Positions 1 to 64,000 of a DNA stretch of 64,000 bases are shown here, in pieces. A model generated the notes under the pieces. The model saw nothing but the letters and a program-made list of their open reading frames with translations, was not told where the DNA came from and ran no database searches. Source of the DNA: Anaerolineales bacterium (lineage in GTDB: Bacteria > Chloroflexota > Anaerolineae > Anaerolineales > Villigracilaceae); NCBI GenBank assembly GCA_016789305.1, contig JAEURJ010000023.1, forward strand, positions 732,084 to 796,083, in the 5' to 3' direction. The position numbers and the translations under genes are program-made. Numbering within the stretch: the first letter of the stretch is position 1; each line of letters begins with the position of its first letter.

Positions 1-155
1 CCAGCGCTGAAGAAGCCCAAAAGGCGATCAGCATGTTCCATGGTCAGGATTTCATGGGGCGCTCAATCACAGTTAATGTAGCACGCCCGCGTGAGGATCG
101 TCCTCGCACGTCGGGTGATCGTCGCGGCGGCGGCGGTGGACAACGAAATTTTTAA
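1..155 (+). CDS. RNA-binding protein (RRM), C-terminal part only
   Basis: Manual translation from position 3: SAEEAQKAISMFHGQDFMGRSITVNVARPREDRPRTSGDRRGGGGGQRNF*. This is a typical bacterial RRM C-terminus with a Gly/Arg tail, truncated by the window edge. Confidence 0.85.
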   Translation, partial: SAEEAQKAISMFHGQDFMGRSITVNVARPREDRPRTSGDRRGGGGGQRNF

Positions 156-191
156 AAAAATATTCCAGCCCTGAACCAGGATTTTAAAAGG

Positions 192-215
192 ACAGCCCTG
201 CATTTGCAGGGCTGT
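192..215 (+). terminator. hairpin after RRM gene, probable terminator
   Basis: Perfect 10-bp stem ACAGCCCTGC-ATTT-GCAGGGCTGT; the U-tail is weak. Confidence 0.55.
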
Positions 216-227
216 TATCATTAACAG

Positions 228-851
228 ATGAAAAAAATACTGTTACTTGGCCCGATTCTTTTTACCGTGGTGGTGACCGCTCTGACCATTTTGCAATACG
301 ACTTTTTGCGCGGACTCGGCTGGCACCCGATCCATGATCCCACCTTCGATTGGCCCAGTGGACTCGCGCTCGGTCCATATGGAATCATCATGACGTTGAC
401 CTTCATCATCAGCGGATGTTTGATCGCGCTTCTCGCTTTGCGCCTATACCTTAATCTTTCGACAAGCTCAAGCCAACGCCTTCAGCCTGCTACGGTTTCG
501 AAGGCAGGATCCATCCTTTTGGCTTTTGCCGGCATCGCAATGGCTTGTTTATCCTTCACCACCGACCCAACCATCCGCGATACCCCCGCCACCTGGCATG
601 GACAATTGCATGATCTTTCGTTTGTCTTGCTTGGATTAAGTCTCATGCCGTCGATGTTGATGCTAGGCAAGGCGTTTCGTAACGACCCGCGCTGGAATCA
701 CTTAAGTTTATATACCTGGCTTACAGCTGCTTTGGCGTTGCCCACATTTTTCCTCAAAGGCGCCGCATTTTATGTGTTTCTCTTTGCGATACTGGTTTGG
801 GTCGAAGTGGTTGCGATACGTTTGCACGCAATATGTAATGAAAAGAAATGA
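228..851 (+). CDS. DUF998-family membrane protein
   Basis: 207 aa, multiple hydrophobic helices, WHGQLHD motif typical of DUF998. Confidence 0.7.
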   Translation: MKKILLLGPILFTVVVTALTILQYDFLRGLGWHPIHDPTFDWPSGLALGPYGIIMTLTFIISGCLIALLALRLYLNLSTSSSQRLQPATVSKAGSILLAFAGIAMACLSFTTDPTIRDTPATWHGQLHDLSFVLLGLSLMPSMLMLGKAFRNDPRWNHLSLYTWLTAALALPTFFLKGAAFYVFLFAILVWVEVVAIRLHAICNEKK

Positions 852-1360
852 AATCTCTCACCACGATTTATCGCAACGATGGGATTCCTGTAGACGGGAG
901 GACAATCTCTCGAACGGCGGTAAGAGCCGTTGCGCTGCGCGGTGCAGCCTTGTTGATGATTCATTCCACTGTGGGGGGCGATTATAAATTCCCAGGCGGC
1001 GGCGTGAAAGAAGGGGAAACTCTTAATGAAGCGTTGGTACGGGAAGTGCTTGAGGAATGTGGAACGAGGGTTTCAGCAATAAACGATGAGATCGGTTGTA
1101 TTGTCGAGTACGCCCACCCGATCGAAAAAGACTTCGACATTTTTAAAATGACATCCCATTATTATTTCTGTGATGTGGAAAATCGTTTCGGTTCCCAATC
1201 CCTGGATGGATATGAAGAAGAGTTGGGCTTTCGGCCCGTTTGGATTCATCTTGAAGATGCGATTAAGACAAATAAATCTCTCCCACTATTTGCCCGGAAA
1301 CCTGACTGGCTGGCGAGAGAGACTTTTATGCTTGAATATCTTCAACGAACTTTATTTTAG
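848..1360 (+). CDS. NUDIX hydrolase
   Basis: Nudix box GGGVKEGETLNEALVREVLEECG; ATGA overlap with the upstream gene. Confidence 0.9.
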   Translation: MKSLTTIYRNDGIPVDGRTISRTAVRAVALRGAALLMIHSTVGGDYKFPGGGVKEGETLNEALVREVLEECGTRVSAINDEIGCIVEYAHPIEKDFDIFKMTSHYYFCDVENRFGSQSLDGYEEELGFRPVWIHLEDAIKTNKSLPLFARKPDWLARETFMLEYLQRTLF

Positions 1361-2014
1361 AACATCCACCAATTTCGGAGTGGACTCAATGATCGTGTCC
1401 GCGCCCAGCCTGCGCAGCTCGGGTTCTTCTCCAAAACCACACAGCACGCCAACCGTCTGCGTGCCTGCAGATTTACCCGCGCGGATGTCCACCGTGGTAT
1501 CGCCGATCATCAGGCAGTTTTCAGGGGCCACGTTCATTTTCTTTGCCGCCAATAAAACCGGGTCCGGGTAAGGTTTTGTGTGTTCTGCCGAAAGCCCTGT
1601 GATGATCACATCGAAATATTTCACGAGATCAAATTGTTCGAGAAAACGCATGGTGCCGCGTTCATCCCGTGCGCTGACCACCGCCATCGGATATTTCCCA
1701 TGCAGTTGTTTGAGTAACTCGTCCACGCCGGGTACCAGCAGGAATTTTTTGTCGGATTGTTTTCGGTGAAGGGAAAGCCAGTTGATCACAGCGATCATCT
1801 CATCGTCCAGCCCGATGCGGTCTGCGAAACCAAGCAGGGCATTGCCGGGAGCCTCCATCCACATCACGAAGCGGCGGGCAACATGTTCCGGGTCTTTGAA
1901 CAAAAATTGCGGGAGAAAATGAAGGACTTTTTCCGTGTACAGATCATCCGTATCGCTGAGGGTGCCATCCACGTCGAAACAAAGGGCTTTGATGCGGGAA
2001 ATTTCAATGGGCAT
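1352..2014 (-). CDS. HAD-family hydrolase (phosphoglycolate phosphatase-like)
   Basis: Motifs FDVDGTL, KPYPDP and MIGDTTVD. Start placed at MPIEIS (2014), 6 nt below a TACAAT box. Confidence 0.9.
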   Translation of the reverse strand: MPIEISRIKALCFDVDGTLSDTDDLYTEKVLHFLPQFLFKDPEHVARRFVMWMEAPGNALLGFADRIGLDDEMIAVINWLSLHRKQSDKKFLLVPGVDELLKQLHGKYPMAVVSARDERGTMRFLEQFDLVKYFDVIITGLSAEHTKPYPDPVLLAAKKMNVAPENCLMIGDTTVDIRAGKSAGTQTVGVLCGFGEEPELRRLGADTIIESTPKLVDVLK

Positions 2015-2103
2015 GACGCAATTGTACCAAAGGGAACGTGCCATTTTTCCAATGTAATTCCAATGCTCGAATCAGGGCGTAAAGTTGTATAATTCAATTT
2101 GCC

Positions 2104-4239
2104 ATGACCCAAGAGGACAAAAGCCGGGCCCTGCTTGAATTATTGATCAATGTCAGCCGCGAAATCGCCACTGCGCTGGATTTGCGCACCGTTTTGCAGA
2201 GACTTCTTTACGCGGCATTGCAACATGTCGGCGGTGAGCGCGGCAGTATTGTGGTGATGGATGATATGGGGAAACCGGTCGATGCGACCATTGTCTATGG
2301 CAAGCAGCTTCACGAACATACAACACAACAATTGAAGGATACGGTCGAACGCGGTTTGGCAGGTTGGGTGGTGCAAAATCGTAAGGGGGTTTTGTTGCGC
2401 GACACCAGCAAGGATGAACGCTGGCTTCGCCGTGCGGACGATGCCACTGAAAATACCGGCGCCAAATCAGCGCTTTGTGTTCCACTTATGTCACGCGAGC
2501 GATTGGTGGGCGTGCTTACGCTTGTTCATTCCGTCCCCAATGTGTTTGATGAAACCCACCTTGAATTAATGCAGGCTATTGCCGATCAGGCAAGTGTGGC
2601 CGTGTTGAATGCACGTTTGTATACGGAAAGTCAGCGCACAGCGCGGGTGATGTCTGCCCTGGCTGAAGGTGCGGAGGCGATGAATTCGACCCTGGAATTG
2701 CAGGATGTTTGGCGGAGGATTCTCAACCAGACCATGCAGGCGTTACAGGTCGAGACCGTTGCGCTCGGATTGATCGATCAAGCGACCTCTGACCTGGTTT
2801 TCCACGCTGCGGCGGGTCACAATTCTGGAAATATTCCCGGAAGGCGCATTACAACCGGAATGGGGCTTGCGGGTACAGTCATCACAGAGGGGCATGGGTT
2901 GGTGGTTCCAAACGTCAGCGCTGATCCAAACTATAGTGAAACGGACAAGTTCGGCGGAATCGAGATGCGGGCTGTGGTCATTGTGCCGATCCAATCGCAG
3001 GGAAAAACCATTGGCGTGCTGGAGGCGATCAATCCGGTTTCCGGTGCCTTCGACCCGGATGCCATGTTGGTCATGGCAGGTCTGGGAAGCCTTGCCGGTT
3101 CCGCGATCCAGAATGCGCAATTCCTCGAAAAATTGCAGAATGCACACGCACGCTATCGTGAATTATTCGAGGATAGCGTGGACCCCATCGTGATCACGGA
3201 TTGGGAAGGCCATGTTTTGGAGGCGAATCGTCAGGCGGTGATCTTAAGCGGATACACGGCCGAACAACTTCATACGATGAGCATCGACCAATTGCACAAG
3301 GTCAATTGGAACAAGACCGGCGAGAATTTCGAGATCTTGAAACAAAATACACCCTGCATGTACGAATCCAGTTTGCATTTACAAAATGGCGGCACCGTTC
3401 CGGTGGAGGTGCATGCGCGGCGTGTTGAGTTCAATGAAGTCGTATCGGCGCAATGGATCATGCGCGATATCACCCAAAGCAAGGAGTTGAATGCCCTGCG
3501 CGATGATATGACCGCCATGATCTATCATGACCTGCGTTCGCCGCTTGGAAATATTGTGTCCAGCCTGGATATGATGAGCACCTTGCTGCCGGAAAAAGAC
3601 GATACGCTTCGTGCCATGCTGACAATTGCCAGCAATTCAACAGGCCGTATTCAGCGATTGATCAATTCACTGCTCGATATCAGCCGCCTGGAAGCCGGGC
3701 ATCAGATCGTCGATCAGCAGGCGGTGGACCCGATCATGTTGATGGATGAAGCGATTCGCGATGTGCTGCCAAATGCCACCGCCCGTACGCAAACGCTCGA
3801 TAAGAAGATCGTTTCCATTCTTCCCCTCATTTGGGTGGACGTGGATATGATCCATCGTGTGCTGATCAATTTAATGGAAAATGCCATCAAGTACACTCCG
3901 GTGGAGGGGCGCATTGAGATCGGTGCTTCCACAAATGGACAGGCTGTAAAATTCTGGGTGCGCGATAATGGTCCTGGCATTGCCGAAGCGGATCGTGAAC
4001 GAATCTTTGAGAAATTCATTCGCCTGCGCGGCAATAGTCGGTCCGCTGGGTTGGGCGTGGGTCTCGCTTTTTGTAAGCTGGCTGTGCAAGGGCACGGCGG
4101 TCAGATCTGGATCGATAGCGAGCCCGGTAAGGGAACTACTTTCTGGCTCACGGTTCCAGTGGCCCAGAAGAAGGCGACCGGCCAGTTGAAGAGACAGACA
4201 GGCCGTCTCACCATGAGACCTTCCGCAGAAAATAATTGA
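2104..4239 (+). CDS. GAF-GAF-PAS sensor histidine kinase
   Basis: Two GAF domains, a PAS domain, H-box HDLRSPL, N-box NLMENAIKY, G boxes DNGPGI and GLGVGL. Confidence 0.92.
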   Translation: MTQEDKSRALLELLINVSREIATALDLRTVLQRLLYAALQHVGGERGSIVVMDDMGKPVDATIVYGKQLHEHTTQQLKDTVERGLAGWVVQNRKGVLLRDTSKDERWLRRADDATENTGAKSALCVPLMSRERLVGVLTLVHSVPNVFDETHLELMQAIADQASVAVLNARLYTESQRTARVMSALAEGAEAMNSTLELQDVWRRILNQTMQALQVETVALGLIDQATSDLVFHAAAGHNSGNIPGRRITTGMGLAGTVITEGHGLVVPNVSADPNYSETDKFGGIEMRAVVIVPIQSQGKTIGVLEAINPVSGAFDPDAMLVMAGLGSLAGSAIQNAQFLEKLQNAHARYRELFEDSVDPIVITDWEGHVLEANRQAVILSGYTAEQLHTMSIDQLHKVNWNKTGENFEILKQNTPCMYESSLHLQNGGTVPVEVHARRVEFNEVVSAQWIMRDITQSKELNALRDDMTAMIYHDLRSPLGNIVSSLDMMSTLLPEKDDTLRAMLTIASNSTGRIQRLINSLLDISRLEAGHQIVDQQAVDPIMLMDEAIRDVLPNATARTQTLDKKIVSILPLIWVDVDMIHRVLINLMENAIKYTPVEGRIEIGASTNGQAVKFWVRDNGPGIAEADRERIFEKFIRLRGNSRSAGLGVGLAFCKLAVQGHGGQIWIDSEPGKGTTFWLTVPVAQKKATGQLKRQTGRLTMRPSAENN

Positions 4240-4304
4240 CGAGTTTGCATCAAAGCTCGTATCTGGTTTTAGATATTCAATAAAGCATCAGGTTCAGGAG
4301 AAGC

Positions 4305-5162
4305 ATGCAGGAAATAACAAGTAATATTCATATTGAAGATCAGTTCCCTGGCGTCACCCTTGGAGTCATTGTGACTCCAAGAGGTTTGATTCAAATTGAC
4401 GCCCCATCCTCACCGGAGGATGCACGTTCATGGCGGGCCGCCCTGATGAATCTTGGCGGTGGCATGGAGCGGGTGCTGATCAACCTGGATGCCCATCCCG
4501 ACCGCACACTCGGTGCGCGCGCCATGGACTGTATTGTGATCGCGCATGAAAAAACATCGCTTACCTTTCGCACCCGTCCCAGCACATTCAAGGCGCAAGG
4601 CGAGGAAACCGGAGCAGATTGGGAATCCATTGCCGGCCTGGGCAGTGTGCGTTGGGCGCCGCCGGAGATTTCATTCCTTGACCAGATGACCCTGCATTGG
4701 GCGGATCATCCGGTTGTATTGGAGCATCATCCCGGCCCGGCCAACGGTGCCATTTGGGTGAAATTGCCGGAGGAAAAAATCATCTTTATCGGCGATGCAG
4801 TTTTAAAAAATCAGCCGCCTTTTCTTGCCGGTGCCAATCTAAAGCCGTGGCTCTCTTCGCTGGAAACCTTGTTGGATACTCCTTATAAAGGGTATACCTT
4901 CATCAGCAGCCGTGGTGGTGTTGTGACTACCAGCAACATCAAGGGTCAGTATGATTTTCTGAAACATGTTCACGATAAATTGGAAAAGATCACTACCAAA
5001 AAACCGAATCCTGCCGCAGTTGAGAAACTGGTCACATCACTCCTGACCTGGTTCAAGGCTCCTTCTGCACGTCAAAAGCAGTATGCGCAGCGATTGCGCT
5101 ATGGCCTGCTTCACTACAATTCCCGTCAACCGCATACTCCCAGTTACCAAAACGAGGAATAA
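4305..5162 (+). CDS. metallo-beta-lactamase-fold protein with degenerate metal motif
   Basis: LIQIDAP, LINLDAHPDR (HxHxDH degenerate), HHPGPANG, FIGDAV. Confidence 0.75.
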   Translation: MQEITSNIHIEDQFPGVTLGVIVTPRGLIQIDAPSSPEDARSWRAALMNLGGGMERVLINLDAHPDRTLGARAMDCIVIAHEKTSLTFRTRPSTFKAQGEETGADWESIAGLGSVRWAPPEISFLDQMTLHWADHPVVLEHHPGPANGAIWVKLPEEKIIFIGDAVLKNQPPFLAGANLKPWLSSLETLLDTPYKGYTFISSRGGVVTTSNIKGQYDFLKHVHDKLEKITTKKPNPAAVEKLVTSLLTWFKAPSARQKQYAQRLRYGLLHYNSRQPHTPSYQNEE

Positions 5163-6226
5163 TGACCGAGTCGCTTCCCATTCTCGAACGGATTCGGGGT
5201 GAGGTGGTTGAATCGGTGCATCAGGGCTCCATTGCCGTGGTGGACTCGAACGGAAAACTGATCGCAAGTTATGGCGACCCTCACATGGTCGCCTTTTTGC
5301 GCTCATCGGGCAAGCCATTTCAAGCTTTGCCTTTTGTAGAGCACGGCGGTGTCGAGCATTATGGATACACTTCGCGCGAATTGTCCCTGTCTTGTGCATC
5401 GCATGATGGCGCGCGCATCCATTTGGATGCGGTGAAGACCTTGCAAAAAAAAGTTGGCATCCTTGAAGAGAATCTGCAATGCGGCGGACATCTTCCCAGC
5501 GACCCTGAGATGCTGCGTGAATACATTGTGCAGGGGATTCATCCAACACATAATGTGAATAACTGTTCCGGCAAACATACCACCATGCTGGCCCACGCAA
5601 AAATGCGCGGCTTTCCACTTGAAACATATCTTCAGCTTAATCATCCCATTCAACAGGAGATCCTTTCCACGCTGGCCGAAATGTGTGGGATCGAGCAGCA
5701 AAAAATAGACCTTGGTGTGGATGGTTGTTCTGCGCCCAATTTTGCGATGCCTCTTTACAATGCGGCCTTGGGTTTCGCACGGTTGTGTGATCCGCATGGG
5801 TTGTCTGAAGCACGTGCCGCGGCTTGCAATAAGATCACTTCTGCGATGACGTCACATCCAGAGATGATCAGCAACCGCGGTGAATTCGATTGTGAATTGA
5901 TGACAGCTTGTGAAGGCAGGGTGGTCACCAAGCGCGGTGCGGAAGGGTTTCAAATTGTTGGCCTGATGCCCGGAGTGCTTGGCAAAGATTCACCCGGCGT
6001 TGGAATTGCGTTCAAGGTGGTCGATGGTGATTCTTCCTCGATGAACGACTCACTTGAGTCCACCACACGCGTGCGCCCGGCTGTCACATTGGAAATCTTG
6101 AAGCAGCTTAACGTGCTGAATGAAAGACAACTTGCTTCACTCTCCAAATTCGGACCCGAAAAGCCCATTAAGAATTATGCAGGCTTGTTAACCGGGAAAT
6201 CACACCCCACATTTCAACTTTTATGA
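5162..6226 (+). CDS. L-asparaginase II (class 3, Rhizobium etli AnsA-type)
   Basis: Motifs RSSGKPFQA, CASH, NCSGKH, DGCSAP, KRGAEG. Confidence 0.88.
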   Translation: MTESLPILERIRGEVVESVHQGSIAVVDSNGKLIASYGDPHMVAFLRSSGKPFQALPFVEHGGVEHYGYTSRELSLSCASHDGARIHLDAVKTLQKKVGILEENLQCGGHLPSDPEMLREYIVQGIHPTHNVNNCSGKHTTMLAHAKMRGFPLETYLQLNHPIQQEILSTLAEMCGIEQQKIDLGVDGCSAPNFAMPLYNAALGFARLCDPHGLSEARAAACNKITSAMTSHPEMISNRGEFDCELMTACEGRVVTKRGAEGFQIVGLMPGVLGKDSPGVGIAFKVVDGDSSSMNDSLESTTRVRPAVTLEILKQLNVLNERQLASLSKFGPEKPIKNYAGLLTGKSHPTFQLL

Positions 6227-6888
6227 ATGAAATACAAAAACGTGCAATAAAAATTCACGAAGCGCTTCTAAAGGTTTTCGGCGAGCCCATCTGGCGCAAT
6301 CCGTTGCCTGCCATCGATGAGCTTGTTTCGACCATTCTCTCGCAAAACACAAATGACATTAATCGTGACCGGGCTTTCGAGGCCTTGCGCGCAAAATTCC
6401 CAACCTGGGAACAGGTGCGCGACGCCAAGGAAAGTGATGTGATCGATGCCATTCGCCCTGCAGGATTGGCGAATCAAAAAGGTCCGCGGATGCAGCAGGT
6501 TTTGAAAGATATTACAAAAGAGCGCGGCTCGCTCGACCTGTATTTCTTAAAAGATCTACCGCTTGAAGAAGCGCGAAGCTGGCTCACCAAATTCAACGGC
6601 GTTGGTCCGAAGACCGCGGCCATTGTGCTATGTTTTTCGTTGAACCGACCTGCTTTCCCAGTTGATACGCATGTGTATCGTGTGACGGGACGGATCGGAT
6701 TGCGTCCTGAGAAAATATCGGTCGAGCAGGCGCATCCATATCTTGAGTCTGTGTTTCCGCCTGAAACCTATTACGCCGCACATTTGAATATTATCCGCCT
6801 CGGGCGTGAGATCTGCAATGCAAGAAAACCGTTGTGCATGAATTGCCCGGTTGTTGGTTTGTGTGATTTTAAAGACAAGAATTTATAA
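6223..6888 (+). CDS. nth: endonuclease III
   Basis: ILSQNT, helix-hairpin-helix GVGPKTA, PVDTHVYR and a C-terminal 4Fe-4S motif C-x6-C-x2-C-x5-C. Confidence 0.9.
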   Translation: MNEIQKRAIKIHEALLKVFGEPIWRNPLPAIDELVSTILSQNTNDINRDRAFEALRAKFPTWEQVRDAKESDVIDAIRPAGLANQKGPRMQQVLKDITKERGSLDLYFLKDLPLEEARSWLTKFNGVGPKTAAIVLCFSLNRPAFPVDTHVYRVTGRIGLRPEKISVEQAHPYLESVFPPETYYAAHLNIIRLGREICNARKPLCMNCPVVGLCDFKDKNL

Positions 6889-6892
6889 ATAA

Positions 6893-7363
6893 ATGGAAAA
6901 ACCACCTGTCAGTATTGCTCTGGAAAAATTAAATATTCCGCACACGGTTTTTCATCACGAGAAGCCTGTACATTCCTTTGAACAGGCCGCGAAAGATCGC
7001 GGGCAGCGACCGGGACAGGTCATTCGCAGTATTTTGTTTCGTGTTGGCGAGGATGATTATCTGATGGCGCTTGCTGCAGGTCCCGCACAGATCTCATGGA
7101 AGATTTTGCGGAAGTACCTGGGTCAATCACGGTTGACGATGGCAACAGAGGAGGAAGTTCTGGCAGTGACTGGATATCAAATCGGGACGGTGGGGCCGTT
7201 CGGATTGCTGAGGCAGGTCCGGGTGTTGGTGGAGGCGGGCGTGATGATTGAGGAGGAAATTTCCATCGGGTCGGGAATGCGCGACAGGGCGATCATCCTG
7301 AAAAGTGCGGACCTCATCCGCGCGCTTGGAGATGCGGAAGTGGTGCAGTTGATCGGGGAATAA
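6893..7363 (+). CDS. YbaK/EbsC aminoacyl-tRNA deacylase family protein
   Basis: [24 protein letters not shown] motifs. Confidence 0.85.
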
Positions 7364-7433
7364 TCCAAAAGTACCAACTTTGACACCAAACCCAATAAAA
7401 TGGGTTATAAAGGAATATCTTTACGAGGTGACC

Positions 7434-8405
7434 ATGAATTCACGAGACCTGCTGCGCATTACAAGCCGAACATTTGCGATTGGAATTGAACGCCTGCCCG
7501 GTGTTCTTTGCGAAGCCACCACGGTGGCTTATTTGCTTTTGCGGGTTTCTGATTACCTCGAAGACAACGAGGAGATGCAGGCGGATGAAAAGATCGCTTT
7601 GCTGAATCAATGGGTGAATGTGCTGCGCGAGGAATGCACGGTGGATGAGATCGTGGCACGCGTGGCGAATGCCGATGTGAGCAACCCGGATGCGATCGTG
7701 ACCCAACATGCGAAGGAAATTTTGCTGCATTTAAATTCGCTGCCTTATGAGGTGCGGGAGATCATCGTCCGCCATGTGATCAACAGCACTCAGGGCATGG
7801 CACGCTGGACAAAGATCGGCCCGAATGTGAACGATGAAGCAGAGCTGGATGATTACATGTTCGAAGTGGCCGGGCGTGTGGGATATTTGATGACTCAGTT
7901 GTTTGCATGGTATTCGCTTTTTATTCGCCGCAAGGAGACCGAGATCATGCCTCTGGCACGTGAGTTTGGACTTGGCCTGCAAACCGTCAATGTGATTCGC
8001 GGAATGCGCGGCGACTTTGACCGCGGCTGGGTATACATCCCGAAGAAATTTATTTCCGCGATGGGCCTTTCTTCTGAACAGCTTTTTGACCCGGAGCATC
8101 GTCAGGAGGCGTTGAAGGTTTTGGATATGATGACGGACAAGGCCGAGCGGCATTTGTTGGAAGCGTTGAAATATGTAAAGTCTCTGCCGCGCTGGCAGCA
8201 CGGAATTCGACTCGGGTGTATTTATCCGCTGATGTTTGCGATCCGCACGCTGGCGGTCAGCCGCCGAAATGCGCAGGTCTTCGAGAGTGAAGCAAAGATC
8301 ACGCGCGATGAAGTGAAGAAGATCGTGTTTGACTCGACGATGTGGGGCTGGTCCAACACGTGGCTGGACCGGTATTATGAAGAGTTGAGTGTGGTGAAGA
8401 AGTAA
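7434..8405 (+). CDS. squalene/phytoene synthase family (squalene-synthase-like)
   Basis: TSRTF, LLRVSDYLED, YMFEVAGRVG, GLGLQTVNVIR. Start placed at MNSRD, after GAGG. Confidence 0.85.
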   Translation: MNSRDLLRITSRTFAIGIERLPGVLCEATTVAYLLLRVSDYLEDNEEMQADEKIALLNQWVNVLREECTVDEIVARVANADVSNPDAIVTQHAKEILLHLNSLPYEVREIIVRHVINSTQGMARWTKIGPNVNDEAELDDYMFEVAGRVGYLMTQLFAWYSLFIRRKETEIMPLAREFGLGLQTVNVIRGMRGDFDRGWVYIPKKFISAMGLSSEQLFDPEHRQEALKVLDMMTDKAERHLLEALKYVKSLPRWQHGIRLGCIYPLMFAIRTLAVSRRNAQVFESEAKITRDEVKKIVFDSTMWGWSNTWLDRYYEELSVVKK

Positions 8406-8414
8406 GTGCTTTTA

Positions 8415-8453
8415 GCCACAGAGAGAGAGCAGGGCTTCCTCTGCTCTCTCTCT
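8415..8453. repeat. GCCACAGAG-type repeat with hairpin; probable bidirectional terminator
   Basis: 13-bp stem 8420-8432/8441-8453 between convergent genes; begins GCCACAGAG like the 58135 element. Confidence 0.6.
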
Positions 8454-8744
8454 TTATTCTTCTTTATTTTCTATTTCCTTTCGAATGCCGTACGGGTCTT
8501 TACTTACTAATTTGAGATAACGGACATGCAACGGCATAAGCCACTTATATGAACCATCAGGCTTGCCGCATTCAACCTCAAAGTTTTTATCATTGTATTT
8601 GTCAAGCACCGTCCCTACATCGCCAATATCGACGATACCCTTTTGCCCTTTTGGGACTTTAATGATCTCAACCCAATCAAACTCTTCAATTTTTTCACGG
8701 TGATTTATGAGACTTTTCCAGAATCGCAGAATACTGTTTTTCAT
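8454..8744 (-). CDS. DUF4926-like small protein
   Basis: FDWVEII...GDVGTVLDKY...FEVECGKPDG pattern; AT-rich. Confidence 0.6.
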   Translation of the reverse strand: MKNSILRFWKSLINHREKIEEFDWVEIIKVPKGQKGIVDIGDVGTVLDKYNDKNFEVECGKPDGSYKWLMPLHVRYLKLVSKDPYGIRKEIENKEE

Positions 8745-8754
8745 TGTATTAAAA

Positions 8755-9576
8755 TTATTTTCTAAAAACTAACATCTCATCCCGCAACTCAGCTGCGGCT
8801 TTGGCGGGATTGGCCGCGCGTGAGATTCCACGTGAGACAGGGATTAACATTCCCTTCCCATCTTTTCGCAAGCCAGCTTTCATTGCGGATTCCAATTCAC
8901 CGCCTTGTGCGCCGACACCTGGGGTGAGGAACCATAGATTCGGCGCGGTCGCGCGGATTCGTTTCGTCGCTTCGATATGAGTTGCACCGACAACGAGTCC
9001 GATGTTGTTTTTGGTGTTCCAGGATTGGGCAAGCTGTGCGACGTGTTCATATAAAGGTAAGGGTGGATGGCCATCCGCCCCTACGACAGATATATCCTGC
9101 AAATCGCCGCTGCCCGGGTTGCTTGTCTTGCAAAGCAGAAAGACTCCCTTCTCTGAATTTTGAATAAATGGATCGATGGAATCTTTTCCGAGGTATGGAC
9201 TCAGCGTGATGCAATGTGCGCCCAGTGAGTCAAATGCGGATTTTGCGTACGCTTCGGCGGTGGATGAAATATCTCCGCGTTTCGCATCGAGCACGACGGG
9301 GATCAACGAGCCAAGCCTTTTTGACTCTGCGTCAATGGCTTCGATGACCTGCTTGAGCGCGGTCCAGCCTTCAGGGCCGAAGACTTCGAAGAACGCGGCG
9401 TTGGGTTTGAATGCCGCAGCATAAGGAGCTGTTTGCTTGACGAGAGTCAGGCAGAAGTCCAGTGCAGATGCGGCAGTGGGTTCCTTTAGGTCAGAGATGT
9501 GCGGGTCGAGTCCAACGCATAAAAGCGAGGAACAATCGTCGACGCGTTTTTCAAGAAAAGAGAAAAAAGATTCCAT
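8755..9576 (-). CDS. pyrF: orotidine 5'-phosphate decarboxylase
   Basis: LCVGLDP, FKPNAAFFE, DAKRGDI, TSNPGS, LVVGAT, PGVGAQGG, VSRGI. Confidence 0.95.
   Translation of the reverse strand: MESFFSFLEKRVDDCSSLLCVGLDPHISDLKEPTAASALDFCLTLVKQTAPYAAAFKPNAAFFEVFGPEGWTALKQVIEAIDAESKRLGSLIPVVLDAKRGDISSTAEAYAKSAFDSLGAHCITLSPYLGKDSIDPFIQNSEKGVFLLCKTSNPGSGDLQDISVVGADGHPPLPLYEHVAQLAQSWNTKNNIGLVVGATHIEATKRIRATAPNLWFLTPGVGAQGGELESAMKAGLRKDGKGMLIPVSRGISRAANPAKAAAELRDEMLVFRK
9057..9084. repeat. GTAG-type REP palindrome inside pyrF
   Basis: Minus strand GTAGGGGCGGATGG|CCATCCACCCTTAC; same length and similar arms as the palindrome at 59992-60019. Confidence 0.7.
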
Positions 9577-9584
9577 AGGTCTCC

Positions 9585-9640
9585 GTTGGAAAGTTGGCAG
9601 GTTCGAACGTTACAACGTTTAAACCTGCCAACCTGTAAAC
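9585..9640. repeat. inverted 8-mer tandem-repeat element between pyrB and pyrF
   Basis: Seven contiguous 8-mers GTTGGAAA/GTTGGCAG/GTTCGAAC/GTTACAAC/GTTTAAAC/CTGCCAAC/CTGTAAAC; perfect 11-bp inverted repeat 9593-9603/9622-9632. Confidence 0.8.
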
Positions 9641-9644
9641 ATTC

Positions 9645-10625
9645 TTATGCCTTGCCCAACACCATCGCCAGCAACGCCATTCTCACATACAAACCATATT
9701 CCATCTGACGGAAATACGCGGCGCGCGGATCGTCGTCAAAACTTTCACTGATCTCGCCCACGCGCGGCAGCGGATGCATAACAGCCATTTCCTTCTTCGC
9801 GGCTTTCATGATCTCGGGGTCGATCACATACGCGCCCTTGACCTTTTCATAGTCGGCGGGGTCTTCGAAACGTTCCTTTTGCACGCGGGTCACGTATAGA
9901 ATATCGGTGTCAGGCAAAACTTTTTCAAGCGAAGAATATTCGGCCTGCGGCACCTTCTTTTCAGCCACTTCGTCCATCACTTCCTTTGGCATCTTCAAAA
10001 TATCGGGAGAGACATAATTCAATTTGATGTTCTTGAAGTTCGAAAGCAAACGTGCCAGCGAATGGACAGTGCGTCCATACTTGAGATCGCCAAGCATGGT
10101 GACGTTCAAATTATCGAGCCGCCCGAGTTCCTCCATGATCGTGAAGGCATCGAGCAGCGCCTGCGTGGGATGTTCGCCGACTCCGTCGCCTGCGTTGATC
10201 ACGGGTTTCTTCGCTGCCTTCGCCGCGATGGCCGCCGAGCCCGTTTCGGGATGGCGCAGCACGATCACATCGGCATAACATTCAAGCGTGCGGATCGTAT
10301 CTGGCAGGCTCTCGCCCTTCGACACCGATGAATATTTCACTTCGCTGATCGGGATGACCGAGCCGCCGAGCCGTTCCATGGCTGCGGTGAACGAGGATGA
10401 TGTTCTGGTGGATGGTTCGTAAAACAGGTTCGCGAGAATTTTTCCCTTCAACAGATCGAACGTTCCGATGCGCTCGACCATGCCGCGCATTTCGTGTGCT
10501 ACGCCGAACACGTATTCGAGATTTTCGCGGTTGAACTGTTTGACGGAAAGAATGTCCTTGCCGTACCACTCTGCGTTCTTGTTCTCGCCGAATGGCAGGT
10601 GTGGGGATGTGGATTGAGTGGGCAT
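9645..10625 (-). CDS. pyrB: aspartate carbamoyltransferase catalytic subunit
   Basis: [45 protein letters not shown]. Confidence 0.97.
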
Positions 10626-10628
10626 TGA

Positions 10629-10675
10629 TTAGTCTCCTGGTCTTTTAGTCTGATAGTTTGTTGTCTTTTAGTTTG
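10629..10675. repeat. TAGTC/GACTA 8-mer tandem array upstream of pyrB
   Basis: TTAGTCTC/CTGGTCTT/TTAGTCTG/ATAGTTTG/TTGTCTT/TTAGTTTG. Confidence 0.7.
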
Positions 10676-10677
10676 GT

Positions 10678-10716
10678 GGTCGAGTAGCCCCGTGTTTGTC
10701 GGGGCGTATCGAGACC
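10678..10716. repeat. REP-like element GGTCGAGTAG...GTATCGAGACC
   Basis: Imperfect outer inverted repeat with inner stem GCCCCG-N7-CGGGGC. Confidence 0.6.
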
Positions 10717-10848
10717 TGATCGGGACTCTGGTTGCACGCTGGCAACGAATCTCGTTTAATCACATGGTTCACGCTTGAGCGTATCCCTGTTCGCTTCTTA
10801 CTACGGGTGAGTTGGTTCTGTTTCGATGATTCTCTTCTTTACTCGAAA

Positions 10849-11283
10849 TTAAAGCCCAATCTTTTTCACGAAGACAGAAAAATTGTTTTCTACTTCTCTC
10901 CAGTAATGTATTGTGTCGCCACTCCACCAATCGCTTGCAACTACTCTTGGGTCAATTGTATTTGTTCGATAATCTAGCGCTATTCCTATATCAGCGCCGG
11001 CTACTCGATTTACTGCAATAAATAATGCTTTGTCGACATCTAGCCACGGCAAATCTCGCTCGGAAGTTTTACCTCCTCTATATTCATGAAATAATTCGGA
11101 CATGTGAGAGTCGTCTGCCAAAAATCCTGAAGATTCTCTTCGCATTTCATCAAGATTGAGAAGAAAGTCGACAGGTTCTTGAAGAAAGGGGATAACCTGT
11201 TCTATTGTTTTGTCTGACGGTTGTTTCCAACGGCCGGTATTTATTAATTCAGCTAACAATGGAGGAGGTGTTAATTGATTCAT
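10849..11283 (-). CDS. SMI1/KNR4 (SUKH)-like immunity protein
   Basis: LFIAVNR...IALDYRTNTIDPRVVAS...WREVENNFSVFVKKIGL resembles a SUKH C-terminal half. Confidence 0.6.
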   Translation of the reverse strand: MNQLTPPPLLAELINTGRWKQPSDKTIEQVIPFLQEPVDFLLNLDEMRRESSGFLADDSHMSELFHEYRGGKTSERDLPWLDVDKALFIAVNRVAGADIGIALDYRTNTIDPRVVASDWWSGDTIHYWREVENNFSVFVKKIGL

Positions 11284-12341
11284 TCGGATTTCTCCTCATG
11301 CCCATGTCGGTGATGAATATCGGGCATGTGATTGTGATCATGCTCCTCGGCAGGATGTTCATGCTCGTGTGAGTGGACTCCTTTTGAGTCGTCGTGCCCA
11401 TGCGCGGAGTCGTCGTGACTGTGGCTGTGTTCATGAATCAATGCTGTGTGAAAATGCGTATGTTCATGGTTTTCATTGATGAGCAGTAGCGCGCCACCGA
11501 TCATCAAGATCGCGGCAATGATGAAGAAGAAAGATGGCAACTCACTGAAAATAACAATTGAAAGTAATACGCCCGCCAGCGGAGCAGTGCCATACAAGGC
11601 GCTGGTGCGCGCCGCACCCAGTCCACGCATGGAGCGGATGAAGAGCATTGTGCTCAATCCGTAACTGACAAATCCCAAGACCAATGTGCCGAGAATAATT
11701 TTCAGGGACGGCATTTGATTTCCAAGGAAAAATGCCAGCAGGAAAGAAAATGCCCCAGCGACCAATCCCTTCCATGCGACGATGGCGAGCGGGTCTTTGC
11801 CCGAGATGTTGCGCGTGAAATTATTGTCTACGCCCCACAGCACACAGGCAAGGATGATTCCCAGCGCGCCGAGTGAAATTCCAAACCCCTCGTTGAAATT
11901 TGTGGAGAGGAAAATGCTCGCCAAGGTGATAATGATGATCGCGGTCCATGCACGGCGGCTAATGGCTTCTTTGAAAAATAACATAGCAATGACCGTTGTC
12001 CCAACACCTTCGAAGTTCAGCAACAACGAAGCCGTGGATGCCGGAGTATTTTGCAAGCTGATCATCAAGATGATCGGAGCGAGGATTCCGCCCGAGATGA
12101 TCGCGCCCGCCAGCCATTTGATGTCTGGCGATTTGATATCCGCTTCTGCATTTTTGGATTGCATTCGCTGAGTTAATCTAAAGAGAAATGTCCCCGTGCC
12201 ACTACCGAGATAGAGAAAAGCCGCGAGATAGATCGGCGCAATATTGTCACCCAATAATAATTTTGCAATCGGTGCACTCGCCCCGAAGAAGAGGGCGGCG
12301 GTCAATGCTTGCAGGATGAACGTGAGATTGTTTGATTTCAT
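11280..12341 (-). CDS. EamA/DMT transporter with His-rich C-terminal tail
   Basis: About 10 TM helices, LLLNFEGV, WGVDNNFTR, and a C-terminal HEHTHFH...HHRHGH tail. Confidence 0.88.
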   Translation of the reverse strand: MKSNNLTFILQALTAALFFGASAPIAKLLLGDNIAPIYLAAFLYLGSGTGTFLFRLTQRMQSKNAEADIKSPDIKWLAGAIISGGILAPIILMISLQNTPASTASLLLNFEGVGTTVIAMLFFKEAISRRAWTAIIIITLASIFLSTNFNEGFGISLGALGIILACVLWGVDNNFTRNISGKDPLAIVAWKGLVAGAFSFLLAFFLGNQMPSLKIILGTLVLGFVSYGLSTMLFIRSMRGLGAARTSALYGTAPLAGVLLSIVIFSELPSFFFIIAAILMIGGALLLINENHEHTHFHTALIHEHSHSHDDSAHGHDDSKGVHSHEHEHPAEEHDHNHMPDIHHRHGHEEKSE

Positions 12342-12688
12342 TTTGCTTTTCCAAAATCAAACAAATGATTAGCCAGCGGAATGATGTTGATCAAAAATTC
12401 TTCGTAGGGATGATTACCCTTGATCACCTTGATGGCTTCATTGACCAATTCCCGCTTGCAGTTGACTTCGAGTTTGTATTCGGCAACTTCACTGATTTTC
12501 CCGATATCCCCTTCGAATGGGTTGGACCCTTCCAATGGACGGAAGTATCCCTGCACGGCGGAAAGAGCCACGCAATGATCATAATTTCCAATCCGTCCCA
12601 CGCCGATCTTCGCGAGTTCATCGCGGATCTGGAAGGCGTAATCCCGTGGGACAAAGATTTCGAGTTTTACATCAGTAAAGTTTTGCAT
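12338..12688 (-). CDS. YqfO/NIF3 central (PII/CutA-like) domain protein
   Basis: KLEIFVP, GVGRIGNYDHC, GYFRPLEGSNPFEG, HPYEE. Confidence 0.8.
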   Translation of the reverse strand: MQNFTDVKLEIFVPRDYAFQIRDELAKIGVGRIGNYDHCVALSAVQGYFRPLEGSNPFEGDIGKISEVAEYKLEVNCKRELVNEAIKVIKGNHPYEEFLINIIPLANHLFDFGKAK

Positions 12689-12689
12689 T

Positions 12690-13757
12690 TCAACGCTCTC
12701 TTACATTCCTTCCGTACCCTGCCTTGGCCAACACCTTTCCATCTTCAAAGGCTGTTTGTCCGCGTAATACAACTTTCCTGACTCTGCCTTTTACCTTCCA
12801 GCCTTCGAATGGAGTCCAGCCGCAGCGGGTGAATTGTTCGGATGCCTTGATCTCGTATGCTTCGTTTTCATCCACTTCAACCCACGTCTCCGGTTGTTCG
12901 GGGAGATTGAATATCTTTTGAGGATTAGTGTACGACTTCATCATAATATCATCTATCGTCAGTCGTCCATCACCCACTGCGGTGAGTAATAGTGGCAAGG
13001 CCGTTTCCAAACCGGGGAAGCCGGGCGGAGGATTATCCGAGTCTTTTTCTTCGATGGTATGTGGAGCGTGGTCGGTGGCGAAACAATCGATCACATCCAT
13101 GTTTTCCCATAAGGCAGCTACATCTTCCTTCATTGCCAATCGCGGACGGACCTCGCCGCGGCCCGGATGTCCGTGCGAAATGGATGGAATGTCATCCTTC
13201 GATAAAAATAAATGATGCGGACAAACTTCGCATGTGACCTTGATTCCCTTTTCTTTCGCGGCTTTGATCAATAAAACTTCTTCTTTGAGGGAAATATGCG
13301 CGATGTGAACGGGGCGATCATAGATTGCGGCGAATAAAATTGCTGCGGCCATCGTTCGACTTTCGGAATGTGCCACGAGCGGGTAATCCTTCGAGTACTT
13401 TTGGAAATGCGGCATCCAGAGAGTCATGTCATCGAGGCGGAGTTCCCCAAAGGTGGAGTCGAGGTACATCTTTAGCCCGGCAGCCGTCCCTGCGAGCGAG
13501 GCGGCGATGTCTGCGTTGTACGGCCCTGCGCCGATGTATTGTCCAAAGTCGCAGCGCGCTTTTTGTTTTGCGGCATTCAATGCGAGATCGAGAGTCGCAG
13601 AGTCAAAGATCGGCGGTTTGGTGTTTGGCATGGCAAGCACGATGGTAAATCCACCGGCCAGCGCAGCGGATGTGCCGGAGTCATAATCCTCTTTATGGGT
13701 TGCGCCAGGTTCGCGCAAATGAACGTGCGGGTCGATCAGGCCTGGAAGTTTGAGCAT
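12690..13757 (-). CDS. pyrC: dihydroorotase (CAD-like)
   Basis: PGLIDPHVHLREPG, MPNT, GLKMYL, CEVCPHH, TDHAPH, GFPGLET. Confidence 0.93.
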   Translation of the reverse strand: MLKLPGLIDPHVHLREPGATHKEDYDSGTSAALAGGFTIVLAMPNTKPPIFDSATLDLALNAAKQKARCDFGQYIGAGPYNADIAASLAGTAAGLKMYLDSTFGELRLDDMTLWMPHFQKYSKDYPLVAHSESRTMAAAILFAAIYDRPVHIAHISLKEEVLLIKAAKEKGIKVTCEVCPHHLFLSKDDIPSISHGHPGRGEVRPRLAMKEDVAALWENMDVIDCFATDHAPHTIEEKDSDNPPPGFPGLETALPLLLTAVGDGRLTIDDIMMKSYTNPQKIFNLPEQPETWVEVDENEAYEIKASEQFTRCGWTPFEGWKVKGRVRKVVLRGQTAFEDGKVLAKAGYGRNVRER

Positions 13758-13771
13758 GTGTTACCTTTTTG

Positions 13772-13841
13772 TGTCACCCTGAGCGGAGCGAAGGGTCTCT
13801 GTGATAATCGTAGAGATGCTTCGCTGTCGCTCAGCATGACA
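13772..13841. repeat. composite palindromic REP (TGTCA...GAGCG / CGAAG family)
   Basis: Outer TGTCACCCTGAGCG/CGCTCAGCATGACA, inner AGCGAAGGGTCTCT/AGAGATGCTTCGCT. Confidence 0.8.
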
Positions 13842-13855
13842 CGGAGCTGAAATAT

Positions 13856-13887
13856 AAAAAAAAAGAGAGCCGCTAAAAGCGACTCTC
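13856..13887 (-). terminator. intrinsic terminator (attenuator) in pyrC leader
   Basis: Minus strand GAGAGTCGC-TTTTA-GCGGCTCTC followed by 9 T. Confidence 0.85.
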
Positions 13888-13891
13888 GAAT

Positions 13892-13963
13892 TCATAAAAT
13901 AAAAATACCCATTCCAAAGAAGTGTTGACGAAAGAAACGCCTGCGGTTGGGATGTTTGTACAT
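13892..13963 (-). CDS. putative pyr leader peptide MYKHPNRRRFFRQHFFGMGIFIL
   Basis: 23-codon ORF translated by hand, lying between the promoter and the terminator; its stop ends 4 nt before the hairpin. Confidence 0.55.
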   Translation of the reverse strand: MYKHPNRRRFFRQHFFGMGIFIL

Positions 13964-13971
13964 TGCGCCGA

Positions 13972-13999
13972 ATTTTACGCGGATTTGGGGAAGTGTCAA
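13972..13999 (-). promoter_or_regulatory. sigma70-type promoter of pyrC operon
   Basis: TTGACA-N16-TAAAAT on the minus strand. Confidence 0.7.
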
Positions 14000-14079
14000 G
14001 ATGTTGACAAATTCCGTTGCAACTTTTTCGGCTTCATCCCTGTATCTCCTGTAACCTACAAAACGAAAGGAACTTTCCC

Positions 14080-14598
14080 ATGGCCGATATCTCCGCCATC
14101 TTCTTCATCCTGTTAATCATAGGCATCGCCTTTCCTGCCATGCTCACTGCGTGGTGGTTGTTGTTTCCATCCGTTGTATCGCGCGCGCAATCCCGCGTGG
14201 ATAAGACTCCCTGGGGCACGTTTGGGATGGGACTCATCATCCTGATCGCTGTGACGATTCCCATCGTCATCCTGCTCGCGCTTCCCTTCGGACCTGCGAA
14301 ATTTGCCGGCTGGATTTTGCTTGCGGCTGCGCTGGCAGTTTCTTCCATCGGCTCCGCGGGGATTGCCGCACATTTGGGTGCAAGACTTTCACGTCAAAGC
14401 ACCTTCTCTGCCTTGAGCGGATTTGTGCGCGGCTCTGTTCTGCTTGAGCTTGCTGCGTTCTTCCCGGTGCTGGGTTGGTTCTTCATCTGGCCGCTCACGA
14501 TCATCATGGCTTTCGGTGCCACCGGCTTCGCGTTCCTCAATTGGATGCCGCGCGAAAAGACTGTCCGCGTACTTGAGCCTATTTCAACTCAAGCTTAA
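14080..14598 (+). CDS. hypothetical membrane protein (4 TM)
   Basis: Start MADIS after GAAAGG; hydrophobic; lies upstream of DUF1800. Confidence 0.75.
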   Translation: MADISAIFFILLIIGIAFPAMLTAWWLLFPSVVSRAQSRVDKTPWGTFGMGLIILIAVTIPIVILLALPFGPAKFAGWILLAAALAVSSIGSAGIAAHLGARLSRQSTFSALSGFVRGSVLLELAAFFPVLGWFFIWPLTIIMAFGATGFAFLNWMPREKTVRVLEPISTQA

Positions 14599-14614
14599 TG
14601 AATCAAAGAGTATC

Positions 14615-14668
14615 TTTCTTCTTTCATCTTTGTAATTCATCCTTCAACTTTCATCCTTCATCCTTCCC
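14615..14668. repeat. TTCATCC heptamer tandem array
   Basis: TTTCTTC/TTTCATC/TTTGTAA/TTCATCC/TTCAACT/TTCATCC/TTCATCC, then TTCCC and the DUF1800 ATG. Confidence 0.8.
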
Positions 14669-16150
14669 ATGACTCTCTCCAGACGTGATTTCCTCAAACT
14701 CAGTGCTCTTGTGACGGCCAGCGCGGCACTTTCATCCTGTGCTCCAGTCTATCGCAAACTCGCCGGTGACTTGCCTGCCGTCCCATGGACTGCGCTCAGC
14801 GCAAACGATTTCCTCGCATTGAATCGACTCACTTTCGGTCCACGAGTGGATGAACGAGCCCGTTTCGTCGACATCGGTTTGAAGGCCTGGATCGAGGAGC
14901 AGCTTGATTTCGAATCGATCAACGATCTTGCATGCGAGATTCAACTCAGCCCATTCAAATCCCTTAAACTGGATGCGAATGAACTCGAAGGAATCAGCAA
15001 CCAGCTCTTCGATGGCTATGACCGCGATACGATTCCCAATGAATTGCGCCAGTCCACGTTGATCCGTCAGTTATACAGCAAGCGCCAGTTGTACGAGATC
15101 ATGGTCGAATTTTGGAGTGACCACTTCAACATCTACATCGAAAAGGGAAATGGTTTTTATCTGAAAACTGTCGATGACCGCGAAGTGATCCGCAAACATG
15201 CGCTCGGTTCATTTCGTGATCTTGTTTGGGCATCCGCACATTCGCCGGCGATGATGATCTATCTCGATAATCAGGCCAATGAAAAAAGTCATCCCAATGA
15301 AAATTATGCGCGCGAACTCATGGAACTGCACACGCTTGGGGTTGATGGCGGATATTCTCAAAAAGATGTAATGGAACTTGCGCGCTGCCTCACCGGCTGG
15401 AACGTCAAGGAACATTTCTGGCTCGGCGATTTTGTTTTCAAGGAAGACCTGCACGATACCGGCGTAAAAAATGTTTTGGGCTTAACGATCCAGCCGTCGG
15501 GTATTCAAGAAGCGGAGCAGGTTATTGAAATGTTGGCGGTTCATCCCAGCACTGCAAAGTTTATTTCCACCAAGCTCGCACGCCGTTTCATTGCCGATGA
15601 ACCGCCGCAAGAACTCATCGAAAAAGCCGCGCAAACTTTTCTCGATACAAAAGGCGATATCAAATCCGTTCTGCGAGTCATTCTGCTCGATGGGCTTGCA
15701 CTCGCACAACCCAAATATAAACGCCCTGCCAATTACGTGCTTTCTTCGCTTCGCATGCTCAATGCTGAAACCGATGCCGTTGCGATTAACGAACATCTGT
15801 TGCGCATGGGCCAATCTTATTTCAACTGGCCCACGCCCGATGGCTACCCCGACCGCAGCGAATCATGGCAGGGCAATCTTATGCCGCGCTGGCAATTCGC
15901 GTTTGAATTGATTCGAAACGAGATCAAAGATACAAAACACAATTTGAAAAATTTGTTGGATGTCTCTTCGACCGGTATTTTACAAGACGATGTGGATGCA
16001 TTGACATCTTTATTATTGGGCGCACCGTTGGAACGCATCGGCCGCGACAGGTTGATTGATTCCGTCCGAGCGGCAGGCGCCACCGAAGAAGAGACTCTGC
16101 AAATCGTCGCCGGTGGATTGATCGCCTCCCCCGCGTTTCAATGGAGATGA
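14669..16150 (+). CDS. DUF1800 family protein with Tat signal
   Basis: SRRDFLK Tat motif, FWSDHFN, NENYARELMELHTLG, HPSTAKFISTKL, SPAFQ. Confidence 0.92.
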   Translation: MTLSRRDFLKLSALVTASAALSSCAPVYRKLAGDLPAVPWTALSANDFLALNRLTFGPRVDERARFVDIGLKAWIEEQLDFESINDLACEIQLSPFKSLKLDANELEGISNQLFDGYDRDTIPNELRQSTLIRQLYSKRQLYEIMVEFWSDHFNIYIEKGNGFYLKTVDDREVIRKHALGSFRDLVWASAHSPAMMIYLDNQANEKSHPNENYARELMELHTLGVDGGYSQKDVMELARCLTGWNVKEHFWLGDFVFKEDLHDTGVKNVLGLTIQPSGIQEAEQVIEMLAVHPSTAKFISTKLARRFIADEPPQELIEKAAQTFLDTKGDIKSVLRVILLDGLALAQPKYKRPANYVLSSLRMLNAETDAVAINEHLLRMGQSYFNWPTPDGYPDRSESWQGNLMPRWQFAFELIRNEIKDTKHNLKNLLDVSSTGILQDDVDALTSLLLGAPLERIGRDRLIDSVRAAGATEEETLQIVAGGLIASPAFQWR

Positions 16151-16152
16151 CC

Positions 16153-16252
16153 ATGTCGTTGCGAGGAGCGCTCTTGTTCTTTGCGACGAAGCAACCTACT
16201 TGTTGAATTGGAGATTGCTTCGGGCGGACGAACACCGCCCTCGCAACGACAT
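16153..16252. repeat. composite palindromic REP (TGTCG..GCGAG / CGAAGCAA family)
   Basis: Perfect 14-bp terminal inverted repeat ATGTCGTTGCGAGG/CCTCGCAACGACAT; inner CGAAGCAACCT/AGATTGCTTCG. Confidence 0.85.
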
Positions 16253-16272
16253 ATTACTTTAGGAGATAACAA

Positions 16273-17481
16273 ATGTTACAAACTTTACCGATGCTTCACC
16301 AAAATAAATCATGGATGCCCCGCCTGGCATTTGCGCCACAAAACACTGCTCCACGCGGCGATACATTGGTTGTCGTCTTCCTCCGCGGCGCAGCGGACGT
16401 ACTAAACATGGTTGTGCCGCACGGCGAAGATGCTTATTATCAATTGAGGCCATCTCTCGGCATAGCAAGACCGGATGACTCGAAAAAGAAGAAAGAAGAA
16501 AGAGCTGTTGACCTCGATGGATTTTTCGGCCTTCATCCCAACATGCAGCCGTTGTTGGATGCATGGCAGAGCGAACAACTCGCCATCATCCATGCCTGCG
16601 GTGCGCCGGATGAATCGCGCAGTCACTTCAAGGCCATGGAGTTGATGGAACGCGGCGTGGACGATGAGCGTGGTCCCGCTTCCGGCTGGATCGGGCGTCA
16701 CCTTGCCACATTGAACACAGGCAATACCTCTCCATTGCGCGCGGTGGGCATGGGCACCCGTCCGCAAAAAAGTTTGACAGGCTCCGTGCCTGTTTCTGCC
16801 CTGCGCTCCATTGCGGACTTTCATCTCGGTGGTGACCAACGCGCCTTGCAGCAAATGCGCATGGCCTTGAGCACGGTTTATCAAAACGACGTGATGGGAC
16901 AGGACACTTTATCGATCATGGATACGCTGCAAACCCTTGACCCATTAACGTACGCAGCTTCCCGCGATGCAAAATATCCCGACACTGAATTTGGACTCGC
17001 ACTTAAACAAACTGCCATGCTCATCAAGGCACAGGTGGGGCTCGAAGTTTCGGCAATTGACCTCGGCGGCTGGGACACGCACTTCGCGCAAGGTTCGTCC
17101 ACTGGACTGATGCCCAACTTGATGAAGGACCTGGCGGAAGGTCTCGCCGCCTTCCATGCCGATATGTTTGACCATCAGAATCAACTCACCACGGTGACCA
17201 TGTCCGAGTTTGGGCGGCGCGCTTCGGAAAATGGAAGTTTGGGCACGGATCACGGCCACGGCAGCATGATGATGGTTCTCGGCGGAAATGTGGATGGCGG
17301 CAAAGTCCACGGCCAATGGCCGGGCATGGAAGAAGGTCAACTAATCGGCCCTGGTGACCTGGCAGTCACCACCGATTATCGCGATGTATTGTCTGAAATT
17401 TTGACCAAACGATTAAATAACCCCGCAACCGATGAGATTTTCCCCGAATATCAACCTGTGATGCCGAATGTGTTGAGGTGA
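16273..17481 (+). CDS. DUF1501 family protein
   Basis: VVFLRGAAD, RSHF, GWDTH, SEFGRR, GTDHG, DYRDV. Confidence 0.92.
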   Translation: MLQTLPMLHQNKSWMPRLAFAPQNTAPRGDTLVVVFLRGAADVLNMVVPHGEDAYYQLRPSLGIARPDDSKKKKEERAVDLDGFFGLHPNMQPLLDAWQSEQLAIIHACGAPDESRSHFKAMELMERGVDDERGPASGWIGRHLATLNTGNTSPLRAVGMGTRPQKSLTGSVPVSALRSIADFHLGGDQRALQQMRMALSTVYQNDVMGQDTLSIMDTLQTLDPLTYAASRDAKYPDTEFGLALKQTAMLIKAQVGLEVSAIDLGGWDTHFAQGSSTGLMPNLMKDLAEGLAAFHADMFDHQNQLTTVTMSEFGRRASENGSLGTDHGHGSMMMVLGGNVDGGKVHGQWPGMEEGQLIGPGDLAVTTDYRDVLSEILTKRLNNPATDEIFPEYQPVMPNVLR

Positions 17482-17517
17482 TTTAGCTTGCGCCGCGTCG
17501 TTCTGCATTTATGCAAT

Positions 17518-18060
17518 TTATGGTGTTGCTGATTTGCGCGAGACGAGAACGCATTGTCGTAAGATGTCAGAGGCGCTTGAGCGTTTTACGAATTCTACTT
17601 TTGACATCATACCTTTTTCGGAATATGGCAAGACTAGTTTTCCATTTCTGGTACCGATAAGCGGAGAAAAATGACCTTGATCCAAGTCTGTATTATAAAA
17701 AACTATGGCAATAGTTTCTCGATCAATTGTCTTCAATAATTCGTTTGGCTGTATCGCAGGTTCTACTTTAATTCCATATTTCTGAGCGACGCGATAGCCA
17801 ATCTTTTCAATGTCCTTTGGGTTGCGATCTGGATCTGATAAAAACCTTACTGCGAGACCAAATTCATGCAAGGCCACTGCTAGCCAAATAGTGAAAACCC
17901 CATGTTTTTCTGTGTAATGACAGGCGCTTATTATTCTGTTTTGCGAAACACGCTTCTTGAAATACTGAAGAGCCGCCCATGCAGAAACTGGTCCGCAGTT
18001 TCCATCAATACGGAATAATTTTTTAGGAATCTCCAGAATCGTTGGAAAATCTTCTATCAT
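17518..18060 (-). CDS. putative papain-like (C39-like) cysteine peptidase
   Basis: N-terminal NCGP and C-terminal GHFSP catalytic-like motifs; AT-rich. Confidence 0.5.
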   Translation of the reverse strand: MIEDFPTILEIPKKLFRIDGNCGPVSAWAALQYFKKRVSQNRIISACHYTEKHGVFTIWLAVALHEFGLAVRFLSDPDRNPKDIEKIGYRVAQKYGIKVEPAIQPNELLKTIDRETIAIVFYNTDLDQGHFSPLIGTRNGKLVLPYSEKGMMSKVEFVKRSSASDILRQCVLVSRKSATP

Positions 18061-18077
18061 GTTATTTTATTTATGCG

Positions 18078-18114
18078 GCCTAACTTTAAATTAGACGGCG
18101 ATCCGTCTGTATAA
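18078..18114 (-). other. attI/attC-like site (GTTAGGC core)
   Basis: TTATACAGACGG-ATCG-CCGTCTAA-TTTAAA-GTTAGGC, ending 17 nt upstream of the peptidase ATG. Confidence 0.35.
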
Positions 18115-18177
18115 CTGTTTATAGAGCACCAAAGCGTGTCCCGTGATGAAAAGTATAGCATGGACACAAATGCTATT

Positions 18178-19191
18178 TTATTGATTCACAAAATCCACCG
18201 TGATATATCCGCCAAAATCGCTGTTTGCGTAATAGGCGTAACCCACGCCAAATTCTCCTCCGTAGGGATTCATCACGATGTCCCAATGCGGCGGGTCGGC
18301 GGCCCATTGATCCATTGCGTTTTGCGGGGTGCCGATGGCGATGATCTCCGAATAGCCGGAGGTACTGTATCCCGCGGCTCTGATGCGGTCGCCGATCCAT
18401 GAACCATCGGAGCCGGTGTGATCAAGGAAGTTGTTGCAGGCCATATCCGCGCTGTGACCTTGCGCGGCGGCGCTCAATTGTGCGTTGAGAGTCAATGCCG
18501 GGAGTTGGGCGGCGGCACGTGCCTGATTGATCAACGAAGCCAGTTGAGAAACATAGCCCGCGTTTTGAGTGTAATTGCAGTTGCTATTTCCGCTGGGCGG
18601 CAGATAGGGAGTGTTGACATTGCCGGAGCTGGAAGTTGCAGCTGCTCCACTGCCGACGACGATCTTCACCCAAAACGTTTTTTCGATTCCAATGGGGATG
18701 CTCTTTCCGTTTGAATCATTTATTGTGAAATAACCGGTGTACGTTCCATTGGATGAAGGGGCGGTCAACTCAACCGAAGCTTGCAGTTTGCTCTTCGGAG
18801 CCGTATCAGGTATCGGCGCGGAAAGAGGCGCGTTCATTTGGTCACCGGATGCAAAGGTGAGTGCATATCCAATCCACGGGCAGGTGCCGGTGTTTTGAAA
18901 TTCCCATGTCTTTGTAAATTTTTCGCCGGGATTTATTTTTGTGTTATCTGGAATGGTGACATCGCGCAGCAGCACGGCGCTGTTTGTGCAATTGGCCGGC
19001 GCGGTGACGGCGAGTGTGGGCGCAATGGTGATCTCAGGAATGGGAGTTAATGTGGCCGGCACAAAACCAGCTTTTGTGGGAATTAACGTTGCGGTGATAA
19101 AGTCCGGCCGCGGCGTGGATTGTGATGAATCCACTGAAATGGAAATACAGGAGGAAAGGATGAGGGTCAGGACAAGAATTGTTTTTTTCAT
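18178..19191 (-). CDS. lipoprotein with NBR1-Ig-like (FW) domain and CAP domain
   Basis: Lipobox ILSSC; DVTIPDNT...FTKTWEFQNTGTCPW; INQARAAA...HSADMA...DHTGSDG. Start placed at MKKTIL. Confidence 0.85.
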   Translation of the reverse strand: MKKTILVLTLILSSCISISVDSSQSTPRPDFITATLIPTKAGFVPATLTPIPEITIAPTLAVTAPANCTNSAVLLRDVTIPDNTKINPGEKFTKTWEFQNTGTCPWIGYALTFASGDQMNAPLSAPIPDTAPKSKLQASVELTAPSSNGTYTGYFTINDSNGKSIPIGIEKTFWVKIVVGSGAAATSSSGNVNTPYLPPSGNSNCNYTQNAGYVSQLASLINQARAAAQLPALTLNAQLSAAAQGHSADMACNNFLDHTGSDGSWIGDRIRAAGYSTSGYSEIIAIGTPQNAMDQWAADPPHWDIVMNPYGGEFGVGYAYYANSDFGGYITVDFVNQ

Positions 19192-19253
19192 TGTTTGTGT
19201 TGTTGGGGCACGGCGTCCCACAAGGGGATGATATCGCCGTGCCCTTACGATAA

Positions 19254-21464
19254 TTAGAACATCATCATCTGCCCTTTGGATTCCTCCACAGGGTCGCTGG
19301 CGATCTGTTCTTCGAAAGTTTCGCGCGTCAAGATCGGGACCTCGAGCAGGGTGCGCAGCAAGCGATATTTCACTACTCTGTATTTTTTCATCTCTTCCCC
19401 AAGCGCTGGATCGCGCATCTGCTTGTAGGCAGCCAATGCAGCCCGCCCGCCAGGGATGACAAATACCGTTTGATTATCAACATTTTCCAACGCGCGCCCG
19501 AGCAGCGCAGAGGCAAGCACATTGAATTTTCTGGCAGCTTTTCCGTTGTCCTTCCAGATCAATATTTTATCCTGACGAGTGGATTGATACTTCAACCTCT
19601 TTCCAAGTGTGGTCAGGTTCTTGAAAACATTTTCCATTTCGTTTCGTCGTGCCGTCGCAATATCTTCGTCACGCAGCTTCCAGCGTGCACCGTCTTTTTC
19701 TGCATATGAATTAAGCACGGCATAGATCAGTCCCTTGGAAGGAGCCATCAACCCGGGAAAGCGCGGATACAGGTCCTCCTCCACATCCAAAAAGATGGCG
19801 GCTGGATTTTTTTGCAGATAGTTCACTACTGCAATTTCCACGCGATCCGACAACGATTCGTCTTGAGAAGCCTTCGGAGAAATGGAGAGTCCCCACATGC
19901 CCGTATCCACACCTTCGCCGGTTGAATAATGGATGAAAGTACCATCAGCCTTTAATGCAGTCTCAAACAGATTTTGGATCCTGCGCAGCGTTTCATCAAA
20001 TTCAACCTCTGGCTGCTTTAATGCGTCTGACTGCGCACACGCGATCAGCCCGGCAAGGTGCAAATGCAAATATCCGGCAGGCTCGCCGCGTGCAGATAAA
20101 AATTCATGCATCGCCTTTCGTACACTCTCGACTTCAACCGGGTTTGGTTTAGATTTTTGTCCGCTCTTCCAAATGATCTGCACCGGGTCGTGTTCGGTGC
20201 GCACGGCAACACTTTGCAGTTGAAACCCAGCGGTATGCGCAGCTGTGATGGCTGAAGTCATAAAGGCGGGCTCTGGTTCGGGGAGCAAGGCAAACATGGG
20301 GACGTTGTCCGGCAGCAATTCGTTCAAGTGTTCAAACATTGCATACAGCGCCGTTGCACTCCAAGCCCAATCGTATCGTCTGCGGCGCAGCGCAACTTTG
20401 TACGGCTCCACGGCTTCGCTTCCCCACAACCAGCCGGACCACAACGCGGAAAGAGTCCAAAACGCCTGATTGGGACGCGGCACCGAGGCGATCACTGCTG
20501 CAATCGGAATTTCTCTTTTGACTTCATGTGCAAGATCTCTGAGACGACCTTCGTAGATGCAAATGCCGCCGCTCTCCGGGATTTTTTTGGGCCACGCTTC
20601 AAACGGGACCGTTCCGCCTGTTCCCGTCCAAAGGCTTAATCCATGCTCAAGCATCATCCACACATTGTTCTCGCGGAATTGACCCGGCGTGGAAAGCTGC
20701 TTGGGCCTCGGCCTCTCCAACGGATGTGCCCAAAGCGTATTGCCTGCGTCACAAGCGAGGAGCACAAGCGCGGTCAATGCACGTTTTCGTTCAGCAGATA
20801 AACCCAGGCTGGCAAGGCGGTTGGTGATCGTGGTCAATACATACAGCGGACGCGGCAGATAATGTTGGATGGCCTCTTCCGCATAGACTCGATCTTCATC
20901 GTTTAATGCGACCACGCGTTCAAAGGCACGGGAGCGGTGCAGTGTATCGGTTTCGGCGATCTTTCTGGCACGCTCTTTATCTTCTTCCGTGGCGATTCGT
21001 TCGCCGGAATCGCCACAGTGTTTGCAGTCATAGATGCGGCCATAGGGTACATCTTCGTCCTTGCGCCAGAGAAAAGCCTGCGCCTCGATTTGTTGATTAC
21101 ATTTTTCGCATGTGGTGAGGTAAAGAGATTGAAGATGTGTGCCGAGTCGTTCATCCCTTTTTTTGACGGCGCTGAGGTCTGCCAAGGCTGCGATGAACTC
21201 TGATTCAGGCGGCGGGTTGGCGAAGGTCTCCAGCAGGAAACGTGTGATGGGATTGTTGACCGTCACCAGCACGCGGAATCCACTGCGCGCGGCTTCGAGA
21301 ACGAGTCGCGGGGAGAATCCGAATGGGTCGAGCAGCCAGTTGCCGGTTAAGGTCTGATGCGAAAGCCACGCGGAGATGACTCCCTCTTCCAGCGGAGGAA
21401 GGAATCTTGCCAGCGGACCGGAGTCGGCTGGTTTTAATCCAGTGATGTACTGCTGGTGTTCCAT
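19254..21464 (-). CDS. inactivated adenine DNA methyltransferase-like protein with Zn ribbon (COG1743-like)
   Basis: LLDPFGFSP..EAARSG at motif I, CxxC...CxxC, and SVPRP where DPPY is expected. The start at MEHQQ (21464) is uncertain; the ORF is open to 21629. Confidence 0.6.
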   Translation of the reverse strand: MEHQQYITGLKPADSGPLARFLPPLEEGVISAWLSHQTLTGNWLLDPFGFSPRLVLEAARSGFRVLVTVNNPITRFLLETFANPPPESEFIAALADLSAVKKRDERLGTHLQSLYLTTCEKCNQQIEAQAFLWRKDEDVPYGRIYDCKHCGDSGERIATEEDKERARKIAETDTLHRSRAFERVVALNDEDRVYAEEAIQHYLPRPLYVLTTITNRLASLGLSAERKRALTALVLLACDAGNTLWAHPLERPRPKQLSTPGQFRENNVWMMLEHGLSLWTGTGGTVPFEAWPKKIPESGGICIYEGRLRDLAHEVKREIPIAAVIASVPRPNQAFWTLSALWSGWLWGSEAVEPYKVALRRRRYDWAWSATALYAMFEHLNELLPDNVPMFALLPEPEPAFMTSAITAAHTAGFQLQSVAVRTEHDPVQIIWKSGQKSKPNPVEVESVRKAMHEFLSARGEPAGYLHLHLAGLIACAQSDALKQPEVEFDETLRRIQNLFETALKADGTFIHYSTGEGVDTGMWGLSISPKASQDESLSDRVEIAVVNYLQKNPAAIFLDVEEDLYPRFPGLMAPSKGLIYAVLNSYAEKDGARWKLRDEDIATARRNEMENVFKNLTTLGKRLKYQSTRQDKILIWKDNGKAARKFNVLASALLGRALENVDNQTVFVIPGGRAALAAYKQMRDPALGEEMKKYRVVKYRLLRTLLEVPILTRETFEEQIASDPVEESKGQMMMF

Positions 21465-21573
21465 CTTGGGTTTAAGTATACCCAGAGCGGCCACAAATTG
21501 CTCTTTTTCATACGCGGGGAAGAGCAATTTGTGACCGAGGGTATTATATACATCCCAAGAGAAAAGCTTGTAT

Positions 21574-22254
21574 TTACTTTTTTGCGGAAAAGATTTCAAA
21601 AAGCGGGATGGGCCAATACAATGTGGCAATGGGTTGAAGTTTGCTGGTCTTCATAAGCTCGGCCTTAATCTCGGCGATGCCGCGCTCATGATACGCGCCG
21701 GAATATTCCGGTCCCGCTACTTTGCGGCCGATTTTGTAAAGAATGTTTTCAGTCGGTCCGGAAACGATCAATTGGCCGCCTGGTTTGAGAAGCGTTAACA
21801 GCTCGTTCAACGTGCGCGGAAGATCATGCACGTGTTCGAGCACATCCAATGCAATGATCAGGTCGAAGGAATTTGCAGGAAGATCGGTGATGACGGTTTT
21901 GGTCGCGTCTTTGACGTCGACATTTTTTGCCAGCGGAATATATTTTTGCACGCTTTGGATCGGAAGAAGGTCCACATCCATGGCGGTCACCTGTGCGCTG
22001 ATGCTGGAAAGATAGGGAAGCATCACGCCGCTGCCGCAGCCGAAATCGAGAATGTTTGTGTAGGATGTGGGACTTTGAATATATTCCATCACCTTGCGGA
22101 GTCGCTGCCAGAACAGCCAGTTGATGATCGGGTTGCGGTGTGAATACGCCGGGAAGGCGGCTTCATCTAGACGGCCTTTTTCAGCCTCGGCAAGTACCTG
22201 TTGTATGGCGCTGCGATAACGGGATTTGTAGGTGTTGAATTCTGTTGATTTCAT
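21574..22254 (-). CDS. class I SAM-dependent methyltransferase
   Basis: ILDFGCGSG, DVLEHV; ATGA overlap with the GT2 gene. Confidence 0.88.
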   Translation of the reverse strand: MKSTEFNTYKSRYRSAIQQVLAEAEKGRLDEAAFPAYSHRNPIINWLFWQRLRKVMEYIQSPTSYTNILDFGCGSGVMLPYLSSISAQVTAMDVDLLPIQSVQKYIPLAKNVDVKDATKTVITDLPANSFDLIIALDVLEHVHDLPRTLNELLTLLKPGGQLIVSGPTENILYKIGRKVAGPEYSGAYHERGIAEIKAELMKTSKLQPIATLYWPIPLFEIFSAKK

Positions 22255-23216
22255 AATGGACTGCTGAGCGGCTGCCTTGGAGTGGATTTCATGTCGATTT
22301 CGATGGCGGATAGCATGATCTGGATGCCGAGGATCACAGAAAGCGTGGGCAGCATCACAGTTCCCGTGGGAGCCGGGATGTTTTTGCTGGCATACTCGAT
22401 CCATTTGATAATGCCAAAGGTGAGGCCAAATAATAACATGGGAATGCCTGTCACGATATAAAGCGAAGCGATCGAAAAATCGTAGATGTAATAATTGAGC
22501 AGAATGCGGCGCAGGAAGGTGCGAAGTAATTTGATTGGAAATTCAAACAGGGAACGGCGAATGGAAAGGTGTGAAGTTTCATTTCCGTATCTTGCTGGGA
22601 TGGGGACATCCATCACGAAGGCGTTAATTAAATATAAATTGGCGAGCATGGATGTTTCGAAAAAATAACGTTTATCGATTTTTTCAAGCGGGAGTTGATC
22701 AAGGATTTCGGTGCGAATGGCGAAGAAACCATTGGTTGGGTCAAAGATGTTCCAATACCCGGTGGCGACCTTGGTGAGGAAGCTTAATCCCAAATTTCCC
22801 ACTCGGCGAATGAAAGGCATTTTTTGCAGGGAAACAAAATCGCGAAATCGGTTGCCTTTCACGTAATCAGCCTTACCATGAATTAAAGGTGTAACCAGCG
22901 CCGGGATATGCGCGGCATCCATTTGACCATCCCCATCGAGTTTGACTGCGATCTGTGCACCAAGTTCCATCGCTTTGCGAAAGCCACTGATCATTGCACC
23001 GCCCACGCCTTGATTTTGGGAGTGCCGTATCAAAGTGAGGCGAATGTCCTTTTGGGCAAGTGCAGCTACCAGGTCCGCAGTGGAATCGGGCGAAGCGTCA
23101 TCCACGATAATAATATGCCTGATATAAGCGGGCAGCCCGGCCAGTACGTTTTCGATGTCCCGTTCCACGCGATATGCCGGAATAATAATGGCAATCTTAT
23201 AACTTTCCAAATTCAT
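22251..23216 (-). CDS. family 2 glycosyltransferase (GtrB/DPM-like, 2 C-terminal TM)
   Basis: IIIPAY, VDDAS, NQGVGGA, DGDGQMD, KGNRF. Confidence 0.92.
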   Translation of the reverse strand: MNLESYKIAIIIPAYRVERDIENVLAGLPAYIRHIIIVDDASPDSTADLVAALAQKDIRLTLIRHSQNQGVGGAMISGFRKAMELGAQIAVKLDGDGQMDAAHIPALVTPLIHGKADYVKGNRFRDFVSLQKMPFIRRVGNLGLSFLTKVATGYWNIFDPTNGFFAIRTEILDQLPLEKIDKRYFFETSMLANLYLINAFVMDVPIPARYGNETSHLSIRRSLFEFPIKLLRTFLRRILLNYYIYDFSIASLYIVTGIPMLLFGLTFGIIKWIEYASKNIPAPTGTVMLPTLSVILGIQIMLSAIEIDMKSTPRQPLSSPL

Positions 23217-23267
23217 AAGCGGGATTGTACTCGAAAAGATGATAGAATCATTCTAAAGGAACTAATT

Positions 23268-24446
23268 ATGGCGCCCGGGGAACGAATACTCATTGTTGAA
23301 AGCGATCCAGATATAGCAGATTTGATCGGACGGCAGTCCCTCAAGCCTTTGGGCTATCAGGTGGCTGTGGTGGGCGATGCGGCGTCCGCGATTAAAGCCG
23401 CGCTTCAATCCACCCCGGATCTGATCGTTGCCAATTTAAATTTACCCGGCCTCAGCGGAAAAGACCTGCTGGCGGCCTTGAACTCGCAAGGCGTGAAATC
23501 ACCGGTGGTGATGGTGGCGGAAAAAGGCCAGGAAGCTGATGCGTTGGTTGCATTTCGACTCGGCGCCACCGATGCGCTCTTTTGGCCTGCACGCGATGCC
23601 GAAGTGGTCGCCTGTGTGGAACGTGCGCTCAGCCAAACCAAGGAAACCCGCGAACGCCAAAAGCTGGATCGTCAACTTAAAGCCACCCATGAAGAATTAC
23701 AAAAGAGATTAAAGGATCTTGCCACATTGCTTGTATTGGGCAAGGCAGTGGTGACAATTACAGATCAGCGCCAGCTATTCGACAAAATACTGGAGGGGAC
23801 GTTACAGCTCACAGCCGCAGATATTTGCTGGCTGTTGTTGCGTGAAGAACGAAGTAATACCTTCCTGCTTCGTGCTCATCGTAATTTGCCGGATGCCTGG
23901 GCAAAGAAGATCAACCAGCCTGTGGATGATGGCATCAGTTCCCTGGTTTCCCTTTCCGGTGAAAGTTTGATGATGCATGGACAGCCGTTGCAGCAATTTA
24001 AAATCGCAGCGTTGGGTAAATCGGTTGGGGTGGTGCCGGTCAAGATCAAGAACGAAGTTATCGGGTTGATCATCGTGGTCCGAAAGAATGACGTGGAGAT
24101 CGACCGTGCCTCACAAACCTTGCTGGAGGCGGTTGCAGATTATTCTTCCATCTCTTTGGTGAATGCACGCCTCTTCCATGCGCTCGAGCAGACCTCCGAA
24201 AGCGCCCGAAGCGGAGATACACAACGGGTCGTGGCGCTTGATTCCATTCATAATTTGATCAAGGAAGAAGTGCAGGCCGCGACCTATCCCCTCAATCTTG
24301 TACTAACTGAAATGCCCGGCCCGTTGAACGGGGAACAACGAAAGGCGTTGGAATCCGTGCAGGCTGCACTTCAACGACTGGCTGTCAACTCTGGTAAATC
24401 TGCCGCATCTGATGCAACGATAAAAAACAAAAAAAAGAACGAATAG
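23268..24446 (+). CDS. atypical receiver-coiled coil-GAF signalling protein
   Basis: REC fold with LIVANL (no phospho-Asp), a GAF domain and a His-less HisKA-like tail. Start placed at MAPGE. Confidence 0.8.
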   Translation: MAPGERILIVESDPDIADLIGRQSLKPLGYQVAVVGDAASAIKAALQSTPDLIVANLNLPGLSGKDLLAALNSQGVKSPVVMVAEKGQEADALVAFRLGATDALFWPARDAEVVACVERALSQTKETRERQKLDRQLKATHEELQKRLKDLATLLVLGKAVVTITDQRQLFDKILEGTLQLTAADICWLLLREERSNTFLLRAHRNLPDAWAKKINQPVDDGISSLVSLSGESLMMHGQPLQQFKIAALGKSVGVVPVKIKNEVIGLIIVVRKNDVEIDRASQTLLEAVADYSSISLVNARLFHALEQTSESARSGDTQRVVALDSIHNLIKEEVQAATYPLNLVLTEMPGPLNGEQRKALESVQAALQRLAVNSGKSAASDATIKNKKKNE

Positions 24447-24459
24447 AATTTTCATCTTT

Positions 24460-25914
24460 ATGGCGAAACAAGACCTTATCCTCCTTGCGCTTGACGCATC
24501 ACCGATCCAGGACCTTATGGGCCGCACCCTTCATGCGGCTGGTTTTGAAGTAGCCATTACGCATGATCAGGATGGTTTGAAGAAATCAATGCAGGAGGCG
24601 ATTCCTGCATTGATCATTTTGGGCAGGGTCTTTGCCGGGCAGGATGGAATTGCAATTTCGCAGGAATTACTCGAACGCTTCCCAACCCTGCCAATCATTT
24701 TATACTCCGATGAAGATAAGCCCGATCTAGCGAAGATGGTCCTTAAAGCTGGGCTGAGCGATTATCTCCATCCGCCCTTGAAAATGGACGATATTTCCGC
24801 GGCGGTGACCAGATCGTTGAAGCGGGCACGCCAACTGGGCGATTGGCTTCGGCGGGAGGTAAAACGTACCACCTCCTCCCTTGCGGAAAAAGCCAAGATC
24901 TCGGAATCCGAACGCACCAAACTTGAAGCGATCATTGCCAACATTCAGGATGGTGTGATCGTGATGGATGAAAATCGAAATGTGCTGCTGATCAACCGCT
25001 CGATACGGGATATTTTCAATCTCGGCACAAAATCACTGAATGGTCGATCGGTGGAAGAGATCATTTCCAACGATGACTTGCGCGCACTGCTGGTCCGTAC
25101 CAGCGATAATTCATTGAAATATCATGAGATCAACTTTGATGATGGAAAAGTGTTCAACGCGCAGTACACGCCCATTCCCAAGATCGGTGCTGCGATCACC
25201 ATGCAGGATATTTCCTATCTCAAGGAATTGGATCGCCTGAAGAATGAGTTTATCCATACCGTCTCACATGACCTGCGTTCCCCGTTGACTGCCATTCTCG
25301 GCTACACAGAATTAATCGAACGTACCGGTCCTCTTAATGAGAACCAGAATGAGTTTTTGCATCGTTTGCAGGGAAGTGTGCAGCATGTAACTGTGTTGAT
25401 CAATGACCTGCTCGATCTTGGCCGCCTTGAAGCCGGGTTTGATGCGCGCCGGGATTCAGTCCAGTTGGAGAGTGTATTGAAATATACGCTGGATATGGTG
25501 GATCTTCAGGTAAAAAAGAAAAAGATCAAATTGATTGTGAATATCAATGGAGAGCTTAAACCCCTGCGTGCCAACCCGATCCGTATTCGTCAAATGATGG
25601 ATAATCTGGTTGGAAATGCCATCAAGTACACACAAAATGAAGGAACCGTAAAAATCGACCTGTCGATGCATGAGAATCAAGTCATCTTAAGAGTGGAAGA
25701 TAATGGCCCGGGCATTCCCCAGGAGGAGCAAAGCCGGGTATTCGAAAAATTCTACCGCGCCACTAATATGGCGGGGAATGAGGGAATTCAAGGCTCCGGC
25801 CTGGGGCTGGCCATCGTCAAGTCCATTGTGGACAGCCATCAGGGCAGGGTATGGGTCGAATCAACTGTGGGAAAAGGTTCCACGTTTCTTGTAATTCTGC
25901 CCATCGCGGAATGA
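24460..25914 (+). CDS. atypical REC-PAS histidine kinase
   Basis: HDLRSPL, NLVGNAIKY, DNGPGI, GSGLGL; the N-terminal REC lacks the phospho-Asp. Confidence 0.9.
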   Translation: MAKQDLILLALDASPIQDLMGRTLHAAGFEVAITHDQDGLKKSMQEAIPALIILGRVFAGQDGIAISQELLERFPTLPIILYSDEDKPDLAKMVLKAGLSDYLHPPLKMDDISAAVTRSLKRARQLGDWLRREVKRTTSSLAEKAKISESERTKLEAIIANIQDGVIVMDENRNVLLINRSIRDIFNLGTKSLNGRSVEEIISNDDLRALLVRTSDNSLKYHEINFDDGKVFNAQYTPIPKIGAAITMQDISYLKELDRLKNEFIHTVSHDLRSPLTAILGYTELIERTGPLNENQNEFLHRLQGSVQHVTVLINDLLDLGRLEAGFDARRDSVQLESVLKYTLDMVDLQVKKKKIKLIVNINGELKPLRANPIRIRQMMDNLVGNAIKYTQNEGTVKIDLSMHENQVILRVEDNGPGIPQEEQSRVFEKFYRATNMAGNEGIQGSGLGLAIVKSIVDSHQGRVWVESTVGKGSTFLVILPIAE

Positions 25915-25930
25915 TCCGAAGGAAATTAAA

Positions 25931-25972
25931 TAATAAAAGGAGTGCAGGCTTAAACCTGCACTCCTTTTATTA
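25931..25972. terminator. bidirectional terminator
   Basis: 18-bp perfect stem between convergent genes. Confidence 0.85.
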
Positions 25973-27475
25973 TGGCTGGACAAGATCGAGTTCAGGAATG
26001 GGCGGGAGGCTTTCAGTATACAGCCAGCCCTGAAAAAATTCCGCCAGGTTCTGCTCGCTGACTTCTTCAGCAGCGGAGATGAAGTCCTTGGTGGAGGCGT
26101 TCCCGCCTTTGTATCGTTCCACATAAGCTTTCAGGATGTTAAAGAACGCTTCATCTCCGACCTCGATCCGTAACGCATGAAGGGCAATTCCTCCGCGTAT
26201 ATAGACGCCGCCATTAAAGAGATCATCTGCCGGGGGCAAACCAGGCGGCGGGTAGTATTCCGGAAAGTTTGCCATATCTTCGTATTGGGTTTTGACCCAC
26301 TCATCCAGCGCGGCGCGACCTTGTGTATGTTCGATCCACAGGCCTTCAGAATATGAGGCGAAGCCTTCATTCAGCCAGATGTCGCTCCAATCAGCCACGC
26401 TGATGCTGTCTCCAAACCATTGATGGGAAAGTTCGTGAGCGACCGTTAACTCGGTGCCGCTCACATCTTCCGGGTCGACCATGTCCACGCCAAAAATGGA
26501 CATGGTTTGGTTCTCCAATGCGGCTCCAAAGTTGGTGTCCATGACCAGTGCACCGTATACCTCGAAGGGATAAGGCCCGAAAAGTTCGCTGAAATAATCG
26601 ATCATTTCGCCCTGCCGTTCGAATGGTTTGCGAATATCAGATGGCAGGCCGGTTGCGTAGTAATTCCGGATCGGCACACCGCTTTCGGATTGCATGGTTT
26701 CGGTGTCGAAATCATGGATGTTGATCGTGGTCAGATAACTGGCCATTGGATCTCGTAATTCAAATCGAAATGTGGAAGTATCCCCATTATCCTCGGTTTC
26801 CGTGAGCGTTCCGTTGGCTGCCACCTCAAAAGGTTTGGGTACCGTCACCAGAAAGGTGTAGTTCGCCTTGTCCAATGGGTGATCGTTGACAGGATAAAAA
26901 CTGGCTGAGCCATCCGGTTCACTGAGCACGAATATGCCAGCATCATAAGTAACCCAGCCTGTCTGCACAGGAAGCGCCACAGAGTTCATGATCTCAGGCT
27001 GGCCGTTGTATTCAACTATTACTTTGAAAGTTTCTTTGTTTGCCAAAGGAGTGGCGGGTGTGATGGTCAGTTCCTGCCCGCTGCGCTCGAATTCAGCCGG
27101 GATGTCGTTGACCATGATGCTTGTAATGTCAAATCCAATGAAGTCGAGATTGAAGCTGCTCAAATTCTGAATAGCTTTTACTTCAAGCGTGGTCACGGCG
27201 CTTAATTCGCTGGTCGTTACATCGTGAACAGTAATATCCAGGAGATAACTTTGTACATCGTAGCCGCCGTTGCCAAAGTCGGGATACAGCGAATCGCCCA
27301 TGCCGCTGGAGCCTGCATCTGGATTCGATGATGTTGATGATGCTGGAGTCGGGGTTTCCGAGGTTGTAACCGGTGTTTGAGTAATGCCCGAAGGAATCAG
27401 AGTTTTGCAGGCGAGTGTGACGGCAAGGATTAAAACAAATGCAATAAGTGCATGGGTGGTTTTGTGATTTTTCAT
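25970..27475 (-). CDS. M1 family aminopeptidase, lipoprotein
   Basis: Lipobox VTLAC, GAALEN, HELSH-x18-E (WLNEGFA). Confidence 0.92.
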   Translation of the reverse strand: MKNHKTTHALIAFVLILAVTLACKTLIPSGITQTPVTTSETPTPASSTSSNPDAGSSGMGDSLYPDFGNGGYDVQSYLLDITVHDVTTSELSAVTTLEVKAIQNLSSFNLDFIGFDITSIMVNDIPAEFERSGQELTITPATPLANKETFKVIVEYNGQPEIMNSVALPVQTGWVTYDAGIFVLSEPDGSASFYPVNDHPLDKANYTFLVTVPKPFEVAANGTLTETEDNGDTSTFRFELRDPMASYLTTINIHDFDTETMQSESGVPIRNYYATGLPSDIRKPFERQGEMIDYFSELFGPYPFEVYGALVMDTNFGAALENQTMSIFGVDMVDPEDVSGTELTVAHELSHQWFGDSISVADWSDIWLNEGFASYSEGLWIEHTQGRAALDEWVKTQYEDMANFPEYYPPPGLPPADDLFNGGVYIRGGIALHALRIEVGDEAFFNILKAYVERYKGGNASTKDFISAAEEVSEQNLAEFFQGWLYTESLPPIPELDLVQP

Positions 27476-27535
27476 TCTTTCTCTCCTAATATTGTAGAAT
27501 GTAAATACATATATCTGGTTCCGTACAGGAGACTT

Positions 27536-28180
27536 ATGACTGCATCCCCTTTATTTGAATTTGCCCTGCTTAGTTTTATTTCCATGTTCACCATGGTGAA
27601 CCCGATCGGCGTGATCCCAGTATACACGGCGATGACTGCCAAGCTGTCACCTCAGGAATCCCGCCGGGTGGCGCGCAAGGCCGCATTGACTGCATTGCTG
27701 ATTTTGCTGGCCTTTGCCTTGACTGGCCAGTGGATCTTTCGATTCTTTTCCATCTCGGTTAACAGTTTGCGGGTGGTTGGAGGTGTGATCTTCTTTTTTA
27801 TGGGTTATGAAATGCTGCAAGCGCGCCTGACACGAACCCAATTTGATGATGAAACCAACCATGAATATATCAACGATATTTCGATCACACCACTGGGGAT
27901 ACCCATCATCTGTGGACCGGGTGCAATCACCACAGCCATTTTGCTAATGAACGAGTCGCAGTCACCGCTTCAATCAGGGATTGTGCTGGGGATAATAGTT
28001 GCGTTGATCGCGTTGACCTACGTTTTGCTGATCGGGTCACACCAGGTAACCCGTCTGATCGGGGAAAACGGCAACAAGGTGATGCTGCGGCTGATGGGGT
28101 TGATCGTGATGGTCATTGCAGTGGAGTTTTTCTTCAGCGGTCTTACACCGATCATTCGTGGGATGTTAAAAATCAATTGA
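27536..28180 (+). CDS. MarC family membrane protein
   Basis: NPIGVIP, TPLGIPIICGPGAI, RLMGLI. Start placed at MTASP after GGAG. Confidence 0.92.
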   Translation: MTASPLFEFALLSFISMFTMVNPIGVIPVYTAMTAKLSPQESRRVARKAALTALLILLAFALTGQWIFRFFSISVNSLRVVGGVIFFFMGYEMLQARLTRTQFDDETNHEYINDISITPLGIPIICGPGAITTAILLMNESQSPLQSGIVLGIIVALIALTYVLLIGSHQVTRLIGENGNKVMLRLMGLIVMVIAVEFFFSGLTPIIRGMLKIN

Positions 28181-28829
28181 TATCCCTGCCTTCCCATTCA
28201 TTCATGAATTGATCCAGAAAGGCCACCATGACTTCATGTCTTTGCTCTGCAATTCGTTTGGCGGTTTCGGTGTTCATCATATCTTTGAGTAAAAGAAGTT
28301 TTTCGTAAAAGTGATTGATGGTCGCGCTTTTGCTGTTTTTGTATTGTTCGAAGGTGACGTGCTTTTGCGGTGTAGACCCCGGGTCATACATTGGCCTGTT
28401 TTTGTACCCGCCGTAGGCAAAGGCACGGCCAATGCCGATGGCGCCGATGGCATCCAAACGGTCTGCATCCTGCACGATAAATCCTTCGAGTGATTTCATT
28501 TTATTTTCCACATTCGCGCCTTTGTATGAAATGTGGGTGATGATCTCGCAGATTCTATCGGCGATGGGAATCTCCACGTTGCAAGAGTCAAGCCAGGCAC
28601 GGGCGCGAAGCGGGGTTTCATCCCCGGTTTCGTTGAACTTCCAATCATCCAGATCATGAAGCAGAGCGGCAAGCTGCACGATAAACCTATCCGCTTTTTC
28701 ATGTTCGCAGATGGTAATGGAATTTTTCCACACGCGGTAGATATGCCACCAGTCATGGCCGGAGGAATCGCCGCTGAATTCCTTTTCGATGTATGCGGCT
28801 GTTTTTTGGACGATCTCTTGTTGATTCAT
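28173..28829 (-). CDS. HD-domain protein
   Basis: GHDWWH, ALLHD, QDADRLDAIGAIG, HFYEKLL. Confidence 0.9.
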   Translation of the reverse strand: MNQQEIVQKTAAYIEKEFSGDSSGHDWWHIYRVWKNSITICEHEKADRFIVQLAALLHDLDDWKFNETGDETPLRARAWLDSCNVEIPIADRICEIITHISYKGANVENKMKSLEGFIVQDADRLDAIGAIGIGRAFAYGGYKNRPMYDPGSTPQKHVTFEQYKNSKSATINHFYEKLLLLKDMMNTETAKRIAEQRHEVMVAFLDQFMNEWEGRDIN

Positions 28830-28881
28830 TTCCCTATTTTGCCATATAAAAGAAAAAGTCGGGCATTTCGCCCGACAGTGT

Positions 28882-29106
28882 TTATCCGCTCCATTTCATC
28901 TTCATGTACACACCCCCGTGTTTCAATTCATCGAGCATTTGGTCGAGCCTCTTTTGCCTTGTGGTTTCCAGTTTGGCTCGTGTGATCCAGCCGATGTAAT
29001 CGTTTTGTTGATATGGCGGGCGGGATAGATAAGCATCCATCAATTCACGGGACTCGAGTGCGTCGCGGAAAAATTCAGGCATTTCATAACGTGGACGTGC
29101 TGGCAT
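28882..29106 (-). CDS. YdeI/OmpD-associated (bacteriocin-protection-like) small protein
   Basis: PPYQQNDYIGWITRAKLETTRQKRL..ML.EL pattern. Confidence 0.8.
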   Translation of the reverse strand: MPARPRYEMPEFFRDALESRELMDAYLSRPPYQQNDYIGWITRAKLETTRQKRLDQMLDELKHGGVYMKMKWSG

Positions 29107-29109
29107 GGG

Positions 29110-29469
29110 TTACCTCCGAAATAAAAATAATAGAATGAGAGCAATCATGTTGGTGCCGGTGCCGATGGGCAGATACCATAATCCAAGTACGGCTGCGACG
29201 ATCAAGGCATTTCTGCCCCAGGGTTGATCGAGGGCGAAACCTGTTACCGCGATCAGGGAGGCCGCGCCATATAAAACGAAGACTGCCTTTACGATGGTGG
29301 AGCGGGGTTCGATGCCTATCGTTTGCAGAACATTGGCCCAGGGCCCAAGTTGACCGGCGTATTCACCGCTTTTCGGCGTGAGGTAATCGCCGACCACAAA
29401 CGCGCGCAAGCCATCGGCGAACATCCAGCCTGCGCTGAAAAGAATGAGAACGACAATAGCCCACTTCAT
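29110..29469 (-). CDS. hypothetical membrane protein
   Basis: 119 aa hydrophobic ORF with GAGG RBS, within a co-directional gene run. Confidence 0.65.
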   Translation of the reverse strand: MKWAIVVLILFSAGWMFADGLRAFVVGDYLTPKSGEYAGQLGPWANVLQTIGIEPRSTIVKAVFVLYGAASLIAVTGFALDQPWGRNALIVAAVLGLWYLPIGTGTNMIALILLFLFRR

Positions 29470-29471
29470 GG

Positions 29472-29939
29472 TTATTTTTTCAAAACGCAGAGAGCCTGGC
29501 GAATCTCGCCGAGATGATATGCCGTGTGAACAACGATTGCCATGGATCCGCCGATCGTGTCTTCATTCCACATTTTGTTTTCGTGAAATAATTTGTCCAG
29601 GCGTTGATACGCCTGCTTTAACTTTTCCTTCGAATCATTCCATTCCTGAGGCGTGACCTTTTCCACCGTTCGCCAGATCAGACCCCAATCGCGCGGACTG
29701 GTATCTCCCTGCAGAGCGAATCTTTCAAACGATTCAATGTAAAAGATGACATGTGCAACCTGGGCGGCGAGAGAGGCGCATTTTCCTCCCACAGGGATGG
29801 ATGCTTCATCCGATGTAACTGTTTCGAGTGTTTCGAAAAGCGATGTGCCTTTATCCAGGAAAATCCCATGATGTTTGGCCTCGAAGGTTTCTTCCATGAA
29901 TTGGAATAAGTTGTTTGTAAAATCCTGCTCGATGCTCAC
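29472..29939 (-). CDS. DinB-like protein
   Basis: SLAAQVAH and HTAYHLGEIRQ. GTG start placed at 29939 after AAGGAG. Confidence 0.75.
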   Translation of the reverse strand: MSIEQDFTNNLFQFMEETFEAKHHGIFLDKGTSLFETLETVTSDEASIPVGGKCASLAAQVAHVIFYIESFERFALQGDTSPRDWGLIWRTVEKVTPQEWNDSKEKLKQAYQRLDKLFHENKMWNEDTIGGSMAIVVHTAYHLGEIRQALCVLKK

Positions 29940-29943
29940 TTGA

Positions 29944-30513
29944 TTACGCGGCTCCTTCGTAAGCGAATTTGATCCACGAAACGAGTTCGGAATCAACCTC
30001 GCTCGCTTCGTTGACATTAACGACGTAGTTGCACATGCTTCCTGACGGCTGCTCCAGCAGCCGTGCGCTTTTCTTCAGCCCTTTTGCGTTGATGCCAACT
30101 TCGAAACGGGTGTTGGTTTTGGGGCCGATCATGGCGAATTGTTTTTTGCGCCGCAGGCTGACATAGCCCTTCTTGGGTACGATCTCAAATTCACCGAACT
30201 TGTTGATTTCCTTCATCAACTTATCATGAATGGGACGGAAACCGGCTTTTGCCCCGGAATAAATTTCATCCAACACGGCATCTTCGCTTTTTCCTTCCGC
30301 CGCGCGTTGTCCATCCGATTGCAGAACGGCATGCACCAGGGCATTCGCATCACCGTGACCGAGCCCAAGTTTCTCCTTGAACATGTCACGAAGCTCCCCA
30401 TGTTTGATCAATCCGCTTTTCTTTGCGATGGCAGATAGTTCTGCAAGAGATTTGCCCGTCTTTTTCTGAATGTTATTAAGTTGAGTTTGAACTGCCTGAT
30501 CGAGAGTGCTCAT
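29944..30513 (-). CDS. DUF4287-DUF5655 domain protein
   Basis: NIQKKTGKS...LGHGDANALV followed by PKKGYVSLRRKKQFA. Confidence 0.8.
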   Translation of the reverse strand: MSTLDQAVQTQLNNIQKKTGKSLAELSAIAKKSGLIKHGELRDMFKEKLGLGHGDANALVHAVLQSDGQRAAEGKSEDAVLDEIYSGAKAGFRPIHDKLMKEINKFGEFEIVPKKGYVSLRRKKQFAMIGPKTNTRFEVGINAKGLKKSARLLEQPSGSMCNYVVNVNEASEVDSELVSWIKFAYEGAA

Positions 30514-30586
30514 AAAGTTTATCTCCTAGGGTGGGTGAAAACTCCAGCTGATTATAGAACAAAAATTCTATTTAATCAACACGAAT

Positions 30587-30829
30587 TTATCGGCTTTTCT
30601 TCGCGTTATGTTCATTCCCATGCTTAAAGTGACCTGTCACCCGCGCCATGAGCAACTGGGCTTCGTCGGGGTTAATCTTTGAAATATTTTCTGTAAATTT
30701 CCCCGCTATTTTTCCTCTTAAGATCGTGATCTGTTTGCCATGCAAATAAATAAAAACCTTTCCGTCTTTGGTTTCCCGGAACGTGAAAGGTTTTTCCTGA
30801 AGCTTGCCTCGTTTGTCGACCTGGTCCAT
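30587..30829 (-). CDS. conserved hypothetical small protein
   Basis: 80 aa; PFTFRETKDGKVFI...QLLMARVTGHFKHGNE looks like a conserved family (not verified). Confidence 0.65.
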   Translation of the reverse strand: MDQVDKRGKLQEKPFTFRETKDGKVFIYLHGKQITILRGKIAGKFTENISKINPDEAQLLMARVTGHFKHGNEHNAKKSR

Positions 30830-30835
30830 GCTTGT

Positions 30836-31270
30836 TTATTGGAGCATGTCGATCAATTTGAAGACCAGCATGATCACGCCAATACCGCCGAAGACGGCTC
30901 CCAGGCCGCCCAGCAGCAGCGGCACAAAATATAGGTTCATCCATTTCTTAATGCGTGCATTATTTGGGTTTTCAGGATCATACAGCACATCCACAATTTG
31001 CCCTTCTCTAAACATGGGAGGATTGCTTGACAGGTTGTCAGCGACTTCAATGGTTTGGCCTGTCAGAGTCCTGAACTGATATACAGGCGAATATCCTCCG
31101 CCGCCCTCTGAGCTGTGGCTGTATACCATGCGGATCACAGTCCCTTTAACTTCCTGCGCTTTGCTTATAAATACTCTGGTGCGGATCAGGAGGAAACCCC
31201 CGATTGCCACAAGAAGCAAACCGACAAGACCAAACACGATACCGATAATCAATTCAGATGACATGGACAT
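30836..31270 (-). CDS. DUF3592 family membrane protein
   Basis: TM, then GTVI...YSPVYQF...VDVLYDPENP.NARI, then TM. Confidence 0.85.
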   Translation of the reverse strand: MSMSSELIIGIVFGLVGLLLVAIGGFLLIRTRVFISKAQEVKGTVIRMVYSHSSEGGGGYSPVYQFRTLTGQTIEVADNLSSNPPMFREGQIVDVLYDPENPNNARIKKWMNLYFVPLLLGGLGAVFGGIGVIMLVFKLIDMLQ

Positions 31271-31287
31271 TCTCCTTTGTTAAATTA

Positions 31288-31929
31288 TTATTGCAGGACT
31301 TTCTGCAATTCTTTTTCAAGGTCAATGCGCGAGCGGATATCGATGGGCGCATCGAGGTGACGCCGTAAGACTTCCTCGCTTTTGTCTTTCTCGTAATACT
31401 GGCGATACATTTCCAAAATGGATAACGTCTTTTCGTTATATGTTTCGACTGAAACAAAATCGCCTGTGATGACGGACCCTTCCCGCATCACCCTGCAATA
31501 CAGGCCTGGTCTTTCGGCCTGTCGGAATTTCTTCACCCAGGCCGAATCTTCCATGCGTGAAGCAAACGTCCCGCAGGGAATGCGAGGCGCAGTGACTTGC
31601 AGGGTTACCTCTTCAATATGGAGAAAGTCGCCGATGTTAAATTCAGCGCTTTCCAGCTCACTGATGGTCAGGTTTTCACCAAAAGTGCCGGGCGGGATTT
31701 CCCATCCCAGCTCCTTTGACCACCATTGATAATCTGCGAGACCATAAATGTAAATAGCCTGATCGGGTCCCCCATGATGTTTTGTGCTGGCAATAAAATC
31801 TGACTTGATCCCCAGTTTCTCGATTTTTACGGGACCTTCCACTGGAAGTTTGAAGATGCCGGTGGTTTCCATCCTGTTCTTTCGTTGCAGTGTACGTTTT
31901 GACCCAATGTTGATACTGATAAGTTTCAT
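31288..31929 (-). CDS. MOSC-domain protein (YiiM-like)
   Basis: HHGGPDQA, FGENL, PRIPC, GLYCRV. Confidence 0.9.
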   Translation of the reverse strand: MKLISINIGSKRTLQRKNRMETTGIFKLPVEGPVKIEKLGIKSDFIASTKHHGGPDQAIYIYGLADYQWWSKELGWEIPPGTFGENLTISELESAEFNIGDFLHIEEVTLQVTAPRIPCGTFASRMEDSAWVKKFRQAERPGLYCRVMREGSVITGDFVSVETYNEKTLSILEMYRQYYEKDKSEEVLRRHLDAPIDIRSRIDLEKELQKVLQ

Positions 31930-32032
31930 GAAAAGCCTTTCGTAATATCCGTTTCATTGTCATATGTAACACTGAAGTTGATAAAACAGTTTGCATTTCC
32001 CCGCTTGATGTTGAATGAATTTTCAGGAAAAC

Positions 32033-34204
32033 CTACAGCGATCTAAGCCTGCCTGTTTGCGCAAATTCCTCGCGCCAGGTGACAACCTTGTTGCGGCCGG
32101 TCTTTTTGGCGTGATACATGGCTTGATCCGCCCTGTTGATGAGCGTATCTCCCCGGTCTCCATGCATTGGGAAGGTGGAGATGCCGCAGGAGATCGTGGT
32201 TGAAACTTCCTCGTTTTCAACAAGTGTTTTTGATTCCGAAAATGCGGTTCTCCAACGTTCGGCGATCTGAAATGCAGTTTCACTTGTCACATTCGGCAGA
32301 ACAGCGAGAAATTCCTCCCCGCCATAACGACAAATAATATCGCCAACGCGGGTCTGACCAAGGATCTGGTTGACCAGGCTTTGCAATATTTTATCGCCGG
32401 GGCCGTGTCCGAAGTTGTCGTTGATATTTTTGAAGTGATCGATATCGATCATCACAAAGCTGATCGGGCTTCCTTCGCGGGATGCGTATGCGAGTTCGCG
32501 CTCAAGCATCTCGTTCAGGTGACGGCGATTGTATAACCCGGTTAATGGATCGCGAATAACCTGTTCGCGCAGGATGGATTCCAACGCCTGGATCTCAAGC
32601 AGCTGCGAATGAAGTTTTTGGTTGGCAAGACGGAGTTCTTCCTCTGTGTTCTTTCTTTCGGTCAGTTCATGCTGTGCTGCGCGATATAGCTGTGCATTGT
32701 TCAATACCAGCGCAGCCAGTGTGGCGAAACGGTTCAGGATCTCAAGCTCATCGTTGTTGAAGATGCGCGTATCGTTTGTATTTGCCACTTCGAGCACGCC
32801 AATGATGTCATCGCCGGCGTTGATCGGCACTCCCGCGACTGCGCGTAAATTCTCGCCTTCATAATTGGGATCGCGAAATTCCCATTGACCGTAATTCTCC
32901 GTGAAAAAAGGAATTTTTTCACGCCATACCTTGCCAAGCACTCCGGATCCGGGTTTGGGTTCGCTTTTCCCGATGTTTTGCGAGAATTCCCCAGTGGCTG
33001 CGCGCAGGGTGATCACATCGCCTTCAGCCAGGAAGATAAACCCATGCTGTGCACTGACCAGGGAAGCGGCGTGTTCCGCAATGTTGTTCAACAAATTTTC
33101 CGGTTCCTGCTGGTTGAGCAGGTCGAGTGTGATCTGATGCAGGATCGAGAAGTATGCGTTTTGCTGCTGCAAGTTTCGTTTGACTTGATTTTTTTCGGTG
33201 GTATCGTGCAGTAAAAACAGACGCCCGAGGATCTGCCCCTGTTTATCCTTGATTGGGGAGATCGAAAGGTCGAAATCCCTTTGTGCTCCCTGAATGTTGA
33301 TCAGCACTTCGCCTTTGTAAAACTCCCGGTTGTAATCTTCGAAGAGAGCGGCCCAGGGTTGAGATAATGTGTTTGGTGCCGTACCAATTGTCGTAGGGGA
33401 AAGACCGAGCATGCTTTGCGCGGCGCGGTTCAGATCCACGATGTATCCGCGCAGGTTTGTCACGATCACCATGTCATCCATATCTTCCATGACAATGGCG
33501 CGTGCGATGGGTATGATGTTGAAGAGATGCCCGCGCAGGATCGCCCAAATATACAAAGCCGTTTGAAAAATGAACGAGGTTGAGGTCCAGTCAAACCCAC
33601 GGACCGGTAAAAAACCAAAGACAAACAAAGTGCCTGTGATCGATGGGATTAACAGGCCGATAATCAACAGGATCGTGTTATGGGGATAAAGGTTTCGGTT
33701 TTGGAATGAAGAGAGTAATACAATGACCGTGGCTGCAACCATGGCGAGCATGTAGGCAAAGTAGATCCAATACACGATGCCTTTGCTTGCGATCTGGGTG
33801 GGGACCGGGCCGGGCCATATCAATTGATAATCGTATCGCCACAGCATATGATGGTGGCTGGTGAACGCTGCGATCACAAACAGAGCCGGCAGGATGAGCA
33901 GCGCGATCAAACGCTGGCGGGTAAGCCAGCCTGCATGACCGGTGTAATCAAGCGCGGTGACGAACCAGGCGATGCTGGTGAGCAACGCCGGGATGTAGGT
34001 GACGTTTACGATGAAGGTCTTGAGGGGGATGGATGAAGTGGATGCATCCAGCGCGTATAAAAATGCCCAGCTCGCCCCGAGCCACATCACACGGATGAAC
34101 GGCTTGACCGATGGGACATCCTGAAATCCGCGCATGTAGTAGGCAACAATGCCACTAATGATCGCAGAGGTCAACGGAAACCAGATGAACGGCGTGTAGA
34201 TCAT
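32033..34204 (-). CDS. diguanylate cyclase (7TM sensor-PAS-GAF-GGDEF)
   Basis: N-terminal HisKA_7TM-like helices, PAS, GAF, DPLTGLYNRR, intact GGEEF with an RxxD I-site. Confidence 0.92.
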   Translation of the reverse strand: MIYTPFIWFPLTSAIISGIVAYYMRGFQDVPSVKPFIRVMWLGASWAFLYALDASTSSIPLKTFIVNVTYIPALLTSIAWFVTALDYTGHAGWLTRQRLIALLILPALFVIAAFTSHHHMLWRYDYQLIWPGPVPTQIASKGIVYWIYFAYMLAMVAATVIVLLSSFQNRNLYPHNTILLIIGLLIPSITGTLFVFGFLPVRGFDWTSTSFIFQTALYIWAILRGHLFNIIPIARAIVMEDMDDMVIVTNLRGYIVDLNRAAQSMLGLSPTTIGTAPNTLSQPWAALFEDYNREFYKGEVLINIQGAQRDFDLSISPIKDKQGQILGRLFLLHDTTEKNQVKRNLQQQNAYFSILHQITLDLLNQQEPENLLNNIAEHAASLVSAQHGFIFLAEGDVITLRAATGEFSQNIGKSEPKPGSGVLGKVWREKIPFFTENYGQWEFRDPNYEGENLRAVAGVPINAGDDIIGVLEVANTNDTRIFNNDELEILNRFATLAALVLNNAQLYRAAQHELTERKNTEEELRLANQKLHSQLLEIQALESILREQVIRDPLTGLYNRRHLNEMLERELAYASREGSPISFVMIDIDHFKNINDNFGHGPGDKILQSLVNQILGQTRVGDIICRYGGEEFLAVLPNVTSETAFQIAERWRTAFSESKTLVENEEVSTTISCGISTFPMHGDRGDTLINRADQAMYHAKKTGRNKVVTWREEFAQTGRLRSL

Positions 34205-34311
34205 TTTTATCTACGGCTGTTTATGCCGCATTATTTCCTGCCATAAGGGCGAATTATACATTTGATTTCCCCTAAATCTCGGGTTTTCCCAAGGGTTTTA
34301 GGGGGGTAAGC

Positions 34312-34647
34312 CTACCTGATCCCTGCCACCGGGATCGAGATGATGAGCGAAAGAAAAGAGATGACGCTTCCCAAGACCACACCGGAGATCACGGCGACAA
34401 TGACCGCCACGACCTTGTTCCAATTGAACCTGGCGATCAGGAGGTTGGTGAGCCAGCGGGTAAATATTGCGATCAGAACCAGACTTACACCCTGGCAGGC
34501 AAGCGAGATCCCCATGGCCAGCGTTCCCTGACGTTCGCTAGCACCGTTCAATGCGAGCATTTCAAGGAGAACAGATGCAATTGCAAGAATAATAAGAAAA
34601 ATGATGGTCAATACGGTGGAAATGATGGCGGGTGCCTTGTTGCTCAT
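34312..34647 (-). CDS. hypothetical membrane protein
   Basis: 111 aa, three hydrophobic helices, GGAG RBS. Confidence 0.7.
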   Translation of the reverse strand: MSNKAPAIISTVLTIIFLIILAIASVLLEMLALNGASERQGTLAMGISLACQGVSLVLIAIFTRWLTNLLIARFNWNKVVAVIVAVISGVVLGSVISFLSLIISIPVAGIR

Positions 34648-34767
34648 GGTTTCTCCGTGTACATTAAGTAGAGTGGTGTTTGTTTGATTATTCGGGTCGT
34701 TTGTGGAAGGCTTGCTTGGCGGAAATTGGGGATTATTTTACTTCTGCTTTTGAAATATTTGTGTGGT

Positions 34768-34813
34768 AAATAAAAAGACAGCCCCATTTATTAAGGCGGC
34801 TGTCTTTTTATTT
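34768..34813. terminator. terminator after carbonic anhydrase
   Basis: AAATAAAAAGACAGCC...GGCTGTCTTTTTATTT. Confidence 0.75.
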
Positions 34814-34828
34814 TTAGACAAGGCGGTG

Positions 34829-35608
34829 TTACGGAGTTGTATCCTCGGTCAGTGGACGGTCGTTCAGCGGCTGGACCGGGCGGTTGTTGCCGCCTTCGAA
34901 CAGACTTGTCAGCGCCTCCAACTGCGCGGACGATAGTTCCACGGGCGACGTCATGAGATTCCAGTGGACGCCTTCCGAGCACGGCGGCGTGGTCAATGAC
35001 CCACTGTAGCGATACGTGGTTTGCACGGCAGGCAGCAAATCTGCGGCATTGATCTTGACGCCAGCATCGCGGACATCGCTCTTCTCTGCCGGAAGATTGT
35101 CAATGAATGGTTGGAGCACGTCGTTCTGTGCGCCTTCATCGAATAGGATGCCCACAACGGCGAGGTTGCCATCCGCATTTTTGTGGACGATGTGAAATTC
35201 GGCGGCAAACAATTTTCCATCCAATGCATGTTCGCTCGGTGAGTGATAGTGAAATTGCACTACATCGTAGTGAATGCCATCCAATTCCATATAGCTCCCC
35301 GCATCGTAATTGACCTGCACGGTGTGACCATTGTTGAGGATGTTTACTTCGCTGGGTTGGTAATGAAAGGCGATGTTGGTCAGGTCCTGCCCTTTTGGAG
35401 TTTCAACATCAATTGGAGATTGATTGGTTCCTGCACTGCATAGTTCATAGGCAGGATCCAATTCACCCCAATGTGCGGGACCTTCCTCGCCTTCGTACGT
35501 CCAGTGCGGGGGTTCCGTCGCCGGGTGTGACTCGCCGGCCTGTGTCGAGCAGGCTCCCAAAAGCAGGGATGCGGTTGCCAATCCACTTAACCAATAAATT
35601 TTTTTCAT
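34829..35608 (-). CDS. alpha-carbonic anhydrase, lipoprotein
   Basis: Lipobox LLGAC; QSPID; QFHYHSPSEH...EFHIVH zinc ligands; GSLTTPPC. Start placed at MKKIY. Confidence 0.95.
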   Translation of the reverse strand: MKKIYWLSGLATASLLLGACSTQAGESHPATEPPHWTYEGEEGPAHWGELDPAYELCSAGTNQSPIDVETPKGQDLTNIAFHYQPSEVNILNNGHTVQVNYDAGSYMELDGIHYDVVQFHYHSPSEHALDGKLFAAEFHIVHKNADGNLAVVGILFDEGAQNDVLQPFIDNLPAEKSDVRDAGVKINAADLLPAVQTTYRYSGSLTTPPCSEGVHWNLMTSPVELSSAQLEALTSLFEGGNNRPVQPLNDRPLTEDTTP

Positions 35609-35713
35609 GTCATATTCTCCTAGGATCAATTTGCAAGTATGCTGGAAATTATAGAAGCCATTTACACATTTATTCTTTGCACATTCCCTACATTTTTGTC
35701 GTTTGCAGACCAA

Positions 35714-35749
35714 AAAAGAGGTTGCCTTTTTGAAAAGGCAACCTCTTTT
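35714..35749. terminator. perfect hairpin, probable terminator of the SRPBCC operon
   Basis: AAAAGAGGTTGCCTTTT-TG-AAAAGGCAACCTCTTTT. Confidence 0.75.
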
Positions 35750-35910
35750 AAGTACATGCTGTTTATGACAAGTAATTGGCAATGCAGTCGAAGAAATTGA
35801 GGATCGATACGGGAATGTTGTGGAAGCTTTGAATGTTTCCCGTTTGGGATCAACAGGTGATGACTATCTTTCAAACGAACATCAGCCTGTTTTGGATTTT
35901 CGCACAGAAG

Positions 35911-36327
35911 CTATTTTTCAGCCTGGTTTTTGAGTGCCGCAACAAATCCTTGGAAATTCTCTGTCAGGTCGGGAATGTTTTTTCCAAATACGGGCAGCAA
36001 CGGTCCGCTGAAAATTTCCTCGGTATGAAATTGTGTCTTGACGTCTTTTATCGGGACCAGCGTGTGCGTTCTTTCGGATTTGAAGAGTCCCAAGGGCATG
36101 CCGCCGGTCAGTATTAATTTCTGATTGGGTTCAAAAGCTGTGACCTTCACCGGAAATGCCTGCGCGCTTAACTTGGTGAAGAATTTTACTGTTTCGCCCA
36201 AAGCGATCTTTCCCTCAATGCGGTTCATTGTTGAGTCCCATGCAGGGTAGCCATTGGCGTCAGTAAGAATTTTCCAGATTTTTTCGGGAGATGCGTTGAT
36301 CGTGATGGATGCGCTGTATTTTTTCAT
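35911..36327 (-). CDS. SRPBCC (START-like) protein
   Basis: SITINASPEKIWKILTD..GYPAW. Start placed at MKKYS. Confidence 0.85.
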   Translation of the reverse strand: MKKYSASITINASPEKIWKILTDANGYPAWDSTMNRIEGKIALGETVKFFTKLSAQAFPVKVTAFEPNQKLILTGGMPLGLFKSERTHTLVPIKDVKTQFHTEEIFSGPLLPVFGKNIPDLTENFQGFVAALKNQAEK

Positions 36328-36337
36328 GATGGCTCCT

Positions 36338-36697
36338 TTATTTGTTTGCTTTGAGTGTTTGTTTGACATAGTCAGCCAGAGCCTTTTTGTTAAAGTCGGC
36401 TGACGTGATCCGCATCGTACGCGCTTTGCTTCCATCACCCTCCAGGAGGTCATATTTATCTTTGAGGGAAGTCCCTTCGAAAAAGATCAACGAGACCTTG
36501 CCTTTGCCCACAACCGTTTGGATGTGATTCTTTGTGGTGCTGTAGACCAGACAGTTCTTCCATTTGATGCTCTCGTTGAAGGAAGGCCCTGCCGCCAAAA
36601 TACACGATCTGATCTCCAAAAAGAGTGGGGCAATATCCTCGTTCAAGGCGTGAATGTATTCATTGACAATATCGTTTTTGGATTTGGCATATTTCAT
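36338..36697 (-). CDS. DUF1801 (YdhG-like) protein
   Basis: VNEYI...ESIKW...LIFFEG...LLEGDGSKARTMRI. Confidence 0.8.
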   Translation of the reverse strand: MKYAKSKNDIVNEYIHALNEDIAPLFLEIRSCILAAGPSFNESIKWKNCLVYSTTKNHIQTVVGKGKVSLIFFEGTSLKDKYDLLEGDGSKARTMRITSADFNKKALADYVKQTLKANK

Positions 36698-36755
36698 GAT
36701 TCAAATTCGATCCTTTCGCTTTGGATTTGAAGTATTTTATGCCTTGAATTTTATG

Positions 36756-37523
36756 TTATCTGACCAAAATCTCATTGTAAGAAGCGGACATAAGATTGTC
36801 CTGCAGAAGGGAGCTCGTTTCAAAGTATTCAACGGGAGAGAACCCTGTAACTTTTTTGAAGGAGTGATTTAAGTGCGGCTGATCGTAAAACACCTCGGGA
36901 TTCACGTGTTGAATAATGCGCGGGTTTTGTGACGCGAAGTCACACGTCTGTTCCAGAAAAGAGTGGACGTTTTTTATGCTCCACATTTCCTTTTTGCTGA
37001 TTCCAAATACGGATTTGTACAGGCGGCTCTTGTGGCGCAGCGAATATCCACCCAGCCATGCTGACTCATCCAGCGCAGGGGAAAGCAGCGGCGCGATGGT
37101 TTTCGATTCACGACGTTTTTGAATGGTTTCCGTGACCTGAAATGCAAAAGTGGCCAGGTCCTTGGGCTCTTTTGTGCTCCAGTTTTGTTCGATGAACGAA
37201 TTTGATTTTATATCTTTCCCCCAAAACGACTCCGCAAATTTAAGCGAGAGACGTGCACCGAAAAGGATCAACGGAGTTGAAAACACAAATTTTATGGGCC
37301 GCGTGTGAAGGGTCTTTAACGTCTGTTGAGGAAAGGTAAATTCATTCCCCCGTGAGTCGACTGCCTTGATTGACCCCTTTTTGATGAGAAAATAATCGTA
37401 AAACAACTCCGGAATAAAGTGGTCCGAAATAAGGGTGGGTGATTTTGTCCCCAGGGTCATGGACCAGAAAAATGCGATGCCCAGCGCCGGATTCCCCTTT
37501 TGTTTTTGGAATAATATCTTCAT
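36756..37523 (-). CDS. AraC-family HTH protein
   Basis: C-terminal FYDQPHLNHSFKKVTGFSPVEY; DUF6597-like N-terminus. Confidence 0.7.
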   Translation of the reverse strand: MKILFQKQKGNPALGIAFFWSMTLGTKSPTLISDHFIPELFYDYFLIKKGSIKAVDSRGNEFTFPQQTLKTLHTRPIKFVFSTPLILFGARLSLKFAESFWGKDIKSNSFIEQNWSTKEPKDLATFAFQVTETIQKRRESKTIAPLLSPALDESAWLGGYSLRHKSRLYKSVFGISKKEMWSIKNVHSFLEQTCDFASQNPRIIQHVNPEVFYDQPHLNHSFKKVTGFSPVEYFETSSLLQDNLMSASYNEILVR

Positions 37524-37554
37524 AGGTTGAGTACGCGGGGATTTTGGCTTGCCT

Positions 37555-38229
37555 TTAACTGTCATACACCTTGAGTAGTTCGGTCTGTGCCTGCGGAGAT
37601 GCGATCATCACATATCTTTGAATATCTTCCAAATGATTCGTCACAGCATGCTCGTCTATCCCACTCGGTGCGTAAACGGTGAAAACAACATTCTTTGTGT
37701 TCGCGGTGATTTGCGTGCGCTTGTCGGGACCGTAAATGATGTTTGAAATAATGCCAGCTTGGTCGCTGATCATCATGTCATCTGGTTTGAGGACTTGATC
37801 TTCCCCTCTCATTAATTGATAACTCTCCGTTCCCTTGGAAACATCCAGCGTGAGCGGCAATTGCAGGAGGTCCAGATCGTGACCTGCCGTGAGCAGCATA
37901 TTCTTCATCTCCGCCATGAACATGGCCTGCACCAGCGCGGACACACTCGGGATGGACTTTCCCTTCCAGACAATGGACTCAAGTTGAAGCTGAACATGAT
38001 AGCTTTTCTTAAAACGTTTGTAATACGTGTTATACGCCTGCAAAATGGGATGGCTGCTCATCGCCACGCGATCCTGCCCGGAGAATTGTTTACGCAACCC
38101 TTCTTCCAATTCCGTTTTTATTTTACTCAGTTCAGGGTGTTGGGCGGGATTCGTTGCATCACGCATGACCAAAACGCCAACGTGTGATTCAGGAAAAGCG
38201 GATTTCCATGCGGCGGTGATTTCGAACAT
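37555..38229 (-). CDS. B3/4 (PheT editing-like) domain protein
   Basis: HPILQAYNTYYKRF, AGHDLD, IIYGPD.RTQIT..T.NVVF. Confidence 0.85.
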   Translation of the reverse strand: MFEITAAWKSAFPESHVGVLVMRDATNPAQHPELSKIKTELEEGLRKQFSGQDRVAMSSHPILQAYNTYYKRFKKSYHVQLQLESIVWKGKSIPSVSALVQAMFMAEMKNMLLTAGHDLDLLQLPLTLDVSKGTESYQLMRGEDQVLKPDDMMISDQAGIISNIIYGPDKRTQITANTKNVVFTVYAPSGIDEHAVTNHLEDIQRYVMIASPQAQTELLKVYDS

Positions 38230-38327
38230 TTGAATACTCCCGTTTTATTTGCAGAAACTTTCGAGATTATACCCTTCGCTCCCTGCATCAGACTTTCATT
38301 AACCTCCCCGCTTGTCCAGTTGCGGGA

Positions 38328-38410
38328 TTGGTCGTCTGGTCGTATAGTCTCTGGGTCGAGTGGTCGCACTGACTATATAACGATAGAACTACCCAACTAG
38401 GAGACTAAAA
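38328..38410. repeat. inverted 8-mer tandem-repeat element (GGTC/TAGTC x5 then GACTA x5)
   Basis: TTGGTCGT/CTGGTCGT/ATAGTCTC/TGGGTCGA/GTGGTCGC-ACT-GACTATAT/AACGATAG/AACTACCC/AACTAGGA/GACTAAAA. Confidence 0.75.
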
Positions 38411-38412
38411 AC

Positions 38413-40371
38413 ATGCACGGTGGGTTTGGCTGGTTTCAATATATGCGTTCGGGTGATACGAAGCCCAAAGTGACAAAAGAACTTTTACTGCGCGTCCTGA
38501 CCTATGCGCGGCCTTACTGGAATCAAATTGTGGGCATGTTGGTGATGATCCTGATCAGCGCGGGGTTGACTCTGGTTTCCCCATTGATCTTCCGCGCGAT
38601 GATCGATAAGGTCCTGCCTTCGAAGAATATTAATCAATTGATTTTATTGGCGATTGCATTGTTGTTGGTCCCAGTATTTAACGGCGTCATCGGCGTGATT
38701 CAGCGCAGATTGAACTCGACCGTCGGCGAAGGCGTGATCTTCGACCTGCGTTCGTCGCTGTTCTCGCGTTTGCAGCGCATGTCACTGCGATTTTTTACAA
38801 ATACCAAAACAGGCGAGTTGATGTCCCGACTCAACAATGACGTAGTGGGCGCGCAGAATGCGATCAGCAACACCATCGTCAATATCATCACCAACGTTAT
38901 CGAAGCCGTTGCGATCCTCGCGGTGATGCTTTCGCTGCAATGGCAGTTGACCATCCTCAGCGTGCTGATCCTGCCGTTCTTTATTCTTGCTGCGCAAAAA
39001 CTTGGCGTCACCTTGCGTGACATTGCCCGTCAGGCCATGGATCTCAACGCACAGATGAATGCGCACATGAATGAAACCCTCAACATCGGCGGCGCGTTGC
39101 TTGTTAAATTATTTGGCCGCACCAAAGAGGAGGAGAATCGTTTTCGTGACCGCGCCGCCGGCGTGCGCGATATCGGCATTCGACGCTCAGTGATCGGCTC
39201 GACCTTTTTCGTCATCCTCGGTCTCGTCAGCGCGGTGGGTACGGCCATGGTCTACGGCCTCGGCGGATATTACGTCATTCAAGGCACCTTCACCATCGGC
39301 ACCATCGTCGCCTTCGGTTCGTATCTCGGTTCGTTATACGGCGCATTGCAGGGACTCGCCGGCGCGCCTGTTGAATTTTCCACTAGCATGGTTTCGTTTG
39401 AACGAGTCTTCGAAGTCATTGACCTGCCGCAGGATATTGTTGAAAAAGAAAATGCTATTGTGCTTCATGATGTTAAAGGCGAATTGCAATTCGACAATGT
39501 AACCTTTAATTACAGCATCGACGACACCAAACTCTTGAGCGAAGTAAAACGCTATGGCAGCATGGATAATGTGGGAGCAGTGCTTTCGGGTGGCAATGGT
39601 CAGTCGACAACAGCGATCAGGCGTCGGGGAGAAGGAAGCGCTTCAGACTCAACCGAGGCTGATCCAACATCCCAGGCACGCGAAGTCGCATTGAACGGAA
39701 TCTCATTTAGATCCTCCCCCGGAGATTTGGTGGCATTGGTGGGACCTTCCGGCGCAGGCAAGACCACGGTGACATATTTGATCCCGCGCTTGTATGATCC
39801 GAGCGATGGAGTCATTCGCATTGACGGACATGATTTAAAAGATGTCACGCTTGATTCGCTTTCATCTGCGATTGGCATGGTGACGCAGGAGACATATCTC
39901 TTCCACGATACGATCCGCACCAACCTGACGTATGCGAAGGTGGACGCGACGCAGGAGGAGATCGAGGCGGCGGCGCGCGCGGCCAACATTCACAACTTCA
40001 TCATGGACCTGCCCGATGGGTACGATACCATCGTCGGGGAACGCGGCTATCGTCTAAGCGGTGGTGAGAAACAACGCATCGCGCTCGCACGAGTTATTTT
40101 AAAGAACCCAAGAATTCTGGTGCTGGATGAAGCGACCAGTTCATTGGATAGTGAATCTGAAGCACTCATTCAAGATGCGTTGAAACGAGTCATGGCAGGC
40201 CGCACAAGCATTGTCATTGCACATAGATTGTCCACGATTTTGGCAGCCAATCTGATTTTAGTCATGGATCGTGGACAGATCGTCGAGCAAGGTACGCACG
40301 ATGAATTGATCGCGCTCGACGGGTTGTACGCTCAGTTGTACGAAACGCAGTTTCGTGGGGAAAGAGTTTAA
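38413..40371 (+). CDS. ABC transporter, fused permease/ATPase (type IV exporter)
   Basis: 6 TM, Walker A GPSGAGKT, LSGGEKQR, LDEATS, IAHRL. Confidence 0.95.
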   Translation: MHGGFGWFQYMRSGDTKPKVTKELLLRVLTYARPYWNQIVGMLVMILISAGLTLVSPLIFRAMIDKVLPSKNINQLILLAIALLLVPVFNGVIGVIQRRLNSTVGEGVIFDLRSSLFSRLQRMSLRFFTNTKTGELMSRLNNDVVGAQNAISNTIVNIITNVIEAVAILAVMLSLQWQLTILSVLILPFFILAAQKLGVTLRDIARQAMDLNAQMNAHMNETLNIGGALLVKLFGRTKEEENRFRDRAAGVRDIGIRRSVIGSTFFVILGLVSAVGTAMVYGLGGYYVIQGTFTIGTIVAFGSYLGSLYGALQGLAGAPVEFSTSMVSFERVFEVIDLPQDIVEKENAIVLHDVKGELQFDNVTFNYSIDDTKLLSEVKRYGSMDNVGAVLSGGNGQSTTAIRRRGEGSASDSTEADPTSQAREVALNGISFRSSPGDLVALVGPSGAGKTTVTYLIPRLYDPSDGVIRIDGHDLKDVTLDSLSSAIGMVTQETYLFHDTIRTNLTYAKVDATQEEIEAAARAANIHNFIMDLPDGYDTIVGERGYRLSGGEKQRIALARVILKNPRILVLDEATSSLDSESEALIQDALKRVMAGRTSIVIAHRLSTILAANLILVMDRGQIVEQGTHDELIALDGLYAQLYETQFRGERV

Positions 40372-40374
40372 TCC

Positions 40375-40403
40375 TTGACAACTTACTAACTAGTAAGTAT
40401 TAT
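40375..40403 (+). promoter_or_regulatory. promoter with TetR operator in the spacer
   Basis: TTGACA-N17-TATTAT; the spacer region carries the palindrome ACTTACTAACTAGTAAGT (40381-40398). Confidence 0.8.
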
Positions 40404-40409
40404 CCGCGC

Positions 40410-40982
40410 ATGGTTCGAAACACGAACACGCAGCGCGCGATCCTCGACCTGGCCGAGTCCTTTCTGCAGGACGTGGGCTATAACGGTTTCAGCTATGCCC
40501 ATATCTCGGCGGTGCTCGAGGTCAAGAACGCAGCCATTCATTACCACTTCCCCAGCAAAGAGGAATTGGGCTGCGCGGTCATCAAACGCTATCGTGACCG
40601 CTTCCAGTTGTGGGTCAATAATGCGCGTGTGAAGGATCTTTCCCCCGAAAAGAAATTGGATTGGTTCATCGGCATTTATACAAACATGCGCGCCGATAAC
40701 GGCAAGGTGTGCCTTGTGGGTTCGCTCGAAGCGGAATTCAATTCCATTCCCACGTCACTGCAAGAGGAGACCAAAGCCCTGAACAAGGAATTGCTCGTTT
40801 GGTTGGAGTCAACTCTGGCGGAGGGAAGAGAAGCGGGTGTTTTCCGTTTCAATGGTGATGCTTCCGGCAAAGCAGCCGTCATTCTTTCCAGTGTTCAGGG
40901 GGCATTGCAAATGGCGCGTGCGTTGGGTCCGCGAAAGTTCACCGCGGTGATCGAACAAACCAAACAGGATCTGCTCGTCTAA
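40410..40982 (+). CDS. TetR/AcrR family regulator
   Basis: ILDLAESFL..GYNGFS...AAIHYHFPSKEEL; C-terminal TetR domain. Confidence 0.93.
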   Translation: MVRNTNTQRAILDLAESFLQDVGYNGFSYAHISAVLEVKNAAIHYHFPSKEELGCAVIKRYRDRFQLWVNNARVKDLSPEKKLDWFIGIYTNMRADNGKVCLVGSLEAEFNSIPTSLQEETKALNKELLVWLESTLAEGREAGVFRFNGDASGKAAVILSSVQGALQMARALGPRKFTAVIEQTKQDLLV

Positions 40983-41000
40983 AATTTTTTTGTCATCAAA

Positions 41001-41018
41001 ACTTACTAAGTAGTAAGT
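41001..41018. promoter_or_regulatory. second TetR operator
   Basis: ACTTACTAAGTAGTAAGT, 17/18 identical to the first copy. Confidence 0.8.
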
Positions 41019-41036
41019 CATTTAAAAGGAGAAACC

Positions 41037-41843
41037 ATGTCAGCTTTAACGTCGTCAGTCGAATCACAGGCCATGCTCAAGAAAGTGTATCGCGCGTTTT
41101 TTGGTCCCTCAAAATATGAAGTCAAATCTGCAGATCAAGCCATTCTCGAGCGCGGAAAAAATTCCCGCATCCCGTTTGCAGATGGTGAATTAGCCGTGAC
41201 CACTTGGGAAGATTCAGGTCCGACAGTTTTATTGATGCACGGTTGGGGTGGAAGCCGCGCCCAGATGACCGGCTTTGTCGATTCTTTATTGAACGCAGGG
41301 TTTCGCGTCGTGGCGTACGATCAGCCCGCGCACGGCGAGTCGGATGGAAAGACCACGAACGTTTTGGAAATCGCTCCCACGATGGAGTTGGTCATGAAGC
41401 AGGAGGGAAAATTTGATTTCATCATCGCGCATTCGTTCGGGACGTTGATCACATCATATGCCCTGGTCAACTTGAACTTCCCACCTCCTTCCAAGTTGGT
41501 GTATTTCGGCGCTTTCAACCGACTGATGGATTCCCTGCCGCGTTTTCAAGCACAGGCAAAACTTCCCGATCAGATCATTGACGGCTTGCGCGAAATGATT
41601 CATGAGGAATTTGGGAAGGATGTTTTGGAAGCAATTGCAACTGAAACGCTTGTGCAGAGTATTCGTGTCCCTGCCTTGATATTTCATGACAGGTCGGATG
41701 AGGTAACTCCCGTGGAAGACAGCCGCGCCATCGCCAATGCATGGAAGGAGGCGCAGTATATCGAGACAAATCATCTGGGACATCGCGGTGCCTTGCAATC
41801 GGCGGAGATCCACGAGCAGGTGATAAATTTCTTGAAAAGTTAA
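41037..41843 (+). CDS. alpha/beta hydrolase
   Basis: LLMHGWGG, AHSFG, HDRSD, LGHRG catalytic triad motifs. Confidence 0.9.
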   Translation: MSALTSSVESQAMLKKVYRAFFGPSKYEVKSADQAILERGKNSRIPFADGELAVTTWEDSGPTVLLMHGWGGSRAQMTGFVDSLLNAGFRVVAYDQPAHGESDGKTTNVLEIAPTMELVMKQEGKFDFIIAHSFGTLITSYALVNLNFPPPSKLVYFGAFNRLMDSLPRFQAQAKLPDQIIDGLREMIHEEFGKDVLEAIATETLVQSIRVPALIFHDRSDEVTPVEDSRAIANAWKEAQYIETNHLGHRGALQSAEIHEQVINFLKS

Positions 41844-41845
41844 GC

Positions 41846-41879
41846 AAACAAAAAGGACTCGTTCGAGTCCTTTTTGTTT
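41846..41879. terminator. bidirectional terminator
   Basis: AAACAAAAAGGACTCG-TT-CGAGTCCTTTTTGTTT. Confidence 0.85.
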
Positions 41880-42562
41880 TATTTTTCCAGCCAGATGTCC
41901 ATGCCGAGTTTGTCTTCATCAATGTGGAATTTTGTAATGTTTGTTTGTGAGATCATCTTTTCGATCTCTGCCTTTGTGTAGGCACTCTTGAGCAGGGTGG
42001 TTTTGAAAACGACACGAGTGATCCATGCATTGATGCCGCTGATCCGTAAATCGTTTTTGATGTGTTTGTTGATGCTTTCCATCGAAACATCGCGGCGCAG
42101 GTCCATGATGCAGGCTTTGCCGCCAGGCTTTAAGACCCGCTGCATTTCACGGATCGCTTCCGCGGGTTTGGAGAAATTTTTGAAGGCCGCCACGCAGATG
42201 ATGAAATCGAAGGTGTTCTCCGTAAATGGCATCTCCGATGCATTGCCATGGCGAAAGTCAACATTAACGTTCGCTTCTTTTGCATTGGCTTTTGCGATCT
42301 CGACAAAGGTTTTGCTGATCTCCAATGCAGTGACCTTGCAGCCGCCCGCCTTTGCAAATTCGATGGAGAGAAATCCCGGTCCCGGTGCCACCTCCAAAAT
42401 GCTCGCGTTTACTGGCAATGCATTTTTGATCTTGTTGAAGATCACTTTCTGTTCCGGCGCACGGCCTGTATTTTTGGCGTACCATTTTGCAATGATGCCT
42501 TCCATCGCCAGGCCTTTATAGGGCTTTCCCATTCGATTGGATGTTAAAGTGTTTGTTGACAT
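41879..42562 (-). CDS. class I SAM-dependent methyltransferase
   Basis: ILEVAPGPG, GNASEMPF, RVLKPGG. Confidence 0.9.
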   Translation of the reverse strand: MSTNTLTSNRMGKPYKGLAMEGIIAKWYAKNTGRAPEQKVIFNKIKNALPVNASILEVAPGPGFLSIEFAKAGGCKVTALEISKTFVEIAKANAKEANVNVDFRHGNASEMPFTENTFDFIICVAAFKNFSKPAEAIREMQRVLKPGGKACIMDLRRDVSMESINKHIKNDLRISGINAWITRVVFKTTLLKSAYTKAEIEKMISQTNITKFHIDEDKLGMDIWLEK

Positions 42563-42570
42563 GTCAATTC

Positions 42571-42861
42571 CTATTTTGCTTTTGAGATCAATTCAGGGGT
42601 CAGGCGAATATCGAAGTTCACGACCTCATAATAGCGCATCGCCTTGCCGTCGCCTGAGAGTTCCAATCTGCTCTTCACCAAGCCTGCATCTTCGAGCTTC
42701 TTTAAGTGCATGATCAACAACGGTCTGCTGATGCCGATCTCACGCGCAAGCTGGCTGACATAATTCGTTTCGTTGAGTAAAGCGGTGATAATTTGCAGCC
42801 GATGTGGATTTGCCAGGGCGGAAAGCGCCTCAAGCAATTCCGAGCCTGATCGCGCAGACAT
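42571..42861 (-). CDS. ArsR/SmtB family regulator
   Basis: ALANPHRLQI, SQLAREIGISRPLL.MHLKKLEDAGLV. Confidence 0.9.
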   Translation of the reverse strand: MSARSGSELLEALSALANPHRLQIITALLNETNYVSQLAREIGISRPLLIMHLKKLEDAGLVKSRLELSGDGKAMRYYEVVNFDIRLTPELISKAK

Positions 42862-42863
42862 GG

Positions 42864-43115
42864 TTATTGAACTTCACGAAGGACTTTTTCGATCGCTGTC
42901 AGCCGCGTGCGGATATCTTCCAGCGCTTCCGCGGTTTTCTGTTGCGCATCGGCGGATTTCTGCCCGCTTTCCACGGATTGCTCCGCCAGCTTTTGATATT
43001 GATCTATTTTGTCGCCGTGAATTTGCGTCTTGGCAACGGACATGCCCTGCCAGAGAATGACCACGACAATGACCGTGACCGCAACGATGATTAATGCAAG
43101 AATACTAGTTTCCAT
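42864..43115 (-). CDS. small TM + coiled-coil protein
   Basis: N-terminal TM, then a helical tail RTRLTAIEKVLREVQ; GGAGG RBS. Confidence 0.75.
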   Translation of the reverse strand: METSILALIIVAVTVIVVVILWQGMSVAKTQIHGDKIDQYQKLAEQSVESGQKSADAQQKTAEALEDIRTRLTAIEKVLREVQ

Positions 43116-43157
43116 TGGACCTCCAAAGATTGTGGGATTTGGAGCTATTTATAAATA

Positions 43158-43193
43158 ACTTCCATGTGTAAGAAATATTTTACACATGGAAGT
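43158..43193. promoter_or_regulatory. probable ArsR operator
   Basis: Perfect 14-8-14 inverted repeat ACTTCCATGTGTAA-N8-TTACACATGGAAGT. Confidence 0.7.
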
Positions 43194-43260
43194 ATAGAAT
43201 GTCAAGGGGAAAATGCCAACCGTAAAGCTTCGGAGTACAATCCTTTTAAAGGAACCCGCC

Positions 43261-43593
43261 ATGAAAACATTTGGAATATTATTTTTAGCCATATTGAGTG
43301 AAGTCATCGCCACTTCCGCCCTGAAGTTCTCAGAAGGGTTTACGAAACTTGTTCCCAGTGTAGTCGTTGTGATCGGGTACGGATTGTCGTTTTATCTTTT
43401 GTCCATCACTTTGAAGACCCTGCCCATTGGTGTCGCTTATGCCATCTGGTCGGGAGTGGGATTGATTCTGACGGTTATTGCAGGAATCCTCCTCTGGCAG
43501 GAAAAACTGGATTGGGCACGCGTGACCGGGATTATCCTGATCATTGTCGGGATCATTTTTATTAACGTGGTGTCCAGCGTGAAAGCGAATTGA
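43261..43593 (+). CDS. SMR-family (EmrE/QacE-like) transporter
   Basis: AILSEVIATSALKFSEGFT (conserved Glu), AYAIWSGVG. Confidence 0.92.
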   Translation: MKTFGILFLAILSEVIATSALKFSEGFTKLVPSVVVVIGYGLSFYLLSITLKTLPIGVAYAIWSGVGLILTVIAGILLWQEKLDWARVTGIILIIVGIIFINVVSSVKAN

Positions 43594-43599
43594 TCCCAG

Positions 43600-43643
43600 A
43601 AACAAAAAAGAGACCTGTTCAAAAACAGGTCTCTTTTTTGTTT
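43600..43643. terminator. bidirectional terminator
   Basis: 20-bp perfect stem between convergent genes. Confidence 0.85.
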
Positions 43644-43647
43644 CCAC

Positions 43648-43839
43648 TTATTTTTCTTCCGTTGCCACAGGGGTTGTTTCAGGAACAGCCTCAACAGGGG
43701 TTTCGATCTCTGTTTCAGGTGACCCGTCGTTGGGCTGGTTGTTCTTCTTATTCTGTTTGAGCTTTAGTTTTTGCTCTTTTTTACGTTTTTTATCGAGTTC
43801 TTTTTTGCGTTTTTCGTATTGATAGTTGACTTTTACCAA
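43648..43839 (-). CDS. small Lys-rich hypothetical protein
   Basis: NYQYEKRKKELDKKRKKEQK basic helix with an acidic tail; AAGGA RBS. Confidence 0.7.
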   Translation of the reverse strand: MVKVNYQYEKRKKELDKKRKKEQKLKLKQNKKNNQPNDGSPETEIETPVEAVPETTPVATEEK

Positions 43840-43893
43840 AGGTACATCCTTTCATGGGGTATGGGTTGAATTTGTTAAAAACATTATAGCACC

Positions 43894-44493
43894 CTATGGA
43901 CGATACGGCTCCTCATGCACCAGGTGGCCATACACAATCTTTAGAAACAAAGCCGGTACAAGCCATTCAAACCCGCTGACTGGTGGGATTATATAAAAAT
44001 TGAACAAGGCGGCCAGCATGATGATTCCCATCGAGGCGGGTCGTTGGAGATAAAGCGGAATCCGCAGGATAACCACGGCTGAGAGCAGTAGTATGGCATA
44101 CCAGAACAGGCCATAGGTCCAATTAAAGTTCCCGAAAAGGAGCCCGATCAACACGGGGTGAATATGCAGGGCGGTAAACATAAAATGGTTTTTCGCGAAG
44201 GCAGTGAATCCGGTCTCTTCGGATTGAAGAGGGGAATGGTAAAAACGCTTGCAACTGTTCAATGAATTTGCAACCACTCCGCCCAGCACATCCAATGCGA
44301 TCAAAGCAGCGATGGCATATTGCCACCATGTCCAGGAAATTGAATTTGTCCACCAAACCCAGCCAAGCAGCATGGCTCCAGCGCAGCCAAACAACCATAC
44401 GATCCCCTGTTCCATGGTTGTGGAACCTGTACCAAAGAATCCATCCGGTGTGCCGGAATATTTCCAGTCGATCAGAATGTTTTTTGTGGTCAT
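43894..44493 (-). CDS. hypothetical multi-pass membrane protein
   Basis: Start placed at MTTKN after AAGGAG; several TM segments. Confidence 0.7.
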   Translation of the reverse strand: MTTKNILIDWKYSGTPDGFFGTGSTTMEQGIVWLFGCAGAMLLGWVWWTNSISWTWWQYAIAALIALDVLGGVVANSLNSCKRFYHSPLQSEETGFTAFAKNHFMFTALHIHPVLIGLLFGNFNWTYGLFWYAILLLSAVVILRIPLYLQRPASMGIIMLAALFNFYIIPPVSGFEWLVPALFLKIVYGHLVHEEPYRP

Positions 44494-44597
44494 GGTTTTC
44501 TCCTTGTTGCCATCATACCGCCTTTTGTGCGGGTGTTTAATATTACCCATCTGGGGTGTTTGTTTATTGAGGTGGCTTTGTTATACTGTTTCCCCAA

Positions 44598-47300
44598 ATG
44601 GATTTATCCCAGAATATTCACCTGCTCGGCGACCTGCTTGGCAAAGTCATTTCAGAACTTGAATCTCCCGAGTTGTTCGAGATCGAGGAACGCATTCGTG
44701 CGCTGGCAAAGGCGCGGCGAAACGGCGACTCGGTTGCAGCGGAACGATTGCAGCAGGAAGTCTCGTCGTTGCAGGCAAAGGACGCGCGTGTGATCGCTGC
44801 ATCGTTTGCCGCTTATTTCGACCTGGTCAATCTGGCCGAAGAACATCAACGCGTGCGGCTGCTCCGTCAGCGGGAGGATGCCTCTTTTCCGGAACCAATC
44901 CACGAGTCGATTGGCGAGGCGATTGCGCTTCTTAAACAACAGGGAATTGGGGACGAGGCAATGTCTGCCTTGTTGGAAAATTTATCCATTGAATTGGTCC
45001 TGACCGCCCACCCGACCGAAGCGCGCCGCCGCACCATTTTCTCGAAAACGGAACGCATCGACTCTCTCCTGCGCCTGCTCAATCAAAACTCGCTCTCGTT
45101 GCGCGAACGGCAAAATACCGTGGAAGCCTTGTGCAACGCGATCTCCGCATTGTGGCTCACGGACCGCACCCGCGCGGACAAGTTATCCGTCACCGATGAA
45201 GTGCGCACCGGGCTTTATTTTGTCGATTCGTTTTTTTGGAACATCATTCCGGCAATCTATCGCGACCTTGAAGAGGCGATTGAAAAGTATTATCCCGGCC
45301 TGCAAGCCCCGGAACATTGGCTCAAGCTCGCTTCGTGGATCGGCGGTGACCGCGACGGGAATCCATATGTAACTTCCGCGATCACGGCGGAAACATTGCG
45401 CCTGCATCGCGGACTGGCTGTGGAGAATCACCGTCGCACCTTTCAGGAGCTGGGGCGTCATTTGAGCATGAGTTCCAGCCGTGTTCCTCCTCCTCCCGCA
45501 CTGCTGCAATGGATCGAAAATCGCAGACCGTTCCCGCCGCATGTGGCCTACATCGAACAGCGCTATGCCAATGAGCCGTATCGGTTGATATTGGCTTTGC
45601 TCGCAAACGATCTTGCCGAAGCCTCCCGGGATGACATGACGAAGAATTTATTAAGTCATCATCCGCATCAGGCGCACATTGACTCGGCGCATTTACTTGA
45701 GCCTTTGCAATTGATCGCAGATGCACTTCCAGCGAGCCTGACGCAGGACGAACTGCATACCGTGATGAACAAGGTGCGTGTCTTCGGTCTGCATGCGGCG
45801 CGGCTGGATGTCCGCGAAGACTCGAGCCGCTTGAACGCAGCCTTCAGCGAAGTTTTGCGCGCGTTGAATCTTGAATCTGATTTCGAGAATATGCCGGATG
45901 ACAAACGCATGAATCTGCTGGTGCGTTTGTTGAACGAGCCCGCCCCCAACCTTTCCGATCACCCCGGCGTTACCTCCACCTCTGCAGAAACATGGTCGTT
46001 GTTCCAGTTGATCGGCCGCACAAGCGATATCTATGGGAGTGAACTCCTTGGCCCGATCGTGATTTCGATGACCCATGCCGCCGCCGATGTGTTGACCGTG
46101 CTCCTGCTTGCCAAATGGGCCGGTTGCAAAACCATTCCGCAGATCGCACCGCTCTTCGAATCGGTTCGGGATCTAAGAGATGCATCGACCATTCTTGAAT
46201 CTCTTTTTTCATCGGAAATGTATCGGGAACATCTCAAGCTGCACGATAACCAGCAAATGGTCATGATCGGCTATTCGGACAGCAACAAGGACGGCGGTTA
46301 TTTGATGGCGAACTGGGCGTTGTATCAGGCACAGGAGGAAATTACCCGTGTTGCCCAAAAATATAATGTGAAACTGACCATCTTCCACGGACGCGGCGGG
46401 ACAATTGCGCGTGGCGGCGGTCCGGCCAACAACGCGATCCGTGCGCAGCCTGTGGGCAGCATCAACGGAAAATTCCGCGTCACAGAACAGGGCGAGATCA
46501 TCGCTTCACGATATGCAAACCCCGATCTTGCCCATCGCCACCTCGAACAAATTGCCAGCGCGGTAATCCTTGCCTCTGCACCGCATAAAGAAGAACCTGT
46601 TCCTGAAAAATGGCGCGCGACAATTGAAGAAATGTCGAAGGCCGCGCAGAAAGCGTATCGTTCGCTTGTGTATGAAACACCGGGTTTCATCGAGTTTTGG
46701 GAATGTGCCACACCTCTGGATGAGATCAAACGATTGCAGATCGGTTCACGCCCCGCATCACGCGCCAAGGCTGGAGCGGTCAATCAGATCCGCGCCATCC
46801 CGTGGGTATTCTCGTGGATGCAAAGCCGCTTCAATCTGCCAAGTTGGTACAGCCTCGGCGCGGGCCTTTCCTCCATTAAAGATACAACCCTTCTGCAGGA
46901 AATGTACGATGGCTGGTTGTTCTTCCGCACTTTGTTGAATAATTCTGAAATCTCCCTGCTAAAAGCGGATATGGACATCTCCGCCCTGTATGTCAACCTT
47001 GTGCCGAATAAAAAACTTGCGGATGAAATTTTTAATTCCATCCGTACCGAATATGAACACACCCGCGATTCAGTCTTGAAGATCAGCAGACATCAATCCC
47101 TTCTGGAGTTGGAGCCGGTCACGAAGCAGGCGGTACAGTTGCGTAATCCATACGTCGATCCGTTGAATTACATTCAAGTAGAGACCCTGCAGCGGTTGCG
47201 CGCCCTTTCCGACCCGGATGGGAAAGAATCCAAGCCGCTGCGCGAAGTGATGGCGCTGACCATCAACGGTATCGCAGCCGGCCTCAGGAATACTGGTTAA
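44598..47300 (+). CDS. ppc: phosphoenolpyruvate carboxylase
   Basis: VLTAHPTE, WIGGDRDGNP, MIGYSDSNKDGG, FHGRGG, RAIPWVFSW, C-terminal AAGLRNTG. Confidence 0.98.
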   Translation: MDLSQNIHLLGDLLGKVISELESPELFEIEERIRALAKARRNGDSVAAERLQQEVSSLQAKDARVIAASFAAYFDLVNLAEEHQRVRLLRQREDASFPEPIHESIGEAIALLKQQGIGDEAMSALLENLSIELVLTAHPTEARRRTIFSKTERIDSLLRLLNQNSLSLRERQNTVEALCNAISALWLTDRTRADKLSVTDEVRTGLYFVDSFFWNIIPAIYRDLEEAIEKYYPGLQAPEHWLKLASWIGGDRDGNPYVTSAITAETLRLHRGLAVENHRRTFQELGRHLSMSSSRVPPPPALLQWIENRRPFPPHVAYIEQRYANEPYRLILALLANDLAEASRDDMTKNLLSHHPHQAHIDSAHLLEPLQLIADALPASLTQDELHTVMNKVRVFGLHAARLDVREDSSRLNAAFSEVLRALNLESDFENMPDDKRMNLLVRLLNEPAPNLSDHPGVTSTSAETWSLFQLIGRTSDIYGSELLGPIVISMTHAAADVLTVLLLAKWAGCKTIPQIAPLFESVRDLRDASTILESLFSSEMYREHLKLHDNQQMVMIGYSDSNKDGGYLMANWALYQAQEEITRVAQKYNVKLTIFHGRGGTIARGGGPANNAIRAQPVGSINGKFRVTEQGEIIASRYANPDLAHRHLEQIASAVILASAPHKEEPVPEKWRATIEEMSKAAQKAYRSLVYETPGFIEFWECATPLDEIKRLQIGSRPASRAKAGAVNQIRAIPWVFSWMQSRFNLPSWYSLGAGLSSIKDTTLLQEMYDGWLFFRTLLNNSEISLLKADMDISALYVNLVPNKKLADEIFNSIRTEYEHTRDSVLKISRHQSLLELEPVTKQAVQLRNPYVDPLNYIQVETLQRLRALSDPDGKESKPLREVMALTINGIAAGLRNTG

Positions 47301-47303
47301 ATA

Positions 47304-47342
47304 ATTTGCTCTTGTTGAGGCCAAGCCCTAACAAGAGCAAAT
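47304..47342. terminator. bidirectional terminator
   Basis: ATTTGCTCTTGTT...AACAAGAGCAAAT between convergent genes. Confidence 0.75.
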
Positions 47343-47344
47343 GT

Positions 47345-48088
47345 TTATTTTTCCGCTTTATCAAGATCTTTCCCGATATCTCTTTGGAAATCCCAGGTGA
47401 GGTAATCAAGATTTGAGGGAAGCGATAATTCCAGGGTGTATAGATATTGCAATTCGATTTTCACCTTGCGCGGACGACATTCGAGCAAATGTCCGCCGCT
47501 GGTTTTGTCGTCGGTGAGAAAATGCAGATGTACACCGGGTACGCTGAGGGAGGCCATGAACGAAGGTGTGTAAAACCCGACCATCACGCCGCTGACATCG
47601 TTGAACTCGAACGTGGGTTGTTCCTTTGCCACTTCCACCAGCGGACGGTAATTATCCTGCTTCGGCACCGAACGCGTTTTGATGTAACTGAATTCGCCGC
47701 TGATACGAAACGCATAAAAAATATTTGGCGAAGGCATCAGCTCGATCATCCATTTTAGAAAATCGACGTAGGACATTTCCTGGTTTAACTCTTCGTCACT
47801 CGCGGGTTGGAATTTTGTGACACAGGCGAATGGGGTGCAGAGATCTTCGTCGGTGATCTGATTCACCTTCCCGTCAGACCCGACGCGAAAAATCTCCCCA
47901 TCCACCATCATCATTTCGCCGTCAAGATCGTTGAATGTGCCGAGTCCAAAATCACCGTGTTTCTTGATCTCGGAGAACGGGATGTTTTGTTCGTAAATTC
48001 CCTCCACCAAAGAATTGACAGGCGCACATAAATACACCTTGTTGTCCGCTTTTCGTTGCCGCACGCGTCGTAACGTTGTTCGTTCCAT
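47345..48088 (-). CDS. budA: alpha-acetolactate decarboxylase
   Basis: HGDFGLGTFNDLDGEM, PFACVT, GVHLHFL..D...GGH. Confidence 0.92.
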   Translation of the reverse strand: MERTTLRRVRQRKADNKVYLCAPVNSLVEGIYEQNIPFSEIKKHGDFGLGTFNDLDGEMMMVDGEIFRVGSDGKVNQITDEDLCTPFACVTKFQPASDEELNQEMSYVDFLKWMIELMPSPNIFYAFRISGEFSYIKTRSVPKQDNYRPLVEVAKEQPTFEFNDVSGVMVGFYTPSFMASLSVPGVHLHFLTDDKTSGGHLLECRPRKVKIELQYLYTLELSLPSNLDYLTWDFQRDIGKDLDKAEK

Positions 48089-48095
48089 GCTTCCT

Positions 48096-48752
48096 CTATC
48101 CGTATTTGGGAGTATCGCCGATGATCTCCCAGCCTTTTTCCAGCGCAACTTGTTTTAATTTCGCATCTGGATAAACAGCCACGGGATGGTCTGCATGTTC
48201 AAGCAGGGGGACGTCCAGCATGGTATCGCCGTAGGCAAAGTCCACGCGCTTCACGCCCAGCCGATTCAGGATCTGCTCTATTTTCTTTTCACTCGCTATC
48301 AGTTGACCCACCATCTGCACGCGTCCGTCCTTGATCTCCACAGGCGTGCCGCTTACTTGTGCGCCAATGCGCCGTGCGAATGGCTCGATAAATGGCTCGA
48401 CAACACTGCTGGCAATATAAACCTGTGCGCCGCCTTCGCGATGTTTGACCAGTCTTTCGATGACATCTTCACGTCGTTTTTTCCACAAGTCATGCTCCAC
48501 CACCCATTCGGAAACGGATTTCAACTTCTCTTCATCTGCGTTTTTGATATAACCCAGACTATCGACCATTAACTTTTGACCCCACAATTGCCAGTCGATG
48601 AATCCGTTTTTTGCGAGCAAATAAGACGGCATAATGGATGCCATGGTTAAATTCGCCTGCCATTTGCTTTGATTATGCTTCACCCAATCCACCAGCCCGA
48701 GGAAAGGCGAGCCGGTGGTCAATGTTCCCATCATATCTGATACAACGATCAT
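48096..48752 (-). CDS. HAD-superfamily phosphatase (SerB/IB-like)
   Basis: SDMMGTL, IASS, AYGDTMLD.PLLE. Confidence 0.8.
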   Translation of the reverse strand: MIVVSDMMGTLTTGSPFLGLVDWVKHNQSKWQANLTMASIMPSYLLAKNGFIDWQLWGQKLMVDSLGYIKNADEEKLKSVSEWVVEHDLWKKRREDVIERLVKHREGGAQVYIASSVVEPFIEPFARRIGAQVSGTPVEIKDGRVQMVGQLIASEKKIEQILNRLGVKRVDFAYGDTMLDVPLLEHADHPVAVYPDAKLKQVALEKGWEIIGDTPKYG

Positions 48753-48817
48753 AGTTTCTCCAATCTTGTTCTTCGACGAATGCTTTTATAACCCTGTAAT
48801 ACTTTACGCGTTCCTCA

Positions 48818-51019
48818 TTAATCGAGCAGGGCTTCGATCGAGCGATTGTTGTCGGCCATCCGTTCTGCAAGCAGGCGCGCGATCCATTCGTGCAGAGCGG
48901 AAGCCACATCGGGATCCTGTGTCTCCATATTTCTCATGGCATCGAAAGACAGACGGTATAGCACGCTTTTTTGCTCGGTGACGACATTCGCGGTTCGCTC
49001 GCCTTTCAGGTACATTCCCAATTCACCAACCACGGTTCCGCTGCGAATACTGCGCAGACGCGTCATCTCCCCTTCCGTGGTTTCAATGAGTACATTTAAT
49101 CGGCCTGATTCAATGAAGTACATCGCCTCCGGTTTATCGCCGCGCCGCATGAGGTAGAAGTTTTCCTCCACTTCCATCTTTTCAAGATGGCCAAGAAGAC
49201 GGTCGATCAGATCAGGTTTGGGGAAGACGCTGCGTAATTGAGATTTAATGGTGGTCTGAATAAACTGCGTGGAAGCTTCAAATGCCCGCAGGAGCATATT
49301 TTCACACCACTCCATCCCATGGTCGAGAGTCGGGAAGAAGTGAACGCGGTCGTCGGCTTTGAAATCTCCGCGTTCCATTTGTTTGATGATGGAAGGCTTG
49401 ACTTGTGTGAGAGCAAGATGGATATCATGCGCTTCTGCCAGCTGGCGCATTCTCGTAAAGCTGGAAACAGCCGAGGAATCCAGGCCATGAACCGTGTGAA
49501 AATCAAGAATAATAAAATGTTCCTTCACCTTTTTATCTTCCAGGAGCTCGCGGATGCGCGTCAATAATTTATCGGATGTGCCAAAAAAAATGTATCCTTG
49601 CAGGCGAAAAATATGGATTCCTTCACCGTGTTCCCGCAAAATATCACGCTGCACAGCGGGCCGGTCCACTTTGGCGTGATAGATCCTTCCGTTCAGTGAG
49701 TCGCGCACGGTGTTAACGTTGCTGTACTTGAATACGAACAGAACTGTTGCAATAATGATGCCAGCGCCAACCCCTTCGAGAAATCCACCGGTTGCGATAA
49801 CGGCGAGACTGATGAGCACAACAAGATATTCTGTTCGCGGTAATTTAAACCAGGCATCATATACCCAATCGATCAGAAAAGATAATCCCAGCACCAAAAG
49901 CAAACTACTTAATAACGCAACCGGTAAATAGCTGATAAACGCTCCGCCGGCAAAAAGGATGAGCCCGCATAATAAAGCTGCAGTGACCGTGACGACGCGT
50001 GTCTTTGCCCCCATGCGTTGACCGAGTGCAGTCGCTCCCAGCATGTGATATCCGGAAGGTCCCCCGCCCAGGCCAGCGATCAGATTTGCCAGCCCGGTGA
50101 CACGTAGTTCGTGATTCAAATTCAGGTCGCGCTTCGCGATCAACTCCAGACCGGTGGCATTCAAAAGGAAGGCGATCAAGCTGACCAATGGCACCGGGAT
50201 CAACCTGCTAACATTACCAGCCAGCGCATTCCAGTCCACTTGATTTAGGTTTGACGCAGTAAATGGACGCCATAACCCGCCTGAAGGAAAGGGTTGTAAC
50301 AGCAGTCCGATGGAACGTGCATATTCAATCGAGGTGTCGGTAATCCAAAGCCCTGCATAGAACAGGATCACGGCACTTAAAATAATTCCCGGCCAAACCA
50401 GGAAATGATTTACTTTTCTTAAAACGACGAGCACAATGATCGCGAAGATCGTGCCCGGCAGCCAGCGTAGGAGCATCTCCGGTTGGGTCAGGCCGCCAAG
50501 TACTTGCATGCTCAACGTCTGCCCGGTCATGACTTCGATGGCACCGCGCGTGAGGAGCCAGCCGGTGCCGGCAAGAAACCCACCGACTACCGGGTATGGA
50601 ATATACCGCACCAAATTTCCAAGCTTGAAATAGCCAATTAGAAAGAATGTGAGCCCGGTTGCAAGGGAACTGACGATGATGGCTGCGACAACTGTTGAAA
50701 AAATTGAATCGGGTTCAACGACTCCCGCAAGAGAGGAAGCGATTCCCCCGGCAGCGACCGCGATCAATGCGGCGGGTCCATCCTGCGGACCGATGGCTGT
50801 ACCGGGCATGGACCCTAATATCGCGAGGATGATCGACAGCATGAACCCGCCAAATAAAAACAGGCCAATGCCGCGCGAGAGATAGGGACTCATCTCGTCA
50901 TTAAAGATCAACGTGGCCAGGGAGATACTGAAGACGATCACGATCAATCCCACCACCAGCCCGGCAGTGACACCGGTAACAACCTGACGGACGTCGATTG
51001 AAGAGGTCTTATTTTTCAT
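48818..51019 (-). CDS. SulP anion transporter with STAS and cNMP-binding domains
   Basis: GLFLFG, GPQDGP, YIPYPVVGGF, LQGYIFFG (STAS), GTVVGELGMY (cNMP). Confidence 0.92.
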   Translation of the reverse strand: MKNKTSSIDVRQVVTGVTAGLVVGLIVIVFSISLATLIFNDEMSPYLSRGIGLFLFGGFMLSIILAILGSMPGTAIGPQDGPAALIAVAAGGIASSLAGVVEPDSIFSTVVAAIIVSSLATGLTFFLIGYFKLGNLVRYIPYPVVGGFLAGTGWLLTRGAIEVMTGQTLSMQVLGGLTQPEMLLRWLPGTIFAIIVLVVLRKVNHFLVWPGIILSAVILFYAGLWITDTSIEYARSIGLLLQPFPSGGLWRPFTASNLNQVDWNALAGNVSRLIPVPLVSLIAFLLNATGLELIAKRDLNLNHELRVTGLANLIAGLGGGPSGYHMLGATALGQRMGAKTRVVTVTAALLCGLILFAGGAFISYLPVALLSSLLLVLGLSFLIDWVYDAWFKLPRTEYLVVLISLAVIATGGFLEGVGAGIIIATVLFVFKYSNVNTVRDSLNGRIYHAKVDRPAVQRDILREHGEGIHIFRLQGYIFFGTSDKLLTRIRELLEDKKVKEHFIILDFHTVHGLDSSAVSSFTRMRQLAEAHDIHLALTQVKPSIIKQMERGDFKADDRVHFFPTLDHGMEWCENMLLRAFEASTQFIQTTIKSQLRSVFPKPDLIDRLLGHLEKMEVEENFYLMRRGDKPEAMYFIESGRLNVLIETTEGEMTRLRSIRSGTVVGELGMYLKGERTANVVTEQKSVLYRLSFDAMRNMETQDPDVASALHEWIARLLAERMADNNRSIEALLD

Positions 51020-51062
51020 TGCACACTCCATACCTTTAAGAAGTAGTGTAGTTCTTATTGTC

Positions 51063-52628
51063 CTACTTTATTTCAAAGTTCAGCTCGTTCTCAAGTGACC
51101 TGCAAACTTCCTCTTCACAGGACTTTAATAATTCCAGTGTCTCGTGAAGCCGTGCTTGAAATGCGGGGTCAAGTGTAGCGGCGGTGTTTTCCAACTGGTA
51201 TGGGTCTTTGGTCAGGTCATAAAATTCAAGCTCACCGCTGTCATATTCGACATAAACAAAATTCTCTGTGCGTATGCCGCGATACGATCCGCCTTCGGAT
51301 TGGGCAAAGTAATCGTCGTACGCTGAGTCTGGGTATTCAAGGGATGGGAGTTCGATCTCCGGGGATGCAAAGGATATGTTTTGCGCATTGTTGAATGATG
51401 TATCGTCCCCATATCCGATCTCGATCAATAATCCTTTGCGCCACGTGGCTGGCGGATTGTTGTTGAGTCCAAGAAGAGATGCGAAGGATCGGCCATCCAC
51501 AAAGTCCGCTGTTTTCGAGTCGGTGAGTTCTGCAATCGTGGGGGCGAGATCAATGTTGGCTGTCATTTGCGTTATTTCAGTGTTTGGCTCGATGCCCGGG
51601 CCGCGGATCATAAACGGGACGCGAATATCCTCCTCGTAGGGGGTACCCTTTCCGGATGGAACACTATGCTCTCCCATGTGGAATCCATTGTCGGAGGCGA
51701 AAATGATGTAAGTATTATCCAGCTGCCCATTTTCCTCGAGGGTCTGAACGACTTCTTCGACCAGACGGTCAATGGACTGCAGGGTTTGCGCCCGTTTTTT
51801 AAACAAGTTGTTTGCATCGCCGATGTCGAAATCATCGCCGTTGGACGCCAGATCACGAATGACTTTTGGTTTGTCCGAGAGGTCCGCTTCGTGAAATGAA
51901 GGACTTTGAGGATATTCAAGACCTTCAAATAAATTTTCGTCAGCGGGAGCCGGAGTGGTGGGGCCATGCGGACCAAAGACAGAGATCAAAAGAAAGAACG
52001 GTGAACGATCCGTTTCCCTGTCATTAATGAAGTTGATGGATTTCTCGCGGATCACATCCGTGCTGTAGTCTTCGGGGGTGCTTCCATATTGGACCAGCGG
52101 ACCATTTTCATTCATGATGTAGTCGTAATACAGGTTGCTTTGCTCTTTTTGATATATAAATGATCGCCATTCCGTCCACCCCGGTGGCACATAATTCCGC
52201 CCGGCATTCACCGGATATCCATTTAAATATTTCCCGATCAGTGCGGTTTGATACCCTTCGCGATTGAGCCAGACAGCCAATGTCTCCGCCTCTTCGTTCC
52301 TCTTGAAAAAGCGCGGGAACCCCGGCGAATTTTCCAATATGTCGGTATTATGGGAATATTGTCCGCGCAGCATGGAACTGCGCGACGGGCAGCAAATGGG
52401 CGTGGTGATGAAATAGTTTGTGAATGTGGCGCCCTGCTCTCCGATCAAGGTGTTGGTTTTTGGAACGTACGGAAGCAGTTTCATATCCATGTCGTCGGTA
52501 AGGATAATGATGATATTGGGTGAGTTCTTGAAGATGCGCGTGTAATTGACGATATAAAAAAGAATTCCAGCAAAAAGGATAAGACCAAGCGCAATGACCC
52601 ATCCTTTTGATTTTATTTTGTATTGCAT
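51063..52628 (-). CDS. sulfatase (GlcNAc-6-sulfatase-like) with N-terminal anchor
   Basis: PNIIIILTDD, CCPSR (CxPxR), GKYLNGY, SDNGFH. Confidence 0.92.
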   Translation of the reverse strand: MQYKIKSKGWVIALGLILFAGILFYIVNYTRIFKNSPNIIIILTDDMDMKLLPYVPKTNTLIGEQGATFTNYFITTPICCPSRSSMLRGQYSHNTDILENSPGFPRFFKRNEEAETLAVWLNREGYQTALIGKYLNGYPVNAGRNYVPPGWTEWRSFIYQKEQSNLYYDYIMNENGPLVQYGSTPEDYSTDVIREKSINFINDRETDRSPFFLLISVFGPHGPTTPAPADENLFEGLEYPQSPSFHEADLSDKPKVIRDLASNGDDFDIGDANNLFKKRAQTLQSIDRLVEEVVQTLEENGQLDNTYIIFASDNGFHMGEHSVPSGKGTPYEEDIRVPFMIRGPGIEPNTEITQMTANIDLAPTIAELTDSKTADFVDGRSFASLLGLNNNPPATWRKGLLIEIGYGDDTSFNNAQNISFASPEIELPSLEYPDSAYDDYFAQSEGGSYRGIRTENFVYVEYDSGELEFYDLTKDPYQLENTAATLDPAFQARLHETLELLKSCEEEVCRSLENELNFEIK

Positions 52629-52657
52629 ACATAAACTCCGTGTTGAATATTGAAACT

Positions 52658-53431
52658 TTATTGCGCTGTGTTGCCGCCGTCCACCAAAAGCAGGTGGCCT
52701 GTTACAAAGGATGAATCGTCCGATGCTAAAAATAAAACCGCATTCGCGATCTCGTCCGGCTTGCCGAAACGCCCCATGGGAATGTATTCGCTGGACTCTT
52801 TGATGGCTTCTTCCATTGTTACCGGGTCGGAACCCTCAAAATAACCCTTTTCCATCCATCGATCCACAAAGGTATCGCCGGGGCAAATTGCATTCACGCG
52901 TATGTTCTCGCGCGCATGATCCAATGCCATTGCCTTGGTCATCATGCCAATTGCACCTTTGCTCATTATATATGGAAAAGCATTCTTCCCTGCAACCACA
53001 GACCAGTCGGAACCGTTATTGACGATCACACCTCCCCCTTGTTTTTTCATTTGCGGGATCACCAATTTGCACATGCGCCAAACCGCTGTGACGTTGATAT
53101 TCAATGTGTCCTGCCAGACTTCTTCGGTTGTCGTATCGGCTGTGCCTTTCGTGACGATGCCGGCGTTGTTGAATAATATATCAATGCGATTGAATTCCTT
53201 AAGAGCGACATCCACGACTCTTTGGCAGTCCTCTTCCTTTGTGTGATCTGCCTCGACGAACACGCATCGGACTCCCTTCTGCATGCAATCTGTTTCGACG
53301 GCTTTGCCCAGGCTGGGACGTCTGCCGGTTAAGACCAGATCAGCTCCCTGGTCCGCGAAAAGAAGCGCGGTGGCTTTTCCAATTCCAGAGGTCGCGCCGG
53401 TGATGATGGCAACTTTATTCTTTAATCGCAT
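52658..53431 (-). CDS. short-chain dehydrogenase/reductase
   Basis: TGATSGIG, NNAG, YIMSK, NAICPG, DGG. The real start is MRLKN; the longer ORF in the track overlaps mutS2. Confidence 0.92.
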   Translation of the reverse strand: MRLKNKVAIITGATSGIGKATALLFADQGADLVLTGRRPSLGKAVETDCMQKGVRCVFVEADHTKEEDCQRVVDVALKEFNRIDILFNNAGIVTKGTADTTTEEVWQDTLNINVTAVWRMCKLVIPQMKKQGGGVIVNNGSDWSVVAGKNAFPYIMSKGAIGMMTKAMALDHARENIRVNAICPGDTFVDRWMEKGYFEGSDPVTMEEAIKESSEYIPMGRFGKPDEIANAVLFLASDDSSFVTGHLLLVDGGNTAQ

Positions 53432-53468
53432 GATCTCTCCTGTGTTTAAGCAAAGTATAATCCCCACT

Positions 53469-55865
53469 ATGGACAGCAAGACTTTGAACGTTCTCGAATA
53501 TCCGAAGATCCTGGAGAAGCTTTCCGGGTTCTGTGATTTTTCCGCATCGATGGATTTGGCACGGTCGCTTGAACCCACTGATTCTTTTGAGCTGGCAATT
53601 TCACGCCTCGCTGAGACCACGGAAGCGCGCAAGATTTTAGCCATGCAGGGAATTGGCGTGGGCGCAGCGCACGATATTCGTCCTGCGGCAGACCTCGCCG
53701 CGCGCGGCGGCGTACTCGACCCACATGCATTGCTCGATATTAAGTCCACGTTGATCTCATGCCGCGAATTGAAAAAGGCATTTGAAAAACGCGCGGAGGA
53801 ATATCCGCGATTGTCGCGGCTTGCGAATGATCTGCCGGATACCTTTGGGTTGGTGGATGCCATCACACGCATTCTCTCCGACCGCGGCGAAGTGTTGGAT
53901 TCCGCATCGCCCAAACTTGGCGACATTCGCCGAAGTTTGCGCGTGGCCAATGACCGGTTGATGAGCCGCCTGCAAAAATATGTGACCGATTCCAAAACGG
54001 TTTCCATGTTGCAGGAGCCGATCATCACCCAACGCGATGGAAGGTATGTGATCCCGTTGCGCTCGGAATTCAAAGGAAAGATCAAATCCATTATTCACGA
54101 TCAATCTTCGAGCGGTGCGACTCTGTTTGTGGAGCCGCTGCCCATCGTGGAGGCAAATAATGAAATTCGTGAATTGCAACTGGCCGAGCGCGATGAAGAG
54201 CGACGCATTCTTGCAGAAGTTTCATCTCAAGTTGGTGAACATGCTTCGGAATTAAAGTATGGCGTGGAAAATCTCGCCGTCTTTGACCTTGCGCTGGCAA
54301 AGGCAAAATATGCCGAAGAGCTTCGTGCGAATGAGCCGGTATTGCATGAGTTGAGGGTTGTAAATTCAAAATCACAAGATGTGCGGCCTGCGAACGTTCC
54401 AACCTTGCAACTGATTCATGCCCGCCATCCGTTGATCGACCCGCAGCAAGTGGTGCCGATTGAAGTGGACCCTGCGCCCGGTACGCGCGCCATTGTGATC
54501 ACCGGCCCGAACACGGGCGGCAAGACTGTTTCGTTGAAAACTGTTGGCCTCCTGGTTGTGATGGCGCAAAGCGGATTGCACATCCCCGCGCAAAGCGGTT
54601 CGGAACTTCCCTTCTTTCATTCGATATATGCGGATATCGGGGATGAACAATCCATCGAGCAGTCGCTTTCCACATTCAGTGGACATATCACCAACATCAT
54701 CCGCATTTTGAAAAAGATCGATCATCGTTCGCTGGTGATCTTCGATGAACTCGGCTCCGGCACGGACCCGCAGGAAGGCGCCGCGATTGCGCGCGCGATC
54801 TTGAGCCATTTGCTGGAAAGCGGCGCGATGACTTTGGTTGCCACGCATTACCCCGAATTGAAAACGTTCGCGCATTCGACGGATGGCGTAGTGAATGCTT
54901 CACTGGAATTTGACATCAAAACGCTTCGCCCTACCTACAAGCTGACTCTCGGACTCCCGGGCAGATCCAACGCGTTGTTGATCGCGCAAAAGCTGGGACT
55001 CTCGCAAACCATTATCGAAGCGGCCCGTGCGGAGATTAATCCTCTGGATTTGCGTGCGGATAAATTATTGGATGATATTCGCAAGGAGCGCAACCGAACT
55101 TCGCGCGAGCGGGAGAAATTGGAAAAGGCTAGAACTAAACTGGAAACGCAATCGCGTGATCTGGAAAAGCGTTTGGAGAAAATCGAAGACGAACGCCGCG
55201 AGACATTAGCCAAGGCGCGCGCCGAAGGCGAATTGGAAGTGGCTGTACTCAAACGCAACATCGACTCGTTGAAGAGTCAACTCAAGAAAGCCAATCAACC
55301 GTTGACCGCCATCAAAGCCATTGAAGAGAAAATGGAAAAAATGGAAGAGAAGGTCGAAGCGCCGGTGGAGAGAAAGAGCGACCAGTTTTCAGTGACCAGT
55401 AACCAGTCGATCAAGCTGGGCGAAAAGGTGACTGTCAGCTCGTTGAATGCCGAAGGGGTGGTGACAGCTTTGGGTGAGTCCGATGCGGAAGTACAGATCG
55501 GGACGATCCGTGTGCGGGCGAGGTTATCCGATTTGTTGAAGAAGTCCGGCCAGCCGGTCCTTGAAGAGAAAAAGAAAGTTGCCACACGTGAAGCATCTTC
55601 TGTGAGTTCAAAATCGCCCGGCATGGAAGTGGACCTGCGCGGGTTGATGTCTGAAGATGCGCTCGATAAGATGGAGCGCTATTTGGAACAGGCATATCTT
55701 TCGGGTTTGCCGTTCGTGCGCATCATTCACGGCAAAGGGACCGGCAAGCTGCGGCAGGCTGTGCGCGAAACGCTGCGCGGACATGCGTATGTGAAATCGT
55801 ATGAAGAAGGCGGCAGTACGGAAGGCGGCGAAGGTGTGACCGTGGCGAAGTTGAACGCTACTTAG
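53469..55865 (+). CDS. mutS2: MutS2 (endonuclease / collided-ribosome splitting factor)
   Basis: ITGPNTGGKT, DIGDEQSIEQSLSTFS, DELGSGTDP, and a C-terminal Smr domain IIHGKGTG. Confidence 0.96.
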   Translation: MDSKTLNVLEYPKILEKLSGFCDFSASMDLARSLEPTDSFELAISRLAETTEARKILAMQGIGVGAAHDIRPAADLAARGGVLDPHALLDIKSTLISCRELKKAFEKRAEEYPRLSRLANDLPDTFGLVDAITRILSDRGEVLDSASPKLGDIRRSLRVANDRLMSRLQKYVTDSKTVSMLQEPIITQRDGRYVIPLRSEFKGKIKSIIHDQSSSGATLFVEPLPIVEANNEIRELQLAERDEERRILAEVSSQVGEHASELKYGVENLAVFDLALAKAKYAEELRANEPVLHELRVVNSKSQDVRPANVPTLQLIHARHPLIDPQQVVPIEVDPAPGTRAIVITGPNTGGKTVSLKTVGLLVVMAQSGLHIPAQSGSELPFFHSIYADIGDEQSIEQSLSTFSGHITNIIRILKKIDHRSLVIFDELGSGTDPQEGAAIARAILSHLLESGAMTLVATHYPELKTFAHSTDGVVNASLEFDIKTLRPTYKLTLGLPGRSNALLIAQKLGLSQTIIEAARAEINPLDLRADKLLDDIRKERNRTSREREKLEKARTKLETQSRDLEKRLEKIEDERRETLAKARAEGELEVAVLKRNIDSLKSQLKKANQPLTAIKAIEEKMEKMEEKVEAPVERKSDQFSVTSNQSIKLGEKVTVSSLNAEGVVTALGESDAEVQIGTIRVRARLSDLLKKSGQPVLEEKKKVATREASSVSSKSPGMEVDLRGLMSEDALDKMERYLEQAYLSGLPFVRIIHGKGTGKLRQAVRETLRGHAYVKSYEEGGSTEGGEGVTVAKLNAT

Positions 55866-55968
55866 TACATCCTGAAGCGTGCCTTTCGATTTAGTATGTT
55901 GTGGCGGTTTCAAATTCGTTTATAGAATGCCAGTGACGGGTATAATTTTGAGACCAGAGGAGCCATTT

Positions 55969-56211
55969 ATGTCGATTGACGATGCCATAAAAAAAATGAC
56001 TGACCTGATCAAAGCCGCATGTGGGAGCGCGGAGATCAAATCTGCGAAGATGTCTGACGAAGAAGCGCGGCTTTCGGTGTATGCACCCGTCGGCGACATC
56101 CAGAAGATCAAGGATGCGACCTTCCAGCCCGCGATCGATATGTTGAACAAAGATGGGATGGATGTGCAGGTCTTTGTATATGACAAGGATGCGCCGCCGC
56201 TGAAAGGATGA
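55969..56211 (+). CDS. small hypothetical protein
   Basis: 80 aa after GAGGAG, with TATAAT upstream. Confidence 0.7.
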   Translation: MSIDDAIKKMTDLIKAACGSAEIKSAKMSDEEARLSVYAPVGDIQKIKDATFQPAIDMLNKDGMDVQVFVYDKDAPPLKG

Positions 56212-56250
56212 AAGGTAAAGGATGAAGGATGAAAATCCTTCGTCCTTTTT
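56204..56250. repeat. inverted AAGGATG heptamer element
   Basis: AAGGATG/AAAGGTA/AAGGATG/AAGGATG, then AAAATCC/TTCGTCC/TTTTT. Confidence 0.75.
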
Positions 56251-56253
56251 ATT

Positions 56254-57066
56254 ATGAAAAAGATCGATGGTCTAAGCTCTCGTGAAAATGAAGTTGTGAA
56301 TTTGCTTTTGCTGGGGAGGAGCAACAAGCAGATCGCCCTGTCGCTTGGGGTCTCCGAGCGGACCGTTGAATTTCACTTGAAAAATATTTATATCAAGATG
56401 CGTGTCGGTTCGAGGGTGGAGCTGATTCTTAAGCTAGTGGAATCCACAGTTGTTCCTGAAAACGAAACAGTCGATAATGGCAGCCAGCCCGCTCGAATCC
56501 GAGCGGCACAAGCCTGGAGAAACCTGGTTTCTCTGATCAAGAAAGAGGTTGCCATGACCATGAAAATTTCATTCGAAGACGTGGAAAATTATTTACGAAG
56601 ACATCCGGACATATTCAGCCTGGTGATATTTTTGACCGCCAGCCTGGCGCTTCGATACATTCTCTTTGACATTGGACTGTATTTTGGGGGTTCCTATATT
56701 TTGCTTGAACTCCTGCTTCTTTTTGCGGCCGCCCGTCTTGGCGAGATGTTTAATGGCACTTGGCGATTCCGTCCATTAATGGCGATTCTGGTCGCGGGGA
56801 TGTTGCCGCTTCTGATCGGAGGCTTTGACCAGCTGTATTTGAACACCATCCTGCGATATACAGATTCCATTTCGGTTTCGCTTCCTACTTTGTGCATGAC
56901 CGCCGAATGGTTAAAAGCGGCGGATGGAACTTTGTATCTTTCCACGCAGTCAAGCATCACATCAGATTTTGTCTGGTTCGTAGCGATGGCCGAGATGCTG
57001 ATCGCTTTCTTATTGAGCCGTATGTTTGGAAAACGGCCGGATAAAGAGAATATGGTACCTGCATAA
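56254..57066 (+). CDS. LuxR-type HTH fused to a membrane domain
   Basis: LSSRENEVVNLL..GRSNKQIA..L.VSERTVEFHLKNIY, then about 4 TM segments. Confidence 0.85.
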   Translation: MKKIDGLSSRENEVVNLLLLGRSNKQIALSLGVSERTVEFHLKNIYIKMRVGSRVELILKLVESTVVPENETVDNGSQPARIRAAQAWRNLVSLIKKEVAMTMKISFEDVENYLRRHPDIFSLVIFLTASLALRYILFDIGLYFGGSYILLELLLLFAAARLGEMFNGTWRFRPLMAILVAGMLPLLIGGFDQLYLNTILRYTDSISVSLPTLCMTAEWLKAADGTLYLSTQSSITSDFVWFVAMAEMLIAFLLSRMFGKRPDKENMVPA

Positions 57067-57104
57067 TTACAAAGAGCCTCCTGTTTACAGGAGGCTCTTT
57101 GTAA
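57067..57104. terminator. bidirectional terminator
   Basis: 18-bp perfect stem TTACAAAGAGCCTCCTGT/ACAGGAGGCTCTTTGTAA. Confidence 0.85.
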
Positions 57105-57118
57105 TGTGAGTGTTTTAT

Positions 57119-58096
57119 CTAAAACGTCTTGCCGATGTACTCCGCCATTTCATTCGAAGTCCAATACCCGGTGTGGGCTGTTTTTGGATTGATCGAGGTT
57201 TGGATCTCATGATCTTCGATCAACCCCTTTTCGTTCGAGTATAGAAAATCCACGGGATAGGAGGCGATGTCGTAGCGGCTCCAAAAATTGACCCAGCGCG
57301 GCGTGCCGAGATTATCGCCCATCAACAGGCCGATGTTTTGCGGTGCGAACGTTTCGCCTTTGCGGAATTTATCCACGAGGGCCGTGGCACGCAATGTGAG
57401 CAGGCTGATCGGGGAACCGAAAGTGTACAAATGACGGATGCGCAGCCTGCCCGCCTTGATGATCTTGCGCAGCGCGTCCATTTCATCTTCGACCACGCCC
57501 TTCTCGCTGGTGTGGTCTCTCGTGGAAAACATGTGATACAGCATGTCGTGCGCGATGACACTGCCGGCGGAGTGGGCAAAGATGTTCAACGAAATATGAT
57601 CGTCGCTTTCCTTGTCCATGGCCTGGAGCGCGCGGGAGATGTGATTGAAAACGTGTTTGCGCAAATCCTTCTCTCCGTCGGCGGAGATGTAATAGAACAG
57701 ATCTGCGATGCCGAAGAATAGCAGGTCGCGTACATAGCCGGTCAGGCCGAATGGATTGGAATACGCGCCTCCCATCTTCTCCTTGACCTGCTCCTGGATC
57801 GTGCGCTCGACCTGCGCGAGATACTGGTCCGTGCCGCCGGCGGACGGTGTGGTGGGCACTCCCCAGGTGACGAAGATCGGCTTGCCTGAAAGCTTCTTGT
57901 CCGGGTACTTCCCCAGATTCTCTTTGACGAGCTTGAGAAGCTTTCTGTATTCCGCTTCGCCGCTGGAGGGGAATTTATCCGGCGAGATGCCATGAATGAA
58001 CACCGGGACCTCAACCCATTGCGGTCCCTTTTTGGGTTCCAGTTTTGCACCTCGGCTCATTTTGCCTTCATCGGGGTAGTCATCTTTTTTTGGCAT
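57119..58096 (-). CDS. alpha/beta-hydrolase-fold (lipase-like) protein
   Basis: FIHGI, AHSAG nucleophile elbow, LYTFGSPI, NFWSRYD, AHTGYW. Confidence 0.7.
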   Translation of the reverse strand: MPKKDDYPDEGKMSRGAKLEPKKGPQWVEVPVFIHGISPDKFPSSGEAEYRKLLKLVKENLGKYPDKKLSGKPIFVTWGVPTTPSAGGTDQYLAQVERTIQEQVKEKMGGAYSNPFGLTGYVRDLLFFGIADLFYYISADGEKDLRKHVFNHISRALQAMDKESDDHISLNIFAHSAGSVIAHDMLYHMFSTRDHTSEKGVVEDEMDALRKIIKAGRLRIRHLYTFGSPISLLTLRATALVDKFRKGETFAPQNIGLLMGDNLGTPRWVNFWSRYDIASYPVDFLYSNEKGLIEDHEIQTSINPKTAHTGYWTSNEMAEYIGKTF

Positions 58097-58134
58097 GGTC
58101 TCTCCTTTAGCTAAAACCTCGCGAAAGCGTTTTT

Positions 58135-58202
58135 GCCACTGAGGTCGCAGAGAAAAAGAGTTTTAAGTGCTCTTTCCCGCAAATCTCCGTGTACTCTGTG
58201 GC
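58135..58202. repeat. inverted 9-mer element (GCCACAGAG family)
   Basis: GCCACTGAG/GTCGCAGAG ... CTCCGTGTA/CTCTGTGGC. Confidence 0.7.
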
Positions 58203-58306
58203 TGTTGGCTTTGCAAGAAATCCAATACTAAAAGTATAGGGACTTTCCACGGAAAAGCAATTGTAATTTTTGACCATGCCTTATCCCCCATTTGGTTGAG
58301 TGAAAA

Positions 58307-58759
58307 TTACCCCTGGAGCGGGTACCATTCCCCGGCAAACTTCAAAATGCGCGGACGGATGTAAAAAGCGAACGGGTCGGCCTGCGGACGCTTCTCCTTG
58401 ACCAGTTCCATTGCCGCCTGCGGGGCATATCCCTGCGCGATCAGGATGCACGAGCCCATCGTCACCCCGCGGTGGACCCCTTCGGCGCAGTGGGCGTAGA
58501 CCTTTCCGCCGTTTCGGATCGTTTCGAGCGCCGCCTTCGCTCCATGGTGCAGGGCCTTAATCGGGATTGGCACCAGCGGAGAGTCGAACGTCGGAAGCCA
58601 GAGCAGTTGCAAGGGAGTCGGATGCGGGTCCCGTCGCGGCCAGCGCTCCACCCGCATGTTGATCACCAGCTTCACGCCCAAATCCCGCAGTTGGTTGTAA
58701 TCCTCCCGGGAAGGGGTGGTGCCGATGAAGAGATCGTGGGTGATCGAGGAGAAATTCAT
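58307..58759 (-). CDS. dual-specificity (Cys-based) phosphatase
   Basis: HCAEGVHR (HCxxGxxR) P-loop. Confidence 0.9.
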   Translation of the reverse strand: MNFSSITHDLFIGTTPSREDYNQLRDLGVKLVINMRVERWPRRDPHPTPLQLLWLPTFDSPLVPIPIKALHHGAKAALETIRNGGKVYAHCAEGVHRGVTMGSCILIAQGYAPQAAMELVKEKRPQADPFAFYIRPRILKFAGEWYPLQG

Positions 58760-58858
58760 GCTGAAATGGTATCACAAGACTTAATTGCAAAAAAAGCTGT
58801 ACAATGATTGGAAAATTTACTTGAAGTTATCGTTTATTTCGAGATCGGCAGGTGAGTG

Positions 58859-59758
58859 ATGGAAAACGCTTGGGTTTTATATATTATTGTCTCCATTGTT
58901 TTGATCGTCGTGGCGATGCTCTCGACGGTCATCGGCTATTTCTGGGCGTCTTCTGTCACGAAATCCGCTTTGCTCAAGCAGCTGGAAGACAAGGGCGATG
59001 ATGCCTATAAAAAGGCGCAGGAACAGCTGCAGGAGTGGAAGGAAAAGGAGCTGGCTTCCATTCAAAAACAAATTTACGATGCGGCCAAGGGACGCGCGAT
59101 CCAGGAAATGCAAGAGCAGGTAAAGGGCTGGCAGGAGAACGAGCTCAAGCAGATCCGCCAGCAGATGCTGGGCGGCGTTCAAGGGGAGGCGATCAAGGAA
59201 GCACAGAACCAGCTCGTAAAATGGAGAAATGACGACCTCGAAAATGCCAAGCGCCAGATCTGGGACGTGCTTTCGAAGGAAGCGGCACTGAAGCTCGAAC
59301 AATGGAAGATCGAAACCGAGAAGGAGATCCGCGAGGACGAATTGGAGAAGAATAAATCGGTGACGATGGGGAAACCGACCGAACACATGGTGCCCTATAT
59401 GCCCGGCTTTACCTTTAACCCGGAAGATACCCGCTTCATCGGCGGACCGATTGACCTGCTCGTCTTCGACGGGCTGGGCAATGGCGAAGTACAGAAGATC
59501 GTATTTGTGGAGGTGAAGACTGGGACCTCTGCGTTATCGCCCAAGGAACGGAATATCCGAGATGCGGTGATGGCCGGGAAAGTGGAATGGATGGAGGTCA
59601 AGGCCAGCGTGGAAGCGCCGAGCGTTGTGGTCAAAGTGCCGGAAGCCATCTTGAAGGATAATTTGAAGGACCGACCCAAAAAGAACACCGGGGCGTTGAT
59701 CTTCAACGAACTGCAGATCGACCCACCGCGGCCCTCGCGAAACCAAACGGATCACTAA
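58859..59758 (+). CDS. TM-coiled coil-PD-(D/E)xK nuclease (Holliday-junction-resolvase-like family)
   Basis: N-terminal TM, Trp-periodic helical repeats, EHMVPYMPGF.FNPEDTRFIGGPIDLLVFDG, VFVEVKTG. Confidence 0.8.
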   Translation: MENAWVLYIIVSIVLIVVAMLSTVIGYFWASSVTKSALLKQLEDKGDDAYKKAQEQLQEWKEKELASIQKQIYDAAKGRAIQEMQEQVKGWQENELKQIRQQMLGGVQGEAIKEAQNQLVKWRNDDLENAKRQIWDVLSKEAALKLEQWKIETEKEIREDELEKNKSVTMGKPTEHMVPYMPGFTFNPEDTRFIGGPIDLLVFDGLGNGEVQKIVFVEVKTGTSALSPKERNIRDAVMAGKVEWMEVKASVEAPSVVVKVPEAILKDNLKDRPKKNTGALIFNELQIDPPRPSRNQTDH

Positions 59759-59779
59759 GCAGGATCAACAGAATTTACA

Positions 59780-59810
59780 GCGGACACATCAAGCGATGTG
59801 CCCGCTTTTT
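59780..59810 (+). terminator. intrinsic terminator
   Basis: GCGGACACATC-AAGC-GATGTGCCCGC followed by TTTTT. Confidence 0.7.
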
Positions 59811-59857
59811 GTTGTGGGCCCAAAGCAGGGGAGAGTCGAAGGATGTTCGAACCTTGG

Positions 59858-59907
59858 ATATAGGGATCATATAGGCACCATATAGCCATCATATAGACGT
59901 CATATGG
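59858..59907. repeat. five ATATAG motifs at exact 11-bp period
   Basis: ATATAG starts at 59858, 59869, 59880 and 59891; ATATGG starts at 59902. Confidence 0.8.
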
Positions 59908-59990
59908 CCAGGGCGAGCCATGGCCGAAGGTTGACCGAAGCTTGAATGGAGTTGGGAGGGGGGAAGTGGTTGGAAACGTTGAAATGAAAT

Positions 59991-60020
59991 TGTAGGGGCG
60001 ACTCGCGAGTCGCCCCTACA
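59991..60020. repeat. GTAG-type REP palindrome
   Basis: Perfect 30-nt palindrome TGTAGGGGCGACTCGCGAGTCGCCCCTACA. Confidence 0.9.
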
Positions 60021-60035
60021 TGATTGATAAAGATA

Positions 60036-61034
60036 TTAACCGGCCCAGGTGGGATAAAAAATGCTAAGCAGCACGACAATTGGGATCAGGGAAATATAGG
60101 CAAATATAACGGCGAGAAAATTGATCCCCAACACCATCCACCACGATTCCGTTCTTGCTTGTTTTGTGCTGAGCGCCTGTCCAACCGTTGGCTTCTGGGA
60201 TTCGTTGTACCATAAATAAATAATGATCGGATTGACAAACGTGATTGGAATCACGAACAGCGGGTTGATCGAGGCGAAAAAAATGGCGATGGAAGCGCTG
60301 ATGGCAAGAGAAACCAGGTGCCCGATAAATCCGAAGATCACGCTTGCCAGGGCATGGTCTTTAGCGTGCAGACGGCTGTGATTGATCGCGATCATCACGG
60401 CTCCCGCCAAAAAACCGCCGAACAGTGCGGTGATCGCGGCCTGCCAGATCGAAAAGAAACGCGGCAGATTTTGGTAGGTCTGCGTTGCGTTGAGGTTATC
60501 CATAAAGCGCTGTTTTTGCGTTTCGAATTCCTCCCCGCTGAGGATGCCCTCATCTTTTAATAGCTTCAACTTCCTGAGGCCTTCAACATCATCATCGGGT
60601 CGAGCGGTTTCCGTCCGCTTTTCGGACGGCAGCACCGACAGGCTTAGGAATCTTTGTGTACGCTCTTCGTCTTCCGCGGTCGGCTGATAAAACAGGCGGG
60701 CGATCCATGAAGCGATCCATGTGATGATGTAGGCCGCGAGAGGTGCTCCCAGCAATATCACTGAAATGGGAAGAGCGATCCACCACTTTTGGCGCAGAAC
60801 GGCGGTCAAGATAAGGGAAGACAGGCTGACGATCACCGCCAGGATGAACGGGAGGACAAACACGCCAAAAAGATCCATGGAGAGCTGGCTCGGGTCCTGG
60901 AATATCGGTCCCCCGGTGGTCAGAACGATGAGCATCATCAGTGCCCAGCATGAAATCACCATGCCGCTAATGGAAAGGAAAAGAAGGAATATGAAGTTTC
61001 TTCTTGGGAAAAAATGATTGCTTGATGTAGACAT
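60036..61034 (-). CDS. membrane protein with internal SHOCT-like helix
   Basis: TM block, EGLRKLKLLKDEGILSGEEFETQKQR, then a second TM block; GGAG RBS. Confidence 0.75.
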   Translation of the reverse strand: MSTSSNHFFPRRNFIFLLFLSISGMVISCWALMMLIVLTTGGPIFQDPSQLSMDLFGVFVLPFILAVIVSLSSLILTAVLRQKWWIALPISVILLGAPLAAYIITWIASWIARLFYQPTAEDEERTQRFLSLSVLPSEKRTETARPDDDVEGLRKLKLLKDEGILSGEEFETQKQRFMDNLNATQTYQNLPRFFSIWQAAITALFGGFLAGAVMIAINHSRLHAKDHALASVIFGFIGHLVSLAISASIAIFFASINPLFVIPITFVNPIIIYLWYNESQKPTVGQALSTKQARTESWWMVLGINFLAVIFAYISLIPIVVLLSIFYPTWAG

Positions 61035-61152
61035 CCGCCGCTCCTGCCTTGTTCTTGTGATTGCTTGAATATATTATAAACATTGTGTCTGCTTTTTGGT
61101 TGATCTTCTCTATGTTTTACTACAAGGTCGCATATGAGGAAGCTGAGAGAAT

Positions 61153-61220
61153 GTTGGAACGTTTGAAGGTTTGAAAGTGGGAAGTAACCTCCGCAAGTTG
61201 AGGTGCAAGCGGTCGAAACC
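61153..61220. repeat. GTTGGAAC-type 8-mer array plus TTGAG...GTCGAAACC REP-like motif
   Basis: GTTGGAAC/GTTTGAAG/GTTTGAAA/GTGGGAAG, then AGTTGAGGTGCAAGCGGTCGAAACC. Confidence 0.55.
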
Positions 61221-61386
61221 AGCAGTGAAAAGTAAATATAAGATTCAATGATGTGGTCTCTCTCTACGAGGACTTCGCGATATGCCTCGTGAAGAACACG
61301 CAAGGCTGCTCAACCACCGTCAACAATTTTCTTTCATCTTTCTTCTTTTTCTCCCCTCCGTAGCTAAAATCTGCTACACTCCGCAC

Positions 61387-63009
61387 ATGGAAACCCTCTC
61401 CTCCGCGCTTGACCCCAACTCCGATGAATTCAAAGCCAATGCAGAACATAACCGTGCGCTCACGGCTGAACTTAGAAATCGTCTTGCGCTTGTGCGACAG
61501 GGCGGCGGTGAGAAATATCGTCAACGCCATGAGGAGCAGGGGAAATTATTTGTGCGCGAACGCATCGAACGATTGCTCGATCCCGGTGCGCCGTTCCTCG
61601 AACTCTCTGCGCTTGCGGCGGGCGATATGTATAAAGGAGAGGCGCCAAGTGCAGGTATTGTCACCGGCATCGGGCGTGTTTCGAATCGTGAAGTGATGAT
61701 CGTGGCCAACGATGCCACGGTCAAGGGTGGCTCGTATTTTTCGATGACCGTCAAGAAACATTTGCGCGCGCAACAGATCGCGGAAGAAAATCATCTGCCC
61801 TGTCTGTATCTCGTCGATTCAGGCGGGGCCTTTTTGCCGCTGCAGGATGAGGTCTTTCCCGACGCACATCACTTCGGCCGCATCTTCTACAATCAGGCGC
61901 GCATGTCTGCGAAGCGCATTCCGCAGATCGCGGCGGTGATGGGCAATTGCACGGCGGGCGGCGCGTACGTCCCGGCGATGAGCGATGAAGCGATCATTGT
62001 CAAAGGCGCGGGCACGATCTTCTTGGGTGGTCCGCCGTTAGTAAAAGCCGCGACCGGTGAAGATGTCACTGCGGAAGAATTGGGCGGCGCGGATGTGCAC
62101 ACACGAAAATCGGGTGTTGCGGATCATTTTGCGGAGGACGACGATCATGCGATCGAAATCCTGCGGGGAATCGTTGAAACGCTGCAACGTTCACACGTGA
62201 ACACGCATCTTTCCACGCTGGAAGTTGCTCCGCCGGAAGAACCTTTATACGCCGCTGACGAATTGTACGGCGTCCTGCCGCGTACGTTTAAAGAATCGTA
62301 TGACGTCCACGAGATCATCGCGCGCATCGTGGATGGCAGCAAGTTCCGCGAGTTCAAGGCGCGCTATGGCACAACGATCGTTTGTGGTTTTGCACGTATT
62401 CATGGATACCCCGTGGGTATCATCGCGAATAACGGTGTTTTATTTAGCGAGTCTGCACTGAAAGCGACTCACTTTATTGAGTTGTGTGATCAACGCGGGA
62501 TTCCGCTTTTATTTTTACAGAACATCACCGGCTTCATGGTTGGCAAGGAGTATGAAACTGGCGGCATCGCCAAGGACGGCGCGAAGATGGTCCATGCGGT
62601 GGCGACGACGCGTGTTCCAAAGTTAACATTGGTCATCGGCGGCTCGTTTGGTGCCGGTAATTACGCGATGGCGGGCCGTGCGTACGGTTCACGCTTCCTA
62701 TGGATGTGGCCGAATGCGCGCATCTCGGTGATGGGCGGAGAACAGGCCGCGAATGTGCTCTTAACCATCAAGCAGGATCAACTCACTCGCGAAGGTAAAC
62801 CAGCTCTCAGTGCGAAAGAAGCGGAAGATTTCAAGCGTCCACTATTGGAAAAATATGAAACCGAAGGCAGTCCCTATCATTCCAGTGCAAGATTATGGGA
62901 CGACGGTGTCATCGCTCCGGATGAGACACGTCAGGTGTTGGGGCTGGCTTTGTCGATTGTGTTGAATTCGCCGAAGGAAGAGGGTGGGTTTGGGGTGTTT
63001 AGGATGTAA
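61387..63009 (+). CDS. mccB: methylcrotonyl-CoA carboxylase beta (carboxyltransferase) subunit
   Basis: [55 protein letters not shown]. Start placed at METLS. Confidence 0.9.
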
Positions 63010-63036
63010 GGTATGGAAAGTAGTTAGTGGTGAGTG
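63009..63036. repeat. left heptamer array flanking four-helix-bundle gene
   Basis: (AGGTATG)/GAAAGTA/GTTAGTG/GTGAGTG. Confidence 0.6.
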
Positions 63037-63046
63037 GAGGATTGGC

Positions 63047-63523
63047 GTGAAGTATTTGGAATGGCAAGCTGGTGTTTCGGATGAAATCAAGGGCGATTCA
63101 CTTTGGAGGCTTGAAGTATATCGTCTTGCGTTATTTGCATCTGATATTGCATGGCAGGATGCGTTTGTTTTGAATAAGACGCCACTGACTCGCTCTTTGG
63201 CAGACCAACTCTATCGCGCAGTTTGTTCAATTTCTGCTAATATTGCCGAAGGCTATTCCCGTTCGACAGGAAAAGACCGCGCACGATTTCTGGAGTACTC
63301 CCTTGGTTCTGCTCGTGAAGCACGCGATTGGTATTTCAACTCCCATCACACTTTAAAAGAAGAAGTTGTAAATCATCGAATTAATTTATTGACTCAAATT
63401 ATCAAGATGTTAAGTATTCTTACACCCAACCAGCGCCAAAAAGGAATTCGAGAAGAGCAAACCGAGTACATCACTTTACTATCATCAGATTTCAATTTCG
63501 ATTCAGAGATTCCATTCTCTTAA
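63047..63523 (+). CDS. four helix bundle protein (23S-IVP/bAvd-like family)
   Basis: LEVYRLA, DQLYRAVCSISANIAEGYSR, FLEYSLGSAREARDW. GTG start after GGAGG. Confidence 0.9.
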   Translation: MKYLEWQAGVSDEIKGDSLWRLEVYRLALFASDIAWQDAFVLNKTPLTRSLADQLYRAVCSISANIAEGYSRSTGKDRARFLEYSLGSAREARDWYFNSHHTLKEEVVNHRINLLTQIIKMLSILTPNQRQKGIREEQTEYITLLSSDFNFDSEIPFS

Positions 63524-63525
63524 CT

Positions 63526-63546
63526 CACTTTCTACTTTCTACTTAC
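63526..63546. repeat. right (inverted) heptamer array flanking four-helix-bundle gene
   Basis: CACTTTC/TACTTTC/TACTTAC, the reverse complement of GAAAGTG/GAAAGTA/GTAAGTA. Confidence 0.7.
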
Positions 63547-63557
63547 TAAAAGGTCCC

Positions 63558-64000
63558 ATGTCCCACGAAACCTCCACCCCCCACCATTTTTTCGCCCGCC
63601 TCGCCGGCAACTGGCGTGGCACATCAAAGCTCTGGCTTGAACCCGGCAAACTGGCCGATGAATCCCCTGTTGTTGGGACGATCCAGCTTTTGCTTGAAGG
63701 GCGCTTTGCGCTTTATCTGTACCAGGGCTCCATTGAAGGTGAACCGCAGCACGGCATGTTCACCTTCGGCTATAACACCACGCTCGAACAGTTCGAAGCC
63801 AGCTGGGTCGATAGTTTTCACAATAATACGGGCATCATGTTTTGCACGGGTCATGAGATCGAAAATGGATTTTCCGTCACCGGCAGTTTTCCCGACCCCA
63901 GCGGCGGACCCGATTGGAGCTGGCGCACCGAGGTGGAACTGCTTGATGATGAGTTGACCATCACTGCTTATAACATCGCTCCCGAGGGCGAAGAAACCAA
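63558..64000 (+). CDS. DUF1579-family protein (runs off window end)
   Basis: Manual translation MSHETSTPHHFFARLAGNWRGTSKLWLEPG...SWVDSFHNNTGIMFC...GPDWSWRT; no stop before 64000. Confidence 0.8.
   Translation, partial: MSHETSTPHHFFARLAGNWRGTSKLWLEPGKLADESPVVGTIQLLLEGRFALYLYQGSIEGEPQHGMFTFGYNTTLEQFEASWVDSFHNNTGIMFCTGHEIENGFSVTGSFPDPSGGPDWSWRTEVELLDDELTITAYNIAPEGEET

Follow-up and report, generated by a model that had tools for sequence, protein, structure and literature searches.

Inverted tandem arrays at gene junctions of an Anaerolineales bacterium: a loaded four-helix-bundle cassette and its probable gene-less relatives

Among the heptamer-type simple-sequence repeats, the cyanobacterial STRR were reportedly described by Mazel et al. 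in 1990. GGGAATC heptamers form 70-75 convergent pairs in Xanthomonas (Rehm et al. 2015, PMC4692102), Geobacter metallireducens has paired tandem sites with octa-, nona- and heptanucleotide units (Aklujkar et al. 2009, PMC2700814), and TAACTGA repeats are found in Beggiatoaceae (PMC4679880). No cargo gene is named in these three papers (the terms 'helix bundle' and 'S23' are absent from PMC4692102 and PMC4679880, 'four helix' from PMC2700814). In Coxiella, the 23S rRNA intervening sequence (IVS), which RNase III cleaves, carries an S23p ORF together with tandem heptamers, and its ends form a stem of 28 bp (Warrier et al. 2016, PMC4990558). Avd, of the diversity-generating retroelements (DGR), is a pentameric nucleic-acid-binding cofactor (PMC10053308).

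Here we describe arrays of 7-9-nt units in the window, i.e. the whole 64,000-nucleotide stretch of Anaerolineales DNA that was analysed. A sequence-only reading had placed degenerate tandem arrays at ten sites, all of which are present; six are scored as tandem by TRF (score of at least 30), whereas 8415, 9585, 58135 and 63010-63046 are not.

The loaded cassette and its family

The intact member lies on the plus strand at 63010-63548. Its 5' arm (63010-63046), a degenerate, C-free array of 7-8-nt units (GGTATGGAAAGTAGTTAGTGGTGAGTGGAGGATTGGC), begins directly after the TAA (63007-63009) of a carboxyltransferase gene and contains the Shine-Dalgarno sequence GGAGGA of the cargo gene. The cargo (63047-63523, GTG start, 158 aa) encodes a four-helix-bundle (4HB) protein of family PF05635 (23S rRNA intervening-sequence protein / S23p / Avd-like), with 59.7 bits against a Pfam cut-off of 33.8. 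Its AlphaFold model (pLDDT 83) has 2RLD and 2GSC as top Foldseek matches (target-normalised TM 0.85-0.90, rmsd 1.7-2.0 A), in agreement with the earlier claim that the repeats at 63009 and 63526 bracket a four-helix-bundle gene. The 3' arm (63524-63548) reads CTCA(CTTTCTA)2CTTACTA, is G-free (TRF 63527-63548, period 7, 3.1 copies) and gives reverse-complement matches to GAAAGTAGAAAGTA in the pattern search. It begins at the 4HB stop codon and stops 9 nt short of the ATG (63558) of a DUF1579 gene, the inverted arrays occupying the whole gap from the upstream stop codon to that point. Both arms pair in the MFE and centroid folds of the whole cassette. An orthologue of the protein with 83% identity is encoded in relative G018, and orthologues of the 5' arm are present in G018 and G008.

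In this genome 4/4 PF05635 genes lie between inverted arrays. Three rank 6th, 12th and 14th of 4546 genes by flank complementarity; the window's copy is below the Smith-Waterman cut-off and 14th by duplex energy. Flank complementarity of SW at least 22 was found for 67% of 87 4HB genes in relatives and 63% of 76 from many phyla, versus 1.0% of 4542 control genes (Fisher p 2e-82), and strong tandem periodicity for about 30% of 4HB flanks in these two sets versus 0.4% of controls. A gene between inverted arrays is the rule for the PF05635 family.

A second cargo consists of GxxExxY/PD-(D/E)XK nuclease genes (PF13366) with inverted 9-10-nt arrays, among them those of the GCCACAGAG family, which also occurs at 8415 and 58135. 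Complementary flanks occur in 86% of 28 GxxExxY genes, the single copy of this genome included. The best lag is 7-8 in 147/177 4HB flanks and 9-11 in 45/55 GxxExxY flanks (p 2e-18); judged by these lags, arm period is shown to differ by cargo, with units of 7-8 nt for 4HB and 9-10 nt for the nuclease. At different junctions, arms are similar in 1%, 4% and 30% of pairs with <45%, 45-60% and 60-75% protein identity, respectively. On this sequence comparison the arms are shown to co-diverge with the cargo, arm sequence following cargo phylogeny. Among mismatches between the arms, G:U-compatible changes are not in excess (54 vs 58), so that pairing of the arms as RNA gains no specific support from them.

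The expectation that the repeat families flank cargo genes elsewhere was borne out: in sister genomes, GTTNNAAC, GGATGAA and TAGTC/GACTA units surround 4HB genes, and GCCACAGAG units surround GxxExxY genes. No cognate transposase or RAYT was found for these elements, and the true REP-like hairpins of this genome (GTAGGG..CCCTAC) are a separate family. Neither target-site duplication nor transposase was found for the cassettes, and movement was not observed.

Three genomes (G000, G018, G008) have the junction of the window cassette filled, four loci in G003 (two copies), G010 and G009 have it unfilled, and seven junctions filled in relatives are clean in this genome. The filled/empty polymorphism foreseen by the sequence-only reading exists at this junction; at the other array junctions of the window no sampled relative has cargo. 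Elsewhere in the genome a decayed cassette (C22:130500-130710) has kept, next to a solo 3' arm, the C-terminal tail of a 4HB protein (tblastn E 2.7e-11). These data demonstrate how the cassettes are built and how general this design is, that a junction can be filled or unfilled among relatives, and that one copy has decayed.

Gene-less arrays of the window

TRF detects 7 intergenic arrays in the window versus 1.1 expected from the genome average (Poisson p 1.5e-4). Pattern counts exceed expectation for the TAGTC family (11 vs 1.0) and GAAAGTA (3 vs 0.13), each reached by 0/100 shuffles, and for GGATGAA (5 vs 0.8) and AACGTT (9 vs 2.6), each reached by 1/100. Genome-wide, intergenic arrays of period 7/8/9 number 37/34/31 versus about 6/11/7 in locally shuffled intergenic DNA. 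The related units claimed in frame within genes did not hold up; matches at 16525, 54393 and 62170-62199 have 1-2 mismatches and are not above shuffle expectation. The five unit families of the window are dispersed over the genome, and for most of its array families the genome contains no cognate cargo gene. In 22/27 array hairpins the G-rich arm precedes the other, as in cassettes (p 0.0015; versus other hairpins p 0.014).

Between pyrB and pyrF, a gene-less hairpin of GTTNNAAC 8-mers (9585-9640, minus strand; fold -28.1 kcal/mol, z -5.0) forms a 14-bp stem in which GTTGGCAGGTT (9593-9603) pairs with AACCTGCCAAC (9622-9632), without a U tail. Most of 13 relatives (12 on inspection) also have an array hairpin at this position, built from a different unit family, and GTTNNAAC arms enclose 4HB genes in G008, G010, G014 and G011. 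A G-poor solo 8-mer array (10629-10690, minus strand; GACTAAAA-type in mRNA sense; TRF 10629-10672, period 8) is the 5' leader of pyrB, ribosome-binding site (AGGAGACTAA) included. Resembling pyrB leader arrays occur in at least five congeners, none with cargo.

A G-poor solo array of TTCATCC-type heptamers (14612-14666, plus strand; TRF period 7, 8 copies, score 47) extends into the ATG of a DUF1800 gene (14669). G-poor heptamer arrays with different units in each are found at this junction in G010, G008, G005 and G021, the last with a 5' partner; GGATGAA/TTCATCC arms enclose 4HB genes in G001 (L153, L155). A third solo 8-mer array (61149-61190, plus strand), C-poor with units AATGTTGG AACGTTTG AAGGTTTG AAAGTGGG AAGTAACC, lies about 90 nt upstream of the carboxyltransferase gene (TRF 61149-61175, period 8, 3.4 copies; also pattern matches). 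All three solo arrays are unstructured on folding.

A direct array followed by its reverse complement, as previously described for several sites, is present at 38329-38407 (plus strand; pattern matches on both strands; TRF 38329-38366, period 8), where TGGTC/TAGTC units (38329-38364) precede GACTA/AACTA units (38372-38407). The second array holds the ribosome-binding site (CTAGGAGACTAA) of the gene starting at 38413. The fold pairs both arrays but no better than shuffles (z -1.3). TAGTC/GACTA units serve as arms of 4HB genes in sister genomes, and the 4HB cassettes L126 and L137 have 3' arms with the same ending, '..gactaggagactaaa..ATG'.

The gene-less hairpin at 58135-58203 (minus strand; fold -24.9 kcal/mol, z -2.8) is imperfect, with 9-mer-type arms AGCCACAGAG TACACGGAG .. 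CTCTGCGAC CTCAGTGGC of 2-3 degenerate units each. Its arm family is that of the GxxExxY nuclease cassettes: terminal GCCACAGAG..CTCTGTGGC arms enclose PF13366 genes in G008, G002 and G007 (L197, L199, L200), and another gene-less member is located at C18:213958. The (AG)n/(CT)n hairpin AGAGAGAGAGCAG/CTGCTCTCTCTCT between convergent genes (8413-8472, plus strand; fold -28.3 kcal/mol, z -5.3) starts with AGCCACAGAG, shares the opening TAGCCACAGAG with the 9-mer family and has a U-rich tail; no tandem 9-mers were found there by TRF. At 56204-56253 (plus strand; TRF 56204-56233, period 7; fold -22 kcal/mol, z -5.3), 4.3 copies of GGATGAA overlap the stop codon of the upstream ORF, and the last units pair with TCCTTCGTCCTTT, followed by the U run UUUUUAUU. 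These features make 8415 and 56204 look like ordinary intrinsic terminators.

Origin of the gene-less arrays

Probably, hairpin-armed mini-cassettes form a class that occupies gene junctions in this lineage, and the window contains one intact member of it besides several that are gene-less or halved. The intact member is the PF05635 gene between two inverted degenerate tandem arrays, which exactly fill the interval from the upstream stop codon to the translation start region of the downstream gene. There are two cargo classes, each with an arm period of its own, and cassette and arms would be gained, lost and relocated as a unit, the arms co-diverging with the cargo. The gene-less arrays are built from unit families that sister genomes employ as arms, and would be relatives of the cassettes. 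At permissive junctions, most may have settled independently in the manner of MITEs or have been produced by the process that also makes the cassette repeats, and a few may be in-situ scars. Several could now act as stem-loops between cistrons, as terminators (8415, 56204) or as leaders (10629, 14612). The arms would pair in the transcript with the cargo looped out, as in ORF-bearing 23S rRNA intervening sequences with their RNase III-cut stem, and the cargo proteins may act on their own arrays; the earlier proposal that the cargo binds or mobilises the repeats is indirectly favoured by the cargo-specific arm period and the arm-cargo co-divergence. The junction repeats would thereby be linked to a widespread, barely described kind of insertable cassette.

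Taken literally, the sequence-only reading made each gene-less array the footprint of cargo lost at that very junction. The decayed cassette on C22 is one such case, and at C24:41927 a TTCATCC-type solo array stands before an ATG where G017 carries a 4HB cassette with TTCATTC-type arms. Solo G-poor arrays abutting a start codon (14612, and 10629 in mRNA sense) are also placed like 3' arms. For the window this origin is nevertheless rather improbable: of the roughly 90 4HB and 27 nuclease cassettes mapped in 30 relatives, not one lies at its other array junctions, 4HB coding remnants were not found near them, and the arrays beside pyrB and DUF1800 are old and hold their position across the genus without cargo. 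Elsewhere, 9-mer hairpins occupy sites where relatives carry 7-mer 4HB cassettes, and 8-mer AACGTT hairpins occupy sites of 9-mer nuclease cassettes; the hairpins at pheS-pheT, C13:77582 and C5:309520 differ in arm class from the cassettes of relatives at the same site. Gene-less hairpins at relative-filled junctions are thus often of the other arm class and therefore not simple in-situ deletion products. In G003, where PF05635 and PF13366 genes are both absent, a heptamer-array hairpin follows pyrB.

The hairpins of G003 also fit an origin by slippage, in which the gene-less arrays are simple-sequence repeats plus ordinary terminator or attenuator hairpins, and cassettes, with arms from the same slippage, insert or are tolerated where junctions are likewise permissive. 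In many bacteria no long simple-sequence repeat is commoner than the heptamer, for which polymerase slippage has been proposed (cited in PMC4679880, PMC4692102). The pyrB leader arrays, persistent genus-wide, resemble tandem copies of the ribosome-binding-site neighbour GGAGACTAA, the 5' arm units at the E2 junction resemble local TAGTTGATGG, and the U tails at 8415 and 56204 point the same way. Unrelated REP-like palindromes are found at 4/18 relative-filled junctions versus 0.8%, so a permissive junction explains part of the co-location. Slippage alone is still an unlikely account; it does not predict the cargo-specific period, arms that track cargo phylogeny at different junctions, unit families common to gene-less hairpins and cargo arms, or their shared G-first polarity. 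Very unlikely is a role chiefly in host-gene control, as paired regulator sites or leader/attenuator RNA elements to which the cassette link is secondary. The Geobacter metallireducens pairs, on opposite strands, were read as global regulator sites (PMC2700814), and the Beggiatoaceae repeats, directly upstream of start codons, as post-transcriptional signals (PMC4679880); the positional stability upstream of pyrB and DUF1800 would suit such a role. However, units at one orthologous position vary between genomes, which ill suits a conserved site for a regulator, the window as a whole gave no match to any Rfam family, and many unit families coexist in one genome.

Comparison with described systems

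The window 4HB protein shares a homologous four-helix-bundle fold with Avd: 8UB7_E, a chain of a DGR ribonucleoprotein entry that is presumably Avd, matches its model with a target-normalised TM of 0.79 (Foldseek). Unlike for Avd, reverse transcriptase, template repeat and variable repeat were not found near the gene. We know of no Avd genes described with inverted tandem arms. Like MITEs and REP sequences, the window-type elements are small palindromic non-coding junction elements whose presence varies among relatives, and the array hairpins without a gene occupy the same junctions independently; unlike MITEs and REP sequences, they lack target-site duplications and a cognate transposase or RAYT, copies are not near-identical, and the arms are internally repetitive.

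With the heptamer-type repeats of Xanthomonas, Geobacter, Beggiatoaceae and the STRR they share degenerate tandem 7-9-nt intergenic units, often in opposite-strand pairs, differing in length among relatives and often adjoining start codons, from which the linkage to two cargo families with cargo-specific periods sets them apart.

The 23S rRNA IVS of Coxiella burnetii and Leptospira has the same cargo family (PF05635/S23p), terminal inverted repeats that pair into a long stem and leave the ORF looped out, heptamers in tandem upstream of the ORF whose number varies between strains, forms with and without the gene, and a proposed past as a mobile element (PMC4990558). RNase III cutting is reported for the IVS. 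The window element lies between protein-coding genes and not in an rRNA helix, and both of its arms are tandem arrays that abut the stop and start codons of the neighbours. Here, unlike in the IVS, many unit families coexist, and the GxxExxY nuclease provides a second cargo family of the same design with longer units.

The loaded cassette and its protein

The genes for a carboxyltransferase and a DUF1579 protein are separated by an element (63010-63548) that consists of one gene enclosed by two inverted short-repeat arrays, here called arms. The gene (63047-63523) scores 59.7 bits with the profile of PF05635, the S23p or TIGR02436 family, for which the cut-off is 33.8; the match covers residues 70-144 of the long ORF, and a genome-wide PF05635 search recovered the same locus as the search of the window. 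The 5' arm (63010-63046) is a degenerate 7-8-nt array devoid of C that begins directly after the carboxyltransferase TAA. The 3' arm (63524-63548; period 7, 3.1 copies according to TRF) is devoid of G, starts from the stop codon of the gene and ends 9 nt upstream of the DUF1579 ATG. The arms are paired in the MFE and centroid folds of the whole cassette, and their duplex energy ranks 14th among 4546 genes.

The monomer model of the four-helix-bundle (4HB) protein, built with an alignment, has a pLDDT of 83 with a core above 90; a single-sequence AlphaFold model reached a pLDDT of 48 and was not used. The best Foldseek matches are 2RLD_B and 2GSC_E (target-normalised TM 0.85-0.90, rmsd 1.7-2.0 A), and the fold predicted by the model is the four-helix bundle of the S23p family to which these structures belong. 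The model also superposes on 8UB7_E (target-normalised TM 0.79, Foldseek), probably the Avd chain in the entry for a DGR ribonucleoprotein. Profile match, fold and arm pairing agree with the sequence-only reading that the repeats at 63009 and 63526 bracket a 4HB gene.

One 4HB subfamily, with eight loci in relatives (L014, L015, L019, L020, L025, L031, L120 and L121), shows a conserved C-terminal tail, ..YLK(R/E)SKQGxNEPGANHxVREE..Y..; QRQKGIREEQTEYI is the related tail of the window's protein. In a decayed copy on another contig (C22:130500-130652) the conserved tail is the part that survives.

Cassettes, cargo families and repeat periods

The genome under study has four PF05635 genes, all of them bracketed by inverted arrays, each with its own unit. 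By flank complementarity the three genes outside the window rank 6th, 12th and 14th among the 4546 genes; the rank of the window's own copy, also 14th, comes from duplex energy, not from the flank alignment score. The energy-based flank screen was noisy and displayed no bulk enrichment, and the alignment score was used in its place.

PF05635 is present in 25 of 31 related genomes. Inspected were 92 loci in relatives and a wider set of 80 loci from Chloroflexota, Acidobacteriota, Planctomycetota, Nitrospirota, Cyanobacteriota, Bacteroidota and other phyla. Flank complementarity with a Smith-Waterman score (SW) of at least 22 occurs in 67% of the 4HB genes of relatives and in 63% of those of the wider set, the latter gathered with an alignment of a closer subfamily, versus 1.0% of control genes. 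Strong tandem periodicity in the flanks was found in about 30%, 24-36% and 0.4%, respectively, with 7 as the most frequent period in 4HB flanks. Non-4HB genes served as the null in the flank tests; permuted 4HB flanks were discarded because the loci share unit families, which inflates that null.

The arms travel with their cargo and co-diverge with it. Among pairs of loci at different junctions, the fraction with similar arms rises from 1%, where cargo identity is under 45%, through 4% (identity 45-60%) to 30% (identity 60-75%). In orthologous cassettes the arms stay complementary though their units change (six genomes at the pheS-pheT junction, four at the E2 junction and three at the junction of the window).

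A second cargo is the GxxExxY protein, a PD-(D/E)XK nuclease. The sole PF13366 gene of the genome (C24:638098-638508, on the contig of the window) has inverted 9-mer arrays on its flanks, and 86% of the 28 PF13366 genes in relatives have complementary flanks; the units of these cassettes include TAGCCACAGAG.., the family of 8415 and 58135. In sister genomes the unit families of the window's gene-less arrays flank cargo genes, either 4HB or GxxExxY. Of 55 nuclease flanks, 45 have their best lag at 9-11, and of 177 4HB flanks, 147 have it at 7-8 (p 2e-18). Since the period differs by cargo, the five families described earlier are split by cargo class: the GTTNNAAC, TAGTC, GGATGAA and GWRAGTR families belong to the 4HB class and the GCCACAGAG family to the nuclease class.

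Arrays and gene-less junctions

The array system described from the sequence is real. Intergenic arrays with periods 7, 8 and 9 number 37, 34 and 31 in the 4.88 Mb genome, versus about 6, 11 and 7 in locally shuffled intergenic DNA, so that the expected enrichment over shuffled controls was found for each period. The window, C24:732084-796083 of this genome, holds 7 arrays versus 1.1 expected (p 1.5e-4); observed and expected numbers in the window against shuffles are 11 and 1.0 for the TAGTC family, 3 and 0.13 for GAAAGTA, 5 and 0.8 for GGATGAA, and 9 and 2.6 for AACGTT. The unit families of the window are found again at many loci of the genome. Related units reported in frame in DUF1501 and other genes occur at chance level when compared with shuffles.

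All ten sites listed by the sequence-only reading are present at their places, but not all are tandem arrays. TRF scores six as such (10629, 14612, 38329, 56204, 61149 and 63527), and three are hairpins (9585, 58135 and 8415, with z of -5.0, -2.8 and -5.3, respectively). A direct array directly followed by its reverse complement, as had been described, is seen at 38329-38407. The site at 8415 had been taken for a 9-mer array; despite opening with AGCCACAGAG, it is a stem of (AG)n and (CT)n that carries a U-rich tail, and it shares just this first unit with the arms of three nuclease cassettes of relatives (L197, L199 and L200). Its stem (-28.3 kcal/mol) is followed by UUUAUUCUUCUUUAUUUU. At 56204 the last units of the array make a U-tailed stem (-22 kcal/mol, z -5.3), followed by UUUUUAUU. 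In both, a stable stem-loop at a gene end leads into a U tract, as in intrinsic terminators. The arms at 58135-58203 are inverted 9-10-nt arrays with GCCACAGAG..CTCTGTGGC ends that match the arms of L197, L199 and L200; they enclose a loop of 9 nt and no PF13366 gene. The sequence that looks like an inverted partner of the 14612 array is 1.8 kb off, within DUF1501; it does not form a bracket but is a low-complexity match of the AAAGAAG type.

Further repeats were observed in the window. An 11-mer tandem array at 59858-59905 (ATATAGGCATC, 4.4 copies), outside the earlier list, lies between convergent genes, and another member of its family is at C16:2994. Further 11-mer families (TAATCCTGTAC, TGTACGAAGGA) are likewise dispersed; a period of 11 points to helically phased sites for protein binding more than to arms of a cassette. 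Adjoining the 10629 array, at 10676-10716 on the minus strand, is a small repeat, GGTCTCGATAC-[GC-rich hairpin]-CTACTCGACC, that recurs at C18:24176-24300 and at locus L149 of a relative. A MITE-like palindrome, TGTCGTTGCGAGG .. CCCTCGCAACGACA, lies at about 16153-16255 between DUF1800 and DUF1501; the related elements CATTGCGAGCC..GGCGAAGCAATC and GTCATCCTGAGCG.. fill the unfilled carboxyltransferase/DUF1579 junction in the related genomes G003 and G010.

The 4HB junction of the window is filled in the genome under study and in the relatives G018 and G008. At two loci of G003 and in G010 and G009 it is unfilled, and other small palindromes or another ORF are present in the spacer. Of the junctions that are 4HB-filled in relatives, seven are clean in the genome under study, five contain REP-like palindromes and two, pheS-pheT and C24:41927, have 9-mer array hairpins, accompanied at C24:41927 by a solo TTCATCC array. 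Another of these junctions, C22:130500-130710, is a decayed cassette, in which a solo 3' arm remains together with the last ~47 codons of the 4HB gene (E 2.7e-11). When periodicity is scored objectively, 2 of 18 junctions 4HB-filled in relatives have arrays versus a background of 1% (p 0.013). REP-like elements are found at 4 of the 18 versus 0.8%. At two sites of the genome where relatives have nuclease-filled junctions, AACGTT 8-mer hairpins were found. It follows that most gene-less hairpins did not arise by deletion from the cassettes that relatives carry but occupy permissive junctions independently.

REP-like palindromes of the type GTAGGGRC..GYCCCTAC were observed in about 38 spacers of the genome (e.g., C16:52246, C18:160278, C3:697947 and C5:311988) and are strongly enriched where relatives carry 4HB cassettes; a second hairpin family, GCTCTGTCGGGGGCTAAGCCCCCGACAGAGC, is also present, uncounted. 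Outside the window, at C3:133974-144173 and also at C12:409022 and C5:390302, small ORFs on one strand stand in a row, each with attC-like inverted sites on its flanks (GTAACGCAAACCGTTAGCC .. GGCTAACAAAGCGTGCAC), which looks like an integron cassette array.

After pyrB an array hairpin is present in most of 13 genomes (12 on inspection), with the G-rich arm first every time and a unit family that varies by genome; G003, which has neither cargo family, still has it. At least five congeners have a GACTAA-type leader array, ribosome-binding site included, in front of pyrB, and in five genomes G-poor heptamer arrays, whose units differ between the genomes, adjoin the ATG of DUF1800. No cargo genes were found at these three junctions in relatives. 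Genome-wide the G-rich arm comes first in 22 of 27 hairpins with periodic arms (other hairpins, 181 versus 139), a polarity judged from hairpins, as solo TRF arrays are too few and mixed with respect to position and polarity relative to genes. Upstream of pyrB and ahead of the array (10700-10790, minus strand) lies a genus-conserved leader block, ..GTGATTAAACGGGAT.CG...CAGCGTGCAA.C..AGTCCCGAT.., which could be a pyrimidine attenuator, though no Rfam family reaches threshold; an Rfam scan of the window gave no family matches, rRNA and pyrB leader included.

The reading of the arrays as empty footprints of cassettes has only partial support: it holds for the one decayed copy, and the polymorphic junction of the window fits it, but most hairpins are independent occupants and the pyrB and DUF1800 junctions have no cargo. 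The expected contrast of filled and empty orthologous junctions is likewise found at the 4HB junction of the window but not at the cargo-free pyrB and DUF1800 junctions.

Mechanism and comparison with known systems

The comparisons establish how the cassettes are built, how widely they occur, that they are gained, lost and decay, and that period and arms follow the cargo. A second cargo family with a repeat period of its own speaks against the repeats being generic products of slippage. The sequence-only reading of the cargo protein as binder or mobiliser has only partial support. By analogy with the intervening sequences (IVS) of Coxiella and Leptospira, the two arms would form a stem in the transcript that may be a substrate for cutting by RNase III (PMC4990558). 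Arm mismatches are G:U-compatible in 54 cases and of the opposite type in 58; with no asymmetry, selection at the RNA level is not shown and RNA is not singled out. The idea that the stem substitutes for a lost Shine-Dalgarno sequence was rejected, as 46% of the downstream genes have one versus 52% of the controls, which is not significant. The cassettes showed neither a transposase nor a target duplication, and no movement of them was observed. It is conceivable, though rather doubtful, that the 4HB protein and the GxxExxY nuclease each recognise or help generate their own arrays (7-8 nt and 9-10 nt), and that one junction-colonising system has the loaded cassettes as its autonomous and the gene-less hairpins, which are far more numerous, as its non-autonomous partners, a system which would extend across bacterial phyla and be the source of much of the heptamer and short-tandem-repeat excess in bacterial intergenic DNA.

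To our knowledge PF05635 is a large family without known function that is seldom mentioned in the literature, and we know of no accepted explanation for bacterial heptamer repeats. The link between the two is made by the locus of the window and its relatives. Should the cargo proteins act on their own arrays, the cassettes would be a new class of minimal insertable elements at cistron boundaries and offer a direct handle on how rRNA intervening sequences arose. For annotation, they account for many odd short-repeat spacers, terminators and leaders. Heptamer repeats are the most frequent long simple-sequence repeats in many bacteria, according to work cited in PMC4679880 and PMC4692102. Inverted heptamer pairs were reported, with no gene named, from Xanthomonas (PMC4692102) and Geobacter metallireducens (PMC2700814), and heptamers near start codons from Beggiatoaceae (PMC4679880); no paper was found in the literature searched that ties such arrays to PF05635 or GxxExxY cargo.

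Unlike MITEs, the cassettes have no target-site duplication, as judged from empty versus filled E2 junctions, and the copies in the genome under study share a unit type, not a sequence. The closest published system is the ORF-bearing intervening sequence of 23S rRNA. As in that system, the terminal inverted repeats of the window cassette form a stem enclosing an S23p ORF, and tandem heptamers adjoin the ORF; unlike it, the element of the window lies between carboxyltransferase and DUF1579 genes and not in a 23S rRNA helix.

Follow-up and report, generated by a model that had tools for sequence, protein, structure and literature searches.

A conserved near-leaderless leader before pyrC in Anaerolineales: a candidate pyrBI/pyrE-like, probably UTP-sensitive attenuator

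Upstream of pyrC in a genome of the order Anaerolineales lies a short leader that is, with high confidence, a conditional transcription attenuator, as is its second copy before a permease gene. It consists of a strong promoter, an ATG almost at the predicted 5' end of the mRNA, a short upstream open reading frame (uORF), a U-rich stretch, and an intrinsic terminator that begins 4 nt (ATTC) after the uORF stop codon. The ribosome that translates the uORF probably acts as the antiterminator. The signal is a more delicate matter, and UTP-dependent polymerase speed is a candidate towards which we lean only slightly. As a whole, we favor, with moderate confidence, a ribosome-mediated, probably UTP-sensitive attenuator like those of pyrBI and pyrE. 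The original prediction of a leader-peptide attenuator upstream of pyrC is thereby supported: the leader is conserved, neither PyrR nor an antiterminator is present, and the U-rich tract is found family-wide.

The window, that is, the whole 64,000-nucleotide stretch of DNA that was analysed, corresponds to C24:732084-796083 of a 4.88-Mb genome in 25 contigs that is 99.7% complete. Its letters alone had suggested a Chloroflexota-like genome, and the host is indeed a member of the Anaerolineales, near Candidatus Villigracilis. The promoter, spacer, ATG, uORF, U tracts, stop codon, hairpin, and U9 tail that had been proposed all lie on the minus strand exactly where they had been placed (Table 1). 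The promoter matches the consensus at 11 of 12 positions and is the top promoter-like site among the 10 kb scanned. Its geometry would put the transcription start at the A located 1 nt 5' of the uORF ATG, giving a near-leaderless mRNA, and the terminated leader RNA has a predicted length of about 105 nt. The terminator stem comprises 9 to 10 bp with one G.U pair (an alternative drawing has 10 bp and a 3-nt loop), and the hairpin is present in both the minimum free energy and the centroid folds (z = -5.8 for the entire 211-nt leader). The upstream neighbor is divergent, so there is no minus-strand gene upstream that this terminator could serve.

Table 1. Positions of the leader elements and neighboring features (window numbering unless a contig is named)
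Feature	Position	Strand	Basis or remark
-35 hexamer TTGACA	13994..13999	-	CTTGAC invariant in 40/40 aligned leaders
-10 hexamer TAAAAT, after a 16-nt spacer	13972..13977	-	TAnAAT invariant in 40/40 aligned leaders
GC-rich discriminator and initial transcribed region TCGGCGCA, 8 nt	13964..13971	-	Putative start, placed by promoter geometry
Leader uORF, 23 codons plus TGA, product MYKHPNRRRFFRQHFFGMGIFIL*	13892..13963	-	ATG at 13963, TGA at 13894-13892
Additional leader U tracts	13931-13937 and 13916-13922	-	Sequence
U-rich tract UAUUUUUAUUUUAU, candidate UTP-sensitive pause region	13894..13907	-	Composition
Terminator hairpin, DNA GAGAGTCGC-TTTTA-GCGGCTCTC, RNA GAGAGUCGC-UUUUA-GCGGCUCUC	13887-13865	-	98% paired over 40 leaders
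Terminator U9 tail	13856..13864	-	Run of at least 6 T invariant across the leader family
74-nt near-perfect inverted repeat	13770..13843	-	Two copies of a dispersed repeat, between terminator and pyrC ATG
pyrC, short-form dihydroorotase, 355 aa	12690..13757	-	TIGR00857, 272 bits, plus several dihydroorotase equivalogs
Same-strand genes 3' of pyrC: 116-aa ORF, EamA transporter, 144-aa ORF, pyrB, pyrF, DUF4926-like ORF	8454..12688	-	
pyrB	9645-10625	-	
pyrF	8755-9576	-	
Strong terminator closing the pyrC-pyrB-pyrF gene run	8420-8453	-	
Divergent gene, 172-aa membrane protein without family match	14080..14598	+	Upstream neighbor
Paralogous leader	G000:C24:655937-656080		Same genome, before an NCS2 permease gene

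Conservation of the uORF and terminator in related genomes, which the original prediction had proposed as a check, proved stronger than expected. When a profile of 13 sequences was run against 145 Anaerolineales loci around pyrC and the permease gene, 61 full-length leaders were found, 58 of them distinct. The leader stands directly 5' of pyrC in 30 of the 80 Anaerolineales pyrC loci, and in another arrangement (14/80) it precedes a permease gene that is itself 5' of pyrC. A covariance model, R1, gives strong matches solely upstream of pyrC or the permease gene. Seventeen families of the order were sampled, and 12 of them have comparable leaders, with promoter, ATG, ORF, and GAGAGCC terminator, ahead of pyrC. 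The invariant columns of the alignment are the promoter hexamers and the terminator; the sequence from the ATG to the U tract is poorly conserved across the three subfamilies into which the leaders fall, and the peptides are unrelated between subfamilies. The promoter-ATG-uORF-terminator arrangement is not due to chance.

Why should a terminator be kept between a promoter and the gene it serves? In relatives only 16 to 30 nt separate the terminator from the pyrC ATG, which leaves no room for a second pyrC promoter. Each pyrC transcript that starts at the leader promoter must cross the terminator, and termination there is sensible only if it is conditional. In many genomes of the same genus the attenuator leader is missing and pyrC has a leaderless TATACT-N6-ATG promoter instead; some lineages can therefore do without the leader at pyrC. 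A covariance-model search of the class returned matches in the same family only, under strict filters and with just 15 candidates scored per genome, which makes it an insensitive search. Reading across the class by eye turned up other, dissimilar pyrC leaders containing terminators outside the order.

The second copy in the genome has the promoter TTGACT-16-TAAAAT, followed after 8 nt by an ATG that opens MYKQFAYRQSIHQHFFGMPVLIL*, and then, after a 6-nt spacer, the terminator GAGAGUUGC-UGAAA-GCGACUCUC with a U7 tail. The gene behind it encodes an NCS2 permease; among NCBIfam models, uracil permease matches it best, with a score of 224 bits that falls short of the curated cut-off. Both uORFs are 23 codons long, and their peptides agree at 12 residues; at 5 of these the codons differ. 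Searches of the genome with nhmmer and the covariance model recover only these two copies, the pyrC leader and the permease leader. The paralogous copy would control the uracil-permease-like gene by the same mechanism, and the genes regulated fit the proposal, because a de novo synthesis gene and a uracil importer are both wanted when pyrimidines are scarce.

How might such a leader work? A strong promoter of the sigma-70 type would start an mRNA with its AUG 1 to 3 nt from the 5' end, and a ribosome would translate a leader peptide of about 23 codons, reaching a stop codon 4 nt short of the intrinsic terminator. When the supply of pyrimidine nucleotides, UTP being the likeliest of them, is plentiful, the polymerase would move fast through the U-rich last 20 nt and outrun the ribosome; the hairpin would then form and transcription would stop before pyrC. 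When UTP is low, the polymerase would dwell in the U tracts while the ribosome closes the gap. A ribosome at or near the stop codon would cover the 5' arm of the hairpin, no terminator would form, and pyrC, probably together with pyrB and pyrF, would be transcribed. Slow transcription through a U tract by itself favors termination, and a ribosome is therefore required to give the response the right polarity. In this scheme we infer the start site, the translation of the uORF, the pausing of polymerase, and UTP as the signal.

Is the uORF translated? In 54/54 parsed leaders the ATG lies 7 to 10 nt 3' of the -10 hexamer (one more leader has it at 14 nt); the start codon is invariably ATG, with GTG or TTG never seen. 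This spacing would put the 5' end 1 to 3 nt before the AUG and so leaves no space for a Shine-Dalgarno sequence. All 54 leaders keep frame 0 free of stops over 63 nt or more (21 codons or more), and a stop occurs within 62 nt in 33/54 leaders in the +1 frame and in 20/54 in the +2 frame; the leaders being related, these counts carry no formal probability, and the pattern spans three subfamilies with unrelated peptides. The modal uORF length is 23 codons, and in most leaders the stop codon falls -3 to +5 nt from the terminator stem. About a third of the uORFs run through the terminator. In a few relatives (L027 and L022) the stop is 10 to 17 nt 5' of the hairpin, and a ribosome at such a stop would barely reach it. 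Selection on the peptide is weak (pN/pS of 0.72 versus 0.93 and 0.86 in the other frames). Codon-position periodicity is not seen across all 23-codon uORFs, for which divergence is saturated, and within subfamilies the effect is weak. Weak selection on amino acids is what would be expected if the act of translation alone matters. Start codon, open frame, and analogy together thus point to a translated uORF. Leaderless pyrC promoters of the TATACT-N6-ATG kind in relatives lend support to the near-leaderless reading. A resemblance between ATGTACAAACATCC and ATGCTCAAACTTCC raised the idea that the uORF is a remnant of the 5' end of pyrC; it is probably a coincidence, because the uORF family is old and widespread.

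The U-rich tracts that had been noted before the terminator are confirmed, and not at this locus alone: across the family, the U content is 54 to 59% in the 20 nt before the terminator versus 19 to 30% earlier in the leader. The residues encoded by this stretch vary among hydrophobic ones, and the constraint on it therefore appears to act at the level of nucleotides. Little else in the RNA is conserved as structure. In the RNAalifold consensus the terminator is the sole structure, with no antiterminator and no conserved pause hairpin; its pairing is mostly invariant, so covariation adds little. The complementarity of the 5' arm of the terminator to the upstream leader has a mean z of +0.37 relative to shuffled sequences, with 1/54 below -2. 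A single change that looked compensatory when the two paralogues were compared had hinted at an antiterminator, and the 54 leaders do no better than shuffled ones. A candidate pause hairpin, CAYUUC-UUY-GRAUG, is often mismatched and does not appear in the RNAalifold consensus. Of the features of a trp-type attenuator, neither an alternative antiterminator hairpin nor a regulatory codon run is found in the pyr leader. The GAGAG...CUCUC-Un stem was considered as a specific motif and set aside as the ordinary terminator shape of this genome, and a further U-rich/GAGAGCC site, C24:392605, lies behind a phosphoribosyltransferase gene and is a terminator of the ordinary kind.

Could the terminator be governed by something other than a ribosome? 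PyrR would be the obvious candidate. The original prediction had recognized no PyrR binding-loop consensus, and the RNA motif and the PyrR protein are in fact both absent. An Rfam scan of the leader at E values up to 10 gave no relevant match, RF00515 included, and genome-wide the best RF00515 score is 27 bits versus a gathering score of 54, at a site located elsewhere. The best NF003549 match to the PyrR protein in the genome reaches 28.5 bits versus a cut-off of 138, and none of 41 genomes from 17 families of the order encodes PyrR, whereas six control genomes that are known to carry it pass the cut-off. In one relative the 5' arm (AGUCCAGAGUCGCU) looks like the PyrR loop consensus, a likeness that was set aside for want of an RF00515 match and of a PyrR protein. 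A riboswitch or other known structured RNA likewise finds no sign in the leader, in that no conserved fold besides the terminator and no match to a curated family were found.

A different trans-acting factor, either a PyrR-like RNA-binding protein or a small RNA, might still set the efficiency of the terminator, with the uORF incidental. What could such a factor bind? Subfamily 1 keeps a core, CAYUUCUUYGGRAUG, with a possible small C(UUYG)G hairpin, and the GAGAG/CUCUC base of the stem is invariant. The core, however, is lost in the other subfamilies and its small hairpin is not called by RNAalifold, while the GAGAG stem is the usual shape of terminators in this genome. With PyrR and its RNA motif both missing, and with the invariant position of the ATG, the uniquely open frame, and the placement of the stop left unexplained, control by a trans-acting factor is unlikely.

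A second explanation keeps the ribosome and moves the sensing to the peptide. The leader would then encode an arrest peptide of the kind known from TnaC and SpeFL, which, while still being synthesized, would sense a pyrimidine metabolite within the ribosome and halt it on the stop codon, where it lies over the arm of the terminator. The stop codon does sit at the base of the terminator in most copies, the paralogues agree at 12/23 residues, 5 of which are encoded by synonymous codons, and a QHFFGM core is maintained in subfamily 1. That core is kept in one subfamily only, though, and the wobble at its third positions is equally explained by constraints on nucleotides. As mentioned, selection is weak overall, peptides from different subfamilies bear no relation to one another, and roughly one ORF in three continues through the terminator. 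The polarity is awkward as well, in that the end product would have to relieve stalling rather than induce it. An arrest peptide is thus quite unlikely.

The ribosome acting as antiterminator on a near-leaderless mRNA, the preferred reading, gains a context from a scan of the 4.88-Mb genome for the same architecture, namely, a promoter, an ATG 5 to 11 nt later, an ORF of 8 to 80 codons, and an intrinsic terminator near the stop. Only five sites fit, four of them upstream of biosynthetic or transport genes. Two are the pyr leaders, and the others include a carA-carB leader and an aminotransferase leader. The carAB uORF contains RRTRR, and that of the aminotransferase has 7 Thr in 12 codons. Both of these leaders have clear antiterminators that pair with a terminator arm, so that antiterminator and terminator hairpins are present together with regulatory codon runs. 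Relatives add a leader rich in Ile, Leu, and Val upstream of ilvD. Because textbook attenuators of the Arg and Thr kinds need translation coupled to transcription, near-leaderless uORFs are, by analogy, likely translated in this genome.

The same leaders bear on a third explanation, in which nucleotide-sensitive choice of the start site (C versus A in ...GCGCAAUG) would alter the length of the 5' end and hence the efficiency of leaderless translation. This would supply a CTP input, either added to the terminator or replacing the UTP input, by a logic like that of E. coli pyrC. Start-site switching is established for E. coli pyrC and pyrD and so provides a precedent, and a conserved GC-rich discriminator ending in C-A-A/U lies directly before the AUG. 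The carAB and Thr-codon leaders have similar start regions, however, and the motif may reflect the general needs of near-leaderless initiation. The idea, drawn purely from sequence, is decidedly improbable. Two wider claims can be considered jointly: that the leader peptide is a ribosome-borne sensor of a pyrimidine metabolite, whether as an arrest element or as a start-site-dependent initiation switch, and that a suite of near-leaderless attenuators (pyrC, uracil permease, carAB, the Thr-codon leader, and ilvD) replaces protein repressors in Anaerolineales. Together, the two are unlikely to hold.

That the leader is instead a free-standing small gene, for a 23-aa hydrophobic peptide or a small RNA of about 105 nt with no regulatory link to pyrC, is very improbable indeed: the promoter and terminator, both strong, do bracket a short transcription unit that is complete in itself, but this unit stands in the same orientation immediately 5' of pyrC or the permease gene in dozens of genomes and nowhere else, relatives have no room for another pyrC promoter, and the peptide sequence is poorly conserved.

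Which genes would a leader of this kind control? The first is pyrC. Its product is without the N-terminal 45 or so residues of the usual profiles, a length of 355 aa that is kept across the order. Ahead of it sits the 74-nt inverted repeat, a feature that the original prediction does not mention. The dispersed repeat of which it is built, GTCAyyCTGAGCGnAGCGAAGrrTCTC, has 18 copies genome-wide. Relative to the closest relative, L066, which has no repeat at the equivalent place, it is an insertion, and it probably lies outside the attenuator proper. Downstream of pyrC, a search of the minus strand from 13757 to 8454 yielded no good candidate terminator, and neither a consensus promoter nor a terminator was found in the 223-nt gap 5' of pyrB. 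Since no terminator lies between these genes, cotranscription of pyrC with pyrB and pyrF as a single operon is plausible. The 116-aa ORF had been labeled yqfO; this name is unsupported, the sole match being a subthreshold one to CutA1.

A literature search and the Rfam scan found no earlier description of the pyr leader. It is the first concrete candidate found for the regulation of pyrimidine synthesis and uracil uptake in the Anaerolineales, an order without PyrR. Its members, nearly all of them uncultured, are plentiful in sediment and wastewater. If the mechanism is confirmed, the implications would be 2-fold. (i) The logic of pyrBI would have arisen independently in a distant phylum, as a repressor-free device in which the first ribosome reads the speed of the polymerase. 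(ii) A ribosome that starts on a near-leaderless mRNA would be able to serve as the coupling ribosome, which bears on the question of where among bacteria transcription and translation have stayed coupled. The leaders form a well-defined family of 58 distinct copies for which a covariance model works, and this could be deposited as a new cis-regulatory family and could help in annotating the pyrimidine regulons of metagenome-assembled genomes.

How does this leader compare with known attenuators? PyrR-mediated attenuation (RF00515) operates in Bacillus, many Gram-positives, Thermus, and some Chloroflexota. There, too, pyr genes and the uracil permease gene (pyrP) are placed under a leader terminator, but the Anaerolineales leaders differ in having no PyrR in the 41 genomes, no binding loop, and no anti-antiterminator/antiterminator architecture. 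With attenuators of the trp, his, and thr type they share a leader peptide, a terminator, and a presumed reliance on the coupling of transcription to translation; unlike them, the pyr leader has no antiterminator hairpin and no run of codons for a pathway-related amino acid. In mycobacteria, attenuators built on leaderless polycysteine uORFs use runs of Cys codons to sense the amino acid (bioRxiv 10.1101/834739). The likeness is that a short, leaderless ORF opens the operon mRNA and serves as a metabolite-responsive attenuator. The difference is that the pyr leader lacks a run of regulatory codons, and nucleotide sensing through polymerase speed is proposed in its place. The carAB (Arg) and Thr-codon leaders are closer to the mycobacterial case than the pyr leader is.

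The closest comparisons are with the pyrimidine genes of E. coli. In the pyrBI/pyrE paradigm, low UTP slows polymerase in U tracts and the leading ribosome blocks the terminator, while high UTP leads to termination. The pyrBI attenuator, with its pyrL leader peptide, was reportedly described by Turnbough, Roland, and colleagues. In rph-pyrE, the ribosome ends a few nucleotides before the terminator, and the UTP-dependent speed of polymerase decides on read-through. Attenuation at E. coli pyrBI is treated in PMC5021804 and PMC4824070. Like pyrBI, the leader described here has a promoter-proximal intrinsic terminator before a pyrimidine gene, a leader ORF that extends up to the terminator, U-rich sequence ahead of the terminator, no antiterminator RNA, and a GC-rich discriminator. 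Unlike pyrBI, to which it has no sequence homology, it belongs to the phylum Chloroflexota; its uORF is near-leaderless, lacks a Shine-Dalgarno sequence, and has 23 codons rather than 44; its stop usually falls 4 nt before the hairpin, whereas the pyrBI ORF reads through; and no conserved pause hairpin was found, nor is there an initial UUU run for reiterative transcription. The targets also differ, being pyrC (possibly with pyrB and pyrF) and a uracil permease gene, and dependence on UTP is here a proposal. In geometry the closest match is rph-pyrE, with its stop codon just before the hairpin, the difference being that the upstream ORF of E. coli is the full-length rph and that of the Anaerolineales a dedicated near-leaderless mini-ORF. 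Membership in the pyrBI/pyrE type would thus be by mechanism and not by homology, and the geometry that relates ribosome to terminator is present at the level of sequence.

The probable attenuator found before pyrC, a promoter followed by a near-leaderless upstream open reading frame (uORF) and a terminator, has a paralogous copy elsewhere in the same genome. Its uORF is MYKQFAYRQSIHQHFFGMPVLIL (stop), its terminator is GAGAGUUGC-UGAAA-GCGACUCUC-U7, and the gene that follows encodes an NCS2 permease of 478 aa whose top match is uracil permease. How is pyrC itself preceded in relatives? Many same-genus genomes carry it without the leader and have TATACT 6-7 nt 5' of the pyrC ATG instead, a spacing that suggests the pyrC mRNA of those relatives is leaderless. 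Several of them carry the attenuator ahead of the uracil-permease gene, which itself lies directly upstream of pyrC.

Positions of the leaders and associated features. Numbers alone refer to the window; G000 is the genome it comes from, with contigs such as C3, C18, C22 and C24; L-numbers are fetched loci, mostly from relatives.
Feature	Position	Strand	Setting
Paralogous pyr leader copy	G000:C24:655937-656080 (L040:1323-1470)	+	Outside the window
TATACT-type pyrC start	L003, L004, L007, L008, L010, L011, L012, L015, L018 and 17 loci among L066-L145		
Conserved leader of a different kind	L055, L056, L058, L059, L060		Before a more distant NCS2 permease paralogue
Other terminator-containing pyrC leaders	L184:about 1300-1500, L185, L186		Other orders within the class
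Dihydroorotase, short form, 355 aa	12690-13757	-	
74-nt hairpin, dispersed-repeat pair	13770-13843	both	Just before the pyrC ribosome-binding region
carA-carB leader	G000:C24:40512-40720	+	Outside the window, upstream of carA-carB
Thr-codon leader	G000:C3:276984-277190	+	Other contig, before the gene for a PLP aminotransferase of class I/II
ilvD leader	L163:1501-1619, L165, L167, L169, L170, L171, L174		Same-genus relatives

The leader before the more distant permease paralogue is not the pyr leader. It has a GC-rich hairpin and a U run, then GGAGGTG(A/T) some 100-150 nt 5' of the start codon. Among the pyrC leaders of other orders, one example (TAGAAT-CCCGGCAUGGGCCGGG and onward) has an AUG within a 5'-terminal hairpin, and the terminator that follows is long and GC-rich. 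Terminators ahead of pyrC may be a theme that spans Anaerolineae in non-homologous forms.

The window's dihydroorotase begins at the motif LPGLIDPHVH, without the N-terminal ~45 residues of standard profiles, and this short N terminus is kept throughout the order and class. The hairpin before pyrC, an insertion relative to the closest relative (L066), consists of two inverted copies of a dispersed repeat, GTCAyyCTGAGCGnAGCGAAGrrTCTC, which is present in 18 copies in the genome and shows compensatory variation in its inner stem (AUUCU/AGAAU, ACCCU/AGGGU, and AUGCU/AGCAU).

Other leaders resemble amino acid attenuators, judging from their sequences. The carA-carB leader, with a near-leaderless uORF, MFIQLSLRRTRRSTPPFLQRLEVFDLTDGAIQDCMNENVN (stop), containing four Arg codons, then a terminator, and an upstream segment, CUCCAAAGG, exactly complementary to the terminator's CCUUUGGAG as an antiterminator, looks like a classical arginine-sensing attenuator. 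carA-carB encodes the first step common to the arginine and pyrimidine pathways. The aminotransferase leader has the appearance of a threonine-type attenuator: in its near-leaderless uORF, beginning MFRQIVVDTTNTNRNTRTHTVTG, a stretch of 12 codons includes 7 for Thr, the antiterminator ACGGGGCGUUGG pairs with CCAAACGCCCCG, and a terminator is present. The ilvD leader, conserved among same-genus relatives and distinct from the pyr leader, runs from TTGACx-17-TATAAT through an Ile/Leu/Val-rich uORF (for example, MFTFFYLSLITILIVVLIIKGLFSVRMATVRVKK) to a terminator and looks like a branched-chain amino acid attenuator.

The ordinary terminators of the genome are typically bidirectional, with an A tract, GAGAG...CUCUC, and a U tract (for example, at C18:305344, C22:74060, and C18:58817). 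The pyr leaders differ from them in the 5' flank, which is U-rich in the leaders but A-rich in the ordinary terminators.

Follow-up and report, generated by a model that had tools for sequence, protein, structure and literature searches.

A four-helix-bundle gene between inverted heptamer arrays at a cistron junction of an Anaerolineales bacterium

Gene and flanking arrays at the mccB–DUF1579 junction

Near the end of the window, by which we mean the whole 64-kb stretch of DNA that was analysed, a small gene sits between two host genes, all three on the forward strand. The upstream host gene (61387–63009, with its start at 61282 or 61387 and its TAA stop at 63007–63009) encodes an acyl-CoA carboxylase carboxyltransferase (PF01039, 511.8 bits) for which the name mccB is plausible, and whose orthologues in relatives are 72–95% identical. 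The downstream host gene (63558–64000, running past the window end) encodes a DUF1579 protein (PF07617, 99.2 bits) and is preceded by a weak Shine-Dalgarno sequence, AAAGG, at 63549–63553. Between them lies a cassette at 63010–63557, delimited by comparing a filled with an empty locus (L005 versus L014) and consisting of a 5′ arm, a Shine-Dalgarno sequence, the small gene and a 3′ arm. The 5′ arm (63016–63036), 7 nt past the upstream TAA, is made of three purine-rich heptamers, GAAAGTA, GTTAGTG and GTGAGTG; its last unit abuts a sequence that reads as a Shine-Dalgarno site, GGAGG (63036–63040), 6 nt ahead of a GTG start. The gene itself (63047–63523, TAA at 63521–63523) encodes a 158-aa protein of the PF05635/TIGR02436 family, and the cassette contains no second open reading frame. 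The 3′ arm (63526–63546), 3 nt past this stop, comprises the pyrimidine-rich heptamers CACTTTC, TACTTTC and TACTTAC, which are the reverse complement of the consensus GWRAGTR. The order of the profile matches, PF01039, PF05635 and PF07617, bears out the initial annotation, which had placed a four-helix-bundle gene between mccB and DUF1579.

A search of the window for three consecutive GWRAGTR units, with up to two mismatches allowed, returned exactly two matches, at 63016–63036 on the plus strand and 63526–63546 on the minus strand, whereas none of 100 shuffles contained any match (0.00 expected). A repeat search likewise pairs the arms, as inverted repeats of 14 nt (86%) and 19 nt (74%), their complementarity being imperfect. 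The claim that inverted arrays of this consensus bracket the gene is thus confirmed. When joined by a tetraloop the arms fold at −21.6 kcal/mol, compared with −15.9 ± 2.9 kcal/mol for shuffles (z = −1.98), and in the 559-nt cassette RNA an arm–arm helix closes both the minimum-energy and the centroid folds. A stem only modestly above shuffles might be expected if the repeats had arisen by chance in low-complexity sequence, or belonged to an ordinary terminator or attenuator with no relation to the gene. However, two inverted matches fall exactly at the gene borders where none is expected, the design is seen again in every paralogue and in many phyla (below), and neither promoter-like nor terminator-like sites were found in the cassette flanks. 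We consider such an origin highly improbable: pattern rarity and recurrence in paralogues and homologues rule out chance repeats, and the flanks hold no site on which a terminator or promoter reading could be based.

The 158-aa protein, which is extended at its N terminus and ends in a C-terminal tail, scores well above the family cut-offs for PF05635 (60.2 bits, cut-off 33.8) and TIGR02436 (67.4 bits, cut-off 24). Its AF2 model consists of four long helices (residues 18–42, 46–72, 76–98 and 105–125) with a pLDDT of only 69; the top Foldseek matches of the model, 2GSC and 2RLD, are weak (E about 0.1, TM 0.3–0.4), and a phmmer search against the PDB finds 2GSC at E 0.0026. The 2GSC structure is that of Xcc0516, which is known to form a homopentameric ring. 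Residues 57–68, RAVCSISANIAE, contain R-x3-S-x3-N-x2-E, the conserved RxxxSxxxNxxE motif of the family (PMC3936711). Nine orthologues agree without exception at the R, both S, N and E positions of this segment, and dN/dS values of 0.04–0.17, obtained at saturated dS, indicate from sequence comparison that the protein is under purifying selection.

Avd, from diversity-generating retroelements, represents a related four-helix-bundle family, and the gene could in principle be an Avd-like accessory gene whose reverse transcriptase has been lost. Against this origin, the only PF00078 gene of the genome lies on another contig (C23), away from all four paralogues; no reverse transcriptase adjoins the gene, no pair of template/variable (TR/VR) direct repeats surrounds it (62900–63650), and hundreds of operon junctions have the armed design but no reverse transcriptase. 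A retroelement remnant, barely credible in our estimate, is effectively ruled out by the distant PF00078 gene and the absent TR/VR repeats. No Rfam family, rRNA included, was found at the locus or across the whole 64-kb window, and the statement that neither rRNA nor reverse transcriptase is present here is thus upheld.

Recurrence and exchange of the cassette

The initial annotation had proposed inspecting the flanks of related genes. All four paralogues in the genome have inverted flank repeats, each with a different unit, and the gene-plus-arms design is common to these four and to most homologues across phyla. Among 80 loci from many phyla, tandem arrays lie upstream in 65, downstream in 67 and on both sides in 54, with a period of 7, 14 or 21 in 109 of the 132 flank arrays; the modal array has 4 units and most have 3–5. 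A core fixed in phase, n-A-G-n-a-g-t (A in 138/144, G in 117/144), is common to heptamers from different cassettes and holds 4.40 bits of information compared with 3.17 ± 0.10 bits for shuffled heptamers. Of 60 loci, 48 have their more purine-rich arm on the 5′ side, and the strongly polar loci split 33 to 0. The neighbouring gene upstream points the same way in 62 of 75 loci, at a median distance of 56 nt. Homologues are also present on conjugative plasmids, while a search of phage records with a typical paralogue gave no match. Cultured carriers include Picosynechococcus sp. PCC 7003, in which a plasmid has the gene between cas10 and cmr3, Anabaena sp. 90 (pANA02) and Bacteroides thetaiotaomicron.

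Whether arms belong together was assessed by swapping partners between loci. A first control, which relied on RNAduplex energies, placed the own pair first of 21 in just 24 of 71 loci; it suffered from confounding through the composition and heptamer types that arms have in common, and a DNA-level alignment score took its place. By this measure own-arm complementarity has a median of 38, compared with 17 for swapped partners, and exceeds the swapped 95th percentile in 50 of 79 loci. Across phyla, cassettes with similar proteins also tend to have similar arms (Spearman 0.38, Mantel p 0.001).

Synteny in relatives, the comparison by which an insertion had been expected to reveal itself, shows the mccB–DUF1579 junction both with and without the cassette. 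The junction is filled in G018, G008 and G022, carries a MITE in G003 and is empty in G020, where only 7 nt (TTCACAC) occupy the cistron junction that the cassette fills here; DUF1579 orthologues in relatives follow either a cassette or mccB directly. At the sites of the other three paralogues, relatives have empty junctions at all three, a truncated gene at the second and arm-only hairpins at the second and third. Paralogues devoid of inverted flanks, together with a gene stably present in all relatives, would have spoken against the initial annotation, and the data show the opposite. The cassette follows mccB in five genera, and this copy is an old resident there. The arms of these post-mccB cassettes are of the RAAGTRG, GAAAGAR or GAGTGAN type, both sides changing together from clade to clade. 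Relative to G069, mccB is 93.8% identical and the cassette protein 61.7%, whereas relative to G095 the values are 90.8% and 86.5%, a contrast that points to exchange of the cassette as a unit. Arms and protein are thus inherited, and exchanged, together, and the cassette behaves as a unit.

These junction states invite a reading in which the cassette is a mobile element at the DNA level, of MITE or transposon type, with the arrays as terminal repeats or a single-stranded DNA hairpin, the enzyme encoded elsewhere and the gene as cargo. Presence and absence, replacement and decay at fixed junctions would all fit, as would copy numbers of 0–21 per genome within one genus, the homologues on conjugative plasmids, ORF-less hairpins of one heptamer family at several sites (some of them in frame within genes) and a symmetric mismatch spectrum between arms (below), which suits DNA-level maintenance. 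However, no transposase or recombinase lies in or beside the cassette, and no target-site duplication is visible between filled and empty junctions, a comparison limited by flanks that are only 70–90% identical. Protein identity among the paralogues and among the copies of G068, G071 and G056 is 27–66% (within-genome median 27–31%), and all differ in their arms, which argues against a recent burst; recent transposition has left no sign even in genomes carrying 15–21 copies. Fixed gene–arm polarity and purifying selection further argue against mere cargo, and we judge this reading quite unlikely. The term 'mobile cassette' in the initial annotation is therefore apt on an evolutionary scale only, given that the present copy follows mccB in five genera under purifying selection, that copies within one genome are old and share no arms and that neither a transposase nor a target duplication was seen.

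Proposed pairing and possible recognition of the arms

The heptamers are not confined to the cassette. The genome contains six GWRAGTR arrays, compared with 0.2 for permuted heptamers, and three of the six stand directly after stop codons and ahead of terminator-like hairpins. Across the genus the number ranges from 0 to 94 per genome, with a median of 12 in carriers of the clade-A protein versus 5 in other members (p 0.004, with no correction for phylogeny), while among 39 genomes lacking a P4-like gene, 7 hold at least 20. Solo arrays and ORF-less hairpins of the cassette's heptamer family thus occur elsewhere in the genome and genus, and the arms may accordingly serve for something other than mutual pairing. 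The commonest ORF-less hairpin families in this genome, GTCGAAG and GAAAGAR, have no cognate gene in it, and the arm repeats of the other three paralogues do not occur dispersed through it.

We interpret the locus as a four-helix-bundle cassette of the intervening-sequence (IVS) type that lies outside rRNA, at a cistron junction, and assign this reading a probability of about 0.5. The promoter-less PF05635 gene, equipped with its own Shine-Dalgarno sequence, would rely on read-through transcription of the host operon; the arms would pair in the polycistronic RNA as a helix of ~20–30 bp and loop out the cassette. By analogy with the 23S rRNA copies of the same protein family, for which such cleavage has been demonstrated by experiment, RNase III could then cut the arm helix, which would make the insert tolerable and give the four-helix-bundle protein a discrete mRNA of its own. 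The genome encodes a canonical RNase III (251 bits). The likeness of the arms would be kept by homogenisation at the DNA level, through slippage in the arrays, template switching or conversion between arrays, rather than by selection on RNA base pair by base pair. Two sequence tests did not find an RNA-specific pairing signature: mismatches between arms comprise 87 G·U and 86 A·C, hence no G·U excess, besides 203 others, and no mirrored order of unit variants is seen between arms (difference from shuffles 0.07, p 0.84, in a test of low power).

Several observations sit less comfortably with excision. The stem predicted here is a modest one (z = −1.98), some copies elsewhere lie between convergent genes and others have an upstream reading frame that continues through the 5′ arm; neither of the latter arrangements has an obvious need for excision.

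Alternatively, the arms could be arrays of binding sites for the encoded protein as a putative pentamer, with about one 7-nt AG-core unit per protomer, on RNA or DNA. They might then be an operator through which the gene regulates itself, or the cognate repeat in a system of protein plus repeat, and their complementarity would be a mere consequence of inverted orientation. The phase-fixed heptamer core, a modal array of four units, an own heptamer for every paralogue and arm types that track the protein clade would all be expected of sites read by a protein; so would the missing G·U excess, the unmirrored unit order, the over-representation of GWRAGTR arrays in the genome and, taken without phylogenetic correction, their greater number in genus members with the clade-A protein. 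Conversely, genomes that keep at least 20 such arrays in the absence of a P4-like gene, and hairpin families lacking a cognate gene here, are difficult to accommodate, and a reader specific for the purine strand would miss the complementary 3′ arm in RNA. Recognition by the pentamer thus appears somewhat unlikely as the explanation of the arms, and we retain the IVS-type cassette as the preferred one.

Relation to known elements and implications

The closest counterparts of such a cassette are the ORF-bearing intervening sequences of 23S rRNA in Coxiella burnetii and Leptospira, which encode proteins of the same PF05635 family. In C. burnetii the S23p element has tandem heptamers ahead of the reading frame (GACAGAT, in 2–3 copies just upstream of the start codon), a terminal stem and excision by RNase III (PMC4990558). 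The likeness extends to a reading frame held within terminal inverted repeats (a stem of about 28 bp), to an element length of about 430–550 nt (PMC4990558) and to the heptamer itself, as GACAGAT fits the n-A-G core. By contrast, the present copy stands between two protein-coding cistrons rather than in rRNA, and it combines a good Shine-Dalgarno sequence on the loop side of the arm with purifying selection, whereas the Coxiella reading frame is reported to be decaying and probably untranslated. The anatomy of the rRNA IVS, to which the initial annotation had pointed for this family, is shared in its heptamers, inverted repeats and PF05635 reading frame, but not in insertion into 23S rRNA.

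Heptamer repeats without a gene are known as tandem arrays in inverted pairs, namely GGGAATC in Xanthomonas, GGGGAYT/STRR in Nostoc and the MTYCTGA hairpins of Geobacter metallireducens; they have been read as G-quadruplex formers or regulator sites and have not been linked to four-helix-bundle genes (PMC4692102; PMC2700814). They resemble the arms described here in their period of 7, their preference for about four units and their position between co-directional genes, as well as in convergent pairs that are able to form hairpins, and similar ORF-less hairpins occur in the present genome. They differ in that the arrays here bracket a gene and co-vary with it. PF05635 genes have also been noted as 23S_rRNA_IVP genes wedged in cas operons, for example between cmr2/cas10 and cmr3, where they were taken as functionally linked to CRISPR-Cas and flanking repeats went unmentioned (PMC3936711). 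We found heptamer arms around two plasmid copies of this cas-operon gene; the present copy, unlike them, resides in a metabolic operon. REP/REPIN–RAYT systems offer a further, possible parallel, in that a single gene has inverted short-repeat flanks and the repeat may also be a dispersed one, partly as hairpin doublets. However, an HUH/tyrosine transposase fold is absent, the repeats come as tandem arrays of heptamers instead of one palindrome, and dispersed arrays persist in genomes without the gene. A strict REPIN/RAYT-like match is not supported, as the arms of three paralogues are undispersed and no cognate gene accompanies the commonest ORF-less hairpins in this genome.

Taken further, PF05635 pentamers might be sequence-reading partners of n-A-G-N4 heptamer arrays, and the gene with its inverted arms the autonomous member of a class of selfish elements that spans the bacteria and has no canonical transposase. 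Its gene-less kin would be the ORF-less hairpins (some translated in frame in genes), the solo arrays ahead of terminators and the heptamer repeats of cyanobacteria, Xanthomonas and Geobacter, and the 23S rRNA intervening sequences would be copies that landed in rRNA hairpin loops. We regard this unified scheme as unlikely.

For thirty years, rRNA intervening sequences with a reading frame have counted as a curiosity, as have the heptamer repeats of cyanobacteria, Xanthomonas and Geobacter. In the literature searched, the two are linked only inside Coxiella 23S rRNA. Our analysis suggests that both belong to one design, a small conserved gene between inverted heptamer arrays, and that this design colonises the cistron junctions of ordinary operons in many phyla, metabolic and cas operons included; rRNA seems to be just one of the settings of a much wider, little-described gene cassette. 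If this is true, PF05635 genes in operons should not be taken as functionally linked to their neighbours, and the rRNA intervening sequence would be one special instance. It would also become possible to test what a very large family of unknown proteins does, and cultured carriers exist in which two clear questions can be put: whether RNase III cuts the arms, and whether the protein binds the heptamers.

Anatomy of the junction between mccB and DUF1579

The mccB-like gene ends, as read from the sequence, with a TAA codon at 63007-63009, and the 5′ arm (GAAAGTA GTTAGTG GTGAGTG; 63016-63036, plus strand) begins 7 bases past it. The final G of this arm is also the first G of the Shine-Dalgarno motif GGAGG (63036-63040), which precedes the GTG start codon (63047) of the four-helix-bundle (4HB) gene. 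Three bases past the TAA stop of this gene (63521-63523) lies the 3′ arm (CACTTTC TACTTTC TACTTAC; 63526-63546), and the DUF1579 gene starts with ATG at 63558. The 158-residue 4HB protein scores above the curated cut-offs of both PF05635 and TIGR02436; by profile, a PF01039 carboxyltransferase is encoded on its upstream side and a DUF1579 protein on its downstream side. The initial annotation had described inverted heptamer arrays bracketing the 4HB gene, and these are confirmed: three consecutive GWRAGTR units, with up to two mismatches, match only twice in the 64-kb window, once per strand and precisely at the arms, and not at all in 100 shuffles. A repeat search pairs the arms in inverted orientation over 14 nt (86%) and 19 nt (74%).

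The proposal that the transcript could fold with the ORF as its loop agrees with structure prediction, in which an arm–arm helix closes the whole 559-nt cassette RNA in both the minimum-energy and the centroid folds. The isolated arms have a fold energy of −21.6 kcal/mol versus −15.9 ± 2.9 for shuffles (z −1.98); the total fold energy of the cassette RNA is ordinary for mRNA. As also noted initially, no rRNA or reverse transcriptase accompanies the gene: no Rfam family occurs in the whole window, and the genome's sole reverse transcriptase is on a different contig. Promoter-like or terminator-like sites were not found in the cassette flanks.

Other heptamer arrays occur in the window and at this locus in relatives. 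A pyrimidine-rich heptamer-like array (TCTTTCA type; 61330-61348) lies ~40 nt ahead of the probable mccB start at 61387, and two related genomes (G019 and G008) carry long arrays with a TGGTC core immediately 5′ of mccB. At 14612-14666, eight pyrimidine-rich heptamers (ATCTTTC/TTCATCC type) take up the space from the end of an ORF (14017-14598) to an ATG at 14669; they resemble a 3′ arm and form a solo array that has no partner.

Armed 4HB genes across phyla

Paralogues without inverted flanks, which the initial annotation had named as a counter-case, are absent from the source genome: all four of its PF05635 genes have short repeats between the preceding gene and the Shine-Dalgarno motif, with the reverse complement right past the stop codon. 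The repeat units of the four all differ (GGTTCAGAG-type, TCTGAGG, TAGTT-type and GWRAGTR). We sampled 80 homologous loci from Chloroflexota, Planctomycetota, Bacteroidota, Acidobacteriota, Nitrospirota, Desulfobacterota, CPR, cyanobacteria and others. Within 120 nt of the gene, Tandem Repeats Finder detects an upstream array in 65 of the 80 loci and a downstream array in 67, and 54 loci have both; the period is 7, 14 or 21 in 109/132 flank arrays, and the modal array has four units. When upstream flanks are aligned at the DNA level with the reverse complement of downstream flanks, the median score is 38 for a locus's own pair, 17 for swapped partners and 18 in direct orientation, and in 50/79 loci the own pair scores above the 95th percentile of the swapped ones. 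Once rotated into register, heptamers taken from different cassettes have n-A-G-n-a-g-t as a common core (A in 138/144, G in 117/144) with 4.40 bits of information versus 3.17 ± 0.10 for shuffled heptamers; the n-A-G core fits the units of the mccB-linked cassette (AAGTAGT, TAGTGGT, GAGTGGA) and the Coxiella unit (CAGATGA).

As a unit, the cassette is polar. Its more purine-rich arm is upstream on the sense strand in 48/60 loci (p 3e-6; 33 to 0 among strongly polar cases), the upstream neighbour is co-directional in 62/75, and the median distance from upstream stop to cassette start, 56 nt, is just that of the arm. Loci with more similar proteins tend to have more similar arms (Spearman 0.38, Mantel p 0.001), and the best arm matches pair loci of different phyla; therefore, gene and arms travel together.

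The same anatomy is found in the intervening sequence of Coxiella 23S rRNA, where RNase III cuts a terminal stem of 28 bp and two to three GACAGAT heptamers precede the S23p start codon (PMC4990558). Gene-less heptamer arrays in convergent pairs are known from Xanthomonas, Nostoc and Geobacter (PMC4692102, PMC2700814), and PF05635 genes have been noticed inside cas operons, their flanks not remarked on (PMC3936711); full-text literature searches found no paper linking 4HB genes to heptamer arrays outside rRNA. Two plasmid copies in cultured cyanobacteria, one between cas10 and cmr3 and one between cas6 and cas4, are also armed. The latter, on pANA02 of Anabaena sp. 90, has a 5′ arm of ~45 heptamers (GGTGACA/GGGAACA) and a nearly lost 3′ arm, an STRR-like array joined to a 4HB gene.

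Cassette turnover at fixed junctions

PF05635 cassettes number 0 to 21 per genome across the genus, and fixed junctions in relatives show their gain, replacement, decay and loss. The suggested synteny comparison found both states at mccB–DUF1579: the cassette is present in G018, G008 and G022, only 7 nt separate the two genes in G020, and G003 has a MITE-like element instead. Of the other paralogue sites, the first lacks an insert in G016 and G003. At the second, G010 has the full cassette, G012 a 5′-truncated gene remnant, G004 a hairpin made of arms alone and G020 no insert. At the third, G020 has the full cassette; in G018, G013 and G004 nothing is inserted, and stop and start codons overlap; G010, G012 and G019 carry heptamer hairpins that lack an ORF and have related units; and G022 and G008 carry a MITE. 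MITE-like hairpins (L007 in G003, L150 in G022, L151 in G008, and L018/L025) sit at the mccB–DUF1579 and TPR–sbcD-like junctions, which hold 4HB cassettes in other genus members; small elements of several kinds therefore land at these cistron junctions repeatedly. At the second paralogue (contig C22, 87128-87540), the host ORF on the upstream side continues across the 5′ arm, gaining the C-terminal tail KGNEVSEGSEVYDVDEGGY, and ends with a TAA that shares bases with the ATG of the cassette (TAATG); the host protein is ~17 residues shorter in relatives with an empty site.

A phylum-level search covering 401 genomes finds the mccB-linked cassette type downstream of mccB in five of the family's genera. 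Purifying selection acts on its 4HB protein (dN/dS 0.04-0.17, dS saturated). The arms are near-perfect arrays in every orthologue, with a heptamer that varies by clade (RAAGTRG, GAAAGAR or GAGTGAN) and always differs on both sides together; the two arms evolve in concert. Two orthologues are either decaying copies or, for G022, an assembly error: in G059 (C1:949038-949483) the gene is broken by a stop codon and the 5′ arm has nine units, and the G022 gene may carry a frameshift within a T8 run.

The initial annotation had proposed a mobile cassette. Between the source genome and G069, which has another arm type, mccB is 93.8% but the cassette protein only 61.7% identical; for G095 the values are 90.8% and 86.5%. 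Because cassette and flanks are discordant, these comparisons suggest exchange of the entire cassette at one constant site. We saw no trace of recent transposition: in genomes carrying 15-21 cassettes, the copies share a median identity of 27-31% (maximum 66%), each with its own arms. We consider mobility of the cassette as DNA an improbable account.

Dispersed arrays and the role of the arms

Genome-wide, GWRAGTR arrays match six times in the source genome versus 0.2 for permuted heptamers. Three of the four besides the arms (C12:100740; C16:42122, minus strand; C22:219061; C18:140137) lie directly after a stop codon, just ahead of a terminator-like hairpin; one is antisense within a 444-residue ORF. 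Genus members have 0-94 such arrays, with a median of 12 in genomes with the clade-A protein versus 5 without (p 0.004, uncorrected for phylogeny), and at least 20 even in 7/39 genomes lacking the gene. ORF-less inverted heptamer hairpins (GTCGAAG/CTTCGAC and GAGGAAA/TCTTTCC families) also lie inside long ORFs of the source genome, introducing no stop codon (C12:37650-37700; C22:66138-66209 and 66897-66964; C12:556438-556489; C3:583094-583153). One joins glyQ to glyS in frame through the peptide KSKVEGQSLPSTFDLRPS, two are in a CydD/C-like ABC transporter gene, one is in PrmA, immediately 5′ of the SAM motif, and one is in a GT39-like membrane protein. A REP-like perfect palindrome, AAGTGACAGTCACCTTAAAGGTGACTGTCACTT, occurs at C22:88126 (L002:2454-2488) and four other places, five copies in all, with up to ~35 in congeners.

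By analogy with the rRNA intervening sequence, the arms would pair in a read-through transcript and then be cut by RNase III, a canonical gene for which is present in the source genome; we give this step a probability of roughly 40%. Neither of two sequence-based tests gave a sign of selection on RNA pairing: G·U-type and A·C-type mismatches are equally frequent in the arm alignments of 61 loci (87 versus 86 of 376 mismatches), and no mirrored order of unit variants was found between 3′ and 5′ arms (p 0.84, low power). What is maintained is therefore the same heptamer family in inverted orientation and no particular set of base pairs, a pattern that fits DNA-level homogenisation. Such upkeep leaves room for the units being putative protein-binding sites, which we hold to be unlikely, yet less so than DNA mobility. 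The last two readings, protein binding and DNA mobility, are not mutually exclusive. The architecture of the cassette and its evolutionary behaviour are well supported, and the mccB-linked cassette belongs to a real, widespread and apparently undescribed extension of the rRNA intervening-sequence design to operon junctions.
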